Positions 1 to 64,000 of a stretch of DNA of 64,000 nucleotides are shown piece after piece. The translations under genes and the position numbers were made by a program. Below the pieces are notes generated by a model, which worked only from the letters and a program-made list of their open reading frames with translations, was not told the origin of the DNA and made no database searches. Positions within the stretch are counted from its first letter, which is position 1, and the number at the start of each line of letters is the position of its first letter. This DNA comes from Tricharina praecox (taxonomy: Eukaryota). The stretch is from positions 124,001 through 188,000 of the forward strand of contig NW_026250403.1 in NCBI RefSeq assembly GCF_024521635.1, given 5' to 3'.

Positions 1-87
1 CGTCTTCAGCGTTTTGGTGTCCTCGGTGCCTTCGGCACATCAGTCTGCAGTACACCCGGTTTGTCAGCGGACGTACAAATGTATTCT

Positions 88-3000
88 CTATGAGTGAGAA
101 CCTACAGTCGCCGCGGGACTGGCAACCAGAATCGCTGGAACTTTCTTTCCTTCAAGAAGCTCGCCAACGACCTCTTGGGGCGCCTGTACAATGACTTTCG
201 GCTCTTCCGTGTTTTCCGCATTAGTCGGTACATCTAGGTCCATTTTATTTGCCTCATCGGGTTCCGCAACCTCTTCTTTGTCCGCATCCATATTGGCGTC
301 ACCAGTATCCTCTTCCTCATTCTTATCAAGGTCCATACTGTCATTTTCATTCTCCTTCTGGGCATCCTTGCTGTTGTCTTTAGCGTCCCCATCATCTGCC
401 ATCATAACCTGCGAAAACAAGCGTTTGGAGGGTCTAGCAGAGGGAGATTTGCGTGTATCAGGTTGTTCCTCATCGCTCACCTCTTCTTCTTCGTCCTCTT
501 CTTCCACTTCCACAGCTTTACCTTCATCTTCAACTTCTTCCTCATCGTCCTCTTCCTCGTCTTCCTCTTTCTCATCCTCTTTCTCATCCTCATCCTCATC
601 CTCTTCCACTTCCACTTCCACTTCCACTTCCTCTTCCTCTTCCTTATCCTCATCCTCTTCCTCATCCTCCGACTCGGTCGTATCCCCATCGTCGCTATCA
701 TCTCGCGGCACCTTTCGGGTTGAGCATCGCAGAGTAGGCGACTCACCACCCGGCGGCGTGTCAAACTTGACCCTCTTTGCGCAGGGGACATCTCTATCCA
801 GCATGAGCGGGGGGACCATCTTCTGCTTGATACTCAGGGCCATATTGGCGGTGGGCCCATCCTCTACCGCCGCATCCGCTTCCGTACCTGTGAAACAATG
901 ATCGTGCACCGATTTCCAAAGCTCATTTGACGCGGCGGTAGGCTTGTTCGCTTTGGCTGCACGATTGCACACCTCGGTGACTGCAGCCCAGAGCTGTTTT
1001 GCCAGCTTGTAGTAGCGGAACTCCGTCATGCTGCACACGGCCCGCGCCATGCGCTGGTGGTCTTCGCCTTTGGTCTTTTTGCTGAGCCATGGGTAGTTTG
1101 TGGGTGTGGCGAGACTCTTCTCAGCAACGGTGATGGATGGCACCCCCCTTTTGCTTACTTTCCACTCGAGGTTGAGATATGAGACCACGAAATGCTGCCA
1201 GGCTTCGAATAGGCGCTTCTGCAGGTGTTTCCGCTTCCTAGAATGGAACGTTGTGATATCCAATTTTTTGAGCTTCGGCAGAAAGAATTCGCTCCCAGGC
1301 TTGTCCGAGACACCGGTCTCGACCGGGAATTCATTGGCTGGGAACCACCAGTTAATCCAGCCGTTAGATGTCCTCAGAGTAGCGCTGTCGAGTGCCATCC
1401 ACTCTGTTAATGTCCGTCCATGGCCGGCCGTACCGGGAAGACAGAAGAAGCTGACAAATTGATCGTCTGTAGCCTGATGGTTGCTCTGGTTCCCGATGAG
1501 TTAGCTGCCCCGTGACTTGGTATCAAAAATAGGAGAGGTGGGGATATCAACCTCAGGGTCTGCTGTGTCTTCTCCGGAGTCTTTTGTGTCTCTCTCCGGT
1601 TCCCTGCAGCTTGCAACCTGTCTGCCTGGCGGCTGCATTCCGCTCATGACACAGTAATCGGGTGCGTAAACATACAGCGACTTAGCATCCGGGCCGTGGA
1701 TGTCTTTGATTCCATACTGCCACTGATCCCTTGGACGTTGCCGCGCAAAAGGCTTCATCCCGACACTCTCCTGCATCGTCCCAAACCAGGCATGCGCCGC
1801 GTCGATCTCTTCAACATGGGCGGAGGCCTCAAATGGTGATAGCATGGCAAATTCCCGGACTTGACTTTGCTGAACGCCTTCACGCAAATCCTCTTCCAAT
1901 TCGGATAGGGGATAATTATCTGCGACGTAAGCTTCTAATACCCTGAAGAAATAGACATCTATCTGCCAGGTCATGATCCGTCTCCATATCACCGATTGGT
2001 CACGGAAGCGCTTACTGGGCCTCGGGACCGTGTTGTCTTCCGTTATCTCCAAGAGTGCAGCGTAGAAGATACTGGCTTCGTGCGCAAATCCGATCATCCG
2101 CAGATGCCGCAAGCACCGACTGATATGATCCGGCACTGGTGACGCCTCGTCTTGGGCCCAATTCATACCGCCCATGCCCTTGTGCCAGAAAAGGTAGGTA
2201 CGCCCTTTGGCACTCGACCGCTGCACATGGAACGAAAGCGCAAGCCAGAACCGCCGTAGATTCTCCCAGCTGTGCAGTCGCAGGGTGTTGGTCCGGTCCG
2301 CGTAGTAACGCATGAGAAAGTGCGCAGACAGCAAGGGGAAGCTCTTCTGTACAGGTGAATCACCGCGGATGTATGTGGTTTCTAGCAGGTTGGAACCGTC
2401 GCCGAGCTCGTCCCTTTCGGCCGGGTCCACACGGTCCGGAATCGGAAACATCCAATATGCCCATCGGGTATTGTGTGCGTGGAGGATAACTTCGTCTGAA
2501 TAACTCCCCAGTAATTCCTTTCTAGTGGGCACCTTGTGGACGCCGAGGGTGGTGTTTGAATAGGTGACCGGTTGATCGGCGAGCCAGTTGAGGAGGTGGT
2601 CGTCGGACCAGTGGTTAGCGAGTAGATAATGATGCCGTCGGCCATATCCCAGAGCTTCCACCACCGCCAGCGCATTATCAAGTGCGGGCAGCAAGATCTT
2701 GGGTGAACGCGTCTTCTTCTTATGCCACGTTGGCTCTGGCTCCGCGTCCTCGTCGGACAGTAGCAGCGGTGGTTCACTGTCCCCATCTCTGGCGGCAGCA
2801 AACTCTTCAATGCATTCCGAATCCGAATCCGAAACCATCAGCGGGGGCGTAATCTCCCTTGCCGCAAAATTCTCCACGTCTGGCTTCTGCTTGCCCTTTC
2901 CTTTCGATTTTAAATTATTTCTCTTCTCCTTTTTACTCGTTGCATCATCCCCACTCGCCGGCCGTCCCTGGCCTGCCAGAGCCCTCACGAAGCCCCTATA

Positions 3001-4039
3001 CATCTTGGACTTCATCTCATCGAGGCTACTGAGACAAATCTGGGGCTGCTCCTTCGGCAATCTCGTGGTGATATTCTTATAATCCATCCTGTTCAACCAA
3101 ATTGGATAGGACGTGCTGCCGAGCAGGTTCATGTGGTAGCAATAGTACCGGTGCGAATTTACCAGCGCCGTGAGATCGTAGCTCCTGTACCCCGGTTGCC
3201 ACTGCCACGCATAGTCGAAATCAAAGTCCTCGCCGCAGTGCTGGCACGCCCGCCGCAGGTCGTTCATGAGGAAGTTCCTAATGTGGCGGATTGCCTCCCG
3301 ACGGTGTCTGGGAGTCTCGAAGCCCTCAGCTCTTACCGGGACTGTAATGTCACTCCACGCATTAGCACGCGCCCACAAACAAAACATGAAGAAGAAACTC
3401 ACCTGGCATCTCATCCGCATCGATTTCCATCAGCTGTTCGTCAGTGATGTCGTCCACGTCCGCATCTTTTCCGGCATTAAAGTGCTCCTCGACGAAATGG
3501 CGCATCAACTCGGGGCCAGTGATCCCCTTCGTCTTCCTGAGCTCCCACTCATCGTCGCAGAACATGCAGCCCCGCGTGGTCACCATGCTCAGCATCACGG
3601 CCATCAACCCCATGGTATCCAGCACCTTCTCCTGCCGCGCAAGCATCTCCGCATTCCCAATCACCACCCGGTCCATCAGCGTCCCCACGATCTGCTCCCA
3701 GTGCGCCTCGCGCTCGTACGTCATCACCTTTTGCGCGCCGAGGATCCACGCCCGGGTCACGTCTCCCTCAAGGTTTATGATCAAGTCTTCCTGGCCGCTG
3801 ACCTGCGATGCGAGGGCCATCTGGCGGCCCAGACGAGTGAGGATATCGGGGGCGGCGGGGTCCCCGATCCCCTCCCAGGGCGGGGACCGGGGCGCAATGT
3901 CGTCGAGGATCTTTTGGATCTCGGCGGGCTTGTAGGGGACGGTTTTGGGATCGATGAAGGCAGCCTTGGCTCCGGGTCCGGCTCCGGCCTCTTCGTCGGA
4001 GCCCGAGCCCGGGCTTTCTGTTCTTCCTGAACTCGCCAT
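88..4039 (-). CDS. Large spliced hypothetical protein (~1300 aa): two Zn-finger-like motifs, two tandem divergent OGFr_N-like domains, acidic D/E tract
   Basis: Three ORFs (3362-4069, 1501-3420, 88-1398) join in frame via introns 3402-3342 (GTGAGT..GCTAAT..CAG) and 1551-1486 (GTTGAT..GCTAAC..CAG). Motifs 'HAHNTRWAYWMFP..HISRCLRHLRMIG' and 'GRTLTEWMALD..GWINWWFP..DHQRMARAVCSM' resemble the OGFr 'HxYIQWLFP..HNxLRITRILKSL' pattern. A last intron (~105-45, GCTGAC branch point) may move the stop to position 6. Confidence 0.7.
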
Positions 4040-4741
4040 GTTATGTGGTGTTGATCGGTGGGCGGTCAAGTTTGCCAGAAACCAGCAACGTAGGTCGGAA
4101 GTAGAGATGATGGCGGGCTGCTAATTGATGGGCTGGTCTATATCTCACCTGCTCAGTGTCTACGTTCGCCGGACAAAGGATTGTTTTGACCTTTAGAGTA
4201 GGGCGGAAACGAGAGACAACGCCCTTATGTTTGGTGTCTCAAAGAAACGCGCGAGACAAAGAAACAATCCATTGTTGAGGACCATTATTTCGAGCCTCCG
4301 CGTAGGTATGCTGGGCCAGGTGAGCGTGACGACGGAGAGAAAGAGAGAGAGAGAACACCAGTTATTACCGCATGCGGCCTTTCTGAACTATGACGAAGGC
4401 CAAGACTGAACGCGGTATGACTATATCACCAGACTCCATGGACTTGGGTGATCTCATATGATTGCACCTACCTAAGTAGGTATTTCGACTCACCGTCAGC
4501 GCAATTCCCAAACCCTCCACGGCCAGTATCTATACAAAGTCCCATCGAATAATCACGCTTCCTCCGTCGGCACAACTGCGGAGAGTGAAAAGTAAGATGA
4601 ATTGACGAAAACCCATTTTCCCATCGTAAACCCACCCCTCCGGAAAGCACCGAGGAACTAAAAAAGAAAAACAAGGTAAAACACCCTTCGTACAAAGCCA
4701 CATCCACCTTGACCCAGCCCTCTATCTTCTCTATGGCCAGG

Positions 4742-6739
4742 CTACAGCTTAACGCCTCCCTTCCCTAGACTCCTCCAATCCTCTGGTCCAAACTTGACAT
4801 ACCCCTGGCCAGGAACGGGACACCACCAAACATCCTCAATAGTTCCCTCAGTAACCCCTTCATCCTGCAAAGTGCGCTTGACGATTTTATTATTGCCAGT
4901 TTTCTCGAGCTCCTTGACTACCCTGATAAACACTGGCCTGGCGTATTTCGGGAGAGCCTTGACTGTTTCATCGAGGCCGGCAATGACCCGCTGAATATCC
5001 CATCCGTTGTGCAGGACGATAGCAGCGCATCCGGCCTTTCCATCGTGTTGAGGCAGGGTAATACCGTAGACGGCACACTCTTCGATTCCCGGGTGGGTGC
5101 CCAGCACACTGGCGACTTCGGCGGTGGAAACATTCTCGCTCTTCCATCTGAACGTGTCGCCGATGCGGTCCATAAAGTACCATAGGCCGTCCTTATCTCT
5201 CCGCTGCAGATCACCGGTGCGGAACCACGCGTCGCCCTTCACGAAGCAGTCACGCAGAACTTTACTGTCGCTGGCCTTTTCGTTTCCGAAGTAGCCTTGG
5301 AAGCGGGCCTTGATATCGTTGGCGTCCAGTTTCCACATGAGCTCTCCCGGTTCGCCGGCTGGGCATTCAACTACGAAACCGGTTTTCGGATCACGGTAGG
5401 GCAGTTCGGTGTCGTAGTCCAGCTTTACAATTTTTGTGCCGCTGCCGAGAATGAGATTCGTCAGTGCACCGTTTTTGCCGATTGCGCCGATCCCGAATTC
5501 TCCGGTTTGGAGATGCCAAGAGCCGGACATGCCCTCGGTTGAGGCGTAGAATTCAGCTATGGCAGGGATACCGAAGCGCTGCTTGAATTCTCTCCATACG
5601 TCGGGGCGTAGACCGTTGCCGAAGGCGATGCGGACATTGTGATTGGTGTCATCTGGGGATGGCGGTGCGGTGAGGAGGTAGCGACATGTCTCGCCGACGT
5701 ATTGGAAGATGGTTGCTTTGGTATCCCGCAGCTCACCGATTGTGCGTTTTATACTGAATTTGTGTCCAAGACATACCGTAGCGCCGGCCAAGAGAGCGGT
5801 GTTGACACCGAGAACAGCGGCCGAGGTGTGGTACAAAGGCATGGATGTGTAGAACCGATCCGACTTCTTCATCCCCATCCATCGCATCGTGAAGCCCGTG
5901 CTATGATTAATCTTGTGCCAGCTCACCACCGCCGGCTTCGGCATTCCCGTCGTGCCGGAGGTATAAATCAGGATCGCAGGATCAGGAAGCAGAGCATACG
6001 ACCGCTCCTCGTCCGGTGGTCGCTCGCCGCGCCACGTCGCTACACCCGCCGCCGTGTGCGCGTCAAAGATCACCACCCTCCTCTTTCCACCATCCTCGAG
6101 CGCCTCCTTCGTCGTCGGCTCCCGCACCGCCGCGGCCACCTCCTCGTCGACCAGCAGCAGACTGGCTGTCGAAGCCTTGACACAGTGCACCAATCTTTCG
6201 CCCTCCAAGTTGTAATTCAAAAACGCCGGCGTAGCACCCAGTGCCCAGAGACCGAACCAAAGCCACAAAAACTCAGGCTTGTTCGTAAAATCCATCGCCA
6301 CGATCTCCTTGCGCTTGACGCCGTGTCGCTCCTTGAGCCACGTCGCATACTTCAGCACGATCTCGTATGCCGCCTTGTAGGACCATTCCTGGCCCTGGTA
6401 GACCAGGAACGCTTTATCGCGCACCGCCGGATTGGAGTCTAAGGCGCGCTCCTCGAGCCGGTAGAAGGTATTCAGTCTGCCGCTTCGCTGCTTCATGTGC
6501 ATCGCAATGGTGGAGGCGGCGACGGGGTAGATAAGGAAATAGTCGTGGACGAGGAGGTATTTCGCATCGAGGTAGGCGAACGCCGCAGCGGCGGGCAAGG
6601 CCGCACCGAGGAGGAGTTGTGACGCCGACGCTGGTAATGAATGTTAGTTGGGACTCTATAAGTGTCGTGCAAATAGAGCGCTGATTGCCTTGCTGCAAGG
6701 CGGAGGTGAATAATGACGGGGGTGTCGCGTACCTGACAT
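4742..6739 (-). CDS. FAT1: Fatty acid transport protein / very-long-chain acyl-CoA synthetase (FATP family)
   Basis: AMP-binding motif IYTSGTTGMPK, YVGETCRYL, FATP motif GDAWFRTGDL..YFMDRIGDTFRWKSENVST; 7-nt first exon (ATG at 6739) and intron 6732-6631; C-terminus -VKL. Confidence 0.92.
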
Positions 6740-9179
6740 TGTTTGGAATAACGATTATCCGGGGGAAGATGCCGTGTTTTCGAAGAGTAATCCGCGTCGA
6801 AGGTAACGCGAGTCGATCCACGAGTTTCGTGGTTCGGGAGTCGGCGCTTCAGAGAGTTTTTAGAAGGGGTGCACAGCCTTTAAATAACGTACGGAGCTGG
6901 AGGACGCAGCGAACCACGGCAGGTTGCGGCTGGCAGCAGAGGCGAAGGTGCGTGAGGTAAACGGGCAAAAACACTTTCAATGGCTGGGATGGTGGGGGTG
7001 GGAATCAAATTGAAAGGGGAAAGCATGAAGACACGGAGCGAGGAAAGGACTGTGGTGGATGGTTAGAGGAAACGATGTGGTGTACGAGTAGATATCCATA
7101 TCCGCGTGGATCATTTGGCCAAAGCCACCTTCCCGAAGTCCAGTCCATTTACCGTGGCACGCGCAAGCGATGCCGAGGTCCGTTGCCAAGAGTGGCACGA
7201 CTCACGAGCTCTGTTCACTAACTACGAACAGGGCAGCTAATAACTAGCAGCATTTAGTGACTGCAACTGCTGCGTTCGCTCCCTGGGAGCCGAGCGATCA
7301 ACACTTCCACGATGCATGTGGAGAATCCAGCCTTACACTAGAGCAGCCACTTCCACAGCGTCAATTTCTGGGCACGCAACCGCACTCCGCACTTCACATC
7401 GGGCTCGTAATGCGGCTGAGCACTTTATGTGAGTCCCCAACAAAAAACGACTGAATGTTCAAGCCTCGAGATCTTCCATGTGAAGGCAAGAGCAAGAGAA
7501 AAAGGTCATCACATTATGACAAGCAACAATCGGTTGGCCTATACCCAGGCACTTGGTACTCAATGGCATCGTTGGATACCTTCAACGACAATGTCCCGCC
7601 CTTCGCCGAACAATTGGTTTTGCACATACATCTGCTCATCGTTATCAGCGATTAGCCAAACGTGGCGTTCTTCATAGTAGGCCGAAGCGGGCTGAAACTC
7701 AACCGTTGCCGTCGTATGGCCGTAGGTAATATGTGAATCATTTCCTATGGTTGGGGGTGCCTAGTACCAATATCTAGTGACCGGAAAAAGGATCATTTAT
7801 CACACAAGGTTACGTGAGTTGAAGTCAGGCTCTCTTCAAAAAGGCCCGCCATAATCTCCATAGGTTAACCGGGAGAAAAACAAAAAACTCTGATACCACG
7901 CCGCCATTTGAAGCAGAACCCCATACAAATATCGCTCAGCGGAGGTACATACCTAGTCGGAGAAAATATGTATTCGCCCGATGCACAACAGCCGTAGCCG
8001 CCTGGATTAAATCTATGTACCAAGTTATAGACCCATAGTAGCTCTGGAGACTGACCACGGTTTGTAGGAGGGGCGGTACTAGTATCCAATGACTGCGATG
8101 GTAAGTAGTGGACGGGGATGCACCGATATCGGCAGCAGCACCTTCGCCATCGTATCTCGCAACGGCGGGATCGGGAGTGGAAGCAGCAGAGGACTTACTA
8201 GTACGCTCGCTCTTATCACAGACCATCTGCCCGTCGAGTGACATTCTTCGATCGCACAGCTGCGCTGTTGGAACGAGTGCTAGAATGTGGAAATATCTAA
8301 TGATGGAGGGAGCCGTAGAGGTCGAGAGTGGTAGACCCCAACAAAGTTACTACTAATAGAATCCATCAAGTCGTAGATGTAAGAGGTAGTGGAGAGGCAT
8401 GTACATAAGAATGATGAGAGTGTAAGTGAGGGTTCGACTCGTTCATGTGCATTATTCGGTATGACGGAGTCGCCGGATGTGAAGTTAAAGGTGAGAATCG
8501 CTGGGCTACCAGGTATGGAGGTTGAAGGAAAGCGTCGTGAGAAGTCAGTGGGAACCTCTGTTTGAAGCTTCCTGAAGAACGAGTGATGTCTGCGAGCGTG
8601 ATTAGGACCAAACTATCATAAGTCCCCTTGGTCTCTTGTACCGTATATAGGTCCCGGGAAATGGGAGATTCCGACTGCCTTGCCGAGTGACCGATACTTT
8701 AAAACGAGTGGTGAGTTTTGTTGCCGTATTTACGTACCGGGGACTTGGAATTGTGAATTTCAACCACCTACATATGTGGCGCACCACTTCTCCTTTACCT
8801 CTTTGCACCTTAGACAGTCGACACCTTCGCCATACCGTACACACCCCTTGCTTCCCGGTGCAAATATCTTCCTTCATTCTTCATTATGGCGGGTTTGAAC
8901 CGGCTACAAGTGCGTAGGTAGGTGGCTATCAAACGACTCGCAGTAAATGAAACAACTCAACGACGATGCTAACTCCGGCAGGAGTGCACCCACTGTCCCA
9001 TACGTAAACTACCTGTAGTAAGGACCATTCATCGTCTCCTGGGTGAAGTGCAATACCACCTGGTTATTCCCAAATCTACATACCGCTCGTGCACTCGTGC
9101 ACTCTTGATCACTTCCCTTTCACGCACCGACCCACCAGGCCTCAGCGGCCAACAGAGCAGCAAAAGAGGCGCAAAAGAG

Positions 9180-9265
9180 CGACCACAATGGGACTCGAAC
9201 CCACAACCTCGGACTGTATCTTATATGGATAGGAGGTCCGCGCGCTACCATTGCGCCATGCAGCC
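9180..9265 (-). tRNA. tRNA-Arg(CCT) with 14-nt intron, copy 1
   Basis: Reverse complement GGCTGCA TGGCGCAATGGTAGCGC G CGGAC CT-CCT-A [TCCATATAAGATAC] A GTCCG AGGTT GTGGG TTCGAGT CCCAT TGTGGTC G folds to a 72-nt cloverleaf after intron removal; A and B boxes present; T-run terminator downstream. Confidence 0.95.
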
Positions 9266-9935
9266 ATCTTGTTGATGACGCTAGCAATTCTCCACCCTCA
9301 TTGTAATGTCTGGGGCAGATGGTAAGTTCTGGCTGTATGTAGTGGAGCACGAACGGGCAGGAGTGTGCTGTGGTGTGCTGTTCTCGTCGCCTTTCGATTG
9401 GCTGGCGGAGGAGGATGGGGTTGTCGTGGTTGTCGTGGTTCCGTCTCGCCGGCGTTCAGTGTTCACTGCCTGGATGCTCCCGCGGCTCACCCAGTCATCA
9501 ACTTCACCTCAGCGTGGGTTCATAAACTATAGGCCACCCACGCCATCCTGAAGAGAACCCTTATCTGGATCCGGAATGATAATTCGTCTTCACTTACACA
9601 TCACCCACCGGATGTCGGACGCCGAAGACGCCGAAGTGTGCTTATATAATCCGGATTTGTTGGGTCGGCCGCCCCGCCCTCTCATGCGCATGGATATCGC
9701 CGGCACTATGAATACGCCAACACAAACTAGCAGGCATGCAAGTGACGTTTTCCTGCATCGGTTGCCTGTGATCGGCCGGTGTTACCGGATTTCGAGGTGC
9801 CTCGGTACTCGGACTGCCATGGTGTTGGTCAGCACCGGGCACCGTTGGTTAATTGGAGCTTGGGGGATTGAGCTTGGAGGATGGAGCTTGGGGATGGAGC
9901 ATGGGAATTCGGTAGGACGTTACGGCTTCCTCACG

Positions 9936-10005
9936 AAACAGCTTTCACCAAATTAATGTTTGCAAAATAAAAACAGCTTTCACCAAATTAATGTTTGCAA
10001 AATAA
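9936..10005. repeat. Exact 35-bp tandem duplication
   Basis: AAACAGCTTTCACCAAATTAATGTTTGCAAAATAA twice, head to tail, downstream of the acyl-CoA dehydrogenase stop. Confidence 0.9.
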
Positions 10006-10168
10006 AGATACTTCTTAGGTATTGTGCACCAAAATAACCAATTGAGTACAAATACAAGTCTGCGTTCGCCCAGCGACTGTCTTGCTCGACGCACGCCCGC
10101 AAAAAAAACAAAAACCGCATTAAACACGTAAAGAGCATCTATAACCCTCCCCCACAGCAGCTCTATAT

Positions 10169-12152
10169 TTACAGCTTCATCCCCATAGCCTCATGCACCT
10201 TTAGACTCTGTCTAATCGACAGATCAGCCATGATCTCCTCCGAGCCACCGGGGATGGCGTATCCCCGGACATCACGGTACAGTCTCTCGACCTTCGCACC
10301 GACACCTCCCTTGGTGTAACCGATACCACCGAAGATCTGGACGGCCTCTCGCGCGCAGAATTCGAATGTGACCGTTGCCTGCACCTTGAGACCGGCGATA
10401 GCGCCTCCAAGCTTCAGCATCGCCTCGTGCTCGCCCATCGCTCCGCACTGGTAGATGATGTTCTCAAGCCAGTTGTGGGTGGCTTCGACCTGGCGGGCCA
10501 TGTGTGCAAACTATACTATCTGTCAGCGGCGGAGTGGCAAAGAAGTGAGGGTAAAGTACGGACCTTCATGCGGATGACGGGGTGCTCAATCAGCTTCTTG
10601 CCGAATGTGCGGCGTTTGTTGGCGTACTTCATCGCCTCCTCGTACAACACACGCGAGAAGCGGTTGCACTGGATGATGATGCCGACACGCTCGTGGTTGA
10701 AGTTGGTCATGATGACCTTGAAGCCGGCATTCTCCCTTCCGATCAAGTTCTCAACGGGGACCTTGACGTCCTCGAAAGTGATGTAGGTGGTCCCGGAGCC
10801 GTGGACACCCTGGCAGTCCATCTCGCGTGTGGTGACGCCCTCGGAGCGCTCGATGAGCAGGACGGAAACACCGCCCATGCCGGGGCCGCCAGTGCGCACT
10901 GCGACGGTGAAGTAGTCCGCCCAGATACCGTTGGTGATCCACTTCTTCTCGCCGTTGACGATGTAATGCTTGCCGTCCTCAGTCTTCTTTGCCTCACAGG
11001 TGAGGTTAGCAACATCGGAGCCCGCGTCAGGCTCGGTAATAGCCAAGCATATCCGCTTGTCTCCTGCGAGGATACCAGGGACGATGCGCTCCTTGAGTGC
11101 TTTCTGTGCGTACTTCATCACCGGAGGAAGACCAATCGCGTAACCCCCAATCTGGTTCCAAACGAATCCTCCGGAACCGGTGCGGCAGATCTCGTCGGTG
11201 ACGACAAACTCGTGGAATAGATCCCACTTCTCCGGGGGAACGGAGGCAACGCGGTGGGAGGTAAGCTCGGTTGGGTATCCCATGCCAAGCAGACTGTTGA
11301 CAGTGTTAGCACACATTGTCCTAGCTGATTCGAAGAAGCATCATACCCGGCGAGATATCCTCTTGTGCCCATCTCCTTGTAAATCTCGTGCGGCACAAAC
11401 TTGTTCTTCTCCCAATCGTTGAGATAAGGCTCACACTTCTCCTCGATAAAGTCGCGAACTTCCTTCCGCAGTGCCGCGTGCGATTCGTTGTAGTATGGGG
11501 AATGGTACTGGATTCATTAGCAACCTTCACCTCGCCGTAATGGATTGAAAAACTCACGCCCTGATACCATGCTGGATCTCCGAATGGAACCAAATCTCCA
11601 AACGGCTCCAAGCTCTCCTTCAGCTCCGCCTCTGCAGCCACCACGGGAGCAGCGGGACCGGCCTGCATCGGCACGACCTTTGCCTCGATCTTCTTAGGCT
11701 CCTCTTTGGGTGCTGGGGGAGGTGCCTTTCCTTCCAACGATCCGATCTGTAGCTGCGCCTTGTATTTCTTGAGAATTGACCTATGAACGCGTTCCTGTCA
11801 GCGTCGCGTTCCAATCATCCCGGACCTCTACAGCTTTGTAGAAGAAAAAACACGGGTGGGACGCACTCATTGTGGTATTTCCAAAACTGTTTCGAAGCAT
11901 CCTTTCCGCCCACTCGCTGCAGGATCTTCTTCCCACCGGGGTGCTCCTCCGCGAACTATACCCAAGCACTGATGTCAGCCTCACAATCACGGGTTCGGAT
12001 ACCCTCGGCTCAGCCGGTTACCGCCAACACCGCCACCGACAACGCGAGAAACTAACCTTTGTCACGTCGTAAACATCGTCGTCGACAATGATCCAAAGCG
12101 ACTCGGGCTTCTTGTGCTCTGCCACCTCGGACTGCTTGAAAACCTTCGACAT
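10169..12152 (-). CDS. Acyl-CoA dehydrogenase with N-terminal cytochrome b5-like domain (multi-intron)
   Basis: N-terminus [41 protein letters not shown] (b5 HPGG); [47 protein letters not shown] are ACAD motifs; several GT-AG introns; ends -MKL. Confidence 0.93.
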
Positions 12153-13631
12153 CGTGTGTTGGAGTATCAGTTGGCGACTTTGATTCTATGCGGTGGGTCT
12201 AGTAGTCGTGTATGTATGGACGGCGAAGTTATGTGTGGCGTGAGTGAGACAAGCAAGAGAGAGAGGGAGAGAGAGAGCAGGTGAGCAAGTCTTTGGATGA
12301 GAGGAAGACCGAAGGAGGAACGGCGCTTTATTACTCAAGCGAAAGAAAAAACTGGTCAGCGTACTTATGATAGGTACACTGCTAACTACCTGGGCATGTG
12401 ACGGGGTGTGACGGGGAATCCTGCGGGCGAAACTTGTCAGGATGATGAGTCGTGGTTGTTGGGGGATGACCACGAGTTAGTTGGTGTGGGGTTGCCGATA
12501 CTCCGGCTCGGTAAACAGCTGCGGGTCCCATGGAGACTGGAGCACGGCGTGCGCGCGCGCGGTCCGAGGCAGGGATATTGGCATGTGAAAATCAATGCTC
12601 CTTGGCCAGTGGACACTGGACACATCTCGGCCCAAGCTTCGGCCGGGCGGCAGGGAGCCATTTCCATCTTTCAACAGCAAAACCGAGACAATCGCGGTCG
12701 CGGTCGCGGCCAAAAGTTATTCCATCTCCTTCCTGATAATGGAGTAGGTACTGTACACATTACATGTAGAGTGCCTTCACCCCGGGAGCGTGAGAGCAAC
12801 AGGATCGATAGATACCGAACCGGCGATTTCCTTCAAGCATCCAGGACCATGAACACTCGTTTCTCGGTTGGACAGCAAGAATTTGCGATGACAGGGCTTG
12901 CCGTGCAGGGCTTGCGACAACCCTGTCGTCGGGCATTAAGGCTACTCATCGTGCAGCACTCGTTATGTTGCACTCACCAATCCAACTGATCCAATGATGG
13001 CTCGCTTTCATAGTTTAGTAAGGCCGTATGCTTACAGGCACGTTCCCAACTTTCGATGGTAGCATTGGTACAAACAAAATCTTCATGGATGGCCGCCAAC
13101 CTATTATACGAGCTACCTGGCTCAACGGAGAGAGGCTTTAGCGACCTGTCAGAGTTGCACCCCTCAGGTTATGATAGTATGTCGAAGTTTATGAAAGCAA
13201 AACTTCTGCCTTCATGCTATTTAAATTTCTCCAGTTATTGGCCAACAATCCGCTAGCTGTTGATGTTGTGAATATACGATGGGAGAGAGTATACTGAGAT
13301 AATAGATGATGTTGATTGCTTAGAGAATAGAAAGGAGCTCGGTACAAGACGGGGGTATGGTGATAGCTATGGTGATGCCAAGCCTGAAATGAGACAGTCT
13401 AGGCCAGAATATATAATTGATATTCTTTGGCCTCGAGTGACTTTACATGACCCTCTGTTCTTAACAATAAGGGCATAGTTCAGGTAGAAAACTGCCCACA
13501 AAGGACAGGACGACTTCAATGTCTATCAAGACTTCACCTCCATCTACATAAGCGGTACCACTAGAAATAGTAAAACTGAAAATCCTTGAAATGAAGAATG
13601 AAAAGAAATGTCATGAAAAAGAAAAAAAAAC

Positions 13632-13800
13632 AAGCAGAAATTACCGCGAAAGGTAGGAAGAAAAAGCAAGCCAAGAGCGTGAACAAAGGGTAATCTGTAG
13701 GAAAGTAAAGCAGAAATTACCACGAAGGGTAGAAAAGAAAAAAGCAAGACAAGAACCTGAACAAAGGGTAAACTGTAGAAAAGTAAAGCTGAATCACCGT
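13632..13800. repeat. Imperfect ~76-78 bp purine-rich tandem repeat (2 units plus a partial third)
   Basis: AAGCAGAAATTACC..GAACAAAGGGTAA.CTGTAG.AAAGTA starts at 13632 and 13708, partial unit at 13786. Confidence 0.8.
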
Positions 13801-14024
13801 GACAAAGTTGTTAACGGCAATAGCCCAAGTCACCGCAGACCGAAATCGAAATCCCTAAAACCAAGCCCACACAAACAACACAAGTATTAAAACAGTATGG
13901 TGAAAAGAACGCAGAAACACGCCATCAGATCAAAAGGAAAAAAACAACACCAAATACTCCCCCAAACTCCCCTCGTACCACAACTTTTATGCCTAATTCA
14001 ATTTAGGACTTTTCCTCTTTGCGT

Positions 14025-16004
14025 CTATTGGTAGTCTCTGCGAGGAATGTTCTCGCACATGTCCTGCAGACGCCGCCAAGCCCAGTACGAGTTTGTCGCA
14101 TCTTGACTCTTGCAACAGTCGGAAAGAATCTCCATGACCTTGAACTTCTTGCTATTGTCGGGGAGAAGAGGATTGAGTTCATTCATTCGGTCCATGGAGC
14201 TTGAAAACCTGCCGCTCCAGTATCCAGGGGCCATCGACTCCGTGACCAATGCGATCTGCGGGTTTATTGGCTTGAGCGGTCGGTAAATGTTCTTCACGAC
14301 CTTGGGTTTTCCGTCCTCGAGGATTGTGGTGACTTCCGGCGGCGGCCGTGGTGCTTGGCCATGAGAGAATGAGTACGATGGCTTCAGGACTTGGTGGCGG
14401 TCGTAGTAGTCTGCAGCTTGGTTGTAGGGATTAATGCCCTGAGGTATGGCAAGCGATCCAGGTGCGAATTGTGGGTAGCGACTATACTCGCCCTGGAGCG
14501 GACCAAAGGACATCGGCTGAGGAATACGGGTGGGTACGGCGTGTGAGCTGTAGTCATTCTGTTGTAGCTGTCGAGCGAAAGCGCCTGCTTGAGGATAGCT
14601 ACCGGCTTGCCCAGCATTAAACGTGTGTGCATGGGGTATCCTAGACATCCCCGGATAGTTCGCAGTGTTCTGTTGGTTGTCTGAGTAGTATCCAGAAGCT
14701 GGGTATTCACCATGTCCCTGATATCCACCAAAAAGTTGAGTGGGCTGCGGTCTCTCGTTACCTTCCTGCAAGTGATATCCGAGTGGCTTTGGTCTGGAGT
14801 GCACGTGATTCTGAGCATACGCCGTTGTTGGTACCGGGGGTGGGGCCATCGATCCTGGGTACATGGAGTACTGGCGCTGCGGAATTCCCGACGACGGGTA
14901 GTGATATTGACGAGAATCGTACTGGGCCGGCATACCGGTGGTGGCCTGGATTTTCTCATTGGGTTCGGCTCCAATTCCCGACGACGGGCGGTGGTACTGA
15001 GGAGAACTGTACTGAGCCGGCATAGCGGTGATGGCCTGGATTTGCTCATTGGGCTCGGCTCGAATTCCGGACGACGGGCGGTGGTACTGACGAAAATCGT
15101 GGTGGGCCGGCATAGCAGTGTTCGCCCGGATTTGCCCATTCGTTTCGGCTTGATCCAGGCGGACGTCTTGCGAGGTCGGATGCACCGTGGCGGGTCGTGG
15201 AATTGCCGAAGGCTTCTGAGGGGATATACTTGAATACCACCGTTCATCAATCTGTCCAAGCTCCCTCAGCTCCATCTCATGGAGAGTCCGTATCTGGTTT
15301 GTCTGAACCGGAGTCACCGATGGATTCCCTAAGGAAAAACTGCGCGGAAGACCGAAGTTCTCCTTCCGAAGCGAATCGCTCCATTTCTTCTTTTGGGAGA
15401 TCCGACGGTTCTGGAGGGGCTGCTCCTCTTGACCCTGTCCTTGCTGCTTCTGCTCCTTCTTTTGTTGCTGATGGAGCTGAGCCATACTTGAGAGCTGTCC
15501 TTGCCGCTGCTGCTGCCCCTTCTTCTGTTGCTGCTGGAACCGAGCTATACTTGGGGCGGGTGGCTGTTGAGGAGGCTGATCCGTACCCATTCCCCTTCCA
15601 AGGCTACGGCTGATGTCGTGGTTGTGCTGTCCTCGCCCGCGACCCATCTGCTGCATGTCAGGTCTAACAGGAGGGTCGACCGGCTGTATGTCGAAGCCCG
15701 GAGGGCTAGTCAACCCCGGATAGCTGTTTCCTGCCGGCGGGTCACCATATTGCAGATCGCCACGAAACGAATATCGACGGGCGCGGGGCATGTAGTCAGG
15801 CTTCTGGACTCTGATCTCCGGCACCATTGGATTGCGAGGTGGGATGGCGAGCTCTGCCTCACTGAAGTATTCTTCATCGACAGGAATTCCAGCGGCCCTC
15901 TGCTCTCTATAGTGCTGATACAATGCCTGCTTGCTCTCCTCCCATAGCCTGATTCGCTCTTCATATATAGCTTTCGCCTGCTCGGACAGGTTACTCGCTG
16001 ACAT
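14025..16004 (-). CDS. Hypothetical Q/P-rich protein (659 aa) with three 30-aa repeats and a small C-terminal 'YWSGRF' domain
   Basis: Single long ORF, mostly low complexity; C-terminal MAPGYWSGRFSSSMDR..LSDCCKSQDATNSYWAW looks like a motif I recall from uncharacterised ascomycete proteins. Confidence 0.8.
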   Translation of the reverse strand: MSASNLSEQAKAIYEERIRLWEESKQALYQHYREQRAAGIPVDEEYFSEAELAIPPRNPMVPEIRVQKPDYMPRARRYSFRGDLQYGDPPAGNSYPGLTSPPGFDIQPVDPPVRPDMQQMGRGRGQHNHDISRSLGRGMGTDQPPQQPPAPSIARFQQQQKKGQQQRQGQLSSMAQLHQQQKKEQKQQGQGQEEQPLQNRRISQKKKWSDSLRKENFGLPRSFSLGNPSVTPVQTNQIRTLHEMELRELGQIDERWYSSISPQKPSAIPRPATVHPTSQDVRLDQAETNGQIRANTAMPAHHDFRQYHRPSSGIRAEPNEQIQAITAMPAQYSSPQYHRPSSGIGAEPNEKIQATTGMPAQYDSRQYHYPSSGIPQRQYSMYPGSMAPPPVPTTAYAQNHVHSRPKPLGYHLQEGNERPQPTQLFGGYQGHGEYPASGYYSDNQQNTANYPGMSRIPHAHTFNAGQAGSYPQAGAFARQLQQNDYSSHAVPTRIPQPMSFGPLQGEYSRYPQFAPGSLAIPQGINPYNQAADYYDRHQVLKPSYSFSHGQAPRPPPEVTTILEDGKPKVVKNIYRPLKPINPQIALVTESMAPGYWSGRFSSSMDRMNELNPLLPDNSKKFKVMEILSDCCKSQDATNSYWAWRRLQDMCENIPRRDYQ

Positions 16005-17240
16005 GGTGTATGTAAAGCGCTAGAGATTGTGTTGGAATCTGTTAGAGATTGGAAAAGAGAGTAGACAAGATCTGCGAACGGTGTGAACAGAAGGGTGTGA
16101 ATGGGTGAAGAGAATAGGCAGGATGTGAAGACGGTGAGGAGGGAAGCTGTGGAAGGGTGTGGAGGGGGGAGGGTGGGGGGGTGAGAGGGTGTAGAGGAAG
16201 GGGGTGAGAGGGAGGGTGTAAAGAGAATCGGTACAAAACTTAGGTGGTGATGTTGTTTGTTGGAGAGAAGGTGAAGTAGTTGTGGTCGAAGTTTACAGTA
16301 TTTGGGTATCCGAAAACAGGAAATATTGTGGGCGAGTGATTGTTGTGACACCAGTTACTATTCTATTACTGTCTCGATCCTTCTCGGTGTATGTAGGTGC
16401 GGTTAGGGCCCCTCCGTTACACCGGACAAACACCCTCCCAAAATCCTTCTGATTGCGATCCGCCTCGTTGATATATGCACCCATATGGAGCTCCAACTCG
16501 AAGAACCACTCATCCTTCTCACTAAGTGCCTCTCCATCCGCAACTGCCGTGAAAAACTAATCCCATCTTCCCCCGTTGATTCTCATATCAGATGCGTTCC
16601 GGTCCTGTGTTATGCGGGGTTCATCGCGCTGTAAATTAGGTTGGTGGATGTGGCGCCGCTGGAGGACGTCGACGAGTTTCTTAGGGACTGTGGGGAAAGA
16701 GAGGAGATACATGCTGATCAGGCGGGACCCGATAATCTGGTTGAAACTTCTGCGATCTCCGCCGCCAGCGAGGCTTCGGAGCACGCTCGTCATTGAAGCC
16801 ATCGGGCGAAGTTGTCGTTGCGGGTATTGTTGATAAAAAATCCGGTCAGGGTGAAAACCGGCGGATGCGTTATTGGCGTTCTACGGGTATATCTAGAAGT
16901 AGAAAATAGCGCCCGCCGTTGACATCGCCGGGATGACGGAATGGTGGGTTTCCACGAGATCCCGGAACGTAGACGAAGTGGTATCATCGGCCGAGTTGAG
17001 GATCGAGAAACTGGAGCTGTAGGAGACCATGGGGGCGTCTGGAAAGGCATCCCATGCCGCCCGCCCTTCCTCACCTCCCCGCCCTTCCTCCCCTTCCTCC
17101 CCTCCCCGCCTCCTCCCCGCCCTTCCTCCCCACCACGACCAACACGACCAACACGACCAACACGACCAACACGACGACTAGCACAACCAACACGACCACA
17201 AGCACCACGACCACAAGCACCACAAGCACCCACAAGCAAG

Positions 17241-17579
17241 ATGAAAGTTCGTATCACCTCGTACACCGCGACGGCCGTGTGGCGCTGGGACGTTCCGGAG
17301 GACGACGTGTGCGGCATCTGCCGCGTGCAGTTCGACGGTACCTGTCCCAACTGTCGCTTCCCTGGCGACGACTGTTCTCTCGTCAATGGCAAGTGTGGAC
17401 ACTCGTTCCATCTGGTATGTTCTCGTCTATGATGTGTGATGTGTGTGGCGGGAGAGGAGGGAGAGAGGCTGATGGAAGGGCAAATGAAATAGCACTGTAT
17501 CAACGATTGGATTCAGACCGAGGCCTCTGGAGGGCTGTGCCCCATGTGCCGCCAGAAGTTTGAGTTTGGGGCGGTATAA
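17241..17579 (+). CDS. APC11: Anaphase-promoting complex subunit 11 (RING-H2), copy 1, 86 aa
   Basis: Exons 17241-17414 and 17493-17579; MKVRITSYTATAVWRWDVPEDDVCGICRVQFDGTCPNCRFPGDDCSLVNGKCGHSFHL-HCINDWIQTEASGGLCPMCRQKFEFGAV, the typical Apc11 signature. Confidence 0.95.
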
Positions 17580-17798
17580 ATTTGGCTGACTTGCAAACGG
17601 ATGGGCGGAATTTGTGATGATTTGAGGGTGGGCTCAAGGAATCACGAATGAAAAATACCAATTTGCTTTGCGTTTTAAGTTTTGTGCTGTTGATGATGGG
17701 ACTGTGAATTGTAATGTAATGCATATGGTAAGTATAATACATCACAATGCACTCAGAATGTGTTGCGTGTGAGCGCCAGACCGAGTGACACCTCCCAG

Positions 17799-17851
17799 CC
17801 CACCACCACCACCACCACCACCACCACCACCACCACCACCACCACCACCAC
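17799..17851. repeat. (CCA)n microsatellite, ~17 units
   Basis: Pure CCA run at the right boundary of the duplicated APC11 unit. Confidence 0.95.
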
Positions 17852-18895
17852 GTACTGGCATCTGCATTCCTAGTCTGCTAGGGCAGTGACGACTGCTGAA
17901 CATTCCCTCTTATAACGCCCATATTATTCTTTTATCCAGCGAACCCCCATAGTTGGTGCACATAGGTAATATATCCCACGGTGATGGACAAAGCGGCAAC
18001 TCACGGCTTCAGTACTGCGCGAGAGGGCATTAAGTGCCATATAGTAAAAGATGTGCAGAAAACTGGAGGCAGCTACGGCTTCATGTCGCTGCCTCGGCTT
18101 GCCGTGCATTGTATCGGATTGGAATGGCCTGGTTCCGGACAGTGACGGACCGATATATTGATGTTCTGCGTGACCTTTCGAAGTAGATATGATCATCACT
18201 GAACGGCCTTCCCATCGTACAGCATAATGTTAGTCCAGTAGTGCCTAGTTCATGTAAAGTCTCTCCGGGACTCACTCGCAATCGTGCCCGGAGTCCGGGG
18301 GCTTTGCTACCGGCAGTATTTTATTGCAAGCGCTATAAACACGACCGGCTATCCGGCGAAGACCTACTCTCCGTGTGAGATCACCTCTGCTTTGTGTCGG
18401 GCTGGATGTCTCGGCTGTAACAAATTGCGTGGGATCGGAATGCGAGCCGTAGGAATCGTTGTGATATTCTTCGTCTAATCGTTTGCGTGATCCTCAGGAA
18501 AACAGAATGAGGCCTTAGGCGTTATTGTTGGGCCTGAGGATTCAAGGCTCACTAGCCAAGAGACTGCCATCCACCTCGCAAACTCACGATGCCCATTGTC
18601 TAGTCAACAGCGAAATTTGCTTCCTACTCGAGAGACTTGAGGGCCTGGCGTGATAGCTGCGTGGCAGAGTGATTGTGATTTCGTGACGTACTCAAGCACT
18701 TACATGACTAACTAGCGGAAAGCCACCCACTGAATTCCTCCAATCACATGGATACAGTTTCCCGCGGTTCATCGGAATTGACCAGCCCTAACCGCTAGCG
18801 CACCAAACATTTGCCCCGCCAGCAACCTCCACACCTGTGCCCGGCCATCACCACCATCGCCCGCCTACGCCCGCCTCCGCAATCCGCCAACCACA

Positions 18896-20020
18896 ATGTC
18901 GACCGTCACCGACACCCTACTCCGGCACTACAACGCTCTCTACTCCTGTCCCTTCCACCAGACCGTTCTCGCCACCACCGTCCTGGGGCTCACCACCTCC
19001 TACCTCCTCCTGCGCTCCACAGCACCGCCCCCCCGCAGCATTCCCTCGCCACGCATCAAGCCCCCCACCGCGGCGACCCCCTACCCGCCCACCATCCTCC
19101 CAGGCGCGCGCCTCATCTCGACTCCGCATGGCACCATAAACGTCGCGGAATTCGGCCCGCCCCACGGGCGCAAGATCCTGCTGATCCACGGGATCAGCAC
19201 GCCGTCGATCGTCTTCGCGAGTCTCGCGCAGGCGCTCGCCAGCGATGGGTACAGGGTGATGGTGTTCGACCTGTTCGGCCGCGGGTATTCCGACGCACCG
19301 ACGGACGTGCACTACGACGAACGCCTGTTCTCGACGCAGATCCTGTATGCGCTGTACGCCTCGCCGCTGGAGTGGGATCGCTTCTCCGTGGTCGGGTACA
19401 GTCTCGGCGGCGGGATTGCGGTCGCGTTCGCCGCACATTTCGCTCAGAGAATCGAGAGCCTGGTCCTGTTCGCGCCCGCGGGATTGCTGAAGGGGAATGG
19501 CCTCGGGTATTTGACAAAACTGGCGAGGGGCGGATGGGTGCCGAAGGCGATTGAGACGTGGATGCTCGGGCGACGGCTGGCCACTAGGGAGGCGGCGCAT
19601 AAGAAGGATGCGCCGAATGAGGATGGGATGAATTATTCCAATGTGATGAAGTGGCAGGCGGCGGAACATAAAGGGTTTGTCAAAGCGTTTGCGAGCTCGT
19701 TCAGATACGGCCCCATATATGACCGTCAGGAGGAGTGGCGCGCGGTGGGAAAGGCCGGCATCGCGAAGATGGGTGTGCTGATCGGCGAGGGGGATGATGT
19801 CGTTCCGCCCGCTCTGTTGGGGGAGATGGTTACGCTGCTGGGTGGGCAGGAGAGAGTCAGGGGGGAGATTCTGGTGGGCGCGGGACATAATCTGGTTAGA
19901 GAGAGATGGAGGGAATGTGCGGATTTCGTGGGCGACGTGGTTGGTGACCCGGAGGGCTCCGATGATGGCTACGACGACGATGCTATGACTGCTAGTACTA
20001 GCACTTTCGGCGACTTTTAG
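18896..20020 (+). CDS. Alpha/beta-hydrolase fold protein with N-terminal hydrophobic segment
   Basis: LLIHGIS oxyanion motif, FDLFGRGYSD, nucleophile elbow GYSLGG, GEGDDVVP acid and GAGHNL His. Confidence 0.92.
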   Translation: MSTVTDTLLRHYNALYSCPFHQTVLATTVLGLTTSYLLLRSTAPPPRSIPSPRIKPPTAATPYPPTILPGARLISTPHGTINVAEFGPPHGRKILLIHGISTPSIVFASLAQALASDGYRVMVFDLFGRGYSDAPTDVHYDERLFSTQILYALYASPLEWDRFSVVGYSLGGGIAVAFAAHFAQRIESLVLFAPAGLLKGNGLGYLTKLARGGWVPKAIETWMLGRRLATREAAHKKDAPNEDGMNYSNVMKWQAAEHKGFVKAFASSFRYGPIYDRQEEWRAVGKAGIAKMGVLIGEGDDVVPPALLGEMVTLLGGQERVRGEILVGAGHNLVRERWRECADFVGDVVGDPEGSDDGYDDDAMTASTSTFGDF

Positions 20021-20293
20021 GTGGATATATGATGGACCAGACAAAAAGGAAAGACAAGTGAATGGCGAGCTGATGACTGCCTGGTTTAGACTGAAGTTTT
20101 GTATGTATATAAGCATGGCGAGGATGTGGACGTGTGTATTGTAGATATCCCTCTGGTTAGTTAGAGACGAGGGGGTGATTTGGAAAGGCGAGAAGACGGA
20201 CAGAACGGGTTGGTTAAAGAGTCACAAAAAAAAGTTGCATCTCCTCCTCACTTCTCATACCAAGCACTGAATTCCATTTATTATCACATCGAT

Positions 20294-20953
20294 TCATGGC
20301 CAAATCCACCTAGTTTCCACACCCTTATGTCTAACGCCCAATCCCCTCCCTATAGAACTCTCCGCCTCCCTCAGTGTACACTCGGCGCAAAGCCGATTCC
20401 CACACTGCTCACACCAGCACCAATAGTCGACGCTACAGAACCTGCAGCTCCTGCCTTCCTTTCCGAACCTCATCTGGTCCGCGGGCGTGGTCACGGTATC
20501 CTCGGGGATGCACGAGACCGGCTTCGGATCCTGGAACGGGGCAATAGTCTCGATGCGTTGGCGCTCGACGGCGCACTCGCGGCGGACGCAGAGGGGGACG
20601 GCGCATTTGCGGGCGACGTGCGCGGGGAGAACGCACGTGCACGGCACGGGCAGCTCGCGGAAGTGGTGGTAGTGCTCGTTGATTGTCGGGTGCGGGAGGG
20701 ATTTGCGGCGGTGGCGGTCGGGCGCCGGGCTGGAAGGGTCGATGATTGTTGCGGCTCGAACGCGCGCGGAGGGTTCGTCTCTTGTTGCTGCGGGGTCGGT
20801 CATGAATCTGTTGAAGGGGCCGTAGCGAATGGTTTGTGGTGGTGGTGGAGGTCCGGGGAAGGAGTGGGATCGGTCTCGCTCCTTCTGTCCCTTTGGGGGT
20901 GACGGTGGAGGGGTGTTGTATTCAAGGGTCGACCTGAAAACCGGGGTCGCCAT
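20294..20953 (-). CDS. Hypothetical protein (219 aa), Pro-rich N-terminus and Cys-rich C-terminus
   Basis: ATG-initiated ORF with many clustered Cys (CTC..CAVPLC..CRFC..CWCEQC..LCAEC). Confidence 0.65.
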   Translation of the reverse strand: MATPVFRSTLEYNTPPPSPPKGQKERDRSHSFPGPPPPPQTIRYGPFNRFMTDPAATRDEPSARVRAATIIDPSSPAPDRHRRKSLPHPTINEHYHHFRELPVPCTCVLPAHVARKCAVPLCVRRECAVERQRIETIAPFQDPKPVSCIPEDTVTTPADQMRFGKEGRSCRFCSVDYWCWCEQCGNRLCAECTLREAESSIGRGLGVRHKGVETRWIWP

Positions 20954-21409
20954 TCTAATGGTTACTACTTGTTGTGCCTGGTGGAGTTGTATAGATAGAC
21001 GGTACTGGTGAATATTTCGTGGACAGGTTGATCGGAGAGGGTTACATTGTGGTCGGTTGGGGAGTGATCACTCTGTCACTCGTAGGTTATGAGTTTGGGG
21101 CGAGTGATTCAATGTGAAACTTCGCAGGAGCTAGGGATCTTGTTGCACCCAACCTGGTGCTATCCCGATGAACCAGGATTTATACTTGTTACATACCACG
21201 GGGCAGCAGCTAAGGCCCTGTTCATCTTACATTATCTCATTCCTAGTACCATCCAAAGAAGGGGAGGAGTCTCCATCCTCAACCACTACCATCACCACCA
21301 TGCTGCAAAAATCAACGAGAGCACAGATAATTGGAGTCTGATGGGATGGCGGCAAAAACTAATGTGTAGAGGAGGTATCACTAGACAGCCCGAGCGAGAA
21401 GCAAAAGAA

Positions 21410-21495
21410 CGACCACAATGGGACTCGAACCCACAACCTCGGACTGTATCTTATATGGATAGGAGGTCCGCGCGCTACCATTGCGCCATGCAGCC
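21410..21495 (-). tRNA. tRNA-Arg(CCT) with 14-nt intron, copy 2
   Basis: Identical over 86 nt, including the intron, to 9180-9265. Confidence 0.95.
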
Positions 21496-21581
21496 ATCGG
21501 TATTAGTCATGGTCAATTAACAGATATGAGGAGCAGTTCTTAAGCCGCCGGAATTTGACATGTTCTGAACGTACCGTACAC

Positions 21582-22916
21582 CTAATCCAGCCCTGAAAAG
21601 CTGTTGACATTCCTCACACCCGCGCTCTTCGCCTTACCCTTTCCACCCTTCCGCTTCTTCTTCTTCCTCTTCTTCTTCTCCTTCTCATCGTCACTATCCT
21701 CACTATCTGCCGCATCACTATCACTCGCTTCATCACTATCCTCCTCGTCGTTTCGCCTCTTCCTCCCCTCAGCCTCCGCCTCCTGCTCCTCGGAAGGACT
21801 CCACACCTTCACAACCTGCCCGCCACCACTAACAATGCGTCCCTCACAATCAATGCCGAGTGCACTAACCCCCTCCTCGAGGCCCTCGTCATAGTCGCCC
21901 CTCTTAACCCTCGCATTCGCTGCTCTCCGCGCCTCATCGGCACTAACTGAATGCGCCATCGTAGCAACAACCTTATTCCCACCCATCTTCACAATGCGCA
22001 CCTTCCCGTCGCCACTCCCGGCCGCAAAGAAAGTTCCCCAGCCGGCGCCAACCACCTCAAAATCACCGCCCAGCGCAAGTACGGAGTCGATACTATCCCC
22101 GGTCGACCGACTCAGCGGAATCCGTTCCTGATGGTCCTCCCAGAATCCCTTGTTCCACGTCGTCACCACGCCGGCCGCAGTACCGGTCAACAGCTTTTCG
22201 GAGCCGCCCGTGTTCTTGCTGGGCGCGTTGGCGACGAACGCCGTGCAGAGGATCTCATCTTCTTGCGGCTCGGAGCGGGCAAGGACCTTCCCGGGCTTCC
22301 GCACATCGAGGTGGGACAGACTGGTGTCGCCTGTGGCGGCGAATTGGCGTGGGAAGCCGGTGGTTGATGCGGCGGTTACGGGGAGGGCGAGGAGAGAGGA
22401 AATGTAATCCTCGTGTACGTGCTTCCAGGACGCGGCGGGGCCGGCGGAGGTCAGTGTCGAGGGCGTGCGCAGGTCGTACAAGTGGATGTTTCCATCGTCT
22501 GTGCCGGCGAGGAGGTGGACTGGTGACAACGGGAGAAGCGTGGTGGGTGCGTCAGATGCGCTGGGGAGAAGTGATTTGGAGATTACGCGCCCCGTCGAGG
22601 AGTCTGCGGCTTTGATCAGACCGTCGATGCCGTCGGTGTAGAGGACGCTGCCGTCGGAGCTGTAAACGGCGGCACGACAAGAGCCTTTGTGACGGCGTGT
22701 TTTCCAGGCGATTGTGAAGGGATCTCCTGAAGCGGCGGGAGTGGTGACCACATCGTCGTCCTCGTCTTCATCTTTCTCTTCGGGGGTGCTGGGCCAGGTG
22801 TAGGTGTAGACATGGCCTGAGCAAAGCGCGGCAGTGATCAGGGGTGCTGTAGGGTGCACGGCAAGCGCGAAGAGATCGGACGGAAGCCGTATCGAGCGTG
22901 AGTTGTAGGAGGCCAT
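21582..22916 (-). CDS. JIP5: WD40-repeat ribosome biogenesis protein Jip5 (WDR55-like)
   Basis: LPSDLFALAVHP, WKTRRHKGSCR, GTDDGNIHLYDLR, EDYISSL; acidic/basic tail ending FSGLD. Confidence 0.9.
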   Translation of the reverse strand: MASYNSRSIRLPSDLFALAVHPTAPLITAALCSGHVYTYTWPSTPEEKDEDEDDDVVTTPAASGDPFTIAWKTRRHKGSCRAAVYSSDGSVLYTDGIDGLIKAADSSTGRVISKSLLPSASDAPTTLLPLSPVHLLAGTDDGNIHLYDLRTPSTLTSAGPAASWKHVHEDYISSLLALPVTAASTTGFPRQFAATGDTSLSHLDVRKPGKVLARSEPQEDEILCTAFVANAPSKNTGGSEKLLTGTAAGVVTTWNKGFWEDHQERIPLSRSTGDSIDSVLALGGDFEVVGAGWGTFFAAGSGDGKVRIVKMGGNKVVATMAHSVSADEARRAANARVKRGDYDEGLEEGVSALGIDCEGRIVSGGGQVVKVWSPSEEQEAEAEGRKRRNDEEDSDEASDSDAADSEDSDDEKEKKKRKKKKRKGGKGKAKSAGVRNVNSFSGLD

Positions 22917-23209
22917 TCTCGCTGGTGGTTGTGGGTCGTGCGTCTGAAGTCAAAATAAGTTTCGTGAAATTTAACCAAAGTTGAGTCGAATTGTGCGACT
23001 AACCAATCCCTGTTCTTGTGTGACCCTGGGACCCTCTCTAGCACCCCACGCTCAATGACGGAAGTGGGGTGAATCGCGAAGACATTTCTGCTGGAGATTC
23101 CTCAGACGATTCCGCCATCTCCGACTGCACCGTCCATTCGATTGATCCACGACCATACCTACCCAGGAGGACTGCTTCGCCCACCCCCATTATCCCCCAA
23201 AGATCGAAG

Positions 23210-24811
23210 ATGACAACCACACCACCAGCATCACCGCCCCCGCCACCGAGCACGGCACCCGTCCTCTCCACCCCCGACGACCACGCCTTCCAAGCCTCCT
23301 TCGTCGATGCTCCCTCAGTGCTCTCTCACACCCACCTCAGCGACGATGATTTCCGCGCAATGTATGAGATCCCGCGCACGATCTCTGAAATTCTCGCAGG
23401 CGACTACCAGCGCATCGCGCTACAATTCCCCGATGAGCGTTTGAAGGACAGTGCGCGTGTGTACTCCATGTTGCATCAGGCTGTCAACATCACCACTTCC
23501 GAAGAAGGGAAAGAAGAGCGGAAAATCTACATCCTCGCCGACACCTCATATTCGGCCTGTTGCGTCGACGAGATTGCCGCCGAACATGCCTCCGCCGATG
23601 TTCTCGTGCATTACGGAAGATCGTGTCTTTCTCCGACCATGCGCCTACCGGTGATCTACGTCTTCACGAGCAATCCGCTGGATATTCTACTTGCAGTCGA
23701 GGGGTTTAGAAAGACGTACACCGAGCTGGATGCGAAGATCCTGCTGGTGGCGGATGTTACCTACGCCTCCCACACCGCGCCGCTGTATTCCGCGCTGAAG
23801 GAGCTGGGCTACACCAACCTCTTCACGACGGAGATAATCCACAGGCCCGCATCGCTCCTTCCCAACCGGACACTACCCTCCGACTGCGATAGTGAGGACA
23901 AAATCCGAGACTGGTCACTCTTCCACATCTCCTCGCCCCTCCCCTCCCTCCTCCTTATCCTCTCCTCGCGCGTCCAGCAAATCCACTACCTCGACCCCAG
24001 TACCCACATCGTGCACAGCACGCTCTCCTCCGCGCTCCTCCGCCGCCGCTACGCCCTCCTCTCGCACGCCAAATCCGCCGGCATAATCGGCATCCTGATC
24101 AACACGCTAAACATCACACACTACCTTCCTATGATCTCGCACCTGAAATCGCAGATCCGCGCGGCCGGTAGGAAGAGCTATCTTGTGGTCGTAGGCAAGG
24201 TGAACGTGGAGAAGGTCGCGAATTTCTCCGAGATAGAGGTGTGGGTCGGTATTGGATGCTGGGAGCAGGGTGTTGTGGGCGGTGTCGAGGGTAGAGACTG
24301 GTATAGACCTGTAATCACGCCGTGGGAGCTGGGAATCGCGCTTGGCGAGAGGGAGTGGACGGGTGGGTGGGTGGCGGATTTTGCGGAGGTTCTGAGGATT
24401 GATACAGAGCGGATGGAAGGGGAGGAGAGTAAGCGGGAGGAAGAGGGGGTGCAAGAAGAGGAAGAAGAGGAGGATAGTGATGAAGACGCACCCCCGGAAT
24501 ATGACCTGCGGACAGGCCGGTACATTTCTACTGCATGGCCACTGGGGCGAACCACTAAGTCTTCTTCAACACAAGCCACAAAAGCGGAGAAAACATCATC
24601 TGCGCTGACTACTACGTCAAATCGCCAGAAGGAGCTGGTTGCGGCTGGAGGTGTGATCTCTCCTGCTGCGATGTTCCTGAGGGATAAGCGGACGTGGCAG
24701 GGCCTGGGGAGTGATCTGGAGGCGCCCGAAGATGGTGGGGCGCTCGTTGAGGAGGGGAGGAGTGGTGTCGCTCGGGGATATGTGGTCGGCAAGGAAGGAG
24801 AGAGACATTAG
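23210..24811 (+). CDS. DPH2: Diphthamide biosynthesis protein Dph2
   Basis: YQRIALQFPD, YILADTSYSACCVDEIAAEH..VHYGRSCLSP, VGKVNVEKVANF, C-terminal RTWQGLGSD..EEGRSGVARGY; probable ATG at 23210. Confidence 0.95.
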   Translation: MTTTPPASPPPPPSTAPVLSTPDDHAFQASFVDAPSVLSHTHLSDDDFRAMYEIPRTISEILAGDYQRIALQFPDERLKDSARVYSMLHQAVNITTSEEGKEERKIYILADTSYSACCVDEIAAEHASADVLVHYGRSCLSPTMRLPVIYVFTSNPLDILLAVEGFRKTYTELDAKILLVADVTYASHTAPLYSALKELGYTNLFTTEIIHRPASLLPNRTLPSDCDSEDKIRDWSLFHISSPLPSLLLILSSRVQQIHYLDPSTHIVHSTLSSALLRRRYALLSHAKSAGIIGILINTLNITHYLPMISHLKSQIRAAGRKSYLVVVGKVNVEKVANFSEIEVWVGIGCWEQGVVGGVEGRDWYRPVITPWELGIALGEREWTGGWVADFAEVLRIDTERMEGEESKREEEGVQEEEEEEDSDEDAPPEYDLRTGRYISTAWPLGRTTKSSSTQATKAEKTSSALTTTSNRQKELVAAGGVISPAAMFLRDKRTWQGLGSDLEAPEDGGALVEEGRSGVARGYVVGKEGERH

Positions 24812-24981
24812 AGTAGCTTTGTTTATATTATCGGGTTTCTGGGGAAAGACTGGCTGTGGTGGAACTGCAATGGTGTTGCTGGGCTCAGGTATCTCCGGAT
24901 GATTTCCAGCCCACTGCGCACCACCTTCAGCGGGTTGGCATTACAATGACACAAAAAAGGTATATTACAACAGTCTTATTC

Positions 24982-25754
24982 CTACTTCTTCGGCTTTCCT
25001 TTTCCACTCGGCTTTTTCTCGTCCCCCTTCTCTCCCTTGAACTTCGCTCTCTCTTTCGACTTCCTCTGCTTGAGCTTGAACCTATCGGCCCTGCGCTCAG
25101 TCGCATTGAGGTACCTGAACTTCTTCTTCTTCTCCTTCTTCTTTTTCGGCCACTTCTTCTTCTCCTTCCCATCCTTCCCATCCTCTCCCTCCTTCGCCTC
25201 CGCATCGCCCTCCCCCTCGCCCTCCACTTTCTCCTCCTTCTCCTCCTCAGAATCCGCATCCAAATCCATCTCCTGCACAGTAACAGTCGTGAACTTGTCC
25301 TCGTCGACATAGAGCTCCTTGGTATCCAACTTCACTACCACAGCCTCGTCGCCGATCCCGTCCCACTCGCCATCCTCGTCGTCGCCTCCCACCTCCTCCT
25401 CGTCATCAGACTCCCACGTCCCGCCCGCCGCAACCCGCGCAGACCGTCGCGCAGCTTTCTGCCCCGCCTCCACGAGCTCCTCCAGTTCCTCTTTTCGTTG
25501 CTCCCGCAACTATCGCATCTGTCAGCCACCAGCGCGCAAGACGGGGAGGGGAAGGGGAGGGAGGAGGGGGGAAAAGAACGAACTTGTTTCCGAGCGTCCT
25601 TAGCGGCAAGCTTATCGACGGCCGCGGCGGCCTCTTTCGCCTTCGCGATGCGCTGCAGCTTGCGCTTGTGGAAGCCCGTGAGGTACTCTGTGCGCGCCTC
25701 GCGGTCGAACGTGATCTCGGCGGGGCGCTCGGGAAGTTTGCGTTTTGGCGGCAT
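24982..25754 (-). CDS. RRP17: Nucleolar rRNA processing protein Rrp17/Nop25 (NOL12 family)
   Basis: EITFDREARTEYLTGFHKRKLQR and KKKKFRYL motifs; intron 25583-25510. Confidence 0.92.
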
Positions 25755-26337
25755 GGTCGGTCGTGGAGTATGTGGTGTGTGGTGGGGGTATGTGTGGTTG
25801 CTGGTGAAGCGTGGTTACTTGGGAGGTGATGTCGAAGATCTGGAGGGAAGAATTAGATAATGTTAGCGCGAAGGCAGGGGTCAGTGCTTGCGCGTGCTAG
25901 TGCGCTGAGGTTGCGTTAAAGTTATCTTATCGTCACCCACATCAGACCATCGCTTCGTCTCGCAGCGTGGCTTCCTGGTGGAAAGTGCAGTCATGCTTAT
26001 ATACTTCTTACATGCTATCGATCCTTGGAATCGCTGGAAATAATCTTGCACTGAGATTGATGGCTCGCCTACTATAGTGGCATGATTTTTGACACACGGT
26101 TGCCAGGACCGGCCGTTCAACCACTGCTCGTAGGTATCATAAATGACGTCTCGCCAGTTCAGTTCCCTCTTGGCCACAATCGCACCACACAGCGCCATTG
26201 GGAATAATCAGTCACTTGCACCAAAGGTCACTCGCTTTCAATTTCCCCGACCAAGCAGCCAATGGGCCGTCCGCATCTGTCAATATAGAGTAGATACAAA
26301 CTAGTAGCTGCCGCGTAACTATGTCTCCCCATCTCCC

Positions 26338-28846
26338 TCACTTCCTATTACAATTCCCCAAGCACTGGCCGGGCTTATCGCCATAGAGCACACCACAGCT
26401 GTAACAAAACTCGGCCGAGCACCTGCACGTCATGTGCAGGCAGCCCTCCTTCCTCTCGACGACAGTCTTGCACTTGGGACACTCCATCCAGCGCTGCTGC
26501 TTCACGAGGTTCCTCACCATCTGGCCCTCCTTATCCTCCGTGCAGATGCCGCTGTGCGAGGCCTTCCTGCAGTGCCGGCACACGGCCGTCGCGCATTTGG
26601 GGCAGCTGCCCGTGTCGCCCCGGATACCGGCGGGCGGGATGAAACTGCTGCAGTTGGGCGCGGGGCAGTAGAGGGGATTGGGCGTGTCGAGCTCGAGCAG
26701 CATGAGGCGGTAGGAGGCCACGAACTCGGGGGTTATGTGTGTCCCTGCGAGGCCTATATCGACGCGCTGCGAGCAGCAGGTGAAGGGCTTCTTGTCTTTG
26801 AGGGCGATGTTGAAGGGGGCTTTTGTTTGCACGAGTCAGTATGCGATGTGTAGTGGTGGTATCCGGGTGAGGGGGGGGGGACTAACCTTTCAGACAATCG
26901 ACACTCACGCAATAGGCATGTTCACACGACAAAATGATCATGTCCGTCTTATCGTACTCCTCTGTGCAAACCACGCACTCCGACACCATCTCTCTACGGA
27001 TTCTCTCCCTCTCCGCGTCCACGACGCGGATCCTCTCCTGCTCCTCCTCCTCAATCTTTCGCTTCAACTCCTCATACTCCATCCTCAGCCGATTATCCTC
27101 CTCCTCCTCCTCGCGATCCCACTGCTCGGCCAGCAGACGATCACTATCCATCTGCGCCTCAAAAGCAGCCGCCCACTCATCCCTGACGCGCCGTGCAACG
27201 GCCTCCTGCTCCTGCATTATCCGGTCCTCCTGTTCCTGCATCCAGCGTGCGTGCGCCATATCTCGCTCACGACGGATCTGAGCTTTGCCGCCGTGTAATT
27301 CGAATTCAGCCAGCAAGCTCCGCTGCTCCTCCACCAGTCGAGCATACTCCTCGTCCGTGTCTTCATCGCTATCGTAGTCATCGTCGGAATCCAGATCCGC
27401 GCGGGCTAAGTGCGCAGCATATGCAAGGTCCGCGGCGTACTGCGCTTCCGGCCGCGCTTGCTCCTTCTCCTCCGACGGGATATCGTCGCTATCGTCATCC
27501 TCGCTGCCATAATCCCCGCTGCTATCATCATCGCAGTCGCCATTCGTCTGTCTGTAAGGAGAGGACGAGAATTCGCGCTGGGCGTCGGTGGTAGGCTCTG
27601 GTACAGGGTGGTGGTCCAACCCACCCCAGTGCGTGCCGAAGACGTTGCCGAAGTCCTCTTCCGCTCTCGATGCGAAGGTGGGGCGTGTGGCCGGTTGTGC
27701 CCGTTGAATCCGGCTTCGAAAGGGAGTTGTCGGGTACGGGGGACGGGGACCTGATCCCCAAGGGTTCCGGGTGCTGCTGGCTACGGGCGCGGGCGTAGAT
27801 GCAGTTAATATTACTGGCACTTTGGGAGGAGGTGTGGGCGGCCCCGGCTTGTGGATTGCTCCTGCTACGGGAAGCGGCCCGTCATCGTCGCTGTCGGACG
27901 AATAGTCGTTGAAGCTCGGAACATTGGTTCGCGTGCTGTTTGCAAAGCTCGGCACGGTGGGGCGCGTGCCAATTGGTTGGAAGCCGGAGAAAGCCGGTTG
28001 TATTTCTTCCGGTGACGGTGGTGTGTTTATCCCTGAGGAGCTGAACCCATCTCGCTCCGGTGAGCTGGACGGAGAGGCGTGCTTTGAACTTGAGGAATGG
28101 TAGGTCCTCCTTGGTGCCCTGTAGTCATCGTCTTCCCAGTCTGTGTCTGGCTCGGTGGGCATTGCATATCTTGATGGACGAGACTCGGGCTTGGTCATCG
28201 GCCAGGAGTAGTTGTTCTATACACGACTCAGCCGTGCGCAATTGAGCATCATAGGATAAAAGCGAAGGATAGTCTTTACCCCTTCTTCTTCCTCCTCCTC
28301 CTCCTCCTCATCCTCCTCTTCCTCCGGCCATGCATGGGCACTCCCAGCTCCGAGAAAAAGTCTTGGACTCGGAACGTTGGGCGGCGAGCAGGTTCCGGAC
28401 GGGCCAGCAGTGTACTTCGACGAAGCCGGGAACACCATCTGACCGGTGAACGGGTTCAAGAACGGTTCGTCATCGGCACCAGCATCTTCCTGATCGAAGA
28501 AAGCGCCAAAAACCTTTCTGTACTCTGCCGGCTCCAGTTCCCACCGGTCCATCTCAGGATCCGGTGGTGGGGCGGGCGGCGCAGTATACGCGGAATCCGT
28601 GGCGGCCATCGCCTTGGGTTGCTTAGTGATTACGGCAGCCATTTCGGGGACGACTTTTAGACACCGCTCGACGGTTTCGAGGTGGATGCGCCGCTGCCGC
28701 TCGAGCTCCTCGTCGCTGGATGTGGCTGGGTTTTTGCCCTTGCGTGGAAGTGTCGAGTCTTGCTGCGACTCCTGCGACTCCAGGCTTTGTCGCCAGAGGG
28801 TGAGCGCCTCGTAGAGAGTGGTGGCGGCGTCCGAGGAGGATACCAT
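26338..28846 (-). CDS. RBR (RING-IBR-RING) E3 ubiquitin ligase with long low-complexity N-terminus
   Basis: RING1 CVVC..CEHAYC..C, IBR YCPAPNC..CPKC..CRHC..H..C, RING2 CPKC..EGCLHMTCRCSAEFCYSC; intron near 26886-26842 and probably one near 28260-28210 (5' exon less certain). Confidence 0.85.
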
Positions 28847-29144
28847 TGTTCATGTGTTTGGATTCACGGTTGAAGAACGAGAGGGGAATTTAGACTCTGA
28901 GGAGATGGGGGGGGGGGATATAACCGCTGAGCTTGAGGTAGGCAGCAGTCCCCAGTCTGTACATATATAGGTCGGTACTTAGGGCGGCTATCATTGGAAC
29001 ACGAAGTGACCGGCGAAGCACAGGTATCAAAACAGAAGCACAAGGCACCGTTTGGGGCTGAATTGCAGTTGCAGTTTCAACAGCGCATTCATGCATGGAT
29101 CTCTAGACCAATTATTTGGTTTACAGCTTGGTGCGCACGAGCTA

Positions 29145-29235
29145 GGGCGGGAGGCATGGATCGGGGGCGGGGAGGCATGGATCGGGGGCGGGGAGGCATG
29201 GATCGGGGGCGGGGAGGCATGGATCGGGGGCGGGG
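29145..29235. repeat. 21-bp G-rich minisatellite, ~4 units
   Basis: GGGCGGGGAGGCATGGATCGG repeated head to tail. Confidence 0.92.
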
Positions 29236-30873
29236 TAGGTGGAGCAGTTGACTGCTGGATGGCGCTCGCTTAGTTACCCGACACGACCGGCCACGGGATT
29301 CGTCTCTGTCACTCGTTGTCAGCAATGTGCGGGAGCCAGCGAATGGGAGCCGACGAGACGTGCAACTGACAGCCTGCAGACACCTGCGCCACACGGGCGA
29401 GCGAGAGGTGCCCTGCAGAAAACATCAGCGGGAATGCGCCATGAGAATAGTACCAGTGCATAGTTGGTCGGAAAATCGTGAAGGCGAGACTTCGAATTCG
29501 CCATGGAATTGGTCCAACGCAGTACTCCCCCAGTGTAAACGTATTAGTGGCGTAGGATCTCATAACTACTTTGATCGATCCGTAATACTTGGCCTCTGGG
29601 TGCCTGGAATTCGATATAGGTAAGCAGTTCTTTACTTTTATGCACCGGATAAGCCCGGCGGTAATAAAGCCTGTAGAATTGATACCATATATAGCAACTC
29701 TTGGACTGGAAGCACACGGCAGTCGGGACTCGGCAGCATTCCGATGAGAAAAACAACACCAATACCGTACTACCGTACCACATTAATGCCGTGACCAAAC
29801 GTCTGTCGGTTCAAACCGGTAGATGTCGATCTTACAGCTGATCTTATCTTACTACATCTTACATTTGTGAGGTTCAATGGCATAGGTACTGTGTAGTAAT
29901 AACTTCCAATCAAGTACCAGGTATGTACTTCATGAATGGACCTACCAAGTACCCACTCAGCTAAGAGGAGAACTAACATGTTGTGCACCAAAATTGGTAG
30001 ACTTTGATTCGAGCCCATCGAAGCACTACCTTCGCCTAGCCATCGACACACATCACTCCAGCACAGCACCTCACTCTCTTCTCGTCCGCAGCCAACGGAT
30101 AACGGCAACACAGCGAAGGCGGTTATCGATGTCCGTCGGATGCCGTAATGCCGTAATGCCGCAGGCATTCAACACCGAGCAGTGAGCAGTGAGCAGTGAG
30201 GATCGATGGCTAGAGTGCGCACAATCAAGCAACAATGCGGCATGACCGTACTATACTACGAAAGATCATCGGACGGAATGATCCCAGACGTACGTCCCGT
30301 ATCGCTCTCGATGATCCGTGCTGCCCCACATACCTATCCCAGCGGCAGTGGATCCAGACGAGACCACCCCCCCCACCCCCCCGCCGCCACCGGACAAGCC
30401 GAGTGCGCTCTTATGAAGCGCTCTCAACCTTCCCACCCAAATATAGTTAACTACTGTAGCAAAAAAACGGGGTAAAATTGACACCGTCGTCCAACCGTGT
30501 CCTGCAGGAGGAGGGATGGATACGGTGTTATAAAATCAGCTTGCTTTGTCAGAAAAAAAGCATGCCGCAGAATCCAGATGAATTATGAACCAACAAAGCC
30601 AATGAAAAGGAACACAGAAACAAAATGGTATTATGTAGACGATGGAGGAGGGCTTCGGCTTCAGCTTCAGCAGTTAGCTATGATGGGAAAACGGCCTCTG
30701 GTCGCCCAGTAACGAACATGGCTGTCAGAGGCTATGTACCTACCGATCACCAATACCGTGGTATTTATGTGAACCACTAGTAACCATCTATGACGTAAAC
30801 CACGTGCCCGCGTGCCCCCGCGATTTCATCTCGCGCCTCCCCACCCCCAGCGCCGCAACCTCCAGATCCGACC

Positions 30874-31286
30874 ATGCGCCCACCCCACAGCATCCCCACG
30901 ACAGTCCCGTCGCTGCAAAGTGTACCTCCCTCCTCCCTCTTTCCGCCGCCCCCGCCTCGGACTAAAAGCTACGCTAGTTCCTCCTGCGCACGCGCGCGCT
31001 GCACTTCTACCGCGACATCCTTCGGGCGACGGCGCAGGCGCGCGGACGCCACGAGCTCCGGCAGTGGGCGAAAGATGAGTTCCTGCGGAACCGGAACGTC
31101 ACTGATCAGACGCATATACGGTATTTACTTGATGTATGTAGTTACCTATGGCTGGCTGGCTGGCTCGCTGGCTCGCTGGGGTGGGGGATGGGGGATGGGT
31201 TTTGGCTAATGTGAATTTACTGGAAAAAGATGGGGAAGAGGGAGTTTACTACTATGAAACGGTATTTGGAGGAGGAGGGGCGGTAG
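30874..31286 (+). CDS. LYR-motif mitochondrial protein (LYRM2-like), 86 aa, 3 exons
   Basis: Exons 30874-30921, 30978-31133, 31230-31286 give MRPPHSIPTTVPSLQS-FLLRTRALHFYRDILRATAQARGRHELRQWAKDEFLRNRNVTDQTHIRYLLD-MGKREFTTMKRYLEEEGR; not present as such in the ORF track. Confidence 0.88.
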
Positions 31287-31481
31287 GTTGGTAGGTTGGT
31301 AGGATTTTTATTTGTGAATCATTGGAAGAGAAGGAATGGATCAAGGAAGGAATGATGGAATGAAGGTGAAGGAATGTATCATACAACAGCTACATACAGA
31401 ACGAGCAAAACATGACGAGTAACTACCGGTGTCAGACCAGCCAACATCACTACCTACTCACAATTCATTTCCTCCCCACTA

Positions 31482-34419
31482 CTACCTCCTCCGTCGCAAC
31501 TTAAACCTCAATCCATCGTCATCGCTATCATCGCTATCACTCTCCGCATCCGACCCAATCTTGAGGGCCGTCTTTGGTTTCTTCGCGGGGGGGACTCTAC
31601 TACTGGCCTGCGGGGGCACCGGTCGCTTCGTCCCGGCCTGCGTCTGACTCTGTGACATCGATGGGAGCGCGCTACTGTTGCGGTGATGGGGTTGCGGTGT
31701 CTGTGCTTGACTGGTAGTTCCGCCTCGGCGGTTGCGGAGGCTAAAGGTGGGCGGGGAGTCGGGGTCGGATTGGTCTGCCTCGGCAGGTTCGCGGGCGGTG
31801 GAGAAGGCGCCGGCACCACCACGGCGGGGTGGCGAGGGGATGATTTCCTCTGCTTGTTGGGTGCTCCGCTGTGTTCCCTTGCGGCGGGATGAACCCGAGT
31901 CTTCGTCCCCGATCCAGTAGCCTGTAGCAAAATCAGCTTGCTGTTTGGTATCAAAAGAACCACAGATAGCCCACCATCTCCAATGCCGAAATCCCGGTGC
32001 TTGTGTTCAACAAGATCAATAAGTATCTTGGGCCCATTGAAGGATCTAGTACTGCTCCCCGTACCAGAGCGTCTAAACCCCTTGAAGTTTTCCCGTCCAT
32101 TCCACTCTGGCTTCCATCGATCACTTCCCTCTCCACTTGCAGCTCTAAAGGACCTATTGACGCGGGGCTTGACTTCCACAGTCTCTACAATCGCCAGATT
32201 CTTCAATCCGGCAATATCGACACCTTCCATAGCCCTTTGTTCCTCGACCTTAACCCTTTCTGCCTCAGCCGCCTCCTTCTCCCTAATCTCGCGCGCCTGC
32301 ACTTCGAAGGTGGTCTCGGGCTTGCCACGTTTCTTCATCTTGGCCGGAGTCTTTGGCTCTGCTTTTACCGATACCTGGGATGCTGCAGATTCGTCGACCG
32401 CGATGGATTCCTGTGGGGAGATCGTCTCGCCGCGGCGAGCACGTTCTTCTTCCTCCGCGACTTTGCGGCGTTTGGCAATTCTTGCACCAGGCAGGAGATC
32501 CATCATGTCCAGGTTCTCGTCGCGGTCTGGCACTGCGGGCGCGGCGGGGGCGGGGCGTTTCCGTGAGGGCGGCTGTGAGCCAACTATGATACTATCCGCT
32601 ATCGAGGACGAAGGCTCGTCCTGTTCCATCTCCATTGGTGTCGGGATGAGTCGATTAAAACTCGACTGTTTACCCAGATTCTAATCGCACCAGGTTAGCA
32701 GCTGCTCCATCTATGCCCTGTTGATCACCTACGTCGTTCGAGAATATTGGCTGGTCTCTCCTGCTCTCTGGACTCTGTGTTGGAATCTGACTTGCGGGCT
32801 CGGGAGTCGGCGCCACGAAATCACCACCGACATCGAAGGCAAAAGGATCGATGGGTGTGGCACCTCTCCGTCGAACCTACTCGTTCGTCAGTCAAAGGGA
32901 CACCGCAACATTGGCATGCGTAGACCGACCCTGGCCCTGGTACGAGTTGCAGCTGGGCCTTCGGAGGGAGCAGGTTTTTTGGCGGATTCGGGCTCCGGTT
33001 TAGCTTGGGATTGTCAGCTATTCTGTGGCCTGAATGCACGTGAGTTTCCAATCTATATACCTCTGTTACTAGGCGTAGGTGGTTCCGGTGAGCGTTGCCG
33101 GGGACTCTGCTGTTGCTGGAGTGGTCGGTGAAGAGTGGAAGTATCACAACTCAGGATAACCTCCAGAAACTCGTTCTGTTCGACAACGCGAAAGCCCAAT
33201 CTACAACCCCATCAGTCTGAGCACACCTCCGCCATTGCAGCCAGAATAAAACCTACAACTGCTGCAACTTCTGAGTAAATCTCATTTCCCAGTCCGGATT
33301 TGTCTTTGACCTAAACCTGACCACGGCGATATCGTCCCCGAGTCTCCGCTTCTGCACAAAGTCCGCCAGCTCCTCAGGCAGTGTGACGCCATCCTTGATT
33401 GTGAACTTCTCCGGCTTCCCTCCAGCATCCGTAATAGGTGCAAGGAGGTTATGGTACTGCACCTCGTCGCCAAACACAAATACCCAACCTTCAAAAATGT
33501 TCTTTCTCCTTCCATCCGGGGCATAAGCCTCCGGGGGCTGCGACACAGGCTCATAGCCCACGGGCGGGAGAAAGTCCTCCGCCGTGGGCCAGTGCGCATC
33601 GAAGTCACATTCCAGCGACGACTGGGGCGTCTGTCCGTTGTCCGTCGGTGGCAACTGAGCAGCCGAGACGATGGCGTCGATGTAGGAGTGTGTCACGATG
33701 TGTCGGCCGTTGACGAGGGCTTGTAGACCGATTGCAGTGTTGCGTTTTGCGGCGATGACATGCGTGGTGCCGTCGGTCCAGGTGGCGATGGTTTTGATGT
33801 CCAGCTTCTCTAGTTGCGAACGATACACGGCCATGCTGTTCTTGTCTTTCCGCTCCTTGGAGGAGAGAGAAACCGAAAAGATTACTGGCGTCCATTTCAC
33901 CCTGCCTTTGTGAGCCCACTTCACTCCTCTATGCGGGTTGTGGTGTATAGCGAACCTAAACGCACAGCCATGCTTCCCCAGATAGAAACCGTGCTCGTCG
34001 CGTGTATCGAGAGCAACAGTCCCCTTGATCTTCTTGCCATTCCAAATCGTGCCATGCTTTGTATCACAGTCTTGGATCGTGAGTTCCGTTCGGGCGTGGA
34101 GTTTGATCTGCCCCACCGACCATCAGCACCACGCCGCTACTTCACAAACCACCGGTAGGATAGGCCATACTCCGTCCCCTTCATTTACAGGGCCCACGTT
34201 GATCACCAAATGCCGTCGCGAAATCGATCGACTCGAGGGAACCACGGCGGTAACTACATCGCACGCATTAGCCCTCAGCTCCCCCCCGCCCCGCCAACCG
34301 CTACCTCGCGACATACCATCGTCGCACTTGACTCTTCCAAGAACACATCTCGTGCCCGGCCGTAACCATATGCGAGTTCCGTTCAGCGTGTCCTTGTCGT
34401 CGCATCCTAAAAGCCACAT
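31482..34419 (-). CDS. NBS1: Nibrin / Nbs1 (MRN complex; FHA-BRCT-BRCT), multi-intron
   Basis: FHA: RIWLRPG..SISRRHL..DTKHGT; BRCT: THVIAAKRNT..LQALVNG..IVTHSYIDAI; Mre11-binding WNGRENFKGFRR; acidic C-terminus DDDGLRFKLRRRR (Tel1/ATM-binding type). Confidence 0.9.
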
Positions 34420-34862
34420 GATGCGATGCGTGTCGTCGTTGGCAGCTGCGGATGTCGTGAAGTGTCGCGTTGATGACTCTTCACACAGCCGGGGAGTCGG
34501 GGATGACGCGATTTAGCGCTATGGCCGTGTTGACCTCACGTGCGCGCGAGAGCTGACAACCTACCTAGAGAGGTTTTATGCCAACAGAATGAGCCTAACG
34601 CTATTTAGCTAGCGGACTCGGAAGAGCTTCACGCGAGTGATATTTAATGATATAAAATATTCGGCTTCGTCGCGGCGGCGATTCGGCTGCCCGCGCATGG
34701 AGTCCTTCTTACAAAATCCACCCGGACTCAACCAGTTTTGCTCCAACTAAGTCAAGTACAAAGTCAGGTTGATCCTCAGATGTAGGCCTTTTCAGCTATT
34801 GTGAAAACTTCAATAAAAACAACTTGTATTAAAATTTAAATACTCCATCTCCAAGTCTTTCA

Positions 34863-35900
34863 GTCATCCTCCTGCCCGTCTTCCGACTCACCACCACTTC
34901 CCTCTTCCAGAGTCTCTTCCAAACGGCTCATGTCGTCTCTCAATGTTTGCAGGCGGCTTATCTCCCTTTCTTCCTCCTCTTGCAACCGAGCAACTGACTT
35001 TCAAGTCACTGGCAGCCGTTTTCCGTCCTTCTCCATCCCCATATATTTCTCTTTCTTTGCTGTTAACTCCTTCACCCGGTTGGCCAACTTATTAGCTTTT
35101 TCCTGCATCTTTGCGATCCTCGCAAGGCAAACATTCTCCGTCGTACGTGCTAGAGATTCCTCATACTCATCTATCTGTTGGACAGACGTAAATTATCGAC
35201 CCTCATCTGGAATTCTCCGCCGTTTTCGCGGTTTTTGTTGTTTGCTAGCTGACTCCCGCTTGGCTCCAGCCTCAAGTCGCTGCTCCAAATTGTCGCAATG
35301 GTGAAGTTTCACTATGTGAGCTTTTGAAACTTTGCTGAAACCATGGCGAAGCCTTCATGAACGTGGACTGTTGCTTTTCAGATCTAATTCAAGGGATTCG
35401 CGGAGTTGGTGGAACTCTTGATGATCCCGAGGGGGTGGAAATTGCGAAGACTTCGGCCGCAGAAAGAGATGATAGTGAACGAATTGGAGAGGAGGTCGAT
35501 AGCTGAGATGGCAACTCAACACTGGCTTGGTGGCTGTTGGTTCTTTGATGCCAATAGTTCTTCCAAGAACCTCGAAATCCAAAGGGACTGGGCCGGTCCA
35601 CCAGAACCCACTGCGGATATTCTCCCGTGTAATAAAATACACTGGGAAAGTACTATACCACTCGACTAAAAGGTATTTTGATGGCTGAAGGCCATCATCC
35701 CAGTAGCTACTTGAGGCATAGATTTCTTAACCGTGACACTAGATGACTTCATTAGTATCGGGATAGGCTGAATCTTGGCGCTGCAAGATGAGGCTGATAA
35801 TAGTGAGAAGGTCTCTCTCTCATCACCCAACGGTCCCAACCACCACAACTATCATGATGACAATGTCAAAAGATACGAGAGGGAAAGAGAACGTCTTGAA
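34863..35900 (-). mobile_element. Degenerate pogo/Fot1-like (DDE_1) transposase remnant
   Basis: Broken frames contain ITRENIRSGFWWTGPVPLDFEVL (cf. NIxSGFxxTGIxPxxxxVL of pogo-type transposases), a weak 'SSCSAKIQP' match to the SHxLQP motif, and a K/R/E-rich tail with internal stops and frameshifts; ends not defined. Confidence 0.55.
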
Positions 35901-36137
35901 CAGTCGTTGTGGTGATAATGAATCGCTGGTTTGAAGAAAAAATAAGAAATTTGTGAGGGTCGCACAGCAAGGCTGAACCCCTGTTGTCAGCCTATCTCAA
36001 CACTAATGAAGCCATCTAGTAGTTCCGAGTCTGTGCAGAAAATCCGGGCCTTTCGAGATTCGGACCAAAGTGACTCTTGCTGTTAGGCTTGGACTTGGAC
36101 TGCCTACAAACAGCCGAAACGAGATCAAACACGATAG

Positions 36138-36563
36138 TAGGGGTTCTCAAACCTATCTGGGTGAAAATCTGGCCGAGTGATAAGGTGTTTTACTGGTCCG
36201 GCAAATACCGAATTTTTCAGGATCCGCTAAAATTCTCCAGACGCCACTACTTTTCCGGACCGCGAAAACACCGTCTGGGTGCCGTCTGGGAGACTGCAGG
36301 AGCTCTAGCTCGCCTTTAGCTCACCATAATAGGTGTAGGTAACGGGCGGTTTCCGGGATCAAGGACTGAGACTGCAGAAATTTTCTCTCGGCGCCGGTCT
36401 GGCCAGTTCGTATCGAGGAAAGTGGCCCGATACGCTTCTATCCAGAACAGCACCTGGCACGGGGTCCTCAAACCTACATCGCAAGTCTGGCTATTCTGAT
36501 TGGCTAATGTTTCCAAACCAGATTCCGGCTAGATTTTCACCTAGATAGGTTTGAGGACCCCTA
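36138..36563. mobile_element. Non-autonomous TIR element (MITE), 426 bp, hAT-like termini
   Basis: 38-bp inverted repeats: TAGGGGTTCTCAAACCTATCTGGGTGAAAATCTGGCCG (36138-36175) vs reverse complement of 36526-36563, 35/38 identical; no clear TSD. Confidence 0.78.
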
Positions 36564-37431
36564 GTTTCCCGGACTTTCACCACTAACAAACACAAGGATC
36601 CACAGACGATGGCAGTAGTATATTCATACAGCCTATCGGAAGCCCAGGAGCCGTTCATATGGGTGAGGTGGGGAGCAGTCAGCCTGTCGGATCCGGGAAA
36701 CGTTTTTCGTGCTATTGTTCCAAGAGTGTTGATACGCTTCCTCGTAAGGGAACAGGCCAGAGGCGTTTTTGAGCAGGGCATTCCTGAAGTGCCTTGGTCC
36801 TGGAGGCCCAGCATGATTAGGTGCTAGAGGGAGAATTCAAGGCCATCCAGTCAAGAATATGAATCGACAAATCCAGGATTCAATCATATTCTTCACGGAT
36901 GTTTCGCCCAAATATCAAACGACGGTTCGATTCGTTGACGAAATTTCCAGGGAAGTGCAATTTCCGCGGTGTCCTCTCCCGAGAGCTGTGGAAAAGAGAG
37001 CTTGCAAGAGTGTCAGTAGCTGCTCGGCTCGCGAGAAAATCGATTGAAGTATACCCAACGTCCTCTCTTCATCGTCTCCATCTTGTTCAGCCGAATGCCT
37101 CCTCGTCTTCGAATGACGGTGGTGGCCAAAGAATGTATCTAGAAGATGATGTAAGGGAGAGTGGTGTATGTAGTGTACCTTGTACATGTCGAGGAGAGCT
37201 CCTTTTCCTCTGCTTCCCCGCACATGCACGATGACCCCCAGCATAGCAGGGATGACCCGCTAAGCTAGAGCAACTAAGGTCGCCGAGCAAACCACCGCAA
37301 CCAGCCGTGAACAGCTCATCCAGCCAGCTCCTCTCTGTGGACTCTTCGACTTCCACTACTTGTACTCGCTCCATACCATCACCGCTCCCATCACACAGCT
37401 TCATCATCAACCAAAACCAAGCCTACGCTCA

Positions 37432-38167
37432 ATGTCCGGCCCAGCCCCCATCGACACCACCACCGCCACCGATACCAACCCGGGCGTCGACCTCTCCCCC
37501 ATCGGTCCGACCAAGGACCGCAAGAACTCGCTGGAACATGGTATCTCCCCGCCGTCACTGTCCATCCCCGCGCCATCCCTCAATCTTAGCTAACAGAGCA
37601 AACAACAAACCAGCCCTCCAATTCCGCCCGGAAGAGAAAGACCTCGTAGACCGCAACATCCTGCACCATGGAGCACCAGCGATCCAGCGTCAGCAGGCTG
37701 GTACCCCATCCCGCCGTCCCCCCACTCGCTCTCGGCCACTGATCTAGCTACCTACTCGCGTAGAGCTCGAGAAAGCTATGGCCCAGGACGCCCTGAAGAA
37801 ACACCTTTCGAAGCGGCCGACGAAGGAGGAGCTGTTGCAGAGTGAGCTCCCCCCGCCCCGCCCCCATCCCATGTTCCCCCATGTTCCCCCCCACCTTCCC
37901 CTCGATATTGACGAGATATAACTACAGGGGGAGTCCTTCCCGAGAATCACAACGTCGCCCCGGCCCTCATCGCTGCGCAGCGGGATCTCGAGAAGAGTAT
38001 GCTCGAAGACACACTCAAGGAGAAGCTTGCACACCGCCCCAAGCCGGAGGAGGTTGTTGAGAAGGGGATTCTTTCTCGTGAGTACCAACCCTACCTACAA
38101 TATGGAAGAGAGATGTGGGGCTGATTATGGGGGGACTTTAGCGGAGGAGGATCCTACCAAGGTGTAA
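37432..38167 (+). CDS. RPEL-repeat protein (4 introns)
   Basis: Spliced product has three RPEL-type repeats: LQFRPEEKDLVDRNIL, LSKRPTKEELLQRGVL, LAHRPKPEEVVEKGIL. Confidence 0.9.
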
Positions 38168-38469
38168 GGGAGCGAGGGAAGATTGGGGAAGACTCTTGTA
38201 TTGGTTGATACCTTTCGCTTTGCTTTGCTTTGCTTTCGATTGAACGGCTGGCAGGAAATTGTCAAGTCTTGAGTATGCATTACATTACAATTCAAATTGC
38301 AATTCACACTGCCATCAGCACATAACGTCACATTACAATTCACGATCCCATAACAGCACTGAACGTAAAACGCAAATTGATATTTTTAATCGTCATCGTG
38401 ATTCCTTAAGCCCACCCTCAAATCGTCACAAACCCCCCATCTGTTTTGTTTGCAATCCAGCCCACCCAT

Positions 38470-38788
38470 CTACTGCGCCTCGAACTCGAACTTCTGGCGG
38501 CACATGGGGCACAGTCCTCTAGACGCCTCAGTCTGGATCCAGTCGTTCACACAGTGCTTTGTTTCCCCTCATCAGCCTCACCCGCCACACATAGGTATCC
38601 TAGAGATTACTTACCAGATGAAACGAATGTCCGCACTTGCCATTGAGCAACGGACATTCATCGCCCGGAAAGCGACAGTTGGGACAGGTACCGTCAAACT
38701 GCACGCGGCAGATGCCGCACACGTCGTCCTCCGGGACGTCCCAGCGCCACACGGCAGTTGCGGTGTATGAGGTGATGCGGACTTTCAT
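38470..38788 (-). CDS. APC11: Anaphase-promoting complex subunit 11, copy 2, 86 aa
   Basis: Exons 38788-38615 and 38556-38470; 58-nt intron GTAAGT..GCTGAT..AAG; full RING-H2 intact. Confidence 0.93.
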
Positions 38789-39292
38789 CTTGCTTGTGGG
38801 TGTTTGTGGTCGTGGGTCGTACTAGTCGTGGGTCGTGGGTCGTGGGGGTCGTCGTATAGTCGTGGTTGGTCGTGGTAGGGAGGAAAGGCGGGGAGGAGGC
38901 GGGGAGGCGGGCGGTAAAGGTTAGGGCGGGCTTGTTGTGGTGGCGGGCGGCGTGGGGTGTCGTGACGTGGTGGTGGCGACGTGCTGAGAGGTGTCACTCG
39001 GTCTGTCGTCAGTGCATATGATGTACTTACCTTATGCATTACATTACAATTCACAGTCCCATCATCGGCGCATAACGGCTTGCAGGAGAATGTCAAGTCT
39101 TGAGTATGCATTACATTACAATTCATACGGTCCCCTCATTAGTAGCACATAACGTAACATTACAATTCACAGTCACCATAATCATCACTGAGCGTAAAAG
39201 GCAAATTGGTATTCTTCAGTCATCGTGATTCCTTGAGCCACCCTCAAATCATCCCAAATCCCGCCCATCCGTTTGCAATCCAATCTCCCCAT

Positions 39293-39617
39293 TTACTGCG
39301 CCTCGAACTCGAACTTCTGGCGGCACATGGGGCACAATCCCCTAGAGGCCTCAGTCTGAATCCAGTCGTTGACACAATGCTGTTCCGCTCATCAGCCTCT
39401 CCCGCCACACACACACCCAAATCCTAGACGACGAGAGACATACCAAGTGAAACGAGTGACCACACTTGCCATTGAGCAACGGACATTCATCGCCGGGGAA
39501 GCGACAGTTCGGACAGGTACCGTCAAACTGCACGCGGCAGATGCCGCACACGTCGTCCTCCGGGACGTCCCAGCGCCACACGGCAGTCGCGGTGTATGAG
39601 GTGATGCGGACTTTCAT
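39293..39617 (-). CDS. APC11: Anaphase-promoting complex subunit 11, copy 3, 86 aa
   Basis: Exons 39617-39444 and 39379-39293; 64-nt intron GTATGT..GCTGAT..CAG; protein identical to copy 2. Confidence 0.95.
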
Positions 39618-40146
39618 CTTGCTTGTGGGTGTTTGTGGTCGTGGGTCGTACTAGTCGTGGGTCGTGGGTCGTGGTTGGTCGTGCTAGTCGTCGTGTTGGT
39701 CGTGTTGGGTCGTGGTTGGTCGTGTTGGTCGTGTTGGTCGTGGCGGGGAGGAGGCGGGGAAGAGGCGGGGAGGCGGGGAGGCGGGGAGGGTAGGGCGGGA
39801 AGGGCGGGGCTGGCGGGAAAGGTTAGGACGCGTTGTGGTGGCGGGCGGCGTGGGGTGACGCGACGTGACGTGATGGTGGGCTGGAGGTATCACTCGGTCA
39901 AGCTCTCACACGTGACACATTCTGCACTTGGACAACAGCTCCACAGAACCACGATAGAGAGACAGTGAGAACAAGAATGGATAATCCTCCATGCCCGCAA
40001 CCCGATGCCCCAACTAAATAACTTCAACTTCTGGTATGATGGATGCCTGCCTGAAAACTGCACAAAAAACAAACGGCTGAAAGCAAAGTAAAACACGGCA
40101 AAAATAAAAATATAAAGTAGACCGAAATCTGTCCCCCAAAAAGGTG

Positions 40147-41657
40147 TTAAAACACGGTAAGACACGAAATACTCTTATTCTTCAATACTTCGAATATGAA
40201 ACCCGGAAATCCGTAAAGTTCTATTCAGAATCGTTAGTTTCGTATGGGAGAAGAGGGCGGGAGGGGGGGAGGGGAGATGCATTCACCAGTATTGCCATAT
40301 GTCGTCTCGTTCGTTCCCGGGGGGACCTTCGCACCCGTCGCCGTATCGCCATCTTCCCAGCCGCCCAACAGTTCACAGCTACTACTCGGCGAATCGCTTC
40401 CACGATTCAACGGCATCGGCTTCTGAGCGCCACCGAAGCGTCCATGGAGCTGTACTAGGACATCGTCGAAGGACTGCTCGCTATCGACGTGCAGATCCAT
40501 TGTGGATTTCGGCGGTGATAGCGGAGAAAGCTCTACTGCCCATCTGCATCGCCGGTATCGCTGGAACTCGTAGCTCCCCGGAACGTTGCCGTGGATTATT
40601 ACCTTGGTGGCTACGGGGTTGCTGGACGAGCGCACGCTAGAGATGAAGATGTCGATGCCGTGCACGAAGTAGTTGTAGAAACAGTCGCCGTTGGAAGTAG
40701 AGGAGAGGTCCGAGAGATCAGAGTCGTCGTCGTCGGACGGTGTGTCCTCCTCTGTCGAGTCGATATCATCATGGCGGGTACGGTGGATCGAGAGACGGTG
40801 ATCGCTCTTGCGGTATATCACATCCGGCGGGCCCAACTCCGACACCAGATCCTGCGGCGTGGTAGAGTGCAACGTGATCCAAAACGGCGGGTTGTGGCGC
40901 CGTATTATCTCGATGGCGTTGCCATCATGGATCCGAATGAACTCGACTTCGTCGTTCGCGGAGGACAGACGCGCGTTCGAGCCGTTGATGCTGGGGGTAC
41001 GTGGGTTCTGGACGGGGCGCGTGAACAGGTCGTCTCGCACGTCTGCCCACGACGGACCCGCGAATATCGCCATGCTCGTGGCGGGCTGCGCGTTGGTCGA
41101 CGAGAGTAGCGAGACGAAATCGACGTCTTCTTTCCAGGCTATACGGTCTATTGGGAAGGAAAACGCCACCCCGGGGTACGATAGCACGTAGAGGCCCTGC
41201 GATTCAACGTATTCCCCTGGATATGTGGGGCCGAAGGATTTATTATAGATGCCCTTGAACGTCGGGCCGCCTCCAGCGCCAGGCTTCACGATCTCGCGGT
41301 TGTTGTACGTCAACCCGCATTTCTGAAAGTCCAGGACTTCGATCAACCGCAGCCGCTGGTCGGCGCCATCGAAGCGCAGGCGGATCCCGTTATTCTCAAG
41401 GAGTATTACGACCGGCGAGGACAGCGGGGATATGGGATCGTAGATGGTCGAAATCGACGTGAACGCTTTCTCATAACTTCGGAGACGCGCAAGAACGTAG
41501 TGGAGAGAGGACCCGAGAGCTTGCGCGGTCAGCGAGAGCTACCACCACTACTACCGCCGCCACCACCACCACTGACAACGGGCCTGCTGAGAATACCGAT
41601 GAATCCCAGGGCTTTCCCGGGCACGACTGCAGCGGCGATGCCGGCTGTGGTGGCCAT
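40147..41657 (-). CDS. UPF0183 family protein (PHAF1/C16orf70-like)
   Basis: NGIRLRFDGADQRLRLIEVLDF, FGPTYPGEY, LSYPGVAFSF, TPQDLVSELGPP, FYNYFVHGIDI, HGNVPGSYEF..Y.RCRW, LYGFPGFIFEV; two introns. Confidence 0.9.
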
Positions 41658-42781
41658 ATTGTTTACTTCGAAATGTCTTTGGTGGGATGGAGCTAACGGT
41701 GGAGCTGTGGTGGGTATGCGGTTGCGGCGGGTTGCTGAATGTGGTTGTGAATGCGAATGTGATCTCCAGACGCAGCTGTGATCGGAGCTACCTATGAGCT
41801 CTTCTTTTCGCTAGTCATGATGTCCCTGGCCCTTCTTATCAACCGGCATCTCCTCCCTACCCCTCGCAGTAATCATGCTCATAGATACCCAGCCTTCAGA
41901 TAACCTCATCACGAGAAGAATGTAATAATTCGGCGTCATGTGAGGCTGCTTGCTTCTTCCTCCGCCGTTCGTTCCGGATGCGAGTGAGGCAGCGGCCAAA
42001 TGCGGATTTCTGTGAGGATTTCGGACCTCTCTAGTCCCGCTCTCACCCGTCCGATTCCATGCTGCTTCCGGAGAGAAAACAGAGTGATGAAGGCAGACGA
42101 TCGCCGAAGACCATCGTCCGCCTCATCATCATCATCATCACAAGCTACCGGTATGGCCAAGCTGGAGGAGACGTACTCTATAGTACTCATTCGCCGCTTG
42201 GATTGCGCAGCAAGTCGACAGGCATCTCAACAACCACTCAACAAATCACCCCGAGATTCCCACATGAAGCCGATGCCATTTTATTCACAGAATGGCTCTT
42301 CAAGAGTCTTGCTTGTAGAATTGCGAGAATGAATACCGGTAGTGATGACCACAATAGCCAACCCTAACCTCGTGATCGCTGTCGGATTCGGCCTCTGAGT
42401 CTACACAGGCTGCTCTAACCAGCTTCTGCCTACACATCACATCACACCCACCCCCAAACAACCCATACCTTACCTTACCTTACGCACCACATACTGTACA
42501 TTCCAACTTGCTACCCGCTCACTCAGCCCACTCAACCAACCCACCACCACTACTACCACTATCTACCACCACCACCACCACCACCATAGAAACAGTCGCC
42601 GCCTCCCTCCGACCGTGAATTTCTTCCCAAGAGAGACAGCCTTAACCCACTCCTCACACTACTGCTTTCAAACGTCCCACGAAGTTCATTTCTCGTCGCC
42701 TCCTTCCATCGCTCCCAACCTCCCTCCCTCAACAAACAGCAACCCCGGGACGATCGACCACATTCACCTTCATACCAAACG

Positions 42782-43859
42782 ATGTCTCATCCTCGTGCTT
42801 CGACGCAGTCGCAACGCTTCGCCCAGTTCAAGCTGGTGCTTCTCGGTATATACCAATAAAAAATACTTCACACGCGTCCTCTCTGTCGGCGCCAGTGTCA
42901 TCGCTTTCGTTCTCTAGCTAACAGGTTTCGCGTCTTTTGCTAGGTGAATCTGCTGTCGGAAAGGTTCATTTCCTTCCCTGTTCCGCAACGAAAGTGGGTT
43001 GGATAAGCAACAGATCAACTAACTAAAGTGTGGATACCTTAGAGCTCTCTGGTGCTTCGGTTCGTCAAGGTATTATCCCGCTGAGGCCGCTCGACGCTAT
43101 CGACGGTGGTACTGATTGTGGCTGCGATTATAGGACCAATTCGACGACTACCGGGAAAGTACTATCGGCGCAGCCTTCCTCACCCAGACTATCGCTCTCG
43201 ATGAGACCACTACTGTCAAGTTTGAGATCTGGTACGGCCACACCGACTCTACCCCTCGGCCATCATCTTCCTCCTCTCCTCGTCCCCCCGCTATACACAG
43301 TATGCTGATGTTGCGAACAATGAAGGGATACTGCTGGTCAGGAACGCTACAAGTCGCTGGCGCCCATGTATTACCGTAACGCCAACTGTGCTGTTGTGGT
43401 TTACGACATTACACAAGCCGTATTTACCCCTTCTGCTCTTCCCCCTCCCCCTCCCCTTCATCCTCTTGGCGTGGCCTTCCAGAGCGAGGCATACTGAGCA
43501 TAATGGTACTTTAGGCGTCACTGGATAAGGCAAAGGCATGGGTCAAAGAACTGCAACGCCAAGCGAACGAGAACATCGTCATTGCTCTGGCTGGAAACAA
43601 GCTGGATCTCGCCACGGGTCCTGGTTCGAAGCGTGCAGTAGAGACTGCCGAGGCGGAGGCATATGCGAGGGAGGCCGGCCTTTTGTTCTTCGAGACCTCC
43701 GCGAAGACTGCCGAGAACGTCAAGACGCTGTTCACGGCAATCGCCAAGAAGCTCCCGCTCGACCAGCAAGGACCGAGGGGTGCGAGACCAGGCGTTGGCG
43801 GACGAGGTGTCGACCTGAAGGGAGGCGTGGCTGCTCAGCAGCAGGGCTGCAACTGCTAG
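42782..43859 (+). CDS. YPT52: Rab5-family GTPase (Ypt52/RabB-like), 5 introns
   Basis: [62 protein letters not shown]-terminal CNC prenylation motif. Confidence 0.93.
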
Positions 43860-44646
43860 ACGTTTTGTTTTTCTTCGCAAGGGACTGAATGTACGGTAGT
43901 TGGGGATGGGGGATAGGACGGGGGATTTTGCCGTTTACATGCTACATTTCTTTCCGTTTGGCTAGGTCGAGGGGATAGCTCTGGTTGTCATCGAAGAAGA
44001 ATTCGGGGAGTACTGGCATACGGGTGTCCTGCACAGGACGGTATTAGGTGGGTTTCGGCGTCTTTACCTATCCTAACGTTGGAACTGGTGTGATGTGGTG
44101 GCATCTGCTTGCCCGGGAATTCTTCTACTTCACAGCTTGGGCCAGATATCATAATTGGTTCTCGGGACCCCTCCCCCGATCGAAGGATTTTTGTTTTTGT
44201 TTTGTTTCGCGATGCTTCGTCTTTCATGGTGTTTTTCCTTTCTTGTTTTTTTTTCTTTTGATGCTTGATGCTTGTTGTCGAAACGTCACCTTTCTTTTCT
44301 TTTTCCAGATCATATCCTCTTCTTCTTCTTCTACTTCAGTTCTCTTTCATTCTGGGCTGCTCATACGTGTAAATGATCGTCGAGGTATTAAATTACGTTA
44401 GAGAATCCATTGGTTTGCAGGTTGTGGAGAAATGAAAAGCTGGACTGGTGATTTTGAGTTTGTGGTGTTGAGCTCTATTTCTTAAATTTGGTGCTGCGGG
44501 TATCTGCTCTGCCAAGGCGCTCGTTTTCTTCGCAACTTTCGGACCGAGCATCATCATCATCGCATTCTAGTTCCGTCAGTCGTTATCGCCTAGAAATCTA
44601 CCACCACTACAACCACCTCTTTCACCACCACAACCCAACCGCGGCA

Positions 44647-46906
44647 ATGCTGCGTCTCCCATCTTCATCCGTTAGGGCAATCGCCCGGGCGGCGGCACCG
44701 CGAGTCCACCTCGCCCAACAGCAAAGAGTATGTTCCGAAGTCTCCCGGCGTGGTCGTGTGTCCTGTCCTATTTGTGTCTGGCATGAATTGAGGATGTTTA
44801 CTGTGCAGTAGCGAGCCCTGGCAAATACCAAGATCCCGTATCCGCCGCAGTCGGTGAAAGCTACCATCAAAGACTCGAAGCCGCCGGTGCTCCCCGGGGG
44901 AGCGAGCAATGCGGCGCCCCCTGCCCCCGCGCCGGCAAAGGCTGCGTCCGCTGCTTCTCCGCCGTTGAAGACTCCCACGCCGCTATCTCCCGCGTCGTCC
45001 GTGGGCACCTCCCCCACACAGGTCCCGCTCACCCCCCCGTCGCCGCCTAAAATACAGACTTCTCCTCCGCAGAGCAGTGCTTCTGCTTCCCCGAAGGTCG
45101 CCCCGAGGGTCCCCACACCACCACCAACTCCACCACCACCACCCCCGCCGGCGTCAACTCCTCCTCCCGCCGCTGTTCATCCCGTCGCTGCCCAGCCCAT
45201 CGCTGCCGAGCCCGTCGTTGCTAAGCCCGGCAAGAAAACCCACAAGTTCAGAAATTTCCTGGTGGGGCTGACGCTGCTCACGGGAGGATCGTTTGCGGCC
45301 GGCGTGTTCTACTCGCTGAAGTCCGACAACGTGCATGATTTCTTCACGGAGTATGTTCCTCTCGGCGAGGAGGCGGTGCTGTACTTTGAGGAGCGCGAGT
45401 TCCGCCGGAGGTTCCCCAACGCGCTCTCCAGGATCCAGCGCAAGGTCGACTCGCCCAAGGTCACGATACCGAAGTCTTCCGGTGCTTCGTGGAAGGTCGT
45501 CGATAGGGATAGTGAGGGCCCCAGGACTGTGGATGTCGGAAAACCCGGTCCTCATCTGTCCAGTCATAGGCCTATCGTCGAGGAGACTAAGTCGATTCCG
45601 GCTGACGGTGCGAGAGCCGAGGCTAAGACTGTCGATGTGAAGTCTGCTCCGCAGAAGGGAAGTGATGTTAAAAAGGTGGAGGCGGTCACGGGTTCCACTG
45701 CTGCACCCAAGAAGGCGGCTGTTGCCCTCGCTTCTGTGGAATTGTCGAACGCCAGTGACCCTGTGGTCCAGGATTTGGTTAAGGTTGTCAACAATCTCAT
45801 CGAGACTGTCAACAAGACTGAGTCTGGTGAGACTTTTGGCGCTGTGATTGATGCCGCCAAGGCGGAACTCAAGAAGGTCAACGACCAGGTTGGTGCGTTG
45901 AAGGTGGGCATGGAGAAGGCGGTCGAGGACAGCAACAACCAGAAGGACCTGGAGTTTGCGAAGGCTGCCCAGGGCCTGTTGAAAAACGTCAACAACCAAG
46001 TCGAGGACCTTGAGCACCAGCTCCGGGACGATTTCGAGGCCGAGCGCGAGAGAATCGCCATGTCCTACCAGAGAAAGCTGCAGACCGAGCTCGAGCGCTC
46101 CCGCGAGCTCTCCGAGCAGCGTCTCCGCAACGAACTCCTGGAGCAGGCCATCGAGATGAAGCGATCTTGGATCAGCGAGATCGAGTCGCGTGTCGAGAAG
46201 GAGCGCGGCGGAAGACTCGGAAAGCTGAAGGAGCTCGAGGCTGCCGTTGCCGCGTTGGAGCAGCTCACCTCCCGCTGGAATGATGTCATCGACACCAACC
46301 TGAAGACGCAGCGAACCTTCACCGCCCTCGAGGCTGTCAAGGCTTCCTACGAGTCTCCCGACCAGCCTAAGCCGTTCCTCCGTGAAATGGCGGCACTGAA
46401 GGAGGTCGCCGAGGGCAACGATGTCGTGACCGCCGCTATCGACTCCATCAATCCCGCCGCTTACCAGAACGGCGTGGTGACACACACCCAGCTAGTCGAC
46501 AAATTCCGCAAGCTTTCCGGCGAGGTGCGACGGGCCGCGCTCCTCCCCGAGGACGCCGGTATCGCGGCTCACGCTGGCAACTGGGTGTTGAGCAAACTTA
46601 TGTTCAAGAAGTCTGGCCTCGCGCAGGGCAACGATGTCGAGAGCATCCTGGCAAAGACCGAGACGTACCTCGAGGAGGGTGATGTGGACAGCGCCGCCCG
46701 CGAGATGAACCAGCTCTCGGGCTGGGCTAGAACTCTGGCCAGCGATTGGCTGAGGGAGGCGAGGCTGTTGCTGGAGGTTAAGCAGGCTGTTGATGTATGC
46801 CCTCCCCCCCCCTTTTCTCATCCATACCATACAATTACTAACAACCAACTAGATCATCGCCGCCGAGGCTCGCATACAAAGCATGCGGGTACAGTCGGAA
46901 CAGTAA
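44647..46906 (+). CDS. MIC60: MICOS complex subunit Mic60 (mitofilin)
   Basis: Mitochondrial presequence, TM segment followed by YSLKSDNVHDFFTEYVPLGE, coiled coil, mitofilin domain GNDVESILAKTE..AAREMNQLSGW..LASDWL..EAR; introns near 44728-44810 and 46795-46852. Confidence 0.95.
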
Positions 46907-48245
46907 ATGTTCAAGCTTCGGGGCTTCGGGTCGGTTTCTTTTTTTTTTGTCCGCGCGATAGATTTTTACTTATGAAGGGGGGATCGGGGAGAGGAAGTAG
47001 CAAGCAATAAAAGCAACACTGTTTCCTTTTGTCTTTTGCAAATATCTTGTCTTGTCTTTTAGTTTGAGGGCTGGCGTTTTGCTAGCTTGTACGTATGAAG
47101 TGGGTGGAGGAGGGATTGGAGGGACGGAGCGAAGGAGACGGCGGATGGACGAGTGTAGAATACCTGAGGTCGTCTACAAATTTGAGAGCGAGTGATGGCC
47201 CGTGAGTGACCGCTGCGGGGCCCTGATTCATACAGGACAGGCCATACATAGAATTCACGATCGAATGCTTGAGGTAATGTATTCGGACCATCTTGGTTGT
47301 GGTATTCTTCGTGCAGGATAGGGCTTGTGCGTATCTCTTCGAGTTCTCTCGCTCGGAAAGAAGCGTAAATACAGCAGAATTGGAGGACAAGGATCATCCA
47401 AATCATGTTTCCCGTATTCCCCAGAGCCAATCGAGAAGCAACTGGACAATGGAGCCTAGGCATCCCACCATGCCGCCATTCCGTCCAAAAAAACGTTCCA
47501 TGCAATGCAGATGGCCATTGGTCATTGGTCACTGATCACTACTGCCTGCCCTACTACCTACCGACTCCCCTCTACATTAGCTACGACCATTCCCCAAAAG
47601 GCGGACCGGTCACCGGCGAGATCCCGGATACGGACTGCACGTCCCAGTCCCGTCCCGTCGCACAGGAGCTATAGGTCGGTACCCAGACCGGATGCTTTAG
47701 GTTTGTCGTTCGTTACCCCGCGCGCCTGAGTCTGAGTCTGAGTCTGAGTCTGAGTTTGAGCCAGAGTCTGGGGCTGGGGCTGGGATGATGAGATGCGCCG
47801 ATAGCTGAGACGTGGGGAGGAGCGGCTCGTCCCACTACCTGCTATAGGTACTCGTTATCTTCAACTGCGAACTGCGAACTGCAACTGCGACTCTGCGACT
47901 CTGCGATTCTGCGATTTTGCGAGTCCCACTACATACTCGTTATCTCCAACTGCTACTGCAACGTTTTTAGACTGTAACTACTCTTTCTATCTAACTGCGA
48001 CGGGAATATACACAGAGCCGAGTGACGATATAACTACAGGTGGGTTTCGTTCCGTTCCGTGTAATGGATGAGGATCGAGCTGACCCCACGCGAAGGATAC
48101 CTAGCGACTTAAGGAATAGACATACCCACCATCCCTCCGCTCCGACGTGACTAGTTACCGGGAGAAACATCTCGTATGTAACTATTCCCGGCTCCAAAAA
48201 ATTGCTGGCTAGTTATCGTGGGGTTCTCACTGCGCACCCAGAGCC

Positions 48246-51200
48246 ATGGCGGACCACATAGACGTGTTCAGCAACAGCAGCGTGTCCTGGGAGCCGAGGC
48301 AGCTCTCGCAGATGCCCTCACCGAGGCTATACGAAGTCAGAAGCTTCTTCTCCTCGACGCAGCCTGCGTCCGCGCCCACGCGCGGGCTCATGCTGGACGT
48401 GTTCATCAGCAACCTTCCGCACGAGCTGAACCAGCATACGCTGACGCGCGAGCTGGAAATGCCATGCCGGCAAGCGGGGATCTACCAGTACTCGGTATTC
48501 CTGATCCGGAGGCAAGTCGGACGGCGGCCCTCGGCAATCCTGACGCTGCCGACCAAGAGCCTAGCGGACCGCTTCGTCAGCTGCTTCGGCAGCTTGACGC
48601 GCTTCTCGAGGCCGCTGATGCCGCTGCTGATCGGCCGCCAGCCCGTGCAGTGCCGTGCTAGCAACCGTCCCACGCGCGATAATTACCTGGTCAGGAGTCT
48701 GGCGGAGCGACAGAGGGAGATGGAGGCGCAGCAGCAGCGCACGCTGACGGCCCCTGCCGCTGCCATAAAGGATATAAAGAGCTTTCCCATCACGGGGTTC
48801 CAGTGCGGCGCCTGGGCGCCCGAGGCTAGGGATAACAACTTGGTGTTTAACGAGCGGTATACGCTGATGCGCAGTGGGACGTTGCATTTCCGGCCGCGCT
48901 CGGTGCTGATCGAGCTCGACCAGGAGGATTTGGATACAGGGGGGGATGGAGATCCGGATTTTATACATTTTATGGATGATTTCAATGTGGTGAAGCATAC
49001 GCTGCTGGTGCACTACGAGTCCGTGCAGAAGATCGAGACCGACTCACGAGACAACATCTTTTTCACGCTGGACCATGCGCCGAGGATTTACCGCAACAAG
49101 AAGGTCCTCAGCGAGCGCGGCGAGTACCTGAGCCGCGAGAGGATCGGCGGCATCGACGACGCGCACATGGGCTACTCGGGCTTCTCGATGGTGTACAAAG
49201 TCATCCTGCGCAACGCATCGGACCACATCAAAGTCCACCGGCTCGGAAAGAAGGCCGGCATCCCGCCCATCATCCCCCAGGGGATCCTAACGCTGCCGCC
49301 GTCATTGGACTTTTTCACCGCCTTCACTCGTCTCCTCGGCGAGCTGCAACGAATCCCGTTTTGCTCCGCGTTCCAGCTCAACGCCCTCACGTCCAACGGC
49401 ATCCTCCCGCCGGAATGTGTGCTACAGCTGCTTCCGAGGGTGCGCAGGCTGATCGCGGATGTGGGAGATCGTACTGCCGGGGAAATATTGAAGGTGTTCG
49501 TAGTGGAGGATTTCGATTCCTTTGGAAATCTGGATGAATCCTCGCTGCTGTGGACGCTGGATAGGAGGATTGAAGTGACGTCGAGAGTACTCACGCCGCG
49601 TTGGTTTGAGGGTCATGATGCGAAGTACACCACGATGGCGTATGTTCATCGGGCTATGATCACGCCCACTGGAGTGTTCTTTTACGGGCCAAGATGGTAA
49701 CTATAGCAAAACCCGTTTTACTCACAGGTGATCCATACTGATGCTAATGCTACGTACTTAGGGAGGCATCCAACCGCGTGCTCCGCGATTACAGAGAGTA
49801 CCAAGACTACTTCCTGCGGGTCTCCTTCTGCGAGGAAGACGGCGAGCAATTCATGCACGAGCCGCGCGTAACCGCCGACGAGATCCTGAAGGAGCAGTTC
49901 CTTAAGCGGGTCGACCCCGCCCAAGGCGGCCGCATCGTCATCGCCGGCCGCAGCTTCGAATTCCTCGGCTTCTCCAATTCGTCCCTCAAGGCGCAGACAT
50001 GCTGGTTCATGGCGCCGTTTCCGTATCCGGGCGAGGGCGGCATGATGAACGCAAAGAGGTGCATCAAGCGCCTAGGAGACTTCAGCCACATCAGACTGCC
50101 CGGACGGTATGCGGCGAGAGTGGGACAGGCGTTTAGCGATACCATCGGTGCTACGCGGGTAGAGGCGGACCATGAAGTCCGGATTGATGATATCGAGAGG
50201 CTGGATTCAAATGGGAAAAAGAGGAATTTCAGTGATGGCGTGGGGAAGGTGTCGTGGCAGCTGGTGAAACGCATCTGGCAGTGTTCGGGTCGCATCGAGC
50301 AGGCGAAGCCGACTGTGTTCCAGATTCGGTATGCCGGGGCGAAGGGGATGGTGAGTCTGATATCGAAACTGCAGTGAGAGACACCCCGTTAACCTGTGGA
50401 TAGATTGCCCTAGATCCAACTCTCATGGACAATAAACTCTATCTCAGGAATTCGATGGTGAAATTTGAAGGATCCGAGGCCAGGGAGATCGAGATATGTT
50501 CTTGGGCGACACGACTCCCGTTATTCCTCAACCGGCCACTGATAAAAGTGCTCGAAGACCGCGGGGTACCTCCATCACTCCGCCTTCTTGGATCTAGTAC
50601 TGACCCCCCCTATAGGTCACTGCCGATACTTTCAAGTCCCTCCAAGATGACGCACTCCGGCATCTGCGCGATTCCTCCAAGAGTGCCCACCTAGCTGCTA
50701 ACTTCCTTCGTCGTCGGGGAATCAGCTCCCCCGCCCTCAGGCTGCCGTGGCTGTTCGAGCGCCTCCACAACCTCGAGATGGATTTCCGGGACGATCCATT
50801 CCTTGCGCGTGCAATGGAACTGGCTTTCTTGATCGATCTGCGGGATATGAAATACAAGGGGCGTATTCCTGTGCCAGACGGGGTGACCCTGGTGGGGGTT
50901 ATGGACGAGACCAAGTTCCTCGAAGAGGGAGAGATATATATTAGTATGGAGGATGAGGAGGGGAATCCCGAGGTTCATGAGGGGAGGGTGATTATTGCGA
51001 GGAGCCCAGTGCACCATCCAGGTGGCTACCCCCAACTACCTCATTTCTGACACGAACGGGAACTAACCTGCCATGTAGGCGACGTGCAATGCGTCAATTC
51101 CGTCCGGGTCCCACCCAACTCCCCGCTCAAGCTCCTCCGCAATTGCGTAGTCTTCTCGCAGCAAGGCGACCGCCCGCTCCCCTCCATGCTCTCCGGCGGC

Positions 51201-52334
51201 GATCTCGACGGCGATCTCTACAACATAGTCTTCGACCAACGATTCATGCTTTCCGCCGACGAACCCGCCGCCGAATACCCCACCGTCACCCCGCTCGACC
51301 TCGGCCGCCCCGTCGAAGCCACCGACGTCGCAAACTTCTTCATCGGCTTCATCGAGAACAACCTGATCGGGCTGATCTCGAACCGGCACTTGCTGATCTC
51401 GGACCAAGAGCCCGAGGGCGTGTACCACCCCAAAGCACTCACCTGCGCCCTGCTACAGTCCACGATCGTCGACTACCCGAAGACGGGCCTCGGGGTCTCA
51501 AAGGCCGACATCCCACTCGCGAGCCGGGCCAAGCCCGACTTCCTGGCGCCGGGGCCGCGGGTACTGATCTCGAAAGACAAACTCTTGCACGAGCCGGAGC
51601 TCGAAAACGACGAGGACGAGGACACTTTTGTCACCAGCTGGTACGCGTCGGAGAAGATTCTGGGCGTGCTGTACCGCGCCATCAACGAACACGACTTCCT
51701 CTCGGACCTGCGGCACGCGCTCGACTCCTCGACCACTACGGGCCTGCGCCGCCCGCAAGATCTGCTCGCGCGCCTGTGGACCTACTTCCAAGCGCAGCTG
51801 GACGCGATGCGTGTACACACGGACTACGCGCACCACGCGGAGTGGGCCCGCGGCTGCCAAGAGAGATACACCGAGCAGCTGAAATACTACATGAGCGCGT
51901 ACTCGGCGACGCCGTGGAACTCGTCGCTGAGCGAGGCGGAGGTGTTCGTGGGGACGATTGTGGGGCGCGAGCGGCAGACGCGAAGGCAGCGAGAGCTGTC
52001 CAATGTCATGAAGAAGGACTATGATGACCTCGTCACGTTTGTGGTCGGCGAGCTGCGAGGGGATGGTGGCGACGAGGTAATAGATAGGTGCCTGGCTTGT
52101 CTTGACCTCGCCCTGCATGAGGAGGGTGGGGACGAGATCGGCAGCTTTGCGTGGGTCGCGGTGAGTGTGCTGATGCCGGAGGTGGATGTGCTGCAGAAGG
52201 CGAGGGTTGAGACGAGGGCGGAGCAGGTGAGGGCTGAGAAGGCCGAGAGGATGGAGAGGATGGAGAGGAGAAGGCGGGAGGCGGAGAGGACGCTGGCGAG
52301 CTTAACAAGAGATCTAGAGCGGGTGGTGATCTGA
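48246..52334 (+). CDS. Cellular RNA-dependent RNA polymerase of the RNA-silencing type (SAD-1/RRP-3-like architecture)
   Basis: FLRVSFCEED, FEFLGFSNSSLK, AARVGQAFS, FSDGVGKVS, FQIRYAGAKGM, RSPVHHPGD, catalytic LSGGDLDGDLY, VDYPKTG; N-terminal RRM-like segment (DVFISNLP); 4 introns; start could be the later Met near 48390. Confidence 0.95.
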
Positions 52335-52890
52335 GTGGATGGGATATTTTTCGGTGTCATTTGGGCCGGTCTGTTCGTATTTGGGGAAACTACTACTTAG
52401 TACTCTATGTTGAAGCGAATGAAATGCATCTTGTATCCACAACACGAGATATCACTCATCCAGATTCCAGATTCCACATCTGCAAAGTGCCAAGATTAGG
52501 TAGGAGTCAGTCAGTTGTCGATATTCACAGCCAAAGTCCAAAGCCGCCCTCTCCTCACACACAACAGACAGATAAGTAACCACATAAACGAAGCAAACAA
52601 GATGGAGTATAAAAACCAGAAGAAAGCACCGAAAAAAAAAGCCAATAGGTACTAAACAAAAACTAAACACACCTTAAAATCCCAATAGTAGATAGATCAG
52701 AAAGAAAAAGACGAAGAGAGAAAGAAAGAGAGAAAGAATCGAATCGAATGGAAAAGAACGCCAAAACCCCCCACACCCATTCCACCCACCCAGTAGTTTT
52801 TTTTTTGCTGTACAAGTCTCCAGATCAAGTTTACCACCACCCAGCACACGATGCCAGAGCATTAACCGTCCATCCCGTCCTGTGCAAGCC

Positions 52891-54230
52891 TCAATCCACC
52901 AGATCCAGCTCGGACACTTCTAGCCTTGCCTCGTCCTCGCTGACCATGATTCCGATCAGACACTCCTCGAGCATGCCCTCGATGTTGACCCAGGGATGGG
53001 TGGCGTTGAAGAGCTTCGTTCCGTCTTTTCCAGCGGCGCGCAAAAGCTCCTTCTCGCCGCCCGGATGGAACGGGATGTAGGCCGAGATGTTGTACACCTT
53101 GCCATTGAGCGCCATCCAGACGTCGTCCGGGAGGGATTTGTGCTGGGCTAGCTCCGAGGGGGGGATCTTGAGTAACCGGCCGTGAGGGAGTCCCTATATC
53201 GTACCATTGTCAGCCGATGCATCGCGCAGTGCCTGCCGGGGGAAGGGAAGGTGCTAACCCGTAGATCAATTCCTGACTTTTGTAGCCGCGCCCAGTCCAA
53301 CGGCGAGTGTCCAGGCTCCAGTATGACTTTCCGACTCTTGCTGCTGCTACTTCCACCATCACTACCACCACCACCACCACCACCACCACCACCACCACCC
53401 CGTCTCGGCAATGTCAACCCATTCCCCGCGGCGACACCCGAAGCGCCAGCACCAACAACCTGCAGCCTCGACCTGGCCGCACCATTCGGATTCGGCGGTG
53501 CAGGACGCGACCAGGTCGACGGATTCTGCATCTTCGGATTCCGATTCGGCACTGGGGGAGGCGGCATATTCCTATTCGGGATAGGCGGGGGCGGCATTCC
53601 CAGACTCGACCTCACACCTCCTCCACCACCACCAGCCCGCTGCGCCGAGTTCAACGCCGGAAACGCCGGCGGCGTCATATCGTCCTCGTCATCGGCATCG
53701 TCGAGTGAGATGCGCAGGATTGCTGCTGCGGCCGAGGGGCGGACGGGCCGGGCGCGCGGCGTGGTGTCGGGCGACCCCTTCTCCTCCTCCTGCTCCTCCT
53801 TCCTTTCGGCGGATAGACGCGCGTCCGTCTGCTCGGATGTCGTGGTGTGGATGTCGGGGACGATGCACGCGGCGCCGTTGACAGCAGTGGTACCGCCGCC
53901 GCGAAGCCTCGCCAGCTCCGACGATGACTCGGAAAAGCTCGATTGGGACTGCCTCAGGATGGTCGAGAAGAACGGCCACATCGAGAGAGTGGACTTGCTG
54001 GAGGTAGTCGTCGTCGTCGATGAGGAAGAGGAAGAGGAAGAGGAAGGTGATGCTGCATCGATATCCGATACGGCGGTGGTAGGTCTACCGACGCCGACGC
54101 CGACGCCTCTGGCCCGACCCGCAACGGCACCACCACCTCCACCACCACCCGTCGTATCTGCATATGTGTATAGATGTCGATAGGCGAGGTAAGAGAACAC
54201 AGCGAGAACGACCGACACGCCGACGAACAT
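52891..54230 (-). CDS. Cytochrome b5-like heme-binding protein (Irc21-like) with N-terminal anchor and disordered linker
   Basis: RKVILEPGHSPLDWARL then, after one intron, WMALNGKVYNISAYIPFHPGG..DGTKLFNATHPWVN..MLEECLIG. Confidence 0.88.
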
Positions 54231-55597
54231 GATTATTATTTCCGGCCTGGCCACACACACACACACACACACACACAGTGCACAGTACACACACACACAC
54301 GCTCACACGCGCAACTGCAAACGCAACACGCACACAGCTATAGACGCTCCGCAAGCTTTTTTTCCACCCTTTGTCCCGCCGCCGGGGGTGCTTGCAACCA
54401 AAAAGTAAGTCGCGCGAGAGCGCGTTCAGTTCTTTCCGGAAAGCCTAGCCTCTTTTTGTTTTTTTTTATATTATTTCTTCCGCCCTTTTCTGCCACGCTG
54501 GGGGTGGTGGTGGTGGCGGTGGGGAGGGGGGCCAGAAACAATTTGGCTGTGCTGTTGGGGCTGAACGGCCAGGCGACGTAGATAGGCGCGGAGGAGGAGG
54601 GGAGGGGTGCGAGGTGCGGGAATGAGGTGAGTTGGAGGAGTTATCGTACGATTTCTGGGAGTCGATAGAGAGAAAGGTGTGAGGAGTTTTGCAAAGGGCT
54701 GGCGGGCGGGCGGGAAAATGAGTGGAGGTGGACTAATAATGGGGGTGGACAGGGGGTTTAGTGGTCACTGGTGGGTGATGGAATCTGGATTACTTAAAGT
54801 AGAGAGCAGGGGGCGATTTCATAGAGGGAAGGAAGGAAGGAAGGAACGGATGCGAGATGGTGACGATTGGGGGGGAAGGGGGAGGGGAGGGGAGGGGAGT
54901 CGCGACTCGCTGTTGGTTGGTGGGTGCATAAATGGGGGCATTATTATTATCATTAAAATCCCTTTTTATTTCTTGATTTGCCTTTTTCTTTTTCCCTTTT
55001 CTTTTTCTTTTTCTTTTTCTCAGCTCTCTTTGAGCTCGCACCCACAGCTCCAGTGCTCCACAAAAGGGATTTCCTGCACATTTCCTTCAACTAGACACCA
55101 CCAGTCTCTGGGATCCGCTTCCAAACCCCGGAATGCGGACGGCTGTGTTTCCGGCACCCCACTGCCACTCCCTCCGTCCTTCTATGTAGAAAACCCGCAG
55201 GCCGTCACGCCTCGAGCAACACTCCTACCGCATGTGCTATAGATATGCGGGCAGCAGTCACCGGATAAAGCATTCGTCCAGACAATCCGTGACTGCATGG
55301 AATTCCAGACCGATATGATCACCACCGATCCACGAGGCCGCGGAAGGAAGCAGCCGCACGTATGTAGGCAAGTACGGTAAGTGGGCACTTGCTTGGTTAA
55401 CGCAGATGGCTCCCCCCGTCTACCGGCGCCAAATGAGCCGACCCGACAACGGCGCCAAGCCCCACCAAAATCTTTGACTTGAGCCTCACACAGCAACACC
55501 CTCAATCCCCACCAACGCGAGCCACCCCACCACCCCGCCATCCCCCTACGACGACCACACTCCTCCTCCTCCACGACACAGCACACCACAACCGACC

Positions 55598-56065
55598 ATG
55601 TCCCTCGTCAACCTCGCGCACGTCTGCTCGCACCTTCAAAACGCGACCAAAGCCCGCCTCGGTGTGACCAGCGTTCCCAGCACAAAGCTGATCCTAGCAA
55701 TCGCGCTGGGCCTCCAAGACGCGGGATTCATCTCCTCAGTGACCCGAGGATCAATCAGCGGACCCGACGAGACATTCGTGCCGACGACACAGGAGAACGT
55801 TGCGACGCGACGACTCTGGCTCGGGCTGAAGTACTTCGACAATGAGCCCGTCATGAGCAAGCTCAGCCTTGTATCGAAGCCCACGCAGCGCATCTGGATG
55901 GGCGTTAAGGGCCTCGAGGAGATTGCGAAGGGACGGAAGTACCAGTATGTGGACGGCTTGCAGCCGGGGGAGGCGCTGTTCTTGAGTACCGAGAAGGGCA
56001 TCTTTGAGGTGCGCGATGCCATTGAGAGGATGATTGGCGGGCAGTTGTTGGTGAGGGTTCGGTAG
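55598..56065 (+). CDS. MRPS8: Mitochondrial ribosomal protein S8 (uS8m)
   Basis: MSLVNLAHVCSHLQNA.KARLG, TQENVATRRLWLGLKY, LVSKPT.RIW, IGGQLL.RV. Confidence 0.95.
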   Translation: MSLVNLAHVCSHLQNATKARLGVTSVPSTKLILAIALGLQDAGFISSVTRGSISGPDETFVPTTQENVATRRLWLGLKYFDNEPVMSKLSLVSKPTQRIWMGVKGLEEIAKGRKYQYVDGLQPGEALFLSTEKGIFEVRDAIERMIGGQLLVRVR

Positions 56066-56855
56066 ATGGATTGTGTGGATGCGGGGAGGAGGGGAGGGAG
56101 CGGGGAGGGGAGGAGGACTGTAGGATATATCCATCTAGAGGGAGAGGAGGAGGAAGGGTTGGTTGTGTACAGACAAAAGGTCAAGTTTTGTTACATTCAA
56201 GATTTGACCCGGGGATTTTTGTTAGGCGGCTGTCCGCCAGATCTCGGATTTCTCTTTACACCTCTCGGATGAGCTGCATGTACCCATTTCCGACCGGCCC
56301 CGCCCGGCTGGTAGAAACTATCGCGGTTCACAGGACATCACCATTGGCACTAGTCAAACAAGATCTCTCAATGCAACTACGAAATAGTAAAGAAGGAGGA
56401 AAGGACAGAAACGGAAAGAAAACGAGAAGCTACAGCGTGGATGCGTATGCTACAGCTTTGACGACTGCATCGTCCACGTAACAAGCCAAGTAAAGCCAAG
56501 TAAAGCCAGAAACGAAAGAAAACATTTCGCACAAGCTTCAAAGCAAATTGATGAACCAAAGCGAGCATAACCCTCATCAGCAGCCCCGCACCGAAAGACG
56601 TTCCACATCATCCCAAGCTCGGACAGCTAACACGGGCAAGAGCCTCCCCGAAAGAAACACAGGTAAGGATGATGTCCAGACAACCACGACAATGCCGCAC
56701 TAGTAGTTTTGTATATGATTGTGCGAGGAGCATTCAAATGGGGGGCGCATCAGTGATATCGCATCGTTCAGCAAGTTGGCTGTCGCGTTAGATGGGTTGA
56801 TTCGTATTCGAGGTGGGTCGGTGGTATTGCCACAGTGGCATGGAATAGTAGTCAA

Positions 56856-57970
56856 TCATGGTTCCCAGAGCTTGCCGCGTCCCCTAGCAACGCCCCTCGG
56901 GGGGCCCCTAAGGACAAAGTCGGGAGGGTTCGAGTCTCTCGGAGATCTTCCGCGTCCGCCGCCACCGCCGAATCCGTTGGGAGAGATGGGGGATCTCGGC
57001 TCCTCGTCTTTCCAGCTGTCGCGCCTGGCAAACCCGCCTCCCCCACGGCCTCCACGGGAACTGCCCATCCCCCCGCCGCGTCCGCCCCTTCCGCCTCCAG
57101 GCGACGCCGGCGAGCGAGGGTTGTTCATCGCGAAGTCGTAGTGGCGCCTCTTCTCCATGTACTCCATCTCCTCGCGCTTGACCAGTCCGGCGATCTCGCC
57201 ACTCCTCGCGGTGGGAACACCATACAGCTCTGCCCAATCCCTCAGGATCTCATCATTCGTAACCAGGAGCACCTTCTGCTGCTGCTGGTCTCCCGCCGCA
57301 CCCTTAACCACGAATCGGTTCACGTGGTAAACTGCGCTGTTGAGCAGCTCCTTGATATGGTTTGGCGGCTGCTGGAGTTCCGGATCGGTGGCGGCGGCGC
57401 TGCCAGCGCACGCGGCAAGACACTCCTCCCAGCTGCTAAATTTCTCGGTCGGGCCTTGGATCCGCACGCCAGTGATCTGCTTGCGCCCCGCGGCCGTCTG
57501 CGCTCGGTCAAAGAACCGGATCGACTCGCGCGCGTGGATGTTGGCGTTTTCGGTGCCCTTTTTGAGGCGGTCTAGGGAATCGAGAGCTACATTGTACCAG
57601 TACCAGTTTAGCCACCGCGGGGGCCGCAAGGATAGGATAAGGAGGGGAAATTTACTCGCGAATGGCACAATCATGGTGATGCTCTTGTCCGCGACGAACC
57701 GCTTGAGTTCGGGGATGTTGGCGGTGAGTGCCGTGTCGTCGCATACGCAGTAGAGGGCCTTGCGGGTGGGCGCCACGAGCGTGCGGTCTTGGTCGACTTG
57801 GGTTTGCAGCTCGTTAACGGTATGCTGCAGACGAGCTACTGCCAAGCGCTCCAGCTGTGTGGGTTTACGATGGTCAGCTTTGTCTTGTCTTGGGTGATGG
57901 TGGGGAAGGAAGCCTCAGCCGCCCGGCAAAAACGCACAAAGGTGGTGTTGGATGATGTATTCGACTGCAT
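56856..57970 (-). CDS. PIN-domain protein with RGG-rich tail (Nmd4/Smg5-6/Swt1-type PIN_4 group)
   Basis: YCVCDDTAL..MIVP..TLDSLDRLKKG..ARESIRFFD..VLLVTND pattern; GGRGGRGG tail ending RGRGKLWEP; two introns; probable ATG at 57970. Confidence 0.8.
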
Positions 57971-58909
57971 TCTCGGTCATGTTTCGAGGTACACGGCCCG
58001 CTATGGTGGGTTGGTGTTCTGGAGAATTGGGTTACTTTATACGTAGTCCGGTCCTTTACTGCTCGCCGAGAATAGCGAACGAGAGGGGAAGGGAGTTGGC
58101 GGAGGTGGAGATGGTGATGGTGGAATGTGTGGTGGGGAGGTTGAAAGAAAGAAGAGCTTGCAGGAACGAATCATGTGTACTATGGGACCAGCATCGTATC
58201 GGAGTCATCCATGCGGAGCTACCTTAACTGAGTGCGAGGGAGTAGGGTTATTTTCAACCTTGGAAGCCCAACATCTCGGCTCCGTCTCAACCTTATGCAG
58301 TAAGGACAGTCTATGGCCGCGCACAGTGTGTTTGAGGACTGGGCCACGATTCTAGAAAGAAGGACCGCTTTCTCGCAGTTTTCCTTCTAGAAACACGACC
58401 ACGACCTCCATTGCGGCCGTGAATGCGGCGGAGCCGCGACACGCCGAGACTCCAGCTAAACCCGCAAACTCGCAATATATATACTCGACCTTAACTTCGC
58501 CTCATGTGATGGCTATAATTACGGCATCTGTAGGTAAGGAGGTATACTTTTAAGGGCTTGATTTGAGCCCATGCTAAATGAAGTAGGTGGGTGGTATTAC
58601 AGTCATAGATATCACGATCCTCGCCATGAGAATTGTGCGGCTGATGAATAACCTGGTAAAGCTCATCGGCAGATCCGTGGAAGAGTCACTTAGCACATGT
58701 CTCCGGTTCATGCTAGACTAGGTATTCCCGACAGCTTCATCAATCTAGACTGCCATCGGCGAAAGTTGAAAAACTGAATTCACCAAGTGATCGTGAATCA
58801 TATATCGTCACTCTTCGTTTTCGGTGAAAACCAGTGCAGTATACGAGGCGGCGAAATACTCAAGCTTTACCAATGATTTGAAGAATATAGCAATGATTTG
58901 AAGAATAGT

Positions 58910-60134
58910 CTAGTCCAAATAACAAAAGTTTGTGCCCGGATATCTCGCTGACAGTGATTCCCGGTATGCATCCTCGTCTTCAACTTCCTGCTCCACCGCC
59001 TCCTCCGCCCCCTCCACCGCCTCCTCCTTGGGTAGGTCCGTTTCACTAGCCACAGCCTCACTCAACGCTTCCGCATCTCCCTCCTCCTCCTCTTCCACCT
59101 TCGGCTGCGGAGTTGGATCATCAACACGTCTACTCATCGTATTCTTCATGATCGTGGCTTCCTCCTCCTCGGCGGCAGTGATAATCCTGGAAACGACCTC
59201 ACTCATTGTCTTCGCATCTTCCCTCTCCCCCTCCCTCTCTCTCTCCCTCTCCCTCTCCGTCTCCGTCTCTCGCACCACATCGCTCGCGATGACAACAGGA
59301 CTCTGCATAACCACTGCCCTCGTCTCTGTCCCAATCGACACACTGCTCTCTGTCCCCTTGCCTGCCTTGACCGCCAATCCCACAGACCCTGCAACAAACC
59401 ACCACGTAGTCTTCATCGGCCAAACCACTAACAGCCAGATCGGGCCCCAGAACAACCTCCTAACGACAATCCACACCAACATGCCAATGAGCATCTTGAT
59501 CGCCATCTCATAATACCACCGATCACTCTTATTCTTCTTGACCAAATCCCTGATGAGCTCCCTACTCTTTCCCAGCACATCATCAAACGCCGAGTACCTC
59601 TCACCGAGCTCCCTCAATGCCTCGGTACTCTGCGCCAGCGTTTCACTCGCGAACCGACTTTTCTGCAGCTCACCCGCGAGTAGCGCCTGAGTACGGCGGA
59701 GGGCGGCGGTAACATCCTCCCCCGCGGTCACCAGCAGTTCTTTCTGCGAGACGTCCTCATTTCCCTTTTCGTCGCGCCTTCGGCGGCCGGCGAACAGAGC
59801 TTCGCGCTCCTCGTTGCGCTTTGCGGCGAGCAGCGCTTTGCGGTACGCCCGCCGCGCGATTCGCAGGTCTTCGCCCACCTTGGCCGTGTGCGAGGAGGGC
59901 GCGCTGTCCGCAAGTGCTTCGTATAGGCCTTCGGCGGTGCGGAGCGTGTGGTGGATTTGCTGTGAGAGGACGGTCCGCGAGGATTCGGAGCTGAGTTTGC
60001 TAAGTTGCGATATTTGCGACATGCACTGCTAGCTGTCAGTGGCCGGATACTGAGGTGGGTGGGGGGAAAGCTACTTCTTTGTGTGTAGCCGACAGCGAGG
60101 ATAGCTGCTCGGAGAGGGAGATTATGTCTGCCAT
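58910..60134 (-). CDS. SEC20: ER t-SNARE Sec20
   Basis: EREALF, DVTAALRRTQALLAGELQKSRFASETL..ST..L.EL..RY..LGKSRELIRDLVKKNKSD followed by a TM segment ending RRL; one 5' intron. Confidence 0.9.
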
Positions 60135-60623
60135 TGCTGCGTAAGTTGGAGGTGGAAACGTTCAGTGAAGTTGGAGCTGTAGCTGCATTGTAGGTGAGAG
60201 GCTCTGGTAAATGTAAAGTGGCATCAATAGGCTTGGCACCAATGACGTTAGTCGAGGCGATCCACGGTGGAAGCATCAATGGCTCCTCGAGTTATATATA
60301 CGCAGCCGGCTCACCGAACTGAATTGCGCCTATTGGCAGCCATGCAGTGTCACTACCCCTCATTCCACCTAGCCCTCGGCGAGATTCTCGGCGAGATTCT
60401 CCCGCTCACGCTCGTGGCAACAACAGCTAAACATCCGGAACCAGACAAACAGATTTGCCGTCAACCATGGGCGTGAAAAATGCGAGTGGCTTTGAATGAC
60501 TGCTGCTAACGTAGCAGGACTTGGCAGCGACGCCGTGTAACCAACACCGGGATGTAGCTGACAGCTGCCCCACCATCGTCTGCATAGAAGCTCGCCTTCA
60601 CCGACTCAATCCACACAGCCCTA

Positions 60624-61769
60624 ATGTCGCTCCCCCGACTCCTCCGCGCCTCGAAATCCTCCCCGCTGCCCTTCTCCCGCCCCTTCACCGCCATGTCCAC
60701 TCGCAGCCTCAGCCGCTTCATTGTCAACCCCACCGAGCTCTCCACAGCGCTGCACAACCCCCCACGCAACTCCAAAATCATCCCGCTCTCCGCCGAATGG
60801 TACCTACCCAACGATTCACGCAAGGGCCGCGCCGAATTCCTCAAGCTGCGGATCCCCGGCGCGCGGTTCTTCGATCTCGATGCTGTCAAGGGCGACTCGC
60901 CATATCCGCACATGCTCCCTGATCCCCAGACCTTTGCCAACGCCATGAGCGAGCTCGGGATCACCAGGGAGGATACGCTCGTCGTTTATGATTCCCCGCA
61001 TATCGGTATATTCTCGGCTCCGCGCGTCGCGTGGACACTAAAGGTCTTCGGGCACCCCAGGGTGCATCTGCTCAATAACTTCAAGTTGTGGGCGGCCCAG
61101 GGACTGCCGACGGAGAGTGGGGAGGTGAAAGAGTGGGAGAAGACGGAGTACGCTGTGCCACAGATGGATTACAGTGTGGTTGTCGACTTTGAGGAGATGG
61201 TGACGCATGCGGAGATGGGGACTAAGGAGGGGGTGGAGATTATCGATGCAAGGCCGAACGGGCGGTTCCTTGGAATCGATCCGGAGCCGAGACCAGGTTT
61301 GGGGCCCCATGGAGTGGTGGTGGGATGGATTAAGGCTGAGACTTGTGCATAGGGCTTTCATCGGGGCATGTTCCAGGTACGGCTCAACTACCGCTTCTGC
61401 GAACTACTCCGCTAATGTCGCCTACTCTCAGGCGCGGTCTCGATTCCATTCAGTGAGCTGGTGGATCCTGTAACGAAAACCCTCAAGACTGCGGCAGAGC
61501 TGCACACTCTCTTCCTCGAGAAGGGAATCGATGCGTCGGCGAAGACCGACAAGATCTTGATGTGCGGGACGGGTGTCACTGCGGTTATTGTGGATGCTGC
61601 GTTGGAGCTGGCGGGTATCGAGGGGAAAAGGAGGATCTATGATGGATCGTGGACGTGAGGCTCCCTAGTGTCTATGGTCTGTGCGAGCGTGTGATGGCTG
61701 ACTTGGAATAGTGAATGGGCCCAGCGGGTTGACGAGAAGTCTGGCTTGATCGTCAAGAAGCCGCAGTAA
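60624..61769 (+). CDS. TUM1: 3-mercaptopyruvate/thiosulfate sulfurtransferase (two rhodanese domains)
   Basis: RIPGARFFDLD..PYPHMLP, FSAPRVAW, IDARPNGRF.G.DPEPR, active-site CGTGVTA, YDGSWTEW; three introns. Confidence 0.93.
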
Positions 61770-62825
61770 ACGACGCGGCAGCTAGATGATAGTGCATACA
61801 AAATTTGCTTTTGGTGTCCAGAGACTCGCAACTCCGGGTGCAAATGCATAGGGTATGTAGATACTTACCTAGACGGGTAGAATTGTCGTTGCGACAGCGT
61901 GGGGGCGATGGCGAAGAACCGAGATGCTCAGCCTGATTCGCCAGCTGAGACCAATGGTAAATCACTTGCCACGCCGGAGCCGCGAACAGCCAGCAGCCGC
62001 TCGTTGAGCACAGACAACCGGATGTCTCGGACTCGGCCACAGCTCCGATTCCCCGTCCCTCCACCAGACGAGTGAACAGAATCTTGGGAGACTCTGGGGC
62101 TTGGTACTCTAGCCTTGGCTCTCCCGGGGGATTAAGCCCATCATCCAGGTGCTCAACAACCAAAGAAGATGGAATCGAAGACTTTGCGTAGGCACGGTTT
62201 GCACGGTCAGGAGTCACTAACCACCGGCGAGCATTTGCGGCCGTGATTCTTGTGGTGGTGAATTGTTGAGTAAACAATGGTCGGCGCAACGATCATTGAT
62301 GGAGTAACTGTACCGAGACGCTAACTCGGCTGCCCCCAATGTTTTGTTCTCTCGTCTGTCGCCACCACGCCCCGACTTGCCCCACATCGAAAATAAAGAA
62401 TTCACCAATAACCATCTCACAGGGAAGCCTCTTCATTTGGCTCGAGATCTACCCCGGGGCCATGCCTAGGCGAAGCATCTGTCCAGCGCGCTATTACCAA
62501 ACGCTAACTTTACACCCGGCCCATGCCGGTAGCCAACTCGGACGCTAGACATCCTTCGAGCTTGGCGAGCTGCTCGGCGTTGGTTTCGGCGGTGGGCGGG
62601 GGCAAAACCCATTCGACCACCAAGTATCCACAGGAAAACTCCCCTAATAATGCCTGAGTAGACCCCTTCTGGGGAGGTGTGAGGGTGAACAGCCAGAAGA
62701 AGGATCAGAGGAAGCAGAAGAAGAAGAAGACGACGAAGACCCTCAGTCACTCACTAGCCAACCCTCAACTTTCACACTTCCCTACACTCCCTTCTTCTAC
62801 TTCCCCCCCTCCCGAAAAAAAAAAC

Positions 62826-64000
62826 ATGCCAGACGTCGATACGGAAATTACGCACTTGGATCTTGCCATCTCGTCGATAGCTTGGGGATTCACACTCGGC
62901 TTTGGATTCCTGACAACGTGGGAAGCGATAAAGCAGACGACGCGCGCGCGCAATCCGCTAAAGTCAGTCTACATATGGCTCGTGTGGGGCGAGATCCTTG
63001 TGTGCTTCTGTATTGGCATCATCGTCTATATGCTGTTTTCTGGGTTATATAAGGTTAGGTGAGCATAGATATCCCGTTTCGCTGGCTGGCTGGCCGGCTG
63101 GCTTAGAAATAGATCGGCCTTCCCCCCCCCTCCCCCGTTCACCCCCCACTTCCCCCCACACTCAGTGTGAATGGCAGACTAACGGGTGTCGACCGACAGC
63201 CTTGTGTTCTTGATATCGCTGTGTACGTCTCCCGCCTCGGCCAACCATCCGATCCGACATTCAAGTTTAGTTCTGTCCGTAGGGGGTGTCCGTGCTAACC
63301 AACTACAGTGACATTATGGGCCCTCAAACTCCATTTCATCGTTCAAGTTCGTTACATACCCTTCCTTCATCCGATGGGCACTATAGACATACATGCTGAC
63401 CTATATAAGATCATCATCAACCGCATCAATATAATCGGCATCGACCCCGACTTTGGCGTTAAGCTGAAATGGGGCACCGCCATTATCATCCTCCTTCTGA
63501 ACATCTCGGTGTTCGTCATCTGGATACCTGCGCAGCTGAATGTTTCGCCCGTGTATGTTCTCCCCTCACAATCATATGTATCATGGAGGTTGGCGGAGAG
63601 CTGACAAAACGCAGATTCGTACGAATCAACAACGTCTGGGACCGCTGCACAAAGGTGATCTACCTGGTAGTGGACGTAGGCCTTAACTGGCTATTCGTCC
63701 GCACCGTCAAGCGCCGCTTAATCGACCACGGCATCGGCAAGTACGACAAACTGGTCACGTTCAACATCCGGATCATCTTCATCTCTTTGGCCATGGATGT
63801 GCGCATCCCCTCCCCCCCCCCCCCCCCCCCCTTCCCCACCCAGCGCGGTAGCTAACCACCACATGTAGCTCCTAATCCTCGGCTCCATGAGCCTCAGCAA
63901 CCCGTTGGTATACGCGCAGATCCACCCGCTGGCATTTATCGTGAAGCTGCGGGTCGAGCTCTCGATGGCCAAGCTCATCCGCAAAGTGGCGGTGCAGAAG
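62826..64000 (+). CDS. Multi-pass fungal integral membrane protein (multi-intron, runs off the window end)
   Basis: AWGFTLGFGFLTTWEAIKQT..SVYIWLVWGE, IIINRI, NISVFVIWIPAQL, WDRCTKVIYLVVD.GLNW.F..TVK.RL..G..KY.KLV.FN; hydrophobic helices separated by short introns. Confidence 0.85.

Follow-up and report, generated by a model that had tools for sequence, protein, structure and literature searches.

An APC11 block at 17 kb and its counterpart at 38-40 kb

Within the window, i.e. the whole 64,000-nt stretch of Tricharina praecox DNA analysed, positions 17046-17862 hold an intact, intron-bearing APC11 gene (copy 1) in a block that is collinear with one period of an inverted tandem pair of APC11 genes at 38243-39924, the path of homology passing through the unit-to-unit junction of this array. 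The parts of the block are:

17046..17051, + strand: left GGCATC direct repeat, insertion boundary; array homology begins right after it and the junction is bridged by a contig of the Logan run X1
17052..17240, + strand: C-rich leader/5' UTR with minisatellite units of 9-21 bp, starting CCATGCCGCCCGCC, homologous to array 39853.. and 38955..
17241..17414, + strand: exon 1 of APC11 copy 1, 58 codons (Pfam zf-ANAPC11, E 1.6e-20)
17415..17492, + strand: retained intron GTATGT..TAG, of GT..AG type, aligning with its counterparts in copies 2 and 3 and in relatives
17493..17579, + strand: exon 2 of APC11 copy 1 including the stop codon; 86-aa frame intact
17580..17691, + strand: 3' flank/UTR, with homology to the corresponding flank of either unit (p = 0.105-0.110 at aligned sites)
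17692..17725, + strand: single M motif, 34/34 identical to the junction motif Mc (39066-39033), with the left context of the units' own M
17726..17753, + strand: junction-specific filler GGTAAGTA..ATGCACT, common only to the 3-2 junction (39032-39006) and absent in relatives
17754..17799, + strand: start of the next unit, with the CAGAATGTGT block and the conserved element CAGACCGAGTGACACCTC; upstream of the gene in array and relatives
17800..17851, + strand: (CCA)17.3 microsatellite, expanded from CCACCACCA of the array; Logan contigs break here
17852..17856, + strand: GT as the last array-homologous bases (end of ..CCACGT), then filler ACT
17857..17862, + strand: right GGCATC direct repeat, insertion boundary; no array homology beyond

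The array consists of:

39074..39924, - strand: unit 3, with upstream block, hexamer GTCACC (39859-39854), gene and end GCCGTT (39079-39074)
39617-39293, - strand: copy 3 gene of unit 3, exons 39617-39444 and 39379-39293
39006..39073, - strand: 68-bp insert at the tandem junction, composed of a 7-nt filler, Mc (34 nt, copied from the nearby M motif) and 27 nt of further filler
38243..39005, - strand: unit 2, with hexamer GACACC (38961-38956), gene and end GCCGTT (38248-38243)
38788-38470, - strand: copy 2 gene of unit 2, exons 38788-38615 and 38556-38470

When positions 16700-18300 were compared with the window by BLAST, 17060-17717 matched 39808-39157 (79.1%), 17101-17717 matched 38907-38330 (77.6%), 17692-17845 matched the 3-2 junction at 39066-38934 (72.0%) and 17754-17809 matched 39924-39870 upstream of copy 3 (85.7%), while past the block no homology was found in the window except for (CCA)n microsatellites. 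An exact-word dot plot and a MAFFT alignment gave a single collinear path from the leader via gene and 3' flank into the junction, including the 34-nt motif without a mismatch (17692-17725 = 39066-39033), then an element identical at 18/18 positions (17777-17794 = 39005-38988), and ending at CCACCACCACGT (17842-17853 = 38976-38965). The first-pass annotation had read copy 1 as one array unit including the junction and had proposed the dot plot as a check; this observation is confirmed. Likewise, the CAGAATGTGT..GTGTGAG block occurs, as annotated, both in copy 1 and in front of copy 3 but not at the 3-2 junction. That earlier account needs correction in three details: the gene spans 17241-17579, the array carries GTCACC and GACACC instead of GGCATC, and a 3-nt filler, ACT, lies at the right end of copy 1.

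Expressed in unit coordinates, the two ends of copy 1 lie only 9 nt from each other on unit 2 and 14 nt on unit 3. Homology thus stops close to its own starting point, as had been claimed, and the eventuality that the ends might not abut was not realised. GGCATC, also noted before, is perfect at both block ends (17046-17051 and 17857-17862), and a third occurrence within 16-19 kb is found only at 17313 in exon 1. Both array hexamers at this position match it at 4 of 6 bases, and the corresponding hexamer of the related locus L001 is GTCAAG. Since 7.75% of randomly placed pairs of sites with a spacing of 811 bp have a 6-mer in common within ±12 bp (20000 trials), the repeat alone is weak evidence under such a loose window. 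The abutting ends are the stronger signal, as by simple arithmetic two random breakpoints in a period of 830-900 bp would fall this close with a chance of about 3%.

In the array, the GCCGTT end of unit 2 is followed by the native flank CAATCG.., which is the same in relatives. Mc (34 nt) is templated by a motif lying 40-108 bp upstream, and for the 27-nt junction filler no convincing source was found in the window or among 80 metagenomic APC11 loci. The proteins encoded by copies 2 and 3 are identical, and the 62 bases in front of the ATG are the same in both, while introns and flanks differ by 13-18%; the two copies have been homogenised by gene conversion. Outside this converted core, the three copies are about equidistant.

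Origin of copy 1

For rooting, the metagenomic loci L001/L002 and L003 were used as outgroups, and 80 related APC11 loci were compared. Both L001/L002 and L003 carry one APC11 each, sitting at the array locus between the array's flanks, and the flanks of these relatives are collinear with window positions 40146-46087, 37195-38792 and 31487-34549, i.e. with both sides of the array. Other window sequence is shared by 29 of the 80 metagenomic loci, always from within 30975-61770 and never from 1-30974. None of the 80 places copy 1's neighbours beside APC11, the sole match being one hydrolase paralogue of 28%. Of the 80 loci, only one comes from the 115-kb contig of L001, which would be indirect evidence for an empty target site in this relative. 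In L001, the conserved element and CCCACGTCACGTCAAG-CCACGCC are contiguous upstream of the gene, and in L003 a CAGAATGTGT-like block and the element both lie upstream of it; by this order, both ends of copy 1 are derived breakpoints. Moreover, both relatives have an uninterrupted GCGTT|CAATCG, and these single-copy loci lack the 68-bp junction insert. Copy 1 has the insert and, consequently, is a derived copy from a tandem or closed unit. Third-position differences amount to 23-25/86 between copy 1 and the array copies compared to 29-38/86 between ingroup and relatives. Judged from these sequence comparisons, the ancestral APC11 is the gene at the 38-40 kb locus and copy 1 is derived from it.

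The opposite polarity, with copy 1 at the ancestral locus and the array descending from it, or copy 1 as the remnant of a larger array split by inversion, had been named in the first-pass annotation as what would refute its account. Before outgroups were considered, the flanking GGCATC could have mediated circle or tandem formation at copy 1 as source segment, and an inverted orientation at 21 kb is the expected product of an inversion. However, the relatives hold the single gene at the array locus in the array-type order of element and gene, and a link of APC11 to copy 1's neighbours occurs in 0/80 loci. An inversion, in turn, would keep one side joined to the array flank, whereas copy 1 breaks off at one and the same unit position on either side and borders on unrelated sequence there. 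Both variants are contradicted, are regarded as extremely improbable and were rejected.

A retrocopy is rejected as well: as already pointed out in the annotation, the intron (17415-17492) is kept, and there is no poly(A) or A run and promoter-side sequence lies behind the gene. The 6-bp direct repeat could also recall a DNA transposon with terminal inverted repeats, but 0/25 of the longest inverted pairs join the block ends and this candidate was discarded.

Assembly support for the block comes from X1, which may be the source sample. An X1 contig (16209-17163) bridges the left junction with 0 mismatches, and array homology runs 4 nt beyond the microsatellite before the right hexamer is reached. 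An artefact, i.e. a right boundary mis-joined in the (CCA)17 run or a copy 1 representing a collapsed tandem of copy-1-type units, would be in line with the fact that none of the listed X1 contigs covers 17791-17930, where the right junction lies behind (CCA)17, with further (CCA)n runs at 41.5, 42.5, 45.1 and 53.4 kb and with a word depth of 10.9-14.9 in copy-1-type contigs versus 5.9-7.8 in the flanks. Depths of such short GC-rich contigs are noisy, however (9.1 for a unit-3-type contig and 7.5 for a single-copy junction contig), and 24 X1 pieces fall outside the contigs listed. Together with the bridged left junction, this makes an artefact very unlikely. The only X1 joint that goes back, from 17734 to 17101, is a cross-mapped array junction with about 117 nt in between and not a circle joint.

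Routes from the array to the 17-kb site

Our tentative main reading, to which we assign a probability of roughly 0.4, is that copy 1 is one array unit moved as DNA, inverted and over 21 kb, through an opened circle. From the ancestral gene at 38-40 kb, documented by the relatives, a tandem duplication arose in this lineage, with the complex joint of 7-nt filler, 34-nt motif copy and 27-nt filler that can be read from the sequence. A closed one-unit molecule may then have formed by recombination between units or between the 34-bp junction motif and the motif behind the downstream gene. This circle would have been opened in the promoter region, within a run of ACGT-core repeats and with loss of about 9-14 nt, and would have been inserted, with the 3-nt filler, at a break in the intergenic stretch that separates a Q-rich gene from an alpha/beta-hydrolase gene, 21 kb from the array, entering inverted and duplicating the six target bases GGCATC. 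As insertion put the conserved far-upstream element behind the gene, copy 1 has kept no more than about 190 bp of its original upstream region.

This route is favoured because both ends fall at one unit point, which is automatic for an opened circle. Further, the single motif of copy 1 combines the left context of the unit motif with the right context of the junction motif, exactly the mixed context that excision between the two 34-bp repeats gives. At outgroup-polarised coding sites, copy 1 has five derived synonymous states in common with unit 2, the downstream one, but none in common with unit 3, so that a permuted, closed unit would be needed if the array had two units. As a point against this route, the affinities are mosaic, with the 5' part of the intron and CAGCCCACCA being unit-3-like and the coding sites, a 1-nt insertion and an 18-mer unit-2-like; hence, the donor unit (2 or 3) cannot be fixed. 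Unpolarised site counts are dominated by unit-specific changes, and the polarised ones are mosaic.

The rotated order with former ends adjacent, which the first-pass annotation took as the mark of a circle, is seen relative to the single-copy loci L001 and L003, but positions 39859-38956 of today's array show the same order linearly. As any one-period stretch of a tandem array looks permuted, circular permutation is not diagnostic here. In the cases of cattle colour sidedness (Durkin et al., 2012) and of a Zygosaccharomyces bailii segment in wine yeast (Galeote et al., 2011), both treated as circular-intermediate translocations and cited in PMC9694575, the segment likewise reappears in rotated order with its former ends adjacent inside, DNA-borne and with introns kept, as far as described in that source. 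There, however, rotation is diagnostic because the source is single-copy, while a linear copy of the present tandem pair gives the same order. Copy 1 also differs in size (0.8 kb versus tens to hundreds of kb), in its distance of only 21 kb and in the 6-bp target duplication. In the part of their study referred to here, Joubert and Krasileva (2022, PMC9694575) report no eccDNA translocation among 306 Magnaporthe genomes; two adjacent alignments in reversed order with foreign flanks, as sought there, are found for copy 1 versus the single-copy L001, although in contrast to that search the present case involves a repeat.

Several observations speak against a circle. A circle that diffuses freely would hardly be expected to land on its own chromosome just 21 kb from its source, as proximity-dependent copying would, and the array junction, with its templated 34-nt insert between fillers, shows that replicative errors occurred at this locus. 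In addition, a pop-out removes the unit from its own chromatid, requiring sister-chromatid entry or a replicative origin to be added, and the 6-bp target duplication requires a staggered break. An alternative is a template switch without any free circle (FoSTeS/MMBIR or synthesis-dependent repair), in which a nascent strand at the 17-kb site switched to the inverted array behind the promoter hexamer, copied about one period across the junction, possibly with a slip between the 34-bp motifs, and returned a few bases back, leaving GGCATC duplicated and a 3-nt filler. In its favour, donor and target share a chromosome, lie 21 kb from each other and are inverted relative to one another, 39859-38956 would be a linear template in copy 1's order, and the donor array is intact as copying predicts. 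Besides, the filler and the microhomology of no more than 1 nt seen at the copy 1 junctions as well as the templated insert between fillers at the nearby array junction agree with what is looked for in FoSTeS/MMBIR, features that are not exclusive to this process. On the other hand, entry and exit within 9-14 nt of the same period point would be a coincidence of about 3% without guiding microhomology, an extra slip is needed to fuse the motifs, and in the five derived coding states copy 1 goes with the downstream unit and not with the upstream one, from which a simple linear copy would be taken, albeit as a weak, mosaic signal. Overall, template switching is a serious alternative, though still short of even odds, and the circle is slightly favoured over it.

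According to the passages of Gu et al. (2016, PMC5120786) used here, junctions with filler or little microhomology are compatible with NHEJ, MMEJ or FoSTeS/MMBIR, whereas iterative template switches are treated as specific to FoSTeS/MMBIR, for which the paper refers to Hastings et al. (2009) and Lee et al. (2007). Copy 1 resembles the insertions described there in being an intrachromosomal inverted insertional duplication with 0-3 nt microhomology or small fillers and a templated insert nearby (PMC5120786). In contrast, those cases are human, span kb to Mb and often show deletions at the insertion site, and a length of one repeat period, as in copy 1, is not predicted by the model as given in that source (PMC5120786).

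The claim of re-integration by microhomology now appears doubtful. The inferred donor hexamer is GTCACC-like and both copy 1 hexamers are perfect GGCATC, differing from it at the same two positions, so that GGCATC looks like a target duplication joined via the 3-nt filler, and donor microhomology is thought unlikely. An earlier tandem array, as postulated in the annotation, need not be assumed either, since with equidistance of the copies outside the converted core the present array can be the donor. What stands of the loop-out account is that copy 1 is derived, was templated by sequence including the junction, was DNA-borne and is inverted relative to the array locus, as outgroup loci indicate; the circle itself is not established, permutation being non-diagnostic with a tandem donor.

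In tandem arrays of yeast (rDNA, CUP1, HXT6/7), recombination between direct repeats yields one-unit circles, which amplify or re-enter at home by homology. Compared to these, a fixed entry at a non-homologous site, as for copy 1, would be unusual. A variant in which the circle came first combines both kinds of entry: a circle of about 0.9 kb from the single-copy locus, closed with the 68-bp joint, would have seeded the tandem pair by homologous re-entry at home as well as copy 1, via a sister shortened between the 34-bp motifs, by illegitimate entry 21 kb away. We consider this unlikely; if true, it would explain the same joint in both places and the equidistance outside the gene-converted core, and it would be a rare natural record of eccDNA-based gene-family growth in a filamentous fungus.

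Another improbable route is a linear one-unit fragment that was set free when neighbouring units broke at the corresponding fragile or hotspot site (the ACGT-core run before the C-rich leader) and was end-joined into a third break 21 kb away. The donor breakpoints do fall within CACGTCACGTC.., a short repeat that each unit has once, filler and lack of microhomology fit end joining, and concerted double cuts at meiotic hotspots, after which the excised piece is inserted again, are described elsewhere. Nevertheless, three simultaneous breaks are required, nothing here marks the site as a hotspot, and cutting out a unit would leave a one-gene locus, yet the array is intact.

Coding capacity, transcripts and divergence of the three copies

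All three copies of APC11, the RING-H2 subunit of the anaphase-promoting complex (APC/C), are intact, with 86 aa and GT..AG introns, and exon 1 of each scores 73.0-73.3 bits against the Pfam profile zf-ANAPC11 (gathering cut-off 25, E about 2e-20). Pairwise omega among the copies is 0.07, indicating purifying selection. The branch of copy 1 bears 6 nonsynonymous and 4 synonymous changes versus 2 and 14 on the array branches (Fisher p = 0.026); on these counts, the protein of copy 1 has changed faster than those of the array copies.

The runs X3, X5 and X7 are RNA-like, covering only the hydrolase transcript at 18.85-20.22 kb with 0 mismatches, with adapter ends and a spliced joint. Their contigs include spliced transcripts of copies 2 and 3 only, reaching at least 57-105 nt upstream of the ATG, and at the diagnostic sites 17249-17294 only array-type APC11 contigs were found; as contigs drop rare variants, nothing is claimed about the expression of copy 1.

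The homogenised proteins and diverged introns and flanks of copies 2 and 3 resemble the concerted evolution of duplicated fungal ribosomal protein genes, as far as it is outlined in the portion of PMC6993855 considered, although here another gene family is concerned and a third, dispersed APC11 copy escapes homogenisation. A single literature search, including part of PMC3195147, found no fungal APC11 paralogues or duplicates, which is not proof of absence.

Fixed sequence-level records of a small gene leaving a tandem pair and settling elsewhere are rare. As outgroups set the direction of transfer, both breakpoints are known to the base and the donor junction has survived, the choice between circle and template switch is addressable at the bench, and the host is a culturable soil fungus. 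If the mechanism was replicative, the case would be an ordinary dispersed duplication, though an unusually clean one. In this fungus, an essential, otherwise single-copy APC/C subunit is represented by three intact paralogues. The protein identity of copies 2 and 3 is maintained by conversion and selection, while copy 1, cut off from the conserved upstream element and evolving faster, offers a natural experiment in dosage and regulatory divergence.

Extent and ends of the copy 1 block

The window has the style of eukaryotic, fungal DNA. Three APC11 genes are present in it, each encoding an intact 86-aa protein with a GT..AG intron and each matching Pfam zf-ANAPC11 with its exon 1 (E about 2e-20, profile search). 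BLAST, a word dot plot and MAFFT agree with the first-pass annotation in that copy 1 shares homology with the array through the gene and across a unit junction, with GGCATC at both ends. The homology covers leader, gene, retained intron and 3' flank without a break in path, and the dot plot runs collinearly into the next unit's upstream region. Outside both hexamers, no array similarity was found by BLAST or alignment.

Features of copy 1, the array and related loci
17046-17051, plus: left GGCATC hexamer; array homology begins directly after it with CCATGCCGCCCGCC
Copy 1 leader: C-rich minisatellite homologous to the array
17241-17414 and 17493-17579, plus: exons of APC11 copy 1, with Pfam match and intact frame
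17692-17725: copy 1 motif, 34/34 identical to the motif 39066-39033 at the joint between array units 3 and 2 (3-2 junction)
17726-17753: junction filler, matching 39032-39006 and shared only with the 3-2 junction
Following in copy 1: next unit's upstream region with CAGAATGTGT block and an 18/18 element (39005-38988)
To 17853: last array-homologous stretch, ..CCACCACGT, behind a (CCA)17.3 run
Between 17853 and the right hexamer: 3-nt filler ACT
17857-17862, plus: right GGCATC hexamer, second occurrence, after ACT
38788-38615 and 38556-38470, minus: exons of APC11 copy 2, in tandem with copy 3
39617-39444 and 39379-39293, minus: exons of APC11 copy 3, in tandem with copy 2
17777-17794 (copy 1), 38988-39005 (unit 2), 39883-39900 (unit 3): element ACCGAGTGAC(A/G)CC
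About 5811-5823 in L001 and about 5225-5237 in L003 (single-copy relatives): the same element

In unit coordinates, the ends of copy 1 are separated by 9 nt when mapped on unit 2 and by 14 nt on unit 3, and hence abut as claimed previously. The array reads GACACC or GTCACC at this position. The 6-bp GGCATC duplication looks target-derived, as both hexamers depart from the presumed donor GTCACC in the same two places. By itself, however, the repeat is weak evidence: with a loose ±12 bp window, 7.75% of random trials with sites 811 bp apart yielded a 6-mer in common. Abutting ends, by our own arithmetic, are expected for about 3% of random breakpoint pairs. The 9-mer GGCATCTGC occurs in exon 1 (17313-17321, in the CGIC motif codons) and again at the right boundary (17857-17865), there composed of the hexamer and the first three flank bases; this double occurrence is possibly due to chance. 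Two other origins were rejected: the kept intron excludes a retrocopy, as had been stated before, and the two ends share no terminal inverted repeat such as a TIR transposon would have.

Ancestral locus and tandem joint

A metagenome scan with copy 1 exon 1 as query returned 305 pattern matches, with 201 relatives, from which 80 loci were kept. Three of these (L001, L002 and L003) are from close relatives (exon 1 protein identity 93%, flank nucleotide identity 72-82%), carry one APC11 each and share synteny with the array locus, the order in L001 being window 40146-46087, APC11, 37195-38792 and 31487-34549, with L002 and L003 alike. Within the DNA fetched per locus, a second APC11 copy was found at none of the 80 loci. 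Other window sequence is common to 29 of them, every time inside 30975-61770, while 1-30974 is matched by none; copy 1's neighbour genes were likewise found at 0/80, the sole match being a 28% hydrolase paralogue in L052. Upstream of the array, 40234-41538 encodes a PHAF1-family protein (Pfam E 5.4e-61), a gene whose position is kept in L001 and L003. In 24 more distant relatives (L013, L019, L028, L032-L035, L037-L041, L043, L044, L049, L051, L052, L054, L059, L060, L070, L074, L076, L079), APC11 lies 0.5-1.2 kb downstream of the counterpart of ORF 60588-61349, and the rearrangement of the array neighbourhood predates the duplications. This ORF, 21 kb beyond the array, shows a weak rhodanese-like match (region 60780-61126) below Pfam's cut-off.

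Upstream of APC11, L001 bears in sequence the conserved element, an ACGT-core run, the hexamer GTCAAG and CCACGCC, and L003 a CAGAATGTGT-like block plus the element; the sequence split between copy 1's ends is thus contiguous in the ancestral state. Due to its conservation upstream of APC11 in both array units and relatives, ACCGAGTGAC(A/G)CC probably serves as a promoter element. Copy 1 has it downstream of the gene, still 18/18 identical to unit 2.

Downstream, in L001 and L003 as in unit 2, ..GCGTT runs straight into CAATCG... Accordingly, the 68 bp from GCCGTT to the next unit at the 3-2 junction (39073-39006; a 7-nt filler, a 34-nt copy of a nearby motif and a 27-nt filler) are an insert made during tandem duplication, and copy 1, having 34-mer and filler, was templated by DNA already bearing the tandem joint. 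This establishes the direction of transfer and the origin of the junction in copy 1. Copy 1 as ancestral locus is thereby refuted; the joint is absent from single-copy relatives. An inversion splitting a larger array fails as well, because at both ends copy 1 breaks off at one and the same point of the unit, next to unrelated sequence.

The junction filler (39006-39032, 17726-17753) opens with a consensus-like 5' splice site, AG/GTAAGTA, and a 9-mer of it recurs where copy 2's intron begins (38608-38616). Besides, the GTGAATTGTAATGT motif region has a tandem duplication of about 50 bp in both array units (38274-38350, 39105-39180) but not in copy 1 or relatives, reflecting either conversion between units after copy 1's departure or loss from copy 1.

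Divergence, assembly and transcripts

Of 86 third positions, copy 1 differs from the array genes at 23-25 and copies 2 and 3 from each other at 13, while comparison with the relatives gives 29-38 differences; this, together with the derived residues R4 and A69 common to all three proteins, places the duplications after the split from the close relatives. Copies 2 and 3 have 62 identical bases before ATG and exons differing by 5-8%, whereas intron, 3' flank and far upstream region differ by 13-18%, with all three copies about equidistant there. This pattern indicates that the array copies have undergone gene conversion; copy 1 is no older than the tandem duplication. The proteins of copies 2 and 3 are identical despite 16/261 differing coding bases, all synonymous (38470-38788, 39293-39617), which points to gene conversion and purifying selection within the pair. 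At polarised sites, nonsynonymous:synonymous changes are 6:4 on the copy 1 branch versus 2:14 on the array branches (Fisher p = 0.026). None of copy 1's six derived amino-acid changes (positions 46, 48, 61, 71, 84 and 86) affects a zinc-binding Cys/His.

An assembly problem as source of the block is very improbable. Logan contigs from run X1, possibly the very sample that the window comes from, tile 14000-16129, 16209-17163 (crossing the left junction), 17162-17324, 17303-17721, 17696-17790 and 17931-21000 with 0 mismatches; 17791-17930 is uncovered among the contigs listed. The sole X1 joint leading backwards (17734 to 17101, about 117 nt between) is the cross-mapped 3-2 junction. Word depth is 10.9-14.9 in copy-1-type contigs (17162-17790), 5.9-7.8 in flanking contigs and 7.5 at the single-copy array junction; the raised values could be noise from GC content or short contigs, or could mean that the assembly collapsed a second copy-1-type unit.

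Runs X3, X5 and X7 contain the same species and appear to be RNA. They contain spliced APC11 transcripts with exon-1 ends of copies 3 and 2, and at sites marking copy 1 all depth is array-type, although contigs cannot show absence. Contigs of these runs with adapter-flanked ends span the full length of the adjoining alpha/beta-hydrolase gene (18844-20221) at 0 mismatches, and the Q-rich ORF 14025-16019 and the ORF from 17030 (minus strand) have no cover in these contigs. An 828-nt X7 contig (at 17279-17354, depth 136.6) carries a different, more canonical APC11, deviating in 8 of 76 letters; its source is most likely some other organism of higher abundance in that sample.

Origin of copy 1

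Copy 1 is an inverted copy, at the DNA level, of one period of the tandem junction region. The first-pass annotation had inferred a circle from its circularly permuted order; this order is indeed observed, but with a tandem donor the linear stretch 39859-38956 already has it, so that permutation proves nothing in this respect. A linear unit cut at both ends is an unlikely source. Origin via a circular intermediate, tentatively given a probability of about 0.4, is favoured by the coincident ends, which would be automatic, by the fused motif and by derived synonymous states, five being common to copy 1 and the downstream unit and none to the upstream unit. The copy 1 motif combines the left context of the unit motif with the right context of the junction motif, as excision between the 34-bp repeats would give. 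The overall affinity to units 2 and 3 is mosaic and does not discriminate between mechanisms.

An out-and-back replicative template switch (FoSTeS/MMBIR) is a serious competitor, itself short of even odds. It is favoured by a donor 21 kb away on the same chromosome, an intact donor array and filler-type junctions, copy 1's insertion also bearing its 3-nt filler; moreover, the array junction shows a templated-insert signature which Gu et al. ascribe to iterative template switching (PMC5120786). A circular intermediate is therefore plausible but tied with this replicative rival; the little probability left after these two, the linear unit and an assembly problem goes to the refuted readings.

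The closest cases are circular-intermediate translocations in cattle and wine yeast, both cited in PMC9694575; that study itself reports no such translocation among 306 Magnaporthe oryzae genomes, its scripts being limited to non-repetitive regions. Copy 1 differs from the former in being small, repeat-derived and intrachromosomal. The same small, repeat-derived nature makes it non-diagnostic of a circle; if formed in this way, it would extend the circular-intermediate translocations by an intrachromosomal case of small size and repeat origin.

Follow-up and report, generated by a model that had tools for sequence, protein, structure and literature searches.

The window, by which we mean the whole 64-kb stretch of DNA that was analysed, comes from a soil fungus allied to the cup fungi and contains three intact two-exon APC11 genes of 86 codons each (c1, c2 and c3), which confirms an earlier sequence-only reading to the base. 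The splice sites in each copy were taken as the sole GT...AG pair that restores an Apc11 C-terminus. The gene models are as follows:

17241-17579, plus strand, APC11 copy c1
17241-17414, plus strand, c1 exon 1, codons 1-58 (Pfam zf-ANAPC11, E 1.6e-20)
17415-17492, plus strand, c1 intron, 78 nt (GTATGT...TAG, CTGAT branch-point-like motif)
17493-17579, plus strand, c1 exon 2, codons 59-86 plus TAA
38788-38470, minus strand, APC11 copy c2
38615-38788, minus strand, c2 exon 1 (Pfam zf-ANAPC11, E 2e-20)
38557-38614, minus strand, c2 intron, 58 nt
38470-38556, minus strand, c2 exon 2 plus TAG
39617-39293, minus strand, APC11 copy c3
39444-39617, minus strand, c3 exon 1
39380-39443, minus strand, c3 intron, 64 nt
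39293-39379, minus strand, c3 exon 2 plus TAA

The intron follows codon 58 in phase 0 in every copy, and re-splicing bears out the earlier description of three complete 86-residue reading frames with one intron position. The donors are GTATGT (c1 and c3) and GTAAGT (c2), and the CTGAT branch-point-like motif is retained in all three introns. A recount of c2 against c3 gave the same figures as before: 15 codons differ, all synonymously (9 in exon 1 and 6 in exon 2), as does the stop codon, with no amino-acid change. Between c1 and c2/c3, 33 nucleotides and seven residues differ (D44E, S46P, V48L, I61V, G71R, G84E and V86Q, from c1 to c2/c3), the N-terminal 43 residues being unchanged. As had been noted, c1 keeps its zinc-ligand residues; all 12 Cys/His are present in each copy (C24, C27, C35, C38, C45, C52, H54, H57, H59, C60, C74 and C77). 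Divergence of the coding sequence among the three copies is 6–13%, and the flanks are more diverged. No stop, frameshift, splice-site or ligand loss was seen in c1, despite a dS of about 0.65.

Profile searches, in which exon 1 of c2 also stands for c3 (identical protein), gave scores with zf-ANAPC11 (PF12861) of 73.3 bits for c1 exon 1 and 73.0 bits for c2 exon 1, against a cut-off of 25. The zf-rbx1 profile is weaker (49.7 bits for c1 exon 1 and 50.4 bits for c2 exon 1; E 3e-13). The best match to exon 1 among solved structures is human ANAPC11 (E 2e-17, residues 1-58 on human 1-57), followed by yeast Apc11 (2e-16), RBX2 (2.5e-9) and RBX1 (1e-6). Exon 1 holds 8 of the 12 Cys/His, and all 8 align with human ANAPC11. 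PF12861 is found in 81 of 81 database relatives, of which the named ones are annotated as APC subunit 11. The explanation favoured here, which as a whole we consider probable, takes c1, c2 and c3 as true paralogues of the gene for Apc11, which is the catalytic RING-H2 component of the anaphase-promoting complex. The three-zinc ligand set of the RING-H2 domain is complete in each copy, and zinc binding is predicted.

Purifying selection is strong on c2 and c3 and weaker on c1. The c2–c3 comparison (NG86) has Sd 15 and Nd 0 (dN 0, dS 0.35, ω approximately 0), and the chance of all 15 differences being synonymous is 6e-11. ω is 0.076 for c1–c2 and 0.068 for c1–c3 (Fisher P at most 1e-11), values that fall among those from comparisons with orthologues (0.036–0.099). 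Branch counts were polarised with c1 and two outgroups. Synonymous and non-synonymous changes number 8 and 0 on the c2 branch, 7 and 0 on the c3 branch (P 4e-6 and 2e-5) and 7 and 2 on their common stem. The c1 branch has 5 synonymous and 6 non-synonymous changes and five ambiguous codons (5–8 synonymous by assignment). Tested against neutrality, 6 non-synonymous of 11 unambiguous changes is marginal (P 0.06); P becomes 0.009 or 0.003 when two or three ambiguous synonymous sites are assigned to c1. The ratio of non-synonymous to synonymous changes is 6:5 in c1, whereas c2, c3 and their stem together have 2:22 (Fisher P 0.006), and c1 changes its amino acids about seven times faster. The ω of the c1 branch, estimated from branch counts, is about 0.25 and hence below 1, with no sign of positive selection. 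Purifying selection, as claimed earlier for all the copies, thus stands for c2/c3 and for c1 compared with them (ω 0.07–0.08), dN/dS being below 1 in every comparison between copies; for c1 alone it is marginal (P 0.06 to 0.003), with a ratio of non-synonymous to synonymous changes significantly above that of c2/c3. From copy to copy, dS is 0.35–0.67, and it reaches about 1 outside the conversion tract described below. dS estimates are noisy because the gene has 258 coding bases, and dS against orthologues is near saturation (0.9–1.8). The ratios record past selection, and recent silencing of one copy is invisible to them.

The differences between c2 and c3 are not evenly distributed. Codons 1–35 hold 1 of the 15 synonymous differences, with dS 0.044 vs 0.73 in codons 36–86 (binomial P 0.0023), and the 60 nt upstream of the ATG hold two mismatches. 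The tract of near-identity has two sides:

38684-38845, minus strand, c2 side of the conversion tract, -57 to +105 from the ATG
39513-39674, minus strand, c3 side of the conversion tract (repeat D1 at 96% identity)

The 162 nt of the tract hold 3 differences, against 14 in the 153 coding bases that follow, and the intron has diverged. Site patterns inside the tract are c2=c3 at 15 sites, c1=c3 at 2 and c1=c2 at 0. Such near-identity bounded by diverged sequence is as in tandem genes under concerted evolution, and the earlier account of c2/c3 identity needs correcting in that part of the identity stems from a gene-conversion tract.

Every copy lies within a duplicated unit of about 0.8 kb that comprises promoter, both exons, intron and 3'UTR. 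The units and their junctions are:

17047-17845, plus strand, c1 unit, one unit length, circularly permuted: partial promoter, gene, truncated 3'UTR, filler, upstream segment
17692-17845, plus strand, c1 3' flank junction: truncated 3'UTR, about 30 nt of filler, ancestral upstream segment (CAGAATGTGT...GACCGAGTGA...), then a terminal (ACC)n run
38243-39073, minus strand, tandem unit A, containing c2
38934-39066, minus strand, c3–c2 inter-copy junction: remnant of an older c1-type truncated 3'UTR, filler, c2 upstream motif
39074-39924, minus strand, tandem unit B, containing c3, with the ancestral upstream flank
39890-39898, minus strand, ACCGAGTGA motif upstream of c3

In the tandem pair, 38243-38874 matches 39074-39704 at 85.7% over 650 nt (blastn), and the direct repeats D1 and D3 are spaced 829 and 823. 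Comparison of the window with itself by blastn aligns 17060-17717 with 39808-39157 (79%), 17692-17845 with 39066-38934 and 17754-17809 with 39924-39870. The c1 3' junction is 72% identical to the c3–c2 junction over 157 nt (E 6e-19) and 86% identical to the ancestral upstream flank of c3 over 56 nt (both blastn). ACCGAGTGA has just three occurrences in the whole window, the other two being upstream of c2 (38994-39002, minus strand) and downstream of c1 (17780-17788, plus strand); the distal ancestral upstream segment, this motif included, is missing from the promoter side of c1. CCGAGTGA lies upstream of APC11 in two of the 73 loci with at least 300 nt of upstream sequence, namely those of two relatives (L001, at -189, and L002, at -94). 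The c1 unit starts and ends at one unit coordinate and carries the end-to-start (3'UTR-to-promoter) junction. As a circular permutation of exactly one unit with this junction, c1 would have been copied from the tandem array or from a circle, and we infer an array or circle intermediate. Since the same junction is also present in the array, a reinserted circle and a one-period array copy are indistinguishable for c1.

The relatives are two related Pezizales species represented by the metagenome contigs L001 and L002; a third contig (L003) is of the same species as L001 (6992 of 7000 bases identical). The neighbouring JIP5 protein in the window is 68% identical to JIP5 of Pyronema omphalodes and Sphaerosporella brunnea. 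Window 47087-40146 aligns collinearly with both contigs to one side of APC11, and beyond the gene the matches are to 38792-37195 for L001 and to 38176-37849 for L002. APC11 is single at the c2/c3 position in both, so the c2/c3 site, which is the orthologous position, is ancestral and the c1 site derived, and the triplication is probably lineage-specific. None of the 80 loci examined has a second APC11 copy, which together with the single gene at the syntenic site fits the earlier premise of a normally single-copy gene. No relative shows the site that corresponds to c1 (the L001 contig stops at window 26340), so c1 may be older or more widely distributed. Monophyly of the three copies against L001 and L002 has an ultrafast bootstrap of 97 (8 binary informative sites), which concerted evolution could also mimic. 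The internal split among the copies has 60% support and sites outside the conversion tract show mixed A/B/C patterns, so any order given to the duplications is tentative.

The three copies would have arisen in this Pezizales lineage by duplication, at the DNA level, of the 0.8-kb unit. A head-to-tail duplication at the ancestral c2/c3 locus would have created the 3'UTR-to-promoter junction, after which one full array period, or a circle excised from the array, would have been inserted in inverted orientation 21 kb away to give c1. This copy sits in intergenic DNA between two divergent ORFs (14025-16004, minus strand, and 18896-20020, plus strand). Later exchange between the tandem copies, including the recent conversion from -57 to +105, would have produced their mosaic history.

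Taken on the sequence data, the triplication is real, old and selectively maintained, and the alternatives to this reading differ in weight. That the copies are an assembly artefact, either uncollapsed haplotypes or a mis-joined repeat, is extremely improbable. The sequence around c1 is unique and 21 kb away, and c1 itself has the opposite orientation and a coding sequence diverged by 13%; intron length, 3'UTR structure and flanks all set c2 apart from c3, and the junctions of the two are unique. Contigs of the metagenome run X1 give the junction segments with 0 differences, over 38816-39062 (from the c2 promoter to the junction) and 39096-39323 (from the c3 3'UTR to exon 2), with 29 of 30 bins covered; the c1 stretch has at least half of its sampled words in two of the three listed runs. 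Set against this, none of the listed X1 contigs spans the whole array or bridges 39062-39096, and X1, the best-matching run, is possibly the source sample of the assembly and so not independent support. It is nearly as improbable that conversion, and not selection on each copy, accounts for the identity of the c2 and c3 proteins. The tract and the mosaic site patterns speak for conversion having occurred, but it removes synonymous and non-synonymous differences equally, and codons 36–86 nevertheless have 14 synonymous and 0 non-synonymous differences; this count largely refutes conversion as a complete explanation.

More weight, though still little, goes to the reading that only one copy is active today, c2 or c3 at the ancestral locus being the likeliest, and that the others are recently silenced duplicates not yet decayed. 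Repeat-directed methylation, reported in Ascobolus, is an example of a possible route. The raised ratio of non-synonymous changes in c1 and its lack of the distal upstream segment, with ACCGAGTGA lying downstream of it, would fit. However, the 7–8 synonymous and 0 non-synonymous changes on each own branch mean that c2 and c3 were both constrained for most of their divergence (dS 0.35–0.73), c1 has no lesion after its own, and the divergence of coding sequences and flanks would be expected to lower repeat recognition. The earlier statement that the duplicates show no mutational inactivation holds: C:G to T:A changes are 6 of 15 polarised changes and TpA/ApT is 0.47–0.65 in the copies vs 0.68 for the window. 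By the RIP thresholds used, no RIP-like signature was found in the copies, an excess of C:G to T:A and a raised TpA/ApT both having been looked for. Somewhat less improbable, but still unlikely, is that c1 encodes a neofunctionalising or stage-specific variant of Apc11 and so provides a separate APC/C catalytic module, used for instance in sexual development. c1 has six amino-acid changes on its branch vs two on the whole c2/c3 clade and a new genomic and promoter context between the two ORFs, with all ligands and the N-terminal 43 residues unchanged. Yet the changes are conservative and at positions variable among orthologues (c1 residues occur in other Apc11: S after DDC in P0034, I in HCI of P0004 and V47 in human), and the branch ω stays below 1.

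Under the favoured explanation of three maintained paralogues, long-term purifying selection on all three coding sequences lets us infer a functional Apc11 product from each copy. Homology suggests that its N-terminal strand docks into Apc2 and that its three-zinc RING recruits the charged E2. Dosage sharing, with c2 and c3 each supplying part of the Apc11 needed, is the most likely reason for the retention of both, although we propose it tentatively. For c1, constraint may be relaxed or regulation diverging; that this copy is stage-specific is doubtful. The fullest scenario, in which an excised one-unit circle reinserted 21 kb away, c1 became a specialised second, stage-specific catalytic module and the tandem pair remained as the housekeeping dose, is decidedly improbable.

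A single gene usually encodes Apc11, the catalytic RING of an E3 ligase that is essential and stoichiometric. A fungus with three constrained copies is a natural test case for how dosage-sensitive complex subunits tolerate duplication, and for dosage sharing vs regulatory divergence among APC11 copies. One 0.8-kb unit brings together tandem duplication, conversion between copies and a dispersed copy that is circularly permuted. The impact is limited in that plant APC11 duplicates are known, the organism is not a model and nothing new in biochemical activity is indicated. No fungal case of retained APC11 duplicates was found in the literature searched.

Human ANAPC11 (PDB 4ui9, 5g04) and Saccharomyces cerevisiae Apc11 (8a3t) belong to the same Pfam family and have the same pattern of 12 Cys/His. 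Exon 1 aligns end to end with human 1-57, the MKV..I N-terminal strand included, and the human protein has 84 residues vs 86 in the window copies. There are three genes here, not one. RBX1/Hrt1 and RBX2, the RING-box proteins of cullin-RING ligases, share the three-zinc RING-H2 fold family; the window proteins, however, score higher to APC11 in the Pfam and PDB searches and match it from residue 1, whereas RBX1 and RBX2 chains are matched only past 20–30 extra N-terminal residues. Gene duplication via circular DNA intermediates is described, in a review, for Nile tilapia vasa and cattle KIT (colour sidedness) (PMC3420103). c1 is likewise circularly permuted with an end-to-start junction; array template switching in the low-complexity promoter repeat would explain c1 equally well, and a circle is one of two possible routes. 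Retained APC11 duplicates are already on record in plants, which corrects the earlier picture: they are rice OsAPC11_1/_2 and grapevine VvAPC11_1/_2 (PMC3095333). The rice pair is 97% identical, and its authors report differential expression and low Ka/Ks. As there, more than one APC11 is kept here and the proteins are very similar. The rice pair lies in segmental duplications on different chromosomes of a paleopolyploid, whereas the copies here are three, local and built from a unit of about 0.8 kb in a haploid ascomycete.

The three APC11 copies of the window, c1, c2 and c3, were modelled by enumerating all GT...AG pairs in each copy and choosing the splice that recovers the conserved Apc11 C-terminus. 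In each copy a single pair does so, giving an 86-codon open reading frame in all three copies, with the intron after codon 58 in each.

Gene models of the APC11 copies
c1: exon 1 17241-17414, intron of 78 nt, exon 2 17493-17579, plus strand
c2: exon 1 38788-38615, intron of 58 nt, exon 2 38556-38470, minus strand
c3: exon 1 39617-39444, intron of 64 nt, exon 2 39379-39293, minus strand

The introns retain canonical donors and a CTGAT branch-point-like motif, and all 12 Cys/His residues are present in the three copies. In Pfam, exon 1 of c1 and c2 scores 73 bits with zf-ANAPC11 (cut-off 25) versus 50 bits with zf-rbx1. The top solved structure is human ANAPC11 (residues 1 to 58 aligned, E 2e-17); yeast Apc11 ranks next, and RBX2 and RBX1 come after it with much weaker scores. 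PF12861 is found in 81 of 81 relatives from a large protein collection. The nearest full-length relatives belong to the Pezizomycetes (Ascodesmis nigricans, 76% identity; Ascobolus immersus, 71%); the window's own Apc11 proteins were not found in this collection, where the top full-length match is 76% identical. Residues 1-43, including the N-terminal strand, are invariant across c1, c2 and c3. In solved complexes, this strand of Apc11 pairs with the cullin subunit. By homology, all three products are expected to serve as the APC/C RING-H2 subunit. Upstream of the c1 start, a second in-frame ATG lies at 16941 with no stop in the interval (16941-17240, plus strand), and a start there would add a 100-codon proline-rich low-complexity extension. 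Because of out-of-frame ATGs at 17029 and 17054, the real c1 transcript start is suggested to lie further downstream.

Self-comparison of the window aligns 38243-38874 with 39074-39704 (85.7% over 650 nt), which sets the tandem period at about 830 bp, and 17060-17717 with 39808-39157 in inverted orientation (79%). The repeats reach well past the coding sequence; therefore, each duplicated unit takes in the gene together with a low-complexity promoter of about 180-300 bp and a 3'UTR of about 250 bp. The neighbours are housekeeping genes (alpha/beta hydrolase, JIP5, DPH2, RBR-type E3, nibrin, an RPEL-repeat gene, PHAF1 and mitofilin). For JIP5 (21582-22916), identity is 68% to the proteins of Pyronema omphalodes and Sphaerosporella brunnea and 87% to one further database protein, which places the organism in the Pezizales, close to the Pyronemataceae. 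In P. omphalodes, APC11 and JIP5 appear to share one contig of 118,440 bp. A transposon carrier is ruled out, as the unit has neither terminal repeats nor transposase and sits among ordinary housekeeping genes; retroposition is ruled out by the intron and promoter kept in all copies. Two RPEL repeats (E 1e-4 and 6e-9) at 37778-38124 (plus strand) mark a gene convergent on the c2 3' end. Two tRNA-Gly(TCC) genes, 9179-9265 and 21409-21496 (both minus strand), lie 12.2 kb apart, both within a 103-nt direct repeat of 97% identity. Three head-to-tail 90-nt repeats (14883-15152; 79-86% identity to the first) lie inside the ORF 14025-16004 (minus strand), whose 659-aa product has no match in Pfam. 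(ACC)n/(GGT)n microsatellites recur at 17800-17853, ~41541-41572, 42524-42586, 45112-45149 and 53353-53403, and one of them forms the right-hand end of the c1 unit.

A metagenome scan with exon 1 as query matched 289 stretches, 201 of them encoding a relative, and the best 80 of the 201 were analysed. Three loci (L001, L002 and L003) reach 95% exon 1 identity. L001 and L003 represent one species (6992/7000 bases identical), L002 another. Around c2/c3 the two species are both collinear with the window. For L001 the matching blocks are 47087-40146 on the upstream side and, downstream, 38792-37195, 34549-31487 and further to 26340; for L002 they are 45099-39969 upstream and 38176-37849 downstream. 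At the c2/c3 position each species carries a single APC11, with the shared intron position. L001 ends at window position 26340, short of the c1-equivalent site, and the comparison with these relatives covers the surroundings of c2/c3. Among the best 80 of the 201 loci, 29 of which have at least 5 kb on both sides, none has a second exon-1 or exon-2 match. In the tree, c1, c2 and c3 group together versus L001 and L002 (8 binary informative sites, bootstrap 97), with 60% support for their internal order. The dS is 0.35 for c2-c3, 0.64-0.67 between c1 and c2/c3, and 0.9-1.8 from the window copies to the two relatives. Because of this grouping and these synonymous divergences, the triplication appears to have arisen within this lineage, after the split from the L001 and L002 relatives, yet to be old. 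The gap between conserved blocks is about 2.6 kb in the window (34549-37195) versus about 1.2 kb in L001 (11500-12699). In many of the more distant fungi, only about 1 kb separates APC11 from a homologue of a rhodanese-like gene (L006, L008, L015, L028-L032, L037, L042, L044, L047, L066 and L067). The rhodanese-like gene of the window (60624-61352, plus strand) is 21 kb from APC11, so an old linkage would have been stretched or rearranged in this lineage.

The counts of the sequence-only reading proved exact: between c2 and c3 there are 15 synonymous codon differences (9 in exon 1, 6 in exon 2) and no replacement, and c1 departs from both at 7 residues. The stop codons of c2 and c3 are TAG and TAA, and 33 nucleotide differences separate c1 from c2/c3. 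Omega was calculated by Nei-Gojobori, and changes were assigned to branches by parsimony on the tree ((c1,(c2,c3)),L001,L002). Omega is 0 for c2-c3 (15 synonymous, 0 non-synonymous), 0.076 for c1 versus c2 and 0.068 for c1 versus c3; the c1 values are within the orthologue range of 0.036-0.099.

Changes by branch (parsimony)
c2: 8 synonymous, 0 non-synonymous
c3: 7 synonymous, 0 non-synonymous
c2/c3 stem: 7 synonymous, 2 non-synonymous
c1: 5 synonymous, 6 non-synonymous, 5 further codons ambiguous

Since the neutral probability of no non-synonymous change is 4e-6 for c2 (8 changes) and 2e-5 for c3 (7 changes), c2 and c3 have each been constrained independently. The ratio of non-synonymous to synonymous changes is higher in c1 than in the c2/c3 clade (6:5 versus 2:22, Fisher P 0.006). 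Against neutrality, c1 alone is marginal (P 0.06, or 0.009 to 0.003 with some ambiguous synonymous sites placed on the c1 branch). The c1 replacements fall at positions variable among orthologues, and c1-type residues are found elsewhere: the serine after DDC in P0034, an APC11 relative from the protein database, the isoleucine of the HCI motif in Ascobolus, and valine at the L48V position in human. A RIP-like signature was not seen, with C:G to T:A in 6 of 15 polarised changes and TpA/ApT of 0.47-0.65. The earlier proposal of purifying selection on the three genes, with extra dosage or a specialised Apc11 as candidate reasons, is partly supported: constraint is clear for c2 and c3, and c1 taken alone is only marginally off neutrality.

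The 15 differences between c2 and c3 are unevenly spread (binomial P 0.0023), with 1 in codons 1-35 (dS 0.044) and 14 in codons 36-86 (dS 0.73); the 60 nt upstream of the ATG contain only 2 mismatches. In the three-way alignment from -60 to +105, c2 equals c3 at 15 sites, c1 equals c3 at 2 and c1 equals c2 at 0. Elsewhere the site patterns are mixed (distal promoter 13/13/2, intron 6/7/0, 3'UTR 11/14/10). The pattern marks a recent gene-conversion tract (-57 to +105 relative to the ATG) overlying three copies of roughly similar age. Conversion as the cause of the identical c2 and c3 proteins is ruled out because all 14 differences outside the tract are synonymous. As the two genes encode the same protein and each has remained replacement-free over a dS of 0.35-0.73, the data argue that both would be needed, and dosage sharing between them is the favoured reading.

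Homology of c1 starts about 194 bp 5' of the ATG, at a CCCA(T/C)GCCGCCCGCC motif. Its 3' flank departs from the ancestral 3'UTR course of L001, L002, c2 and c3: past ...GAATTGTAATGTAATGCATA there are about 30 nt of filler, then ancestral APC11 upstream sequence (CAGAATGTGT...GACCGAGTGA...CAGCCCACCA) and the terminal (ACC)n run. The gap between c3 and c2 (39066-38934) holds the same truncated 3'UTR, filler and upstream motif, and matches the c1 flank at 72% over 157 nt, with 40 of the first 41 nt identical. This end-to-start junction is the product of head-to-tail duplication or circularisation. The two ends of c1 fall at almost one unit coordinate, and c1 is a single complete unit in circularly permuted form. 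It may stem from a circle of one unit, excised from a tandem array or made by end joining, that reinserted at 17 kb. Gene duplication through circular intermediates is known from tilapia vasa and cattle KIT, as outlined in PMC3420103. Alternatively, template switching in the low-complexity promoter repeat may have copied one array period. A derived internal 3'UTR duplication of 40-50 nt is shared by c2 and c3, and neither c1 nor the remnant upstream of c2 has it; the present pair was therefore remodelled after c1 had departed. The present arrangement takes no fewer than three events of rearrangement or conversion.

When sequencing runs were searched with the c1 stretch, three came up, all soil-metagenome DNA from a single study (X1, X2 and X3), and these have no bearing on expression; at least half of the sampled c1-stretch words are present in two of the three. 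All 14 X1 contigs placed on the tandem pair are at least 99% alike, and the eight listed pieces have no differing letter, among them 38816-39062 (c2 promoter into the junction) and 39096-39323 and 39294-39555 (c3). The listed pieces leave 39062-39096 unbridged, and the window sequence may itself come from the X1 sample, so the match is consistency with the tandem assembly rather than independent proof. X2 covers 10 of 30 bins and X3 3 of 30; uncovered parts carry no evidential weight. Contig depth was not taken as copy number, a 141-nt piece shared by c2 and c3 having 19.7 versus about 6-8 beside it. That c1 is a haplotype of c2/c3 is ruled out, since it lies inverted in unique flanking sequence with a CDS diverged by 13%. 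A 151-nt X3 contig joins 39024-39066 and 38396-38432 (671 back) with 44 other letters between. It was rejected as a new rearrangement, as it fits a c1-type 3'UTR-to-junction order placed on the c2/c3 look-alikes. Because its arrangement is that of the c1 3'UTR running into the junction, a c1-type copy is probably also present in the strain of the X3 sample.

The motif ACCGAGTGA lies upstream of APC11 in c2, c3, L001 and L002 (38994-39002 and 39890-39898 in the window, both minus strand) and downstream of c1 (17780-17788, plus strand), with no other occurrence in the window. It could serve as an APC11 promoter element or belong to the 3' end of PHAF1, the gene upstream. The distal upstream sequence is lost from c1, which is inserted between two divergently oriented ORFs and whose protein evolves faster. 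This copy may be drifting because constraint on it is relaxed, or it may be gaining regulation of its own. In the 3'UTR, a UGUA-rich element (GAATTGTAATGT...) occurs once in c1 and once in L002 and is multiplied in the pair (three in c2; two in c3, plus one in the junction remnant); the locations are 17690-17725, 38270-38350 and 39030-39185. Near it, AATTTGC followed by a T-rich stretch occurs in all five 3'UTRs, as a variant in c1 and c3 and in the form TTTTACGTT in c2, L001 and L002. Both 3'UTR elements are possible RNA-binding-protein sites.

The literature found contains no paper joining apc11 with Pezizomycetes, and a query on APC11 gene copies in filamentous fungi returned work on plants or humans only. 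In a preprint on pyrophilous fungi (10.1101/2025.07.17.665399), none of the terms 'anaphase', 'ubiquitin' and 'cell cycle' appears. No account of several APC11 genes in one fungus turned up in the literature searched; the supplementary copy tables of an APC/C phylogenomic survey (PMC3195147) may bear on single-copy status. That survey follows Apc11 across fungi and stresses duplications of co-activators, not of Apc11. For rice and grapevine, PMC3095333 describes APC11 duplicates that were kept, whose proteins are nearly identical, whose Ka/Ks is low and whose expression differs. The window copies resemble these in being retained paralogues. As a set of kept paralogues of an APC/C subunit, they preserve the history of their duplication with unusual clarity. 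The triplication itself is genuine, and evidence of copy-specific expression or of a separate role for c1 would add to its value.
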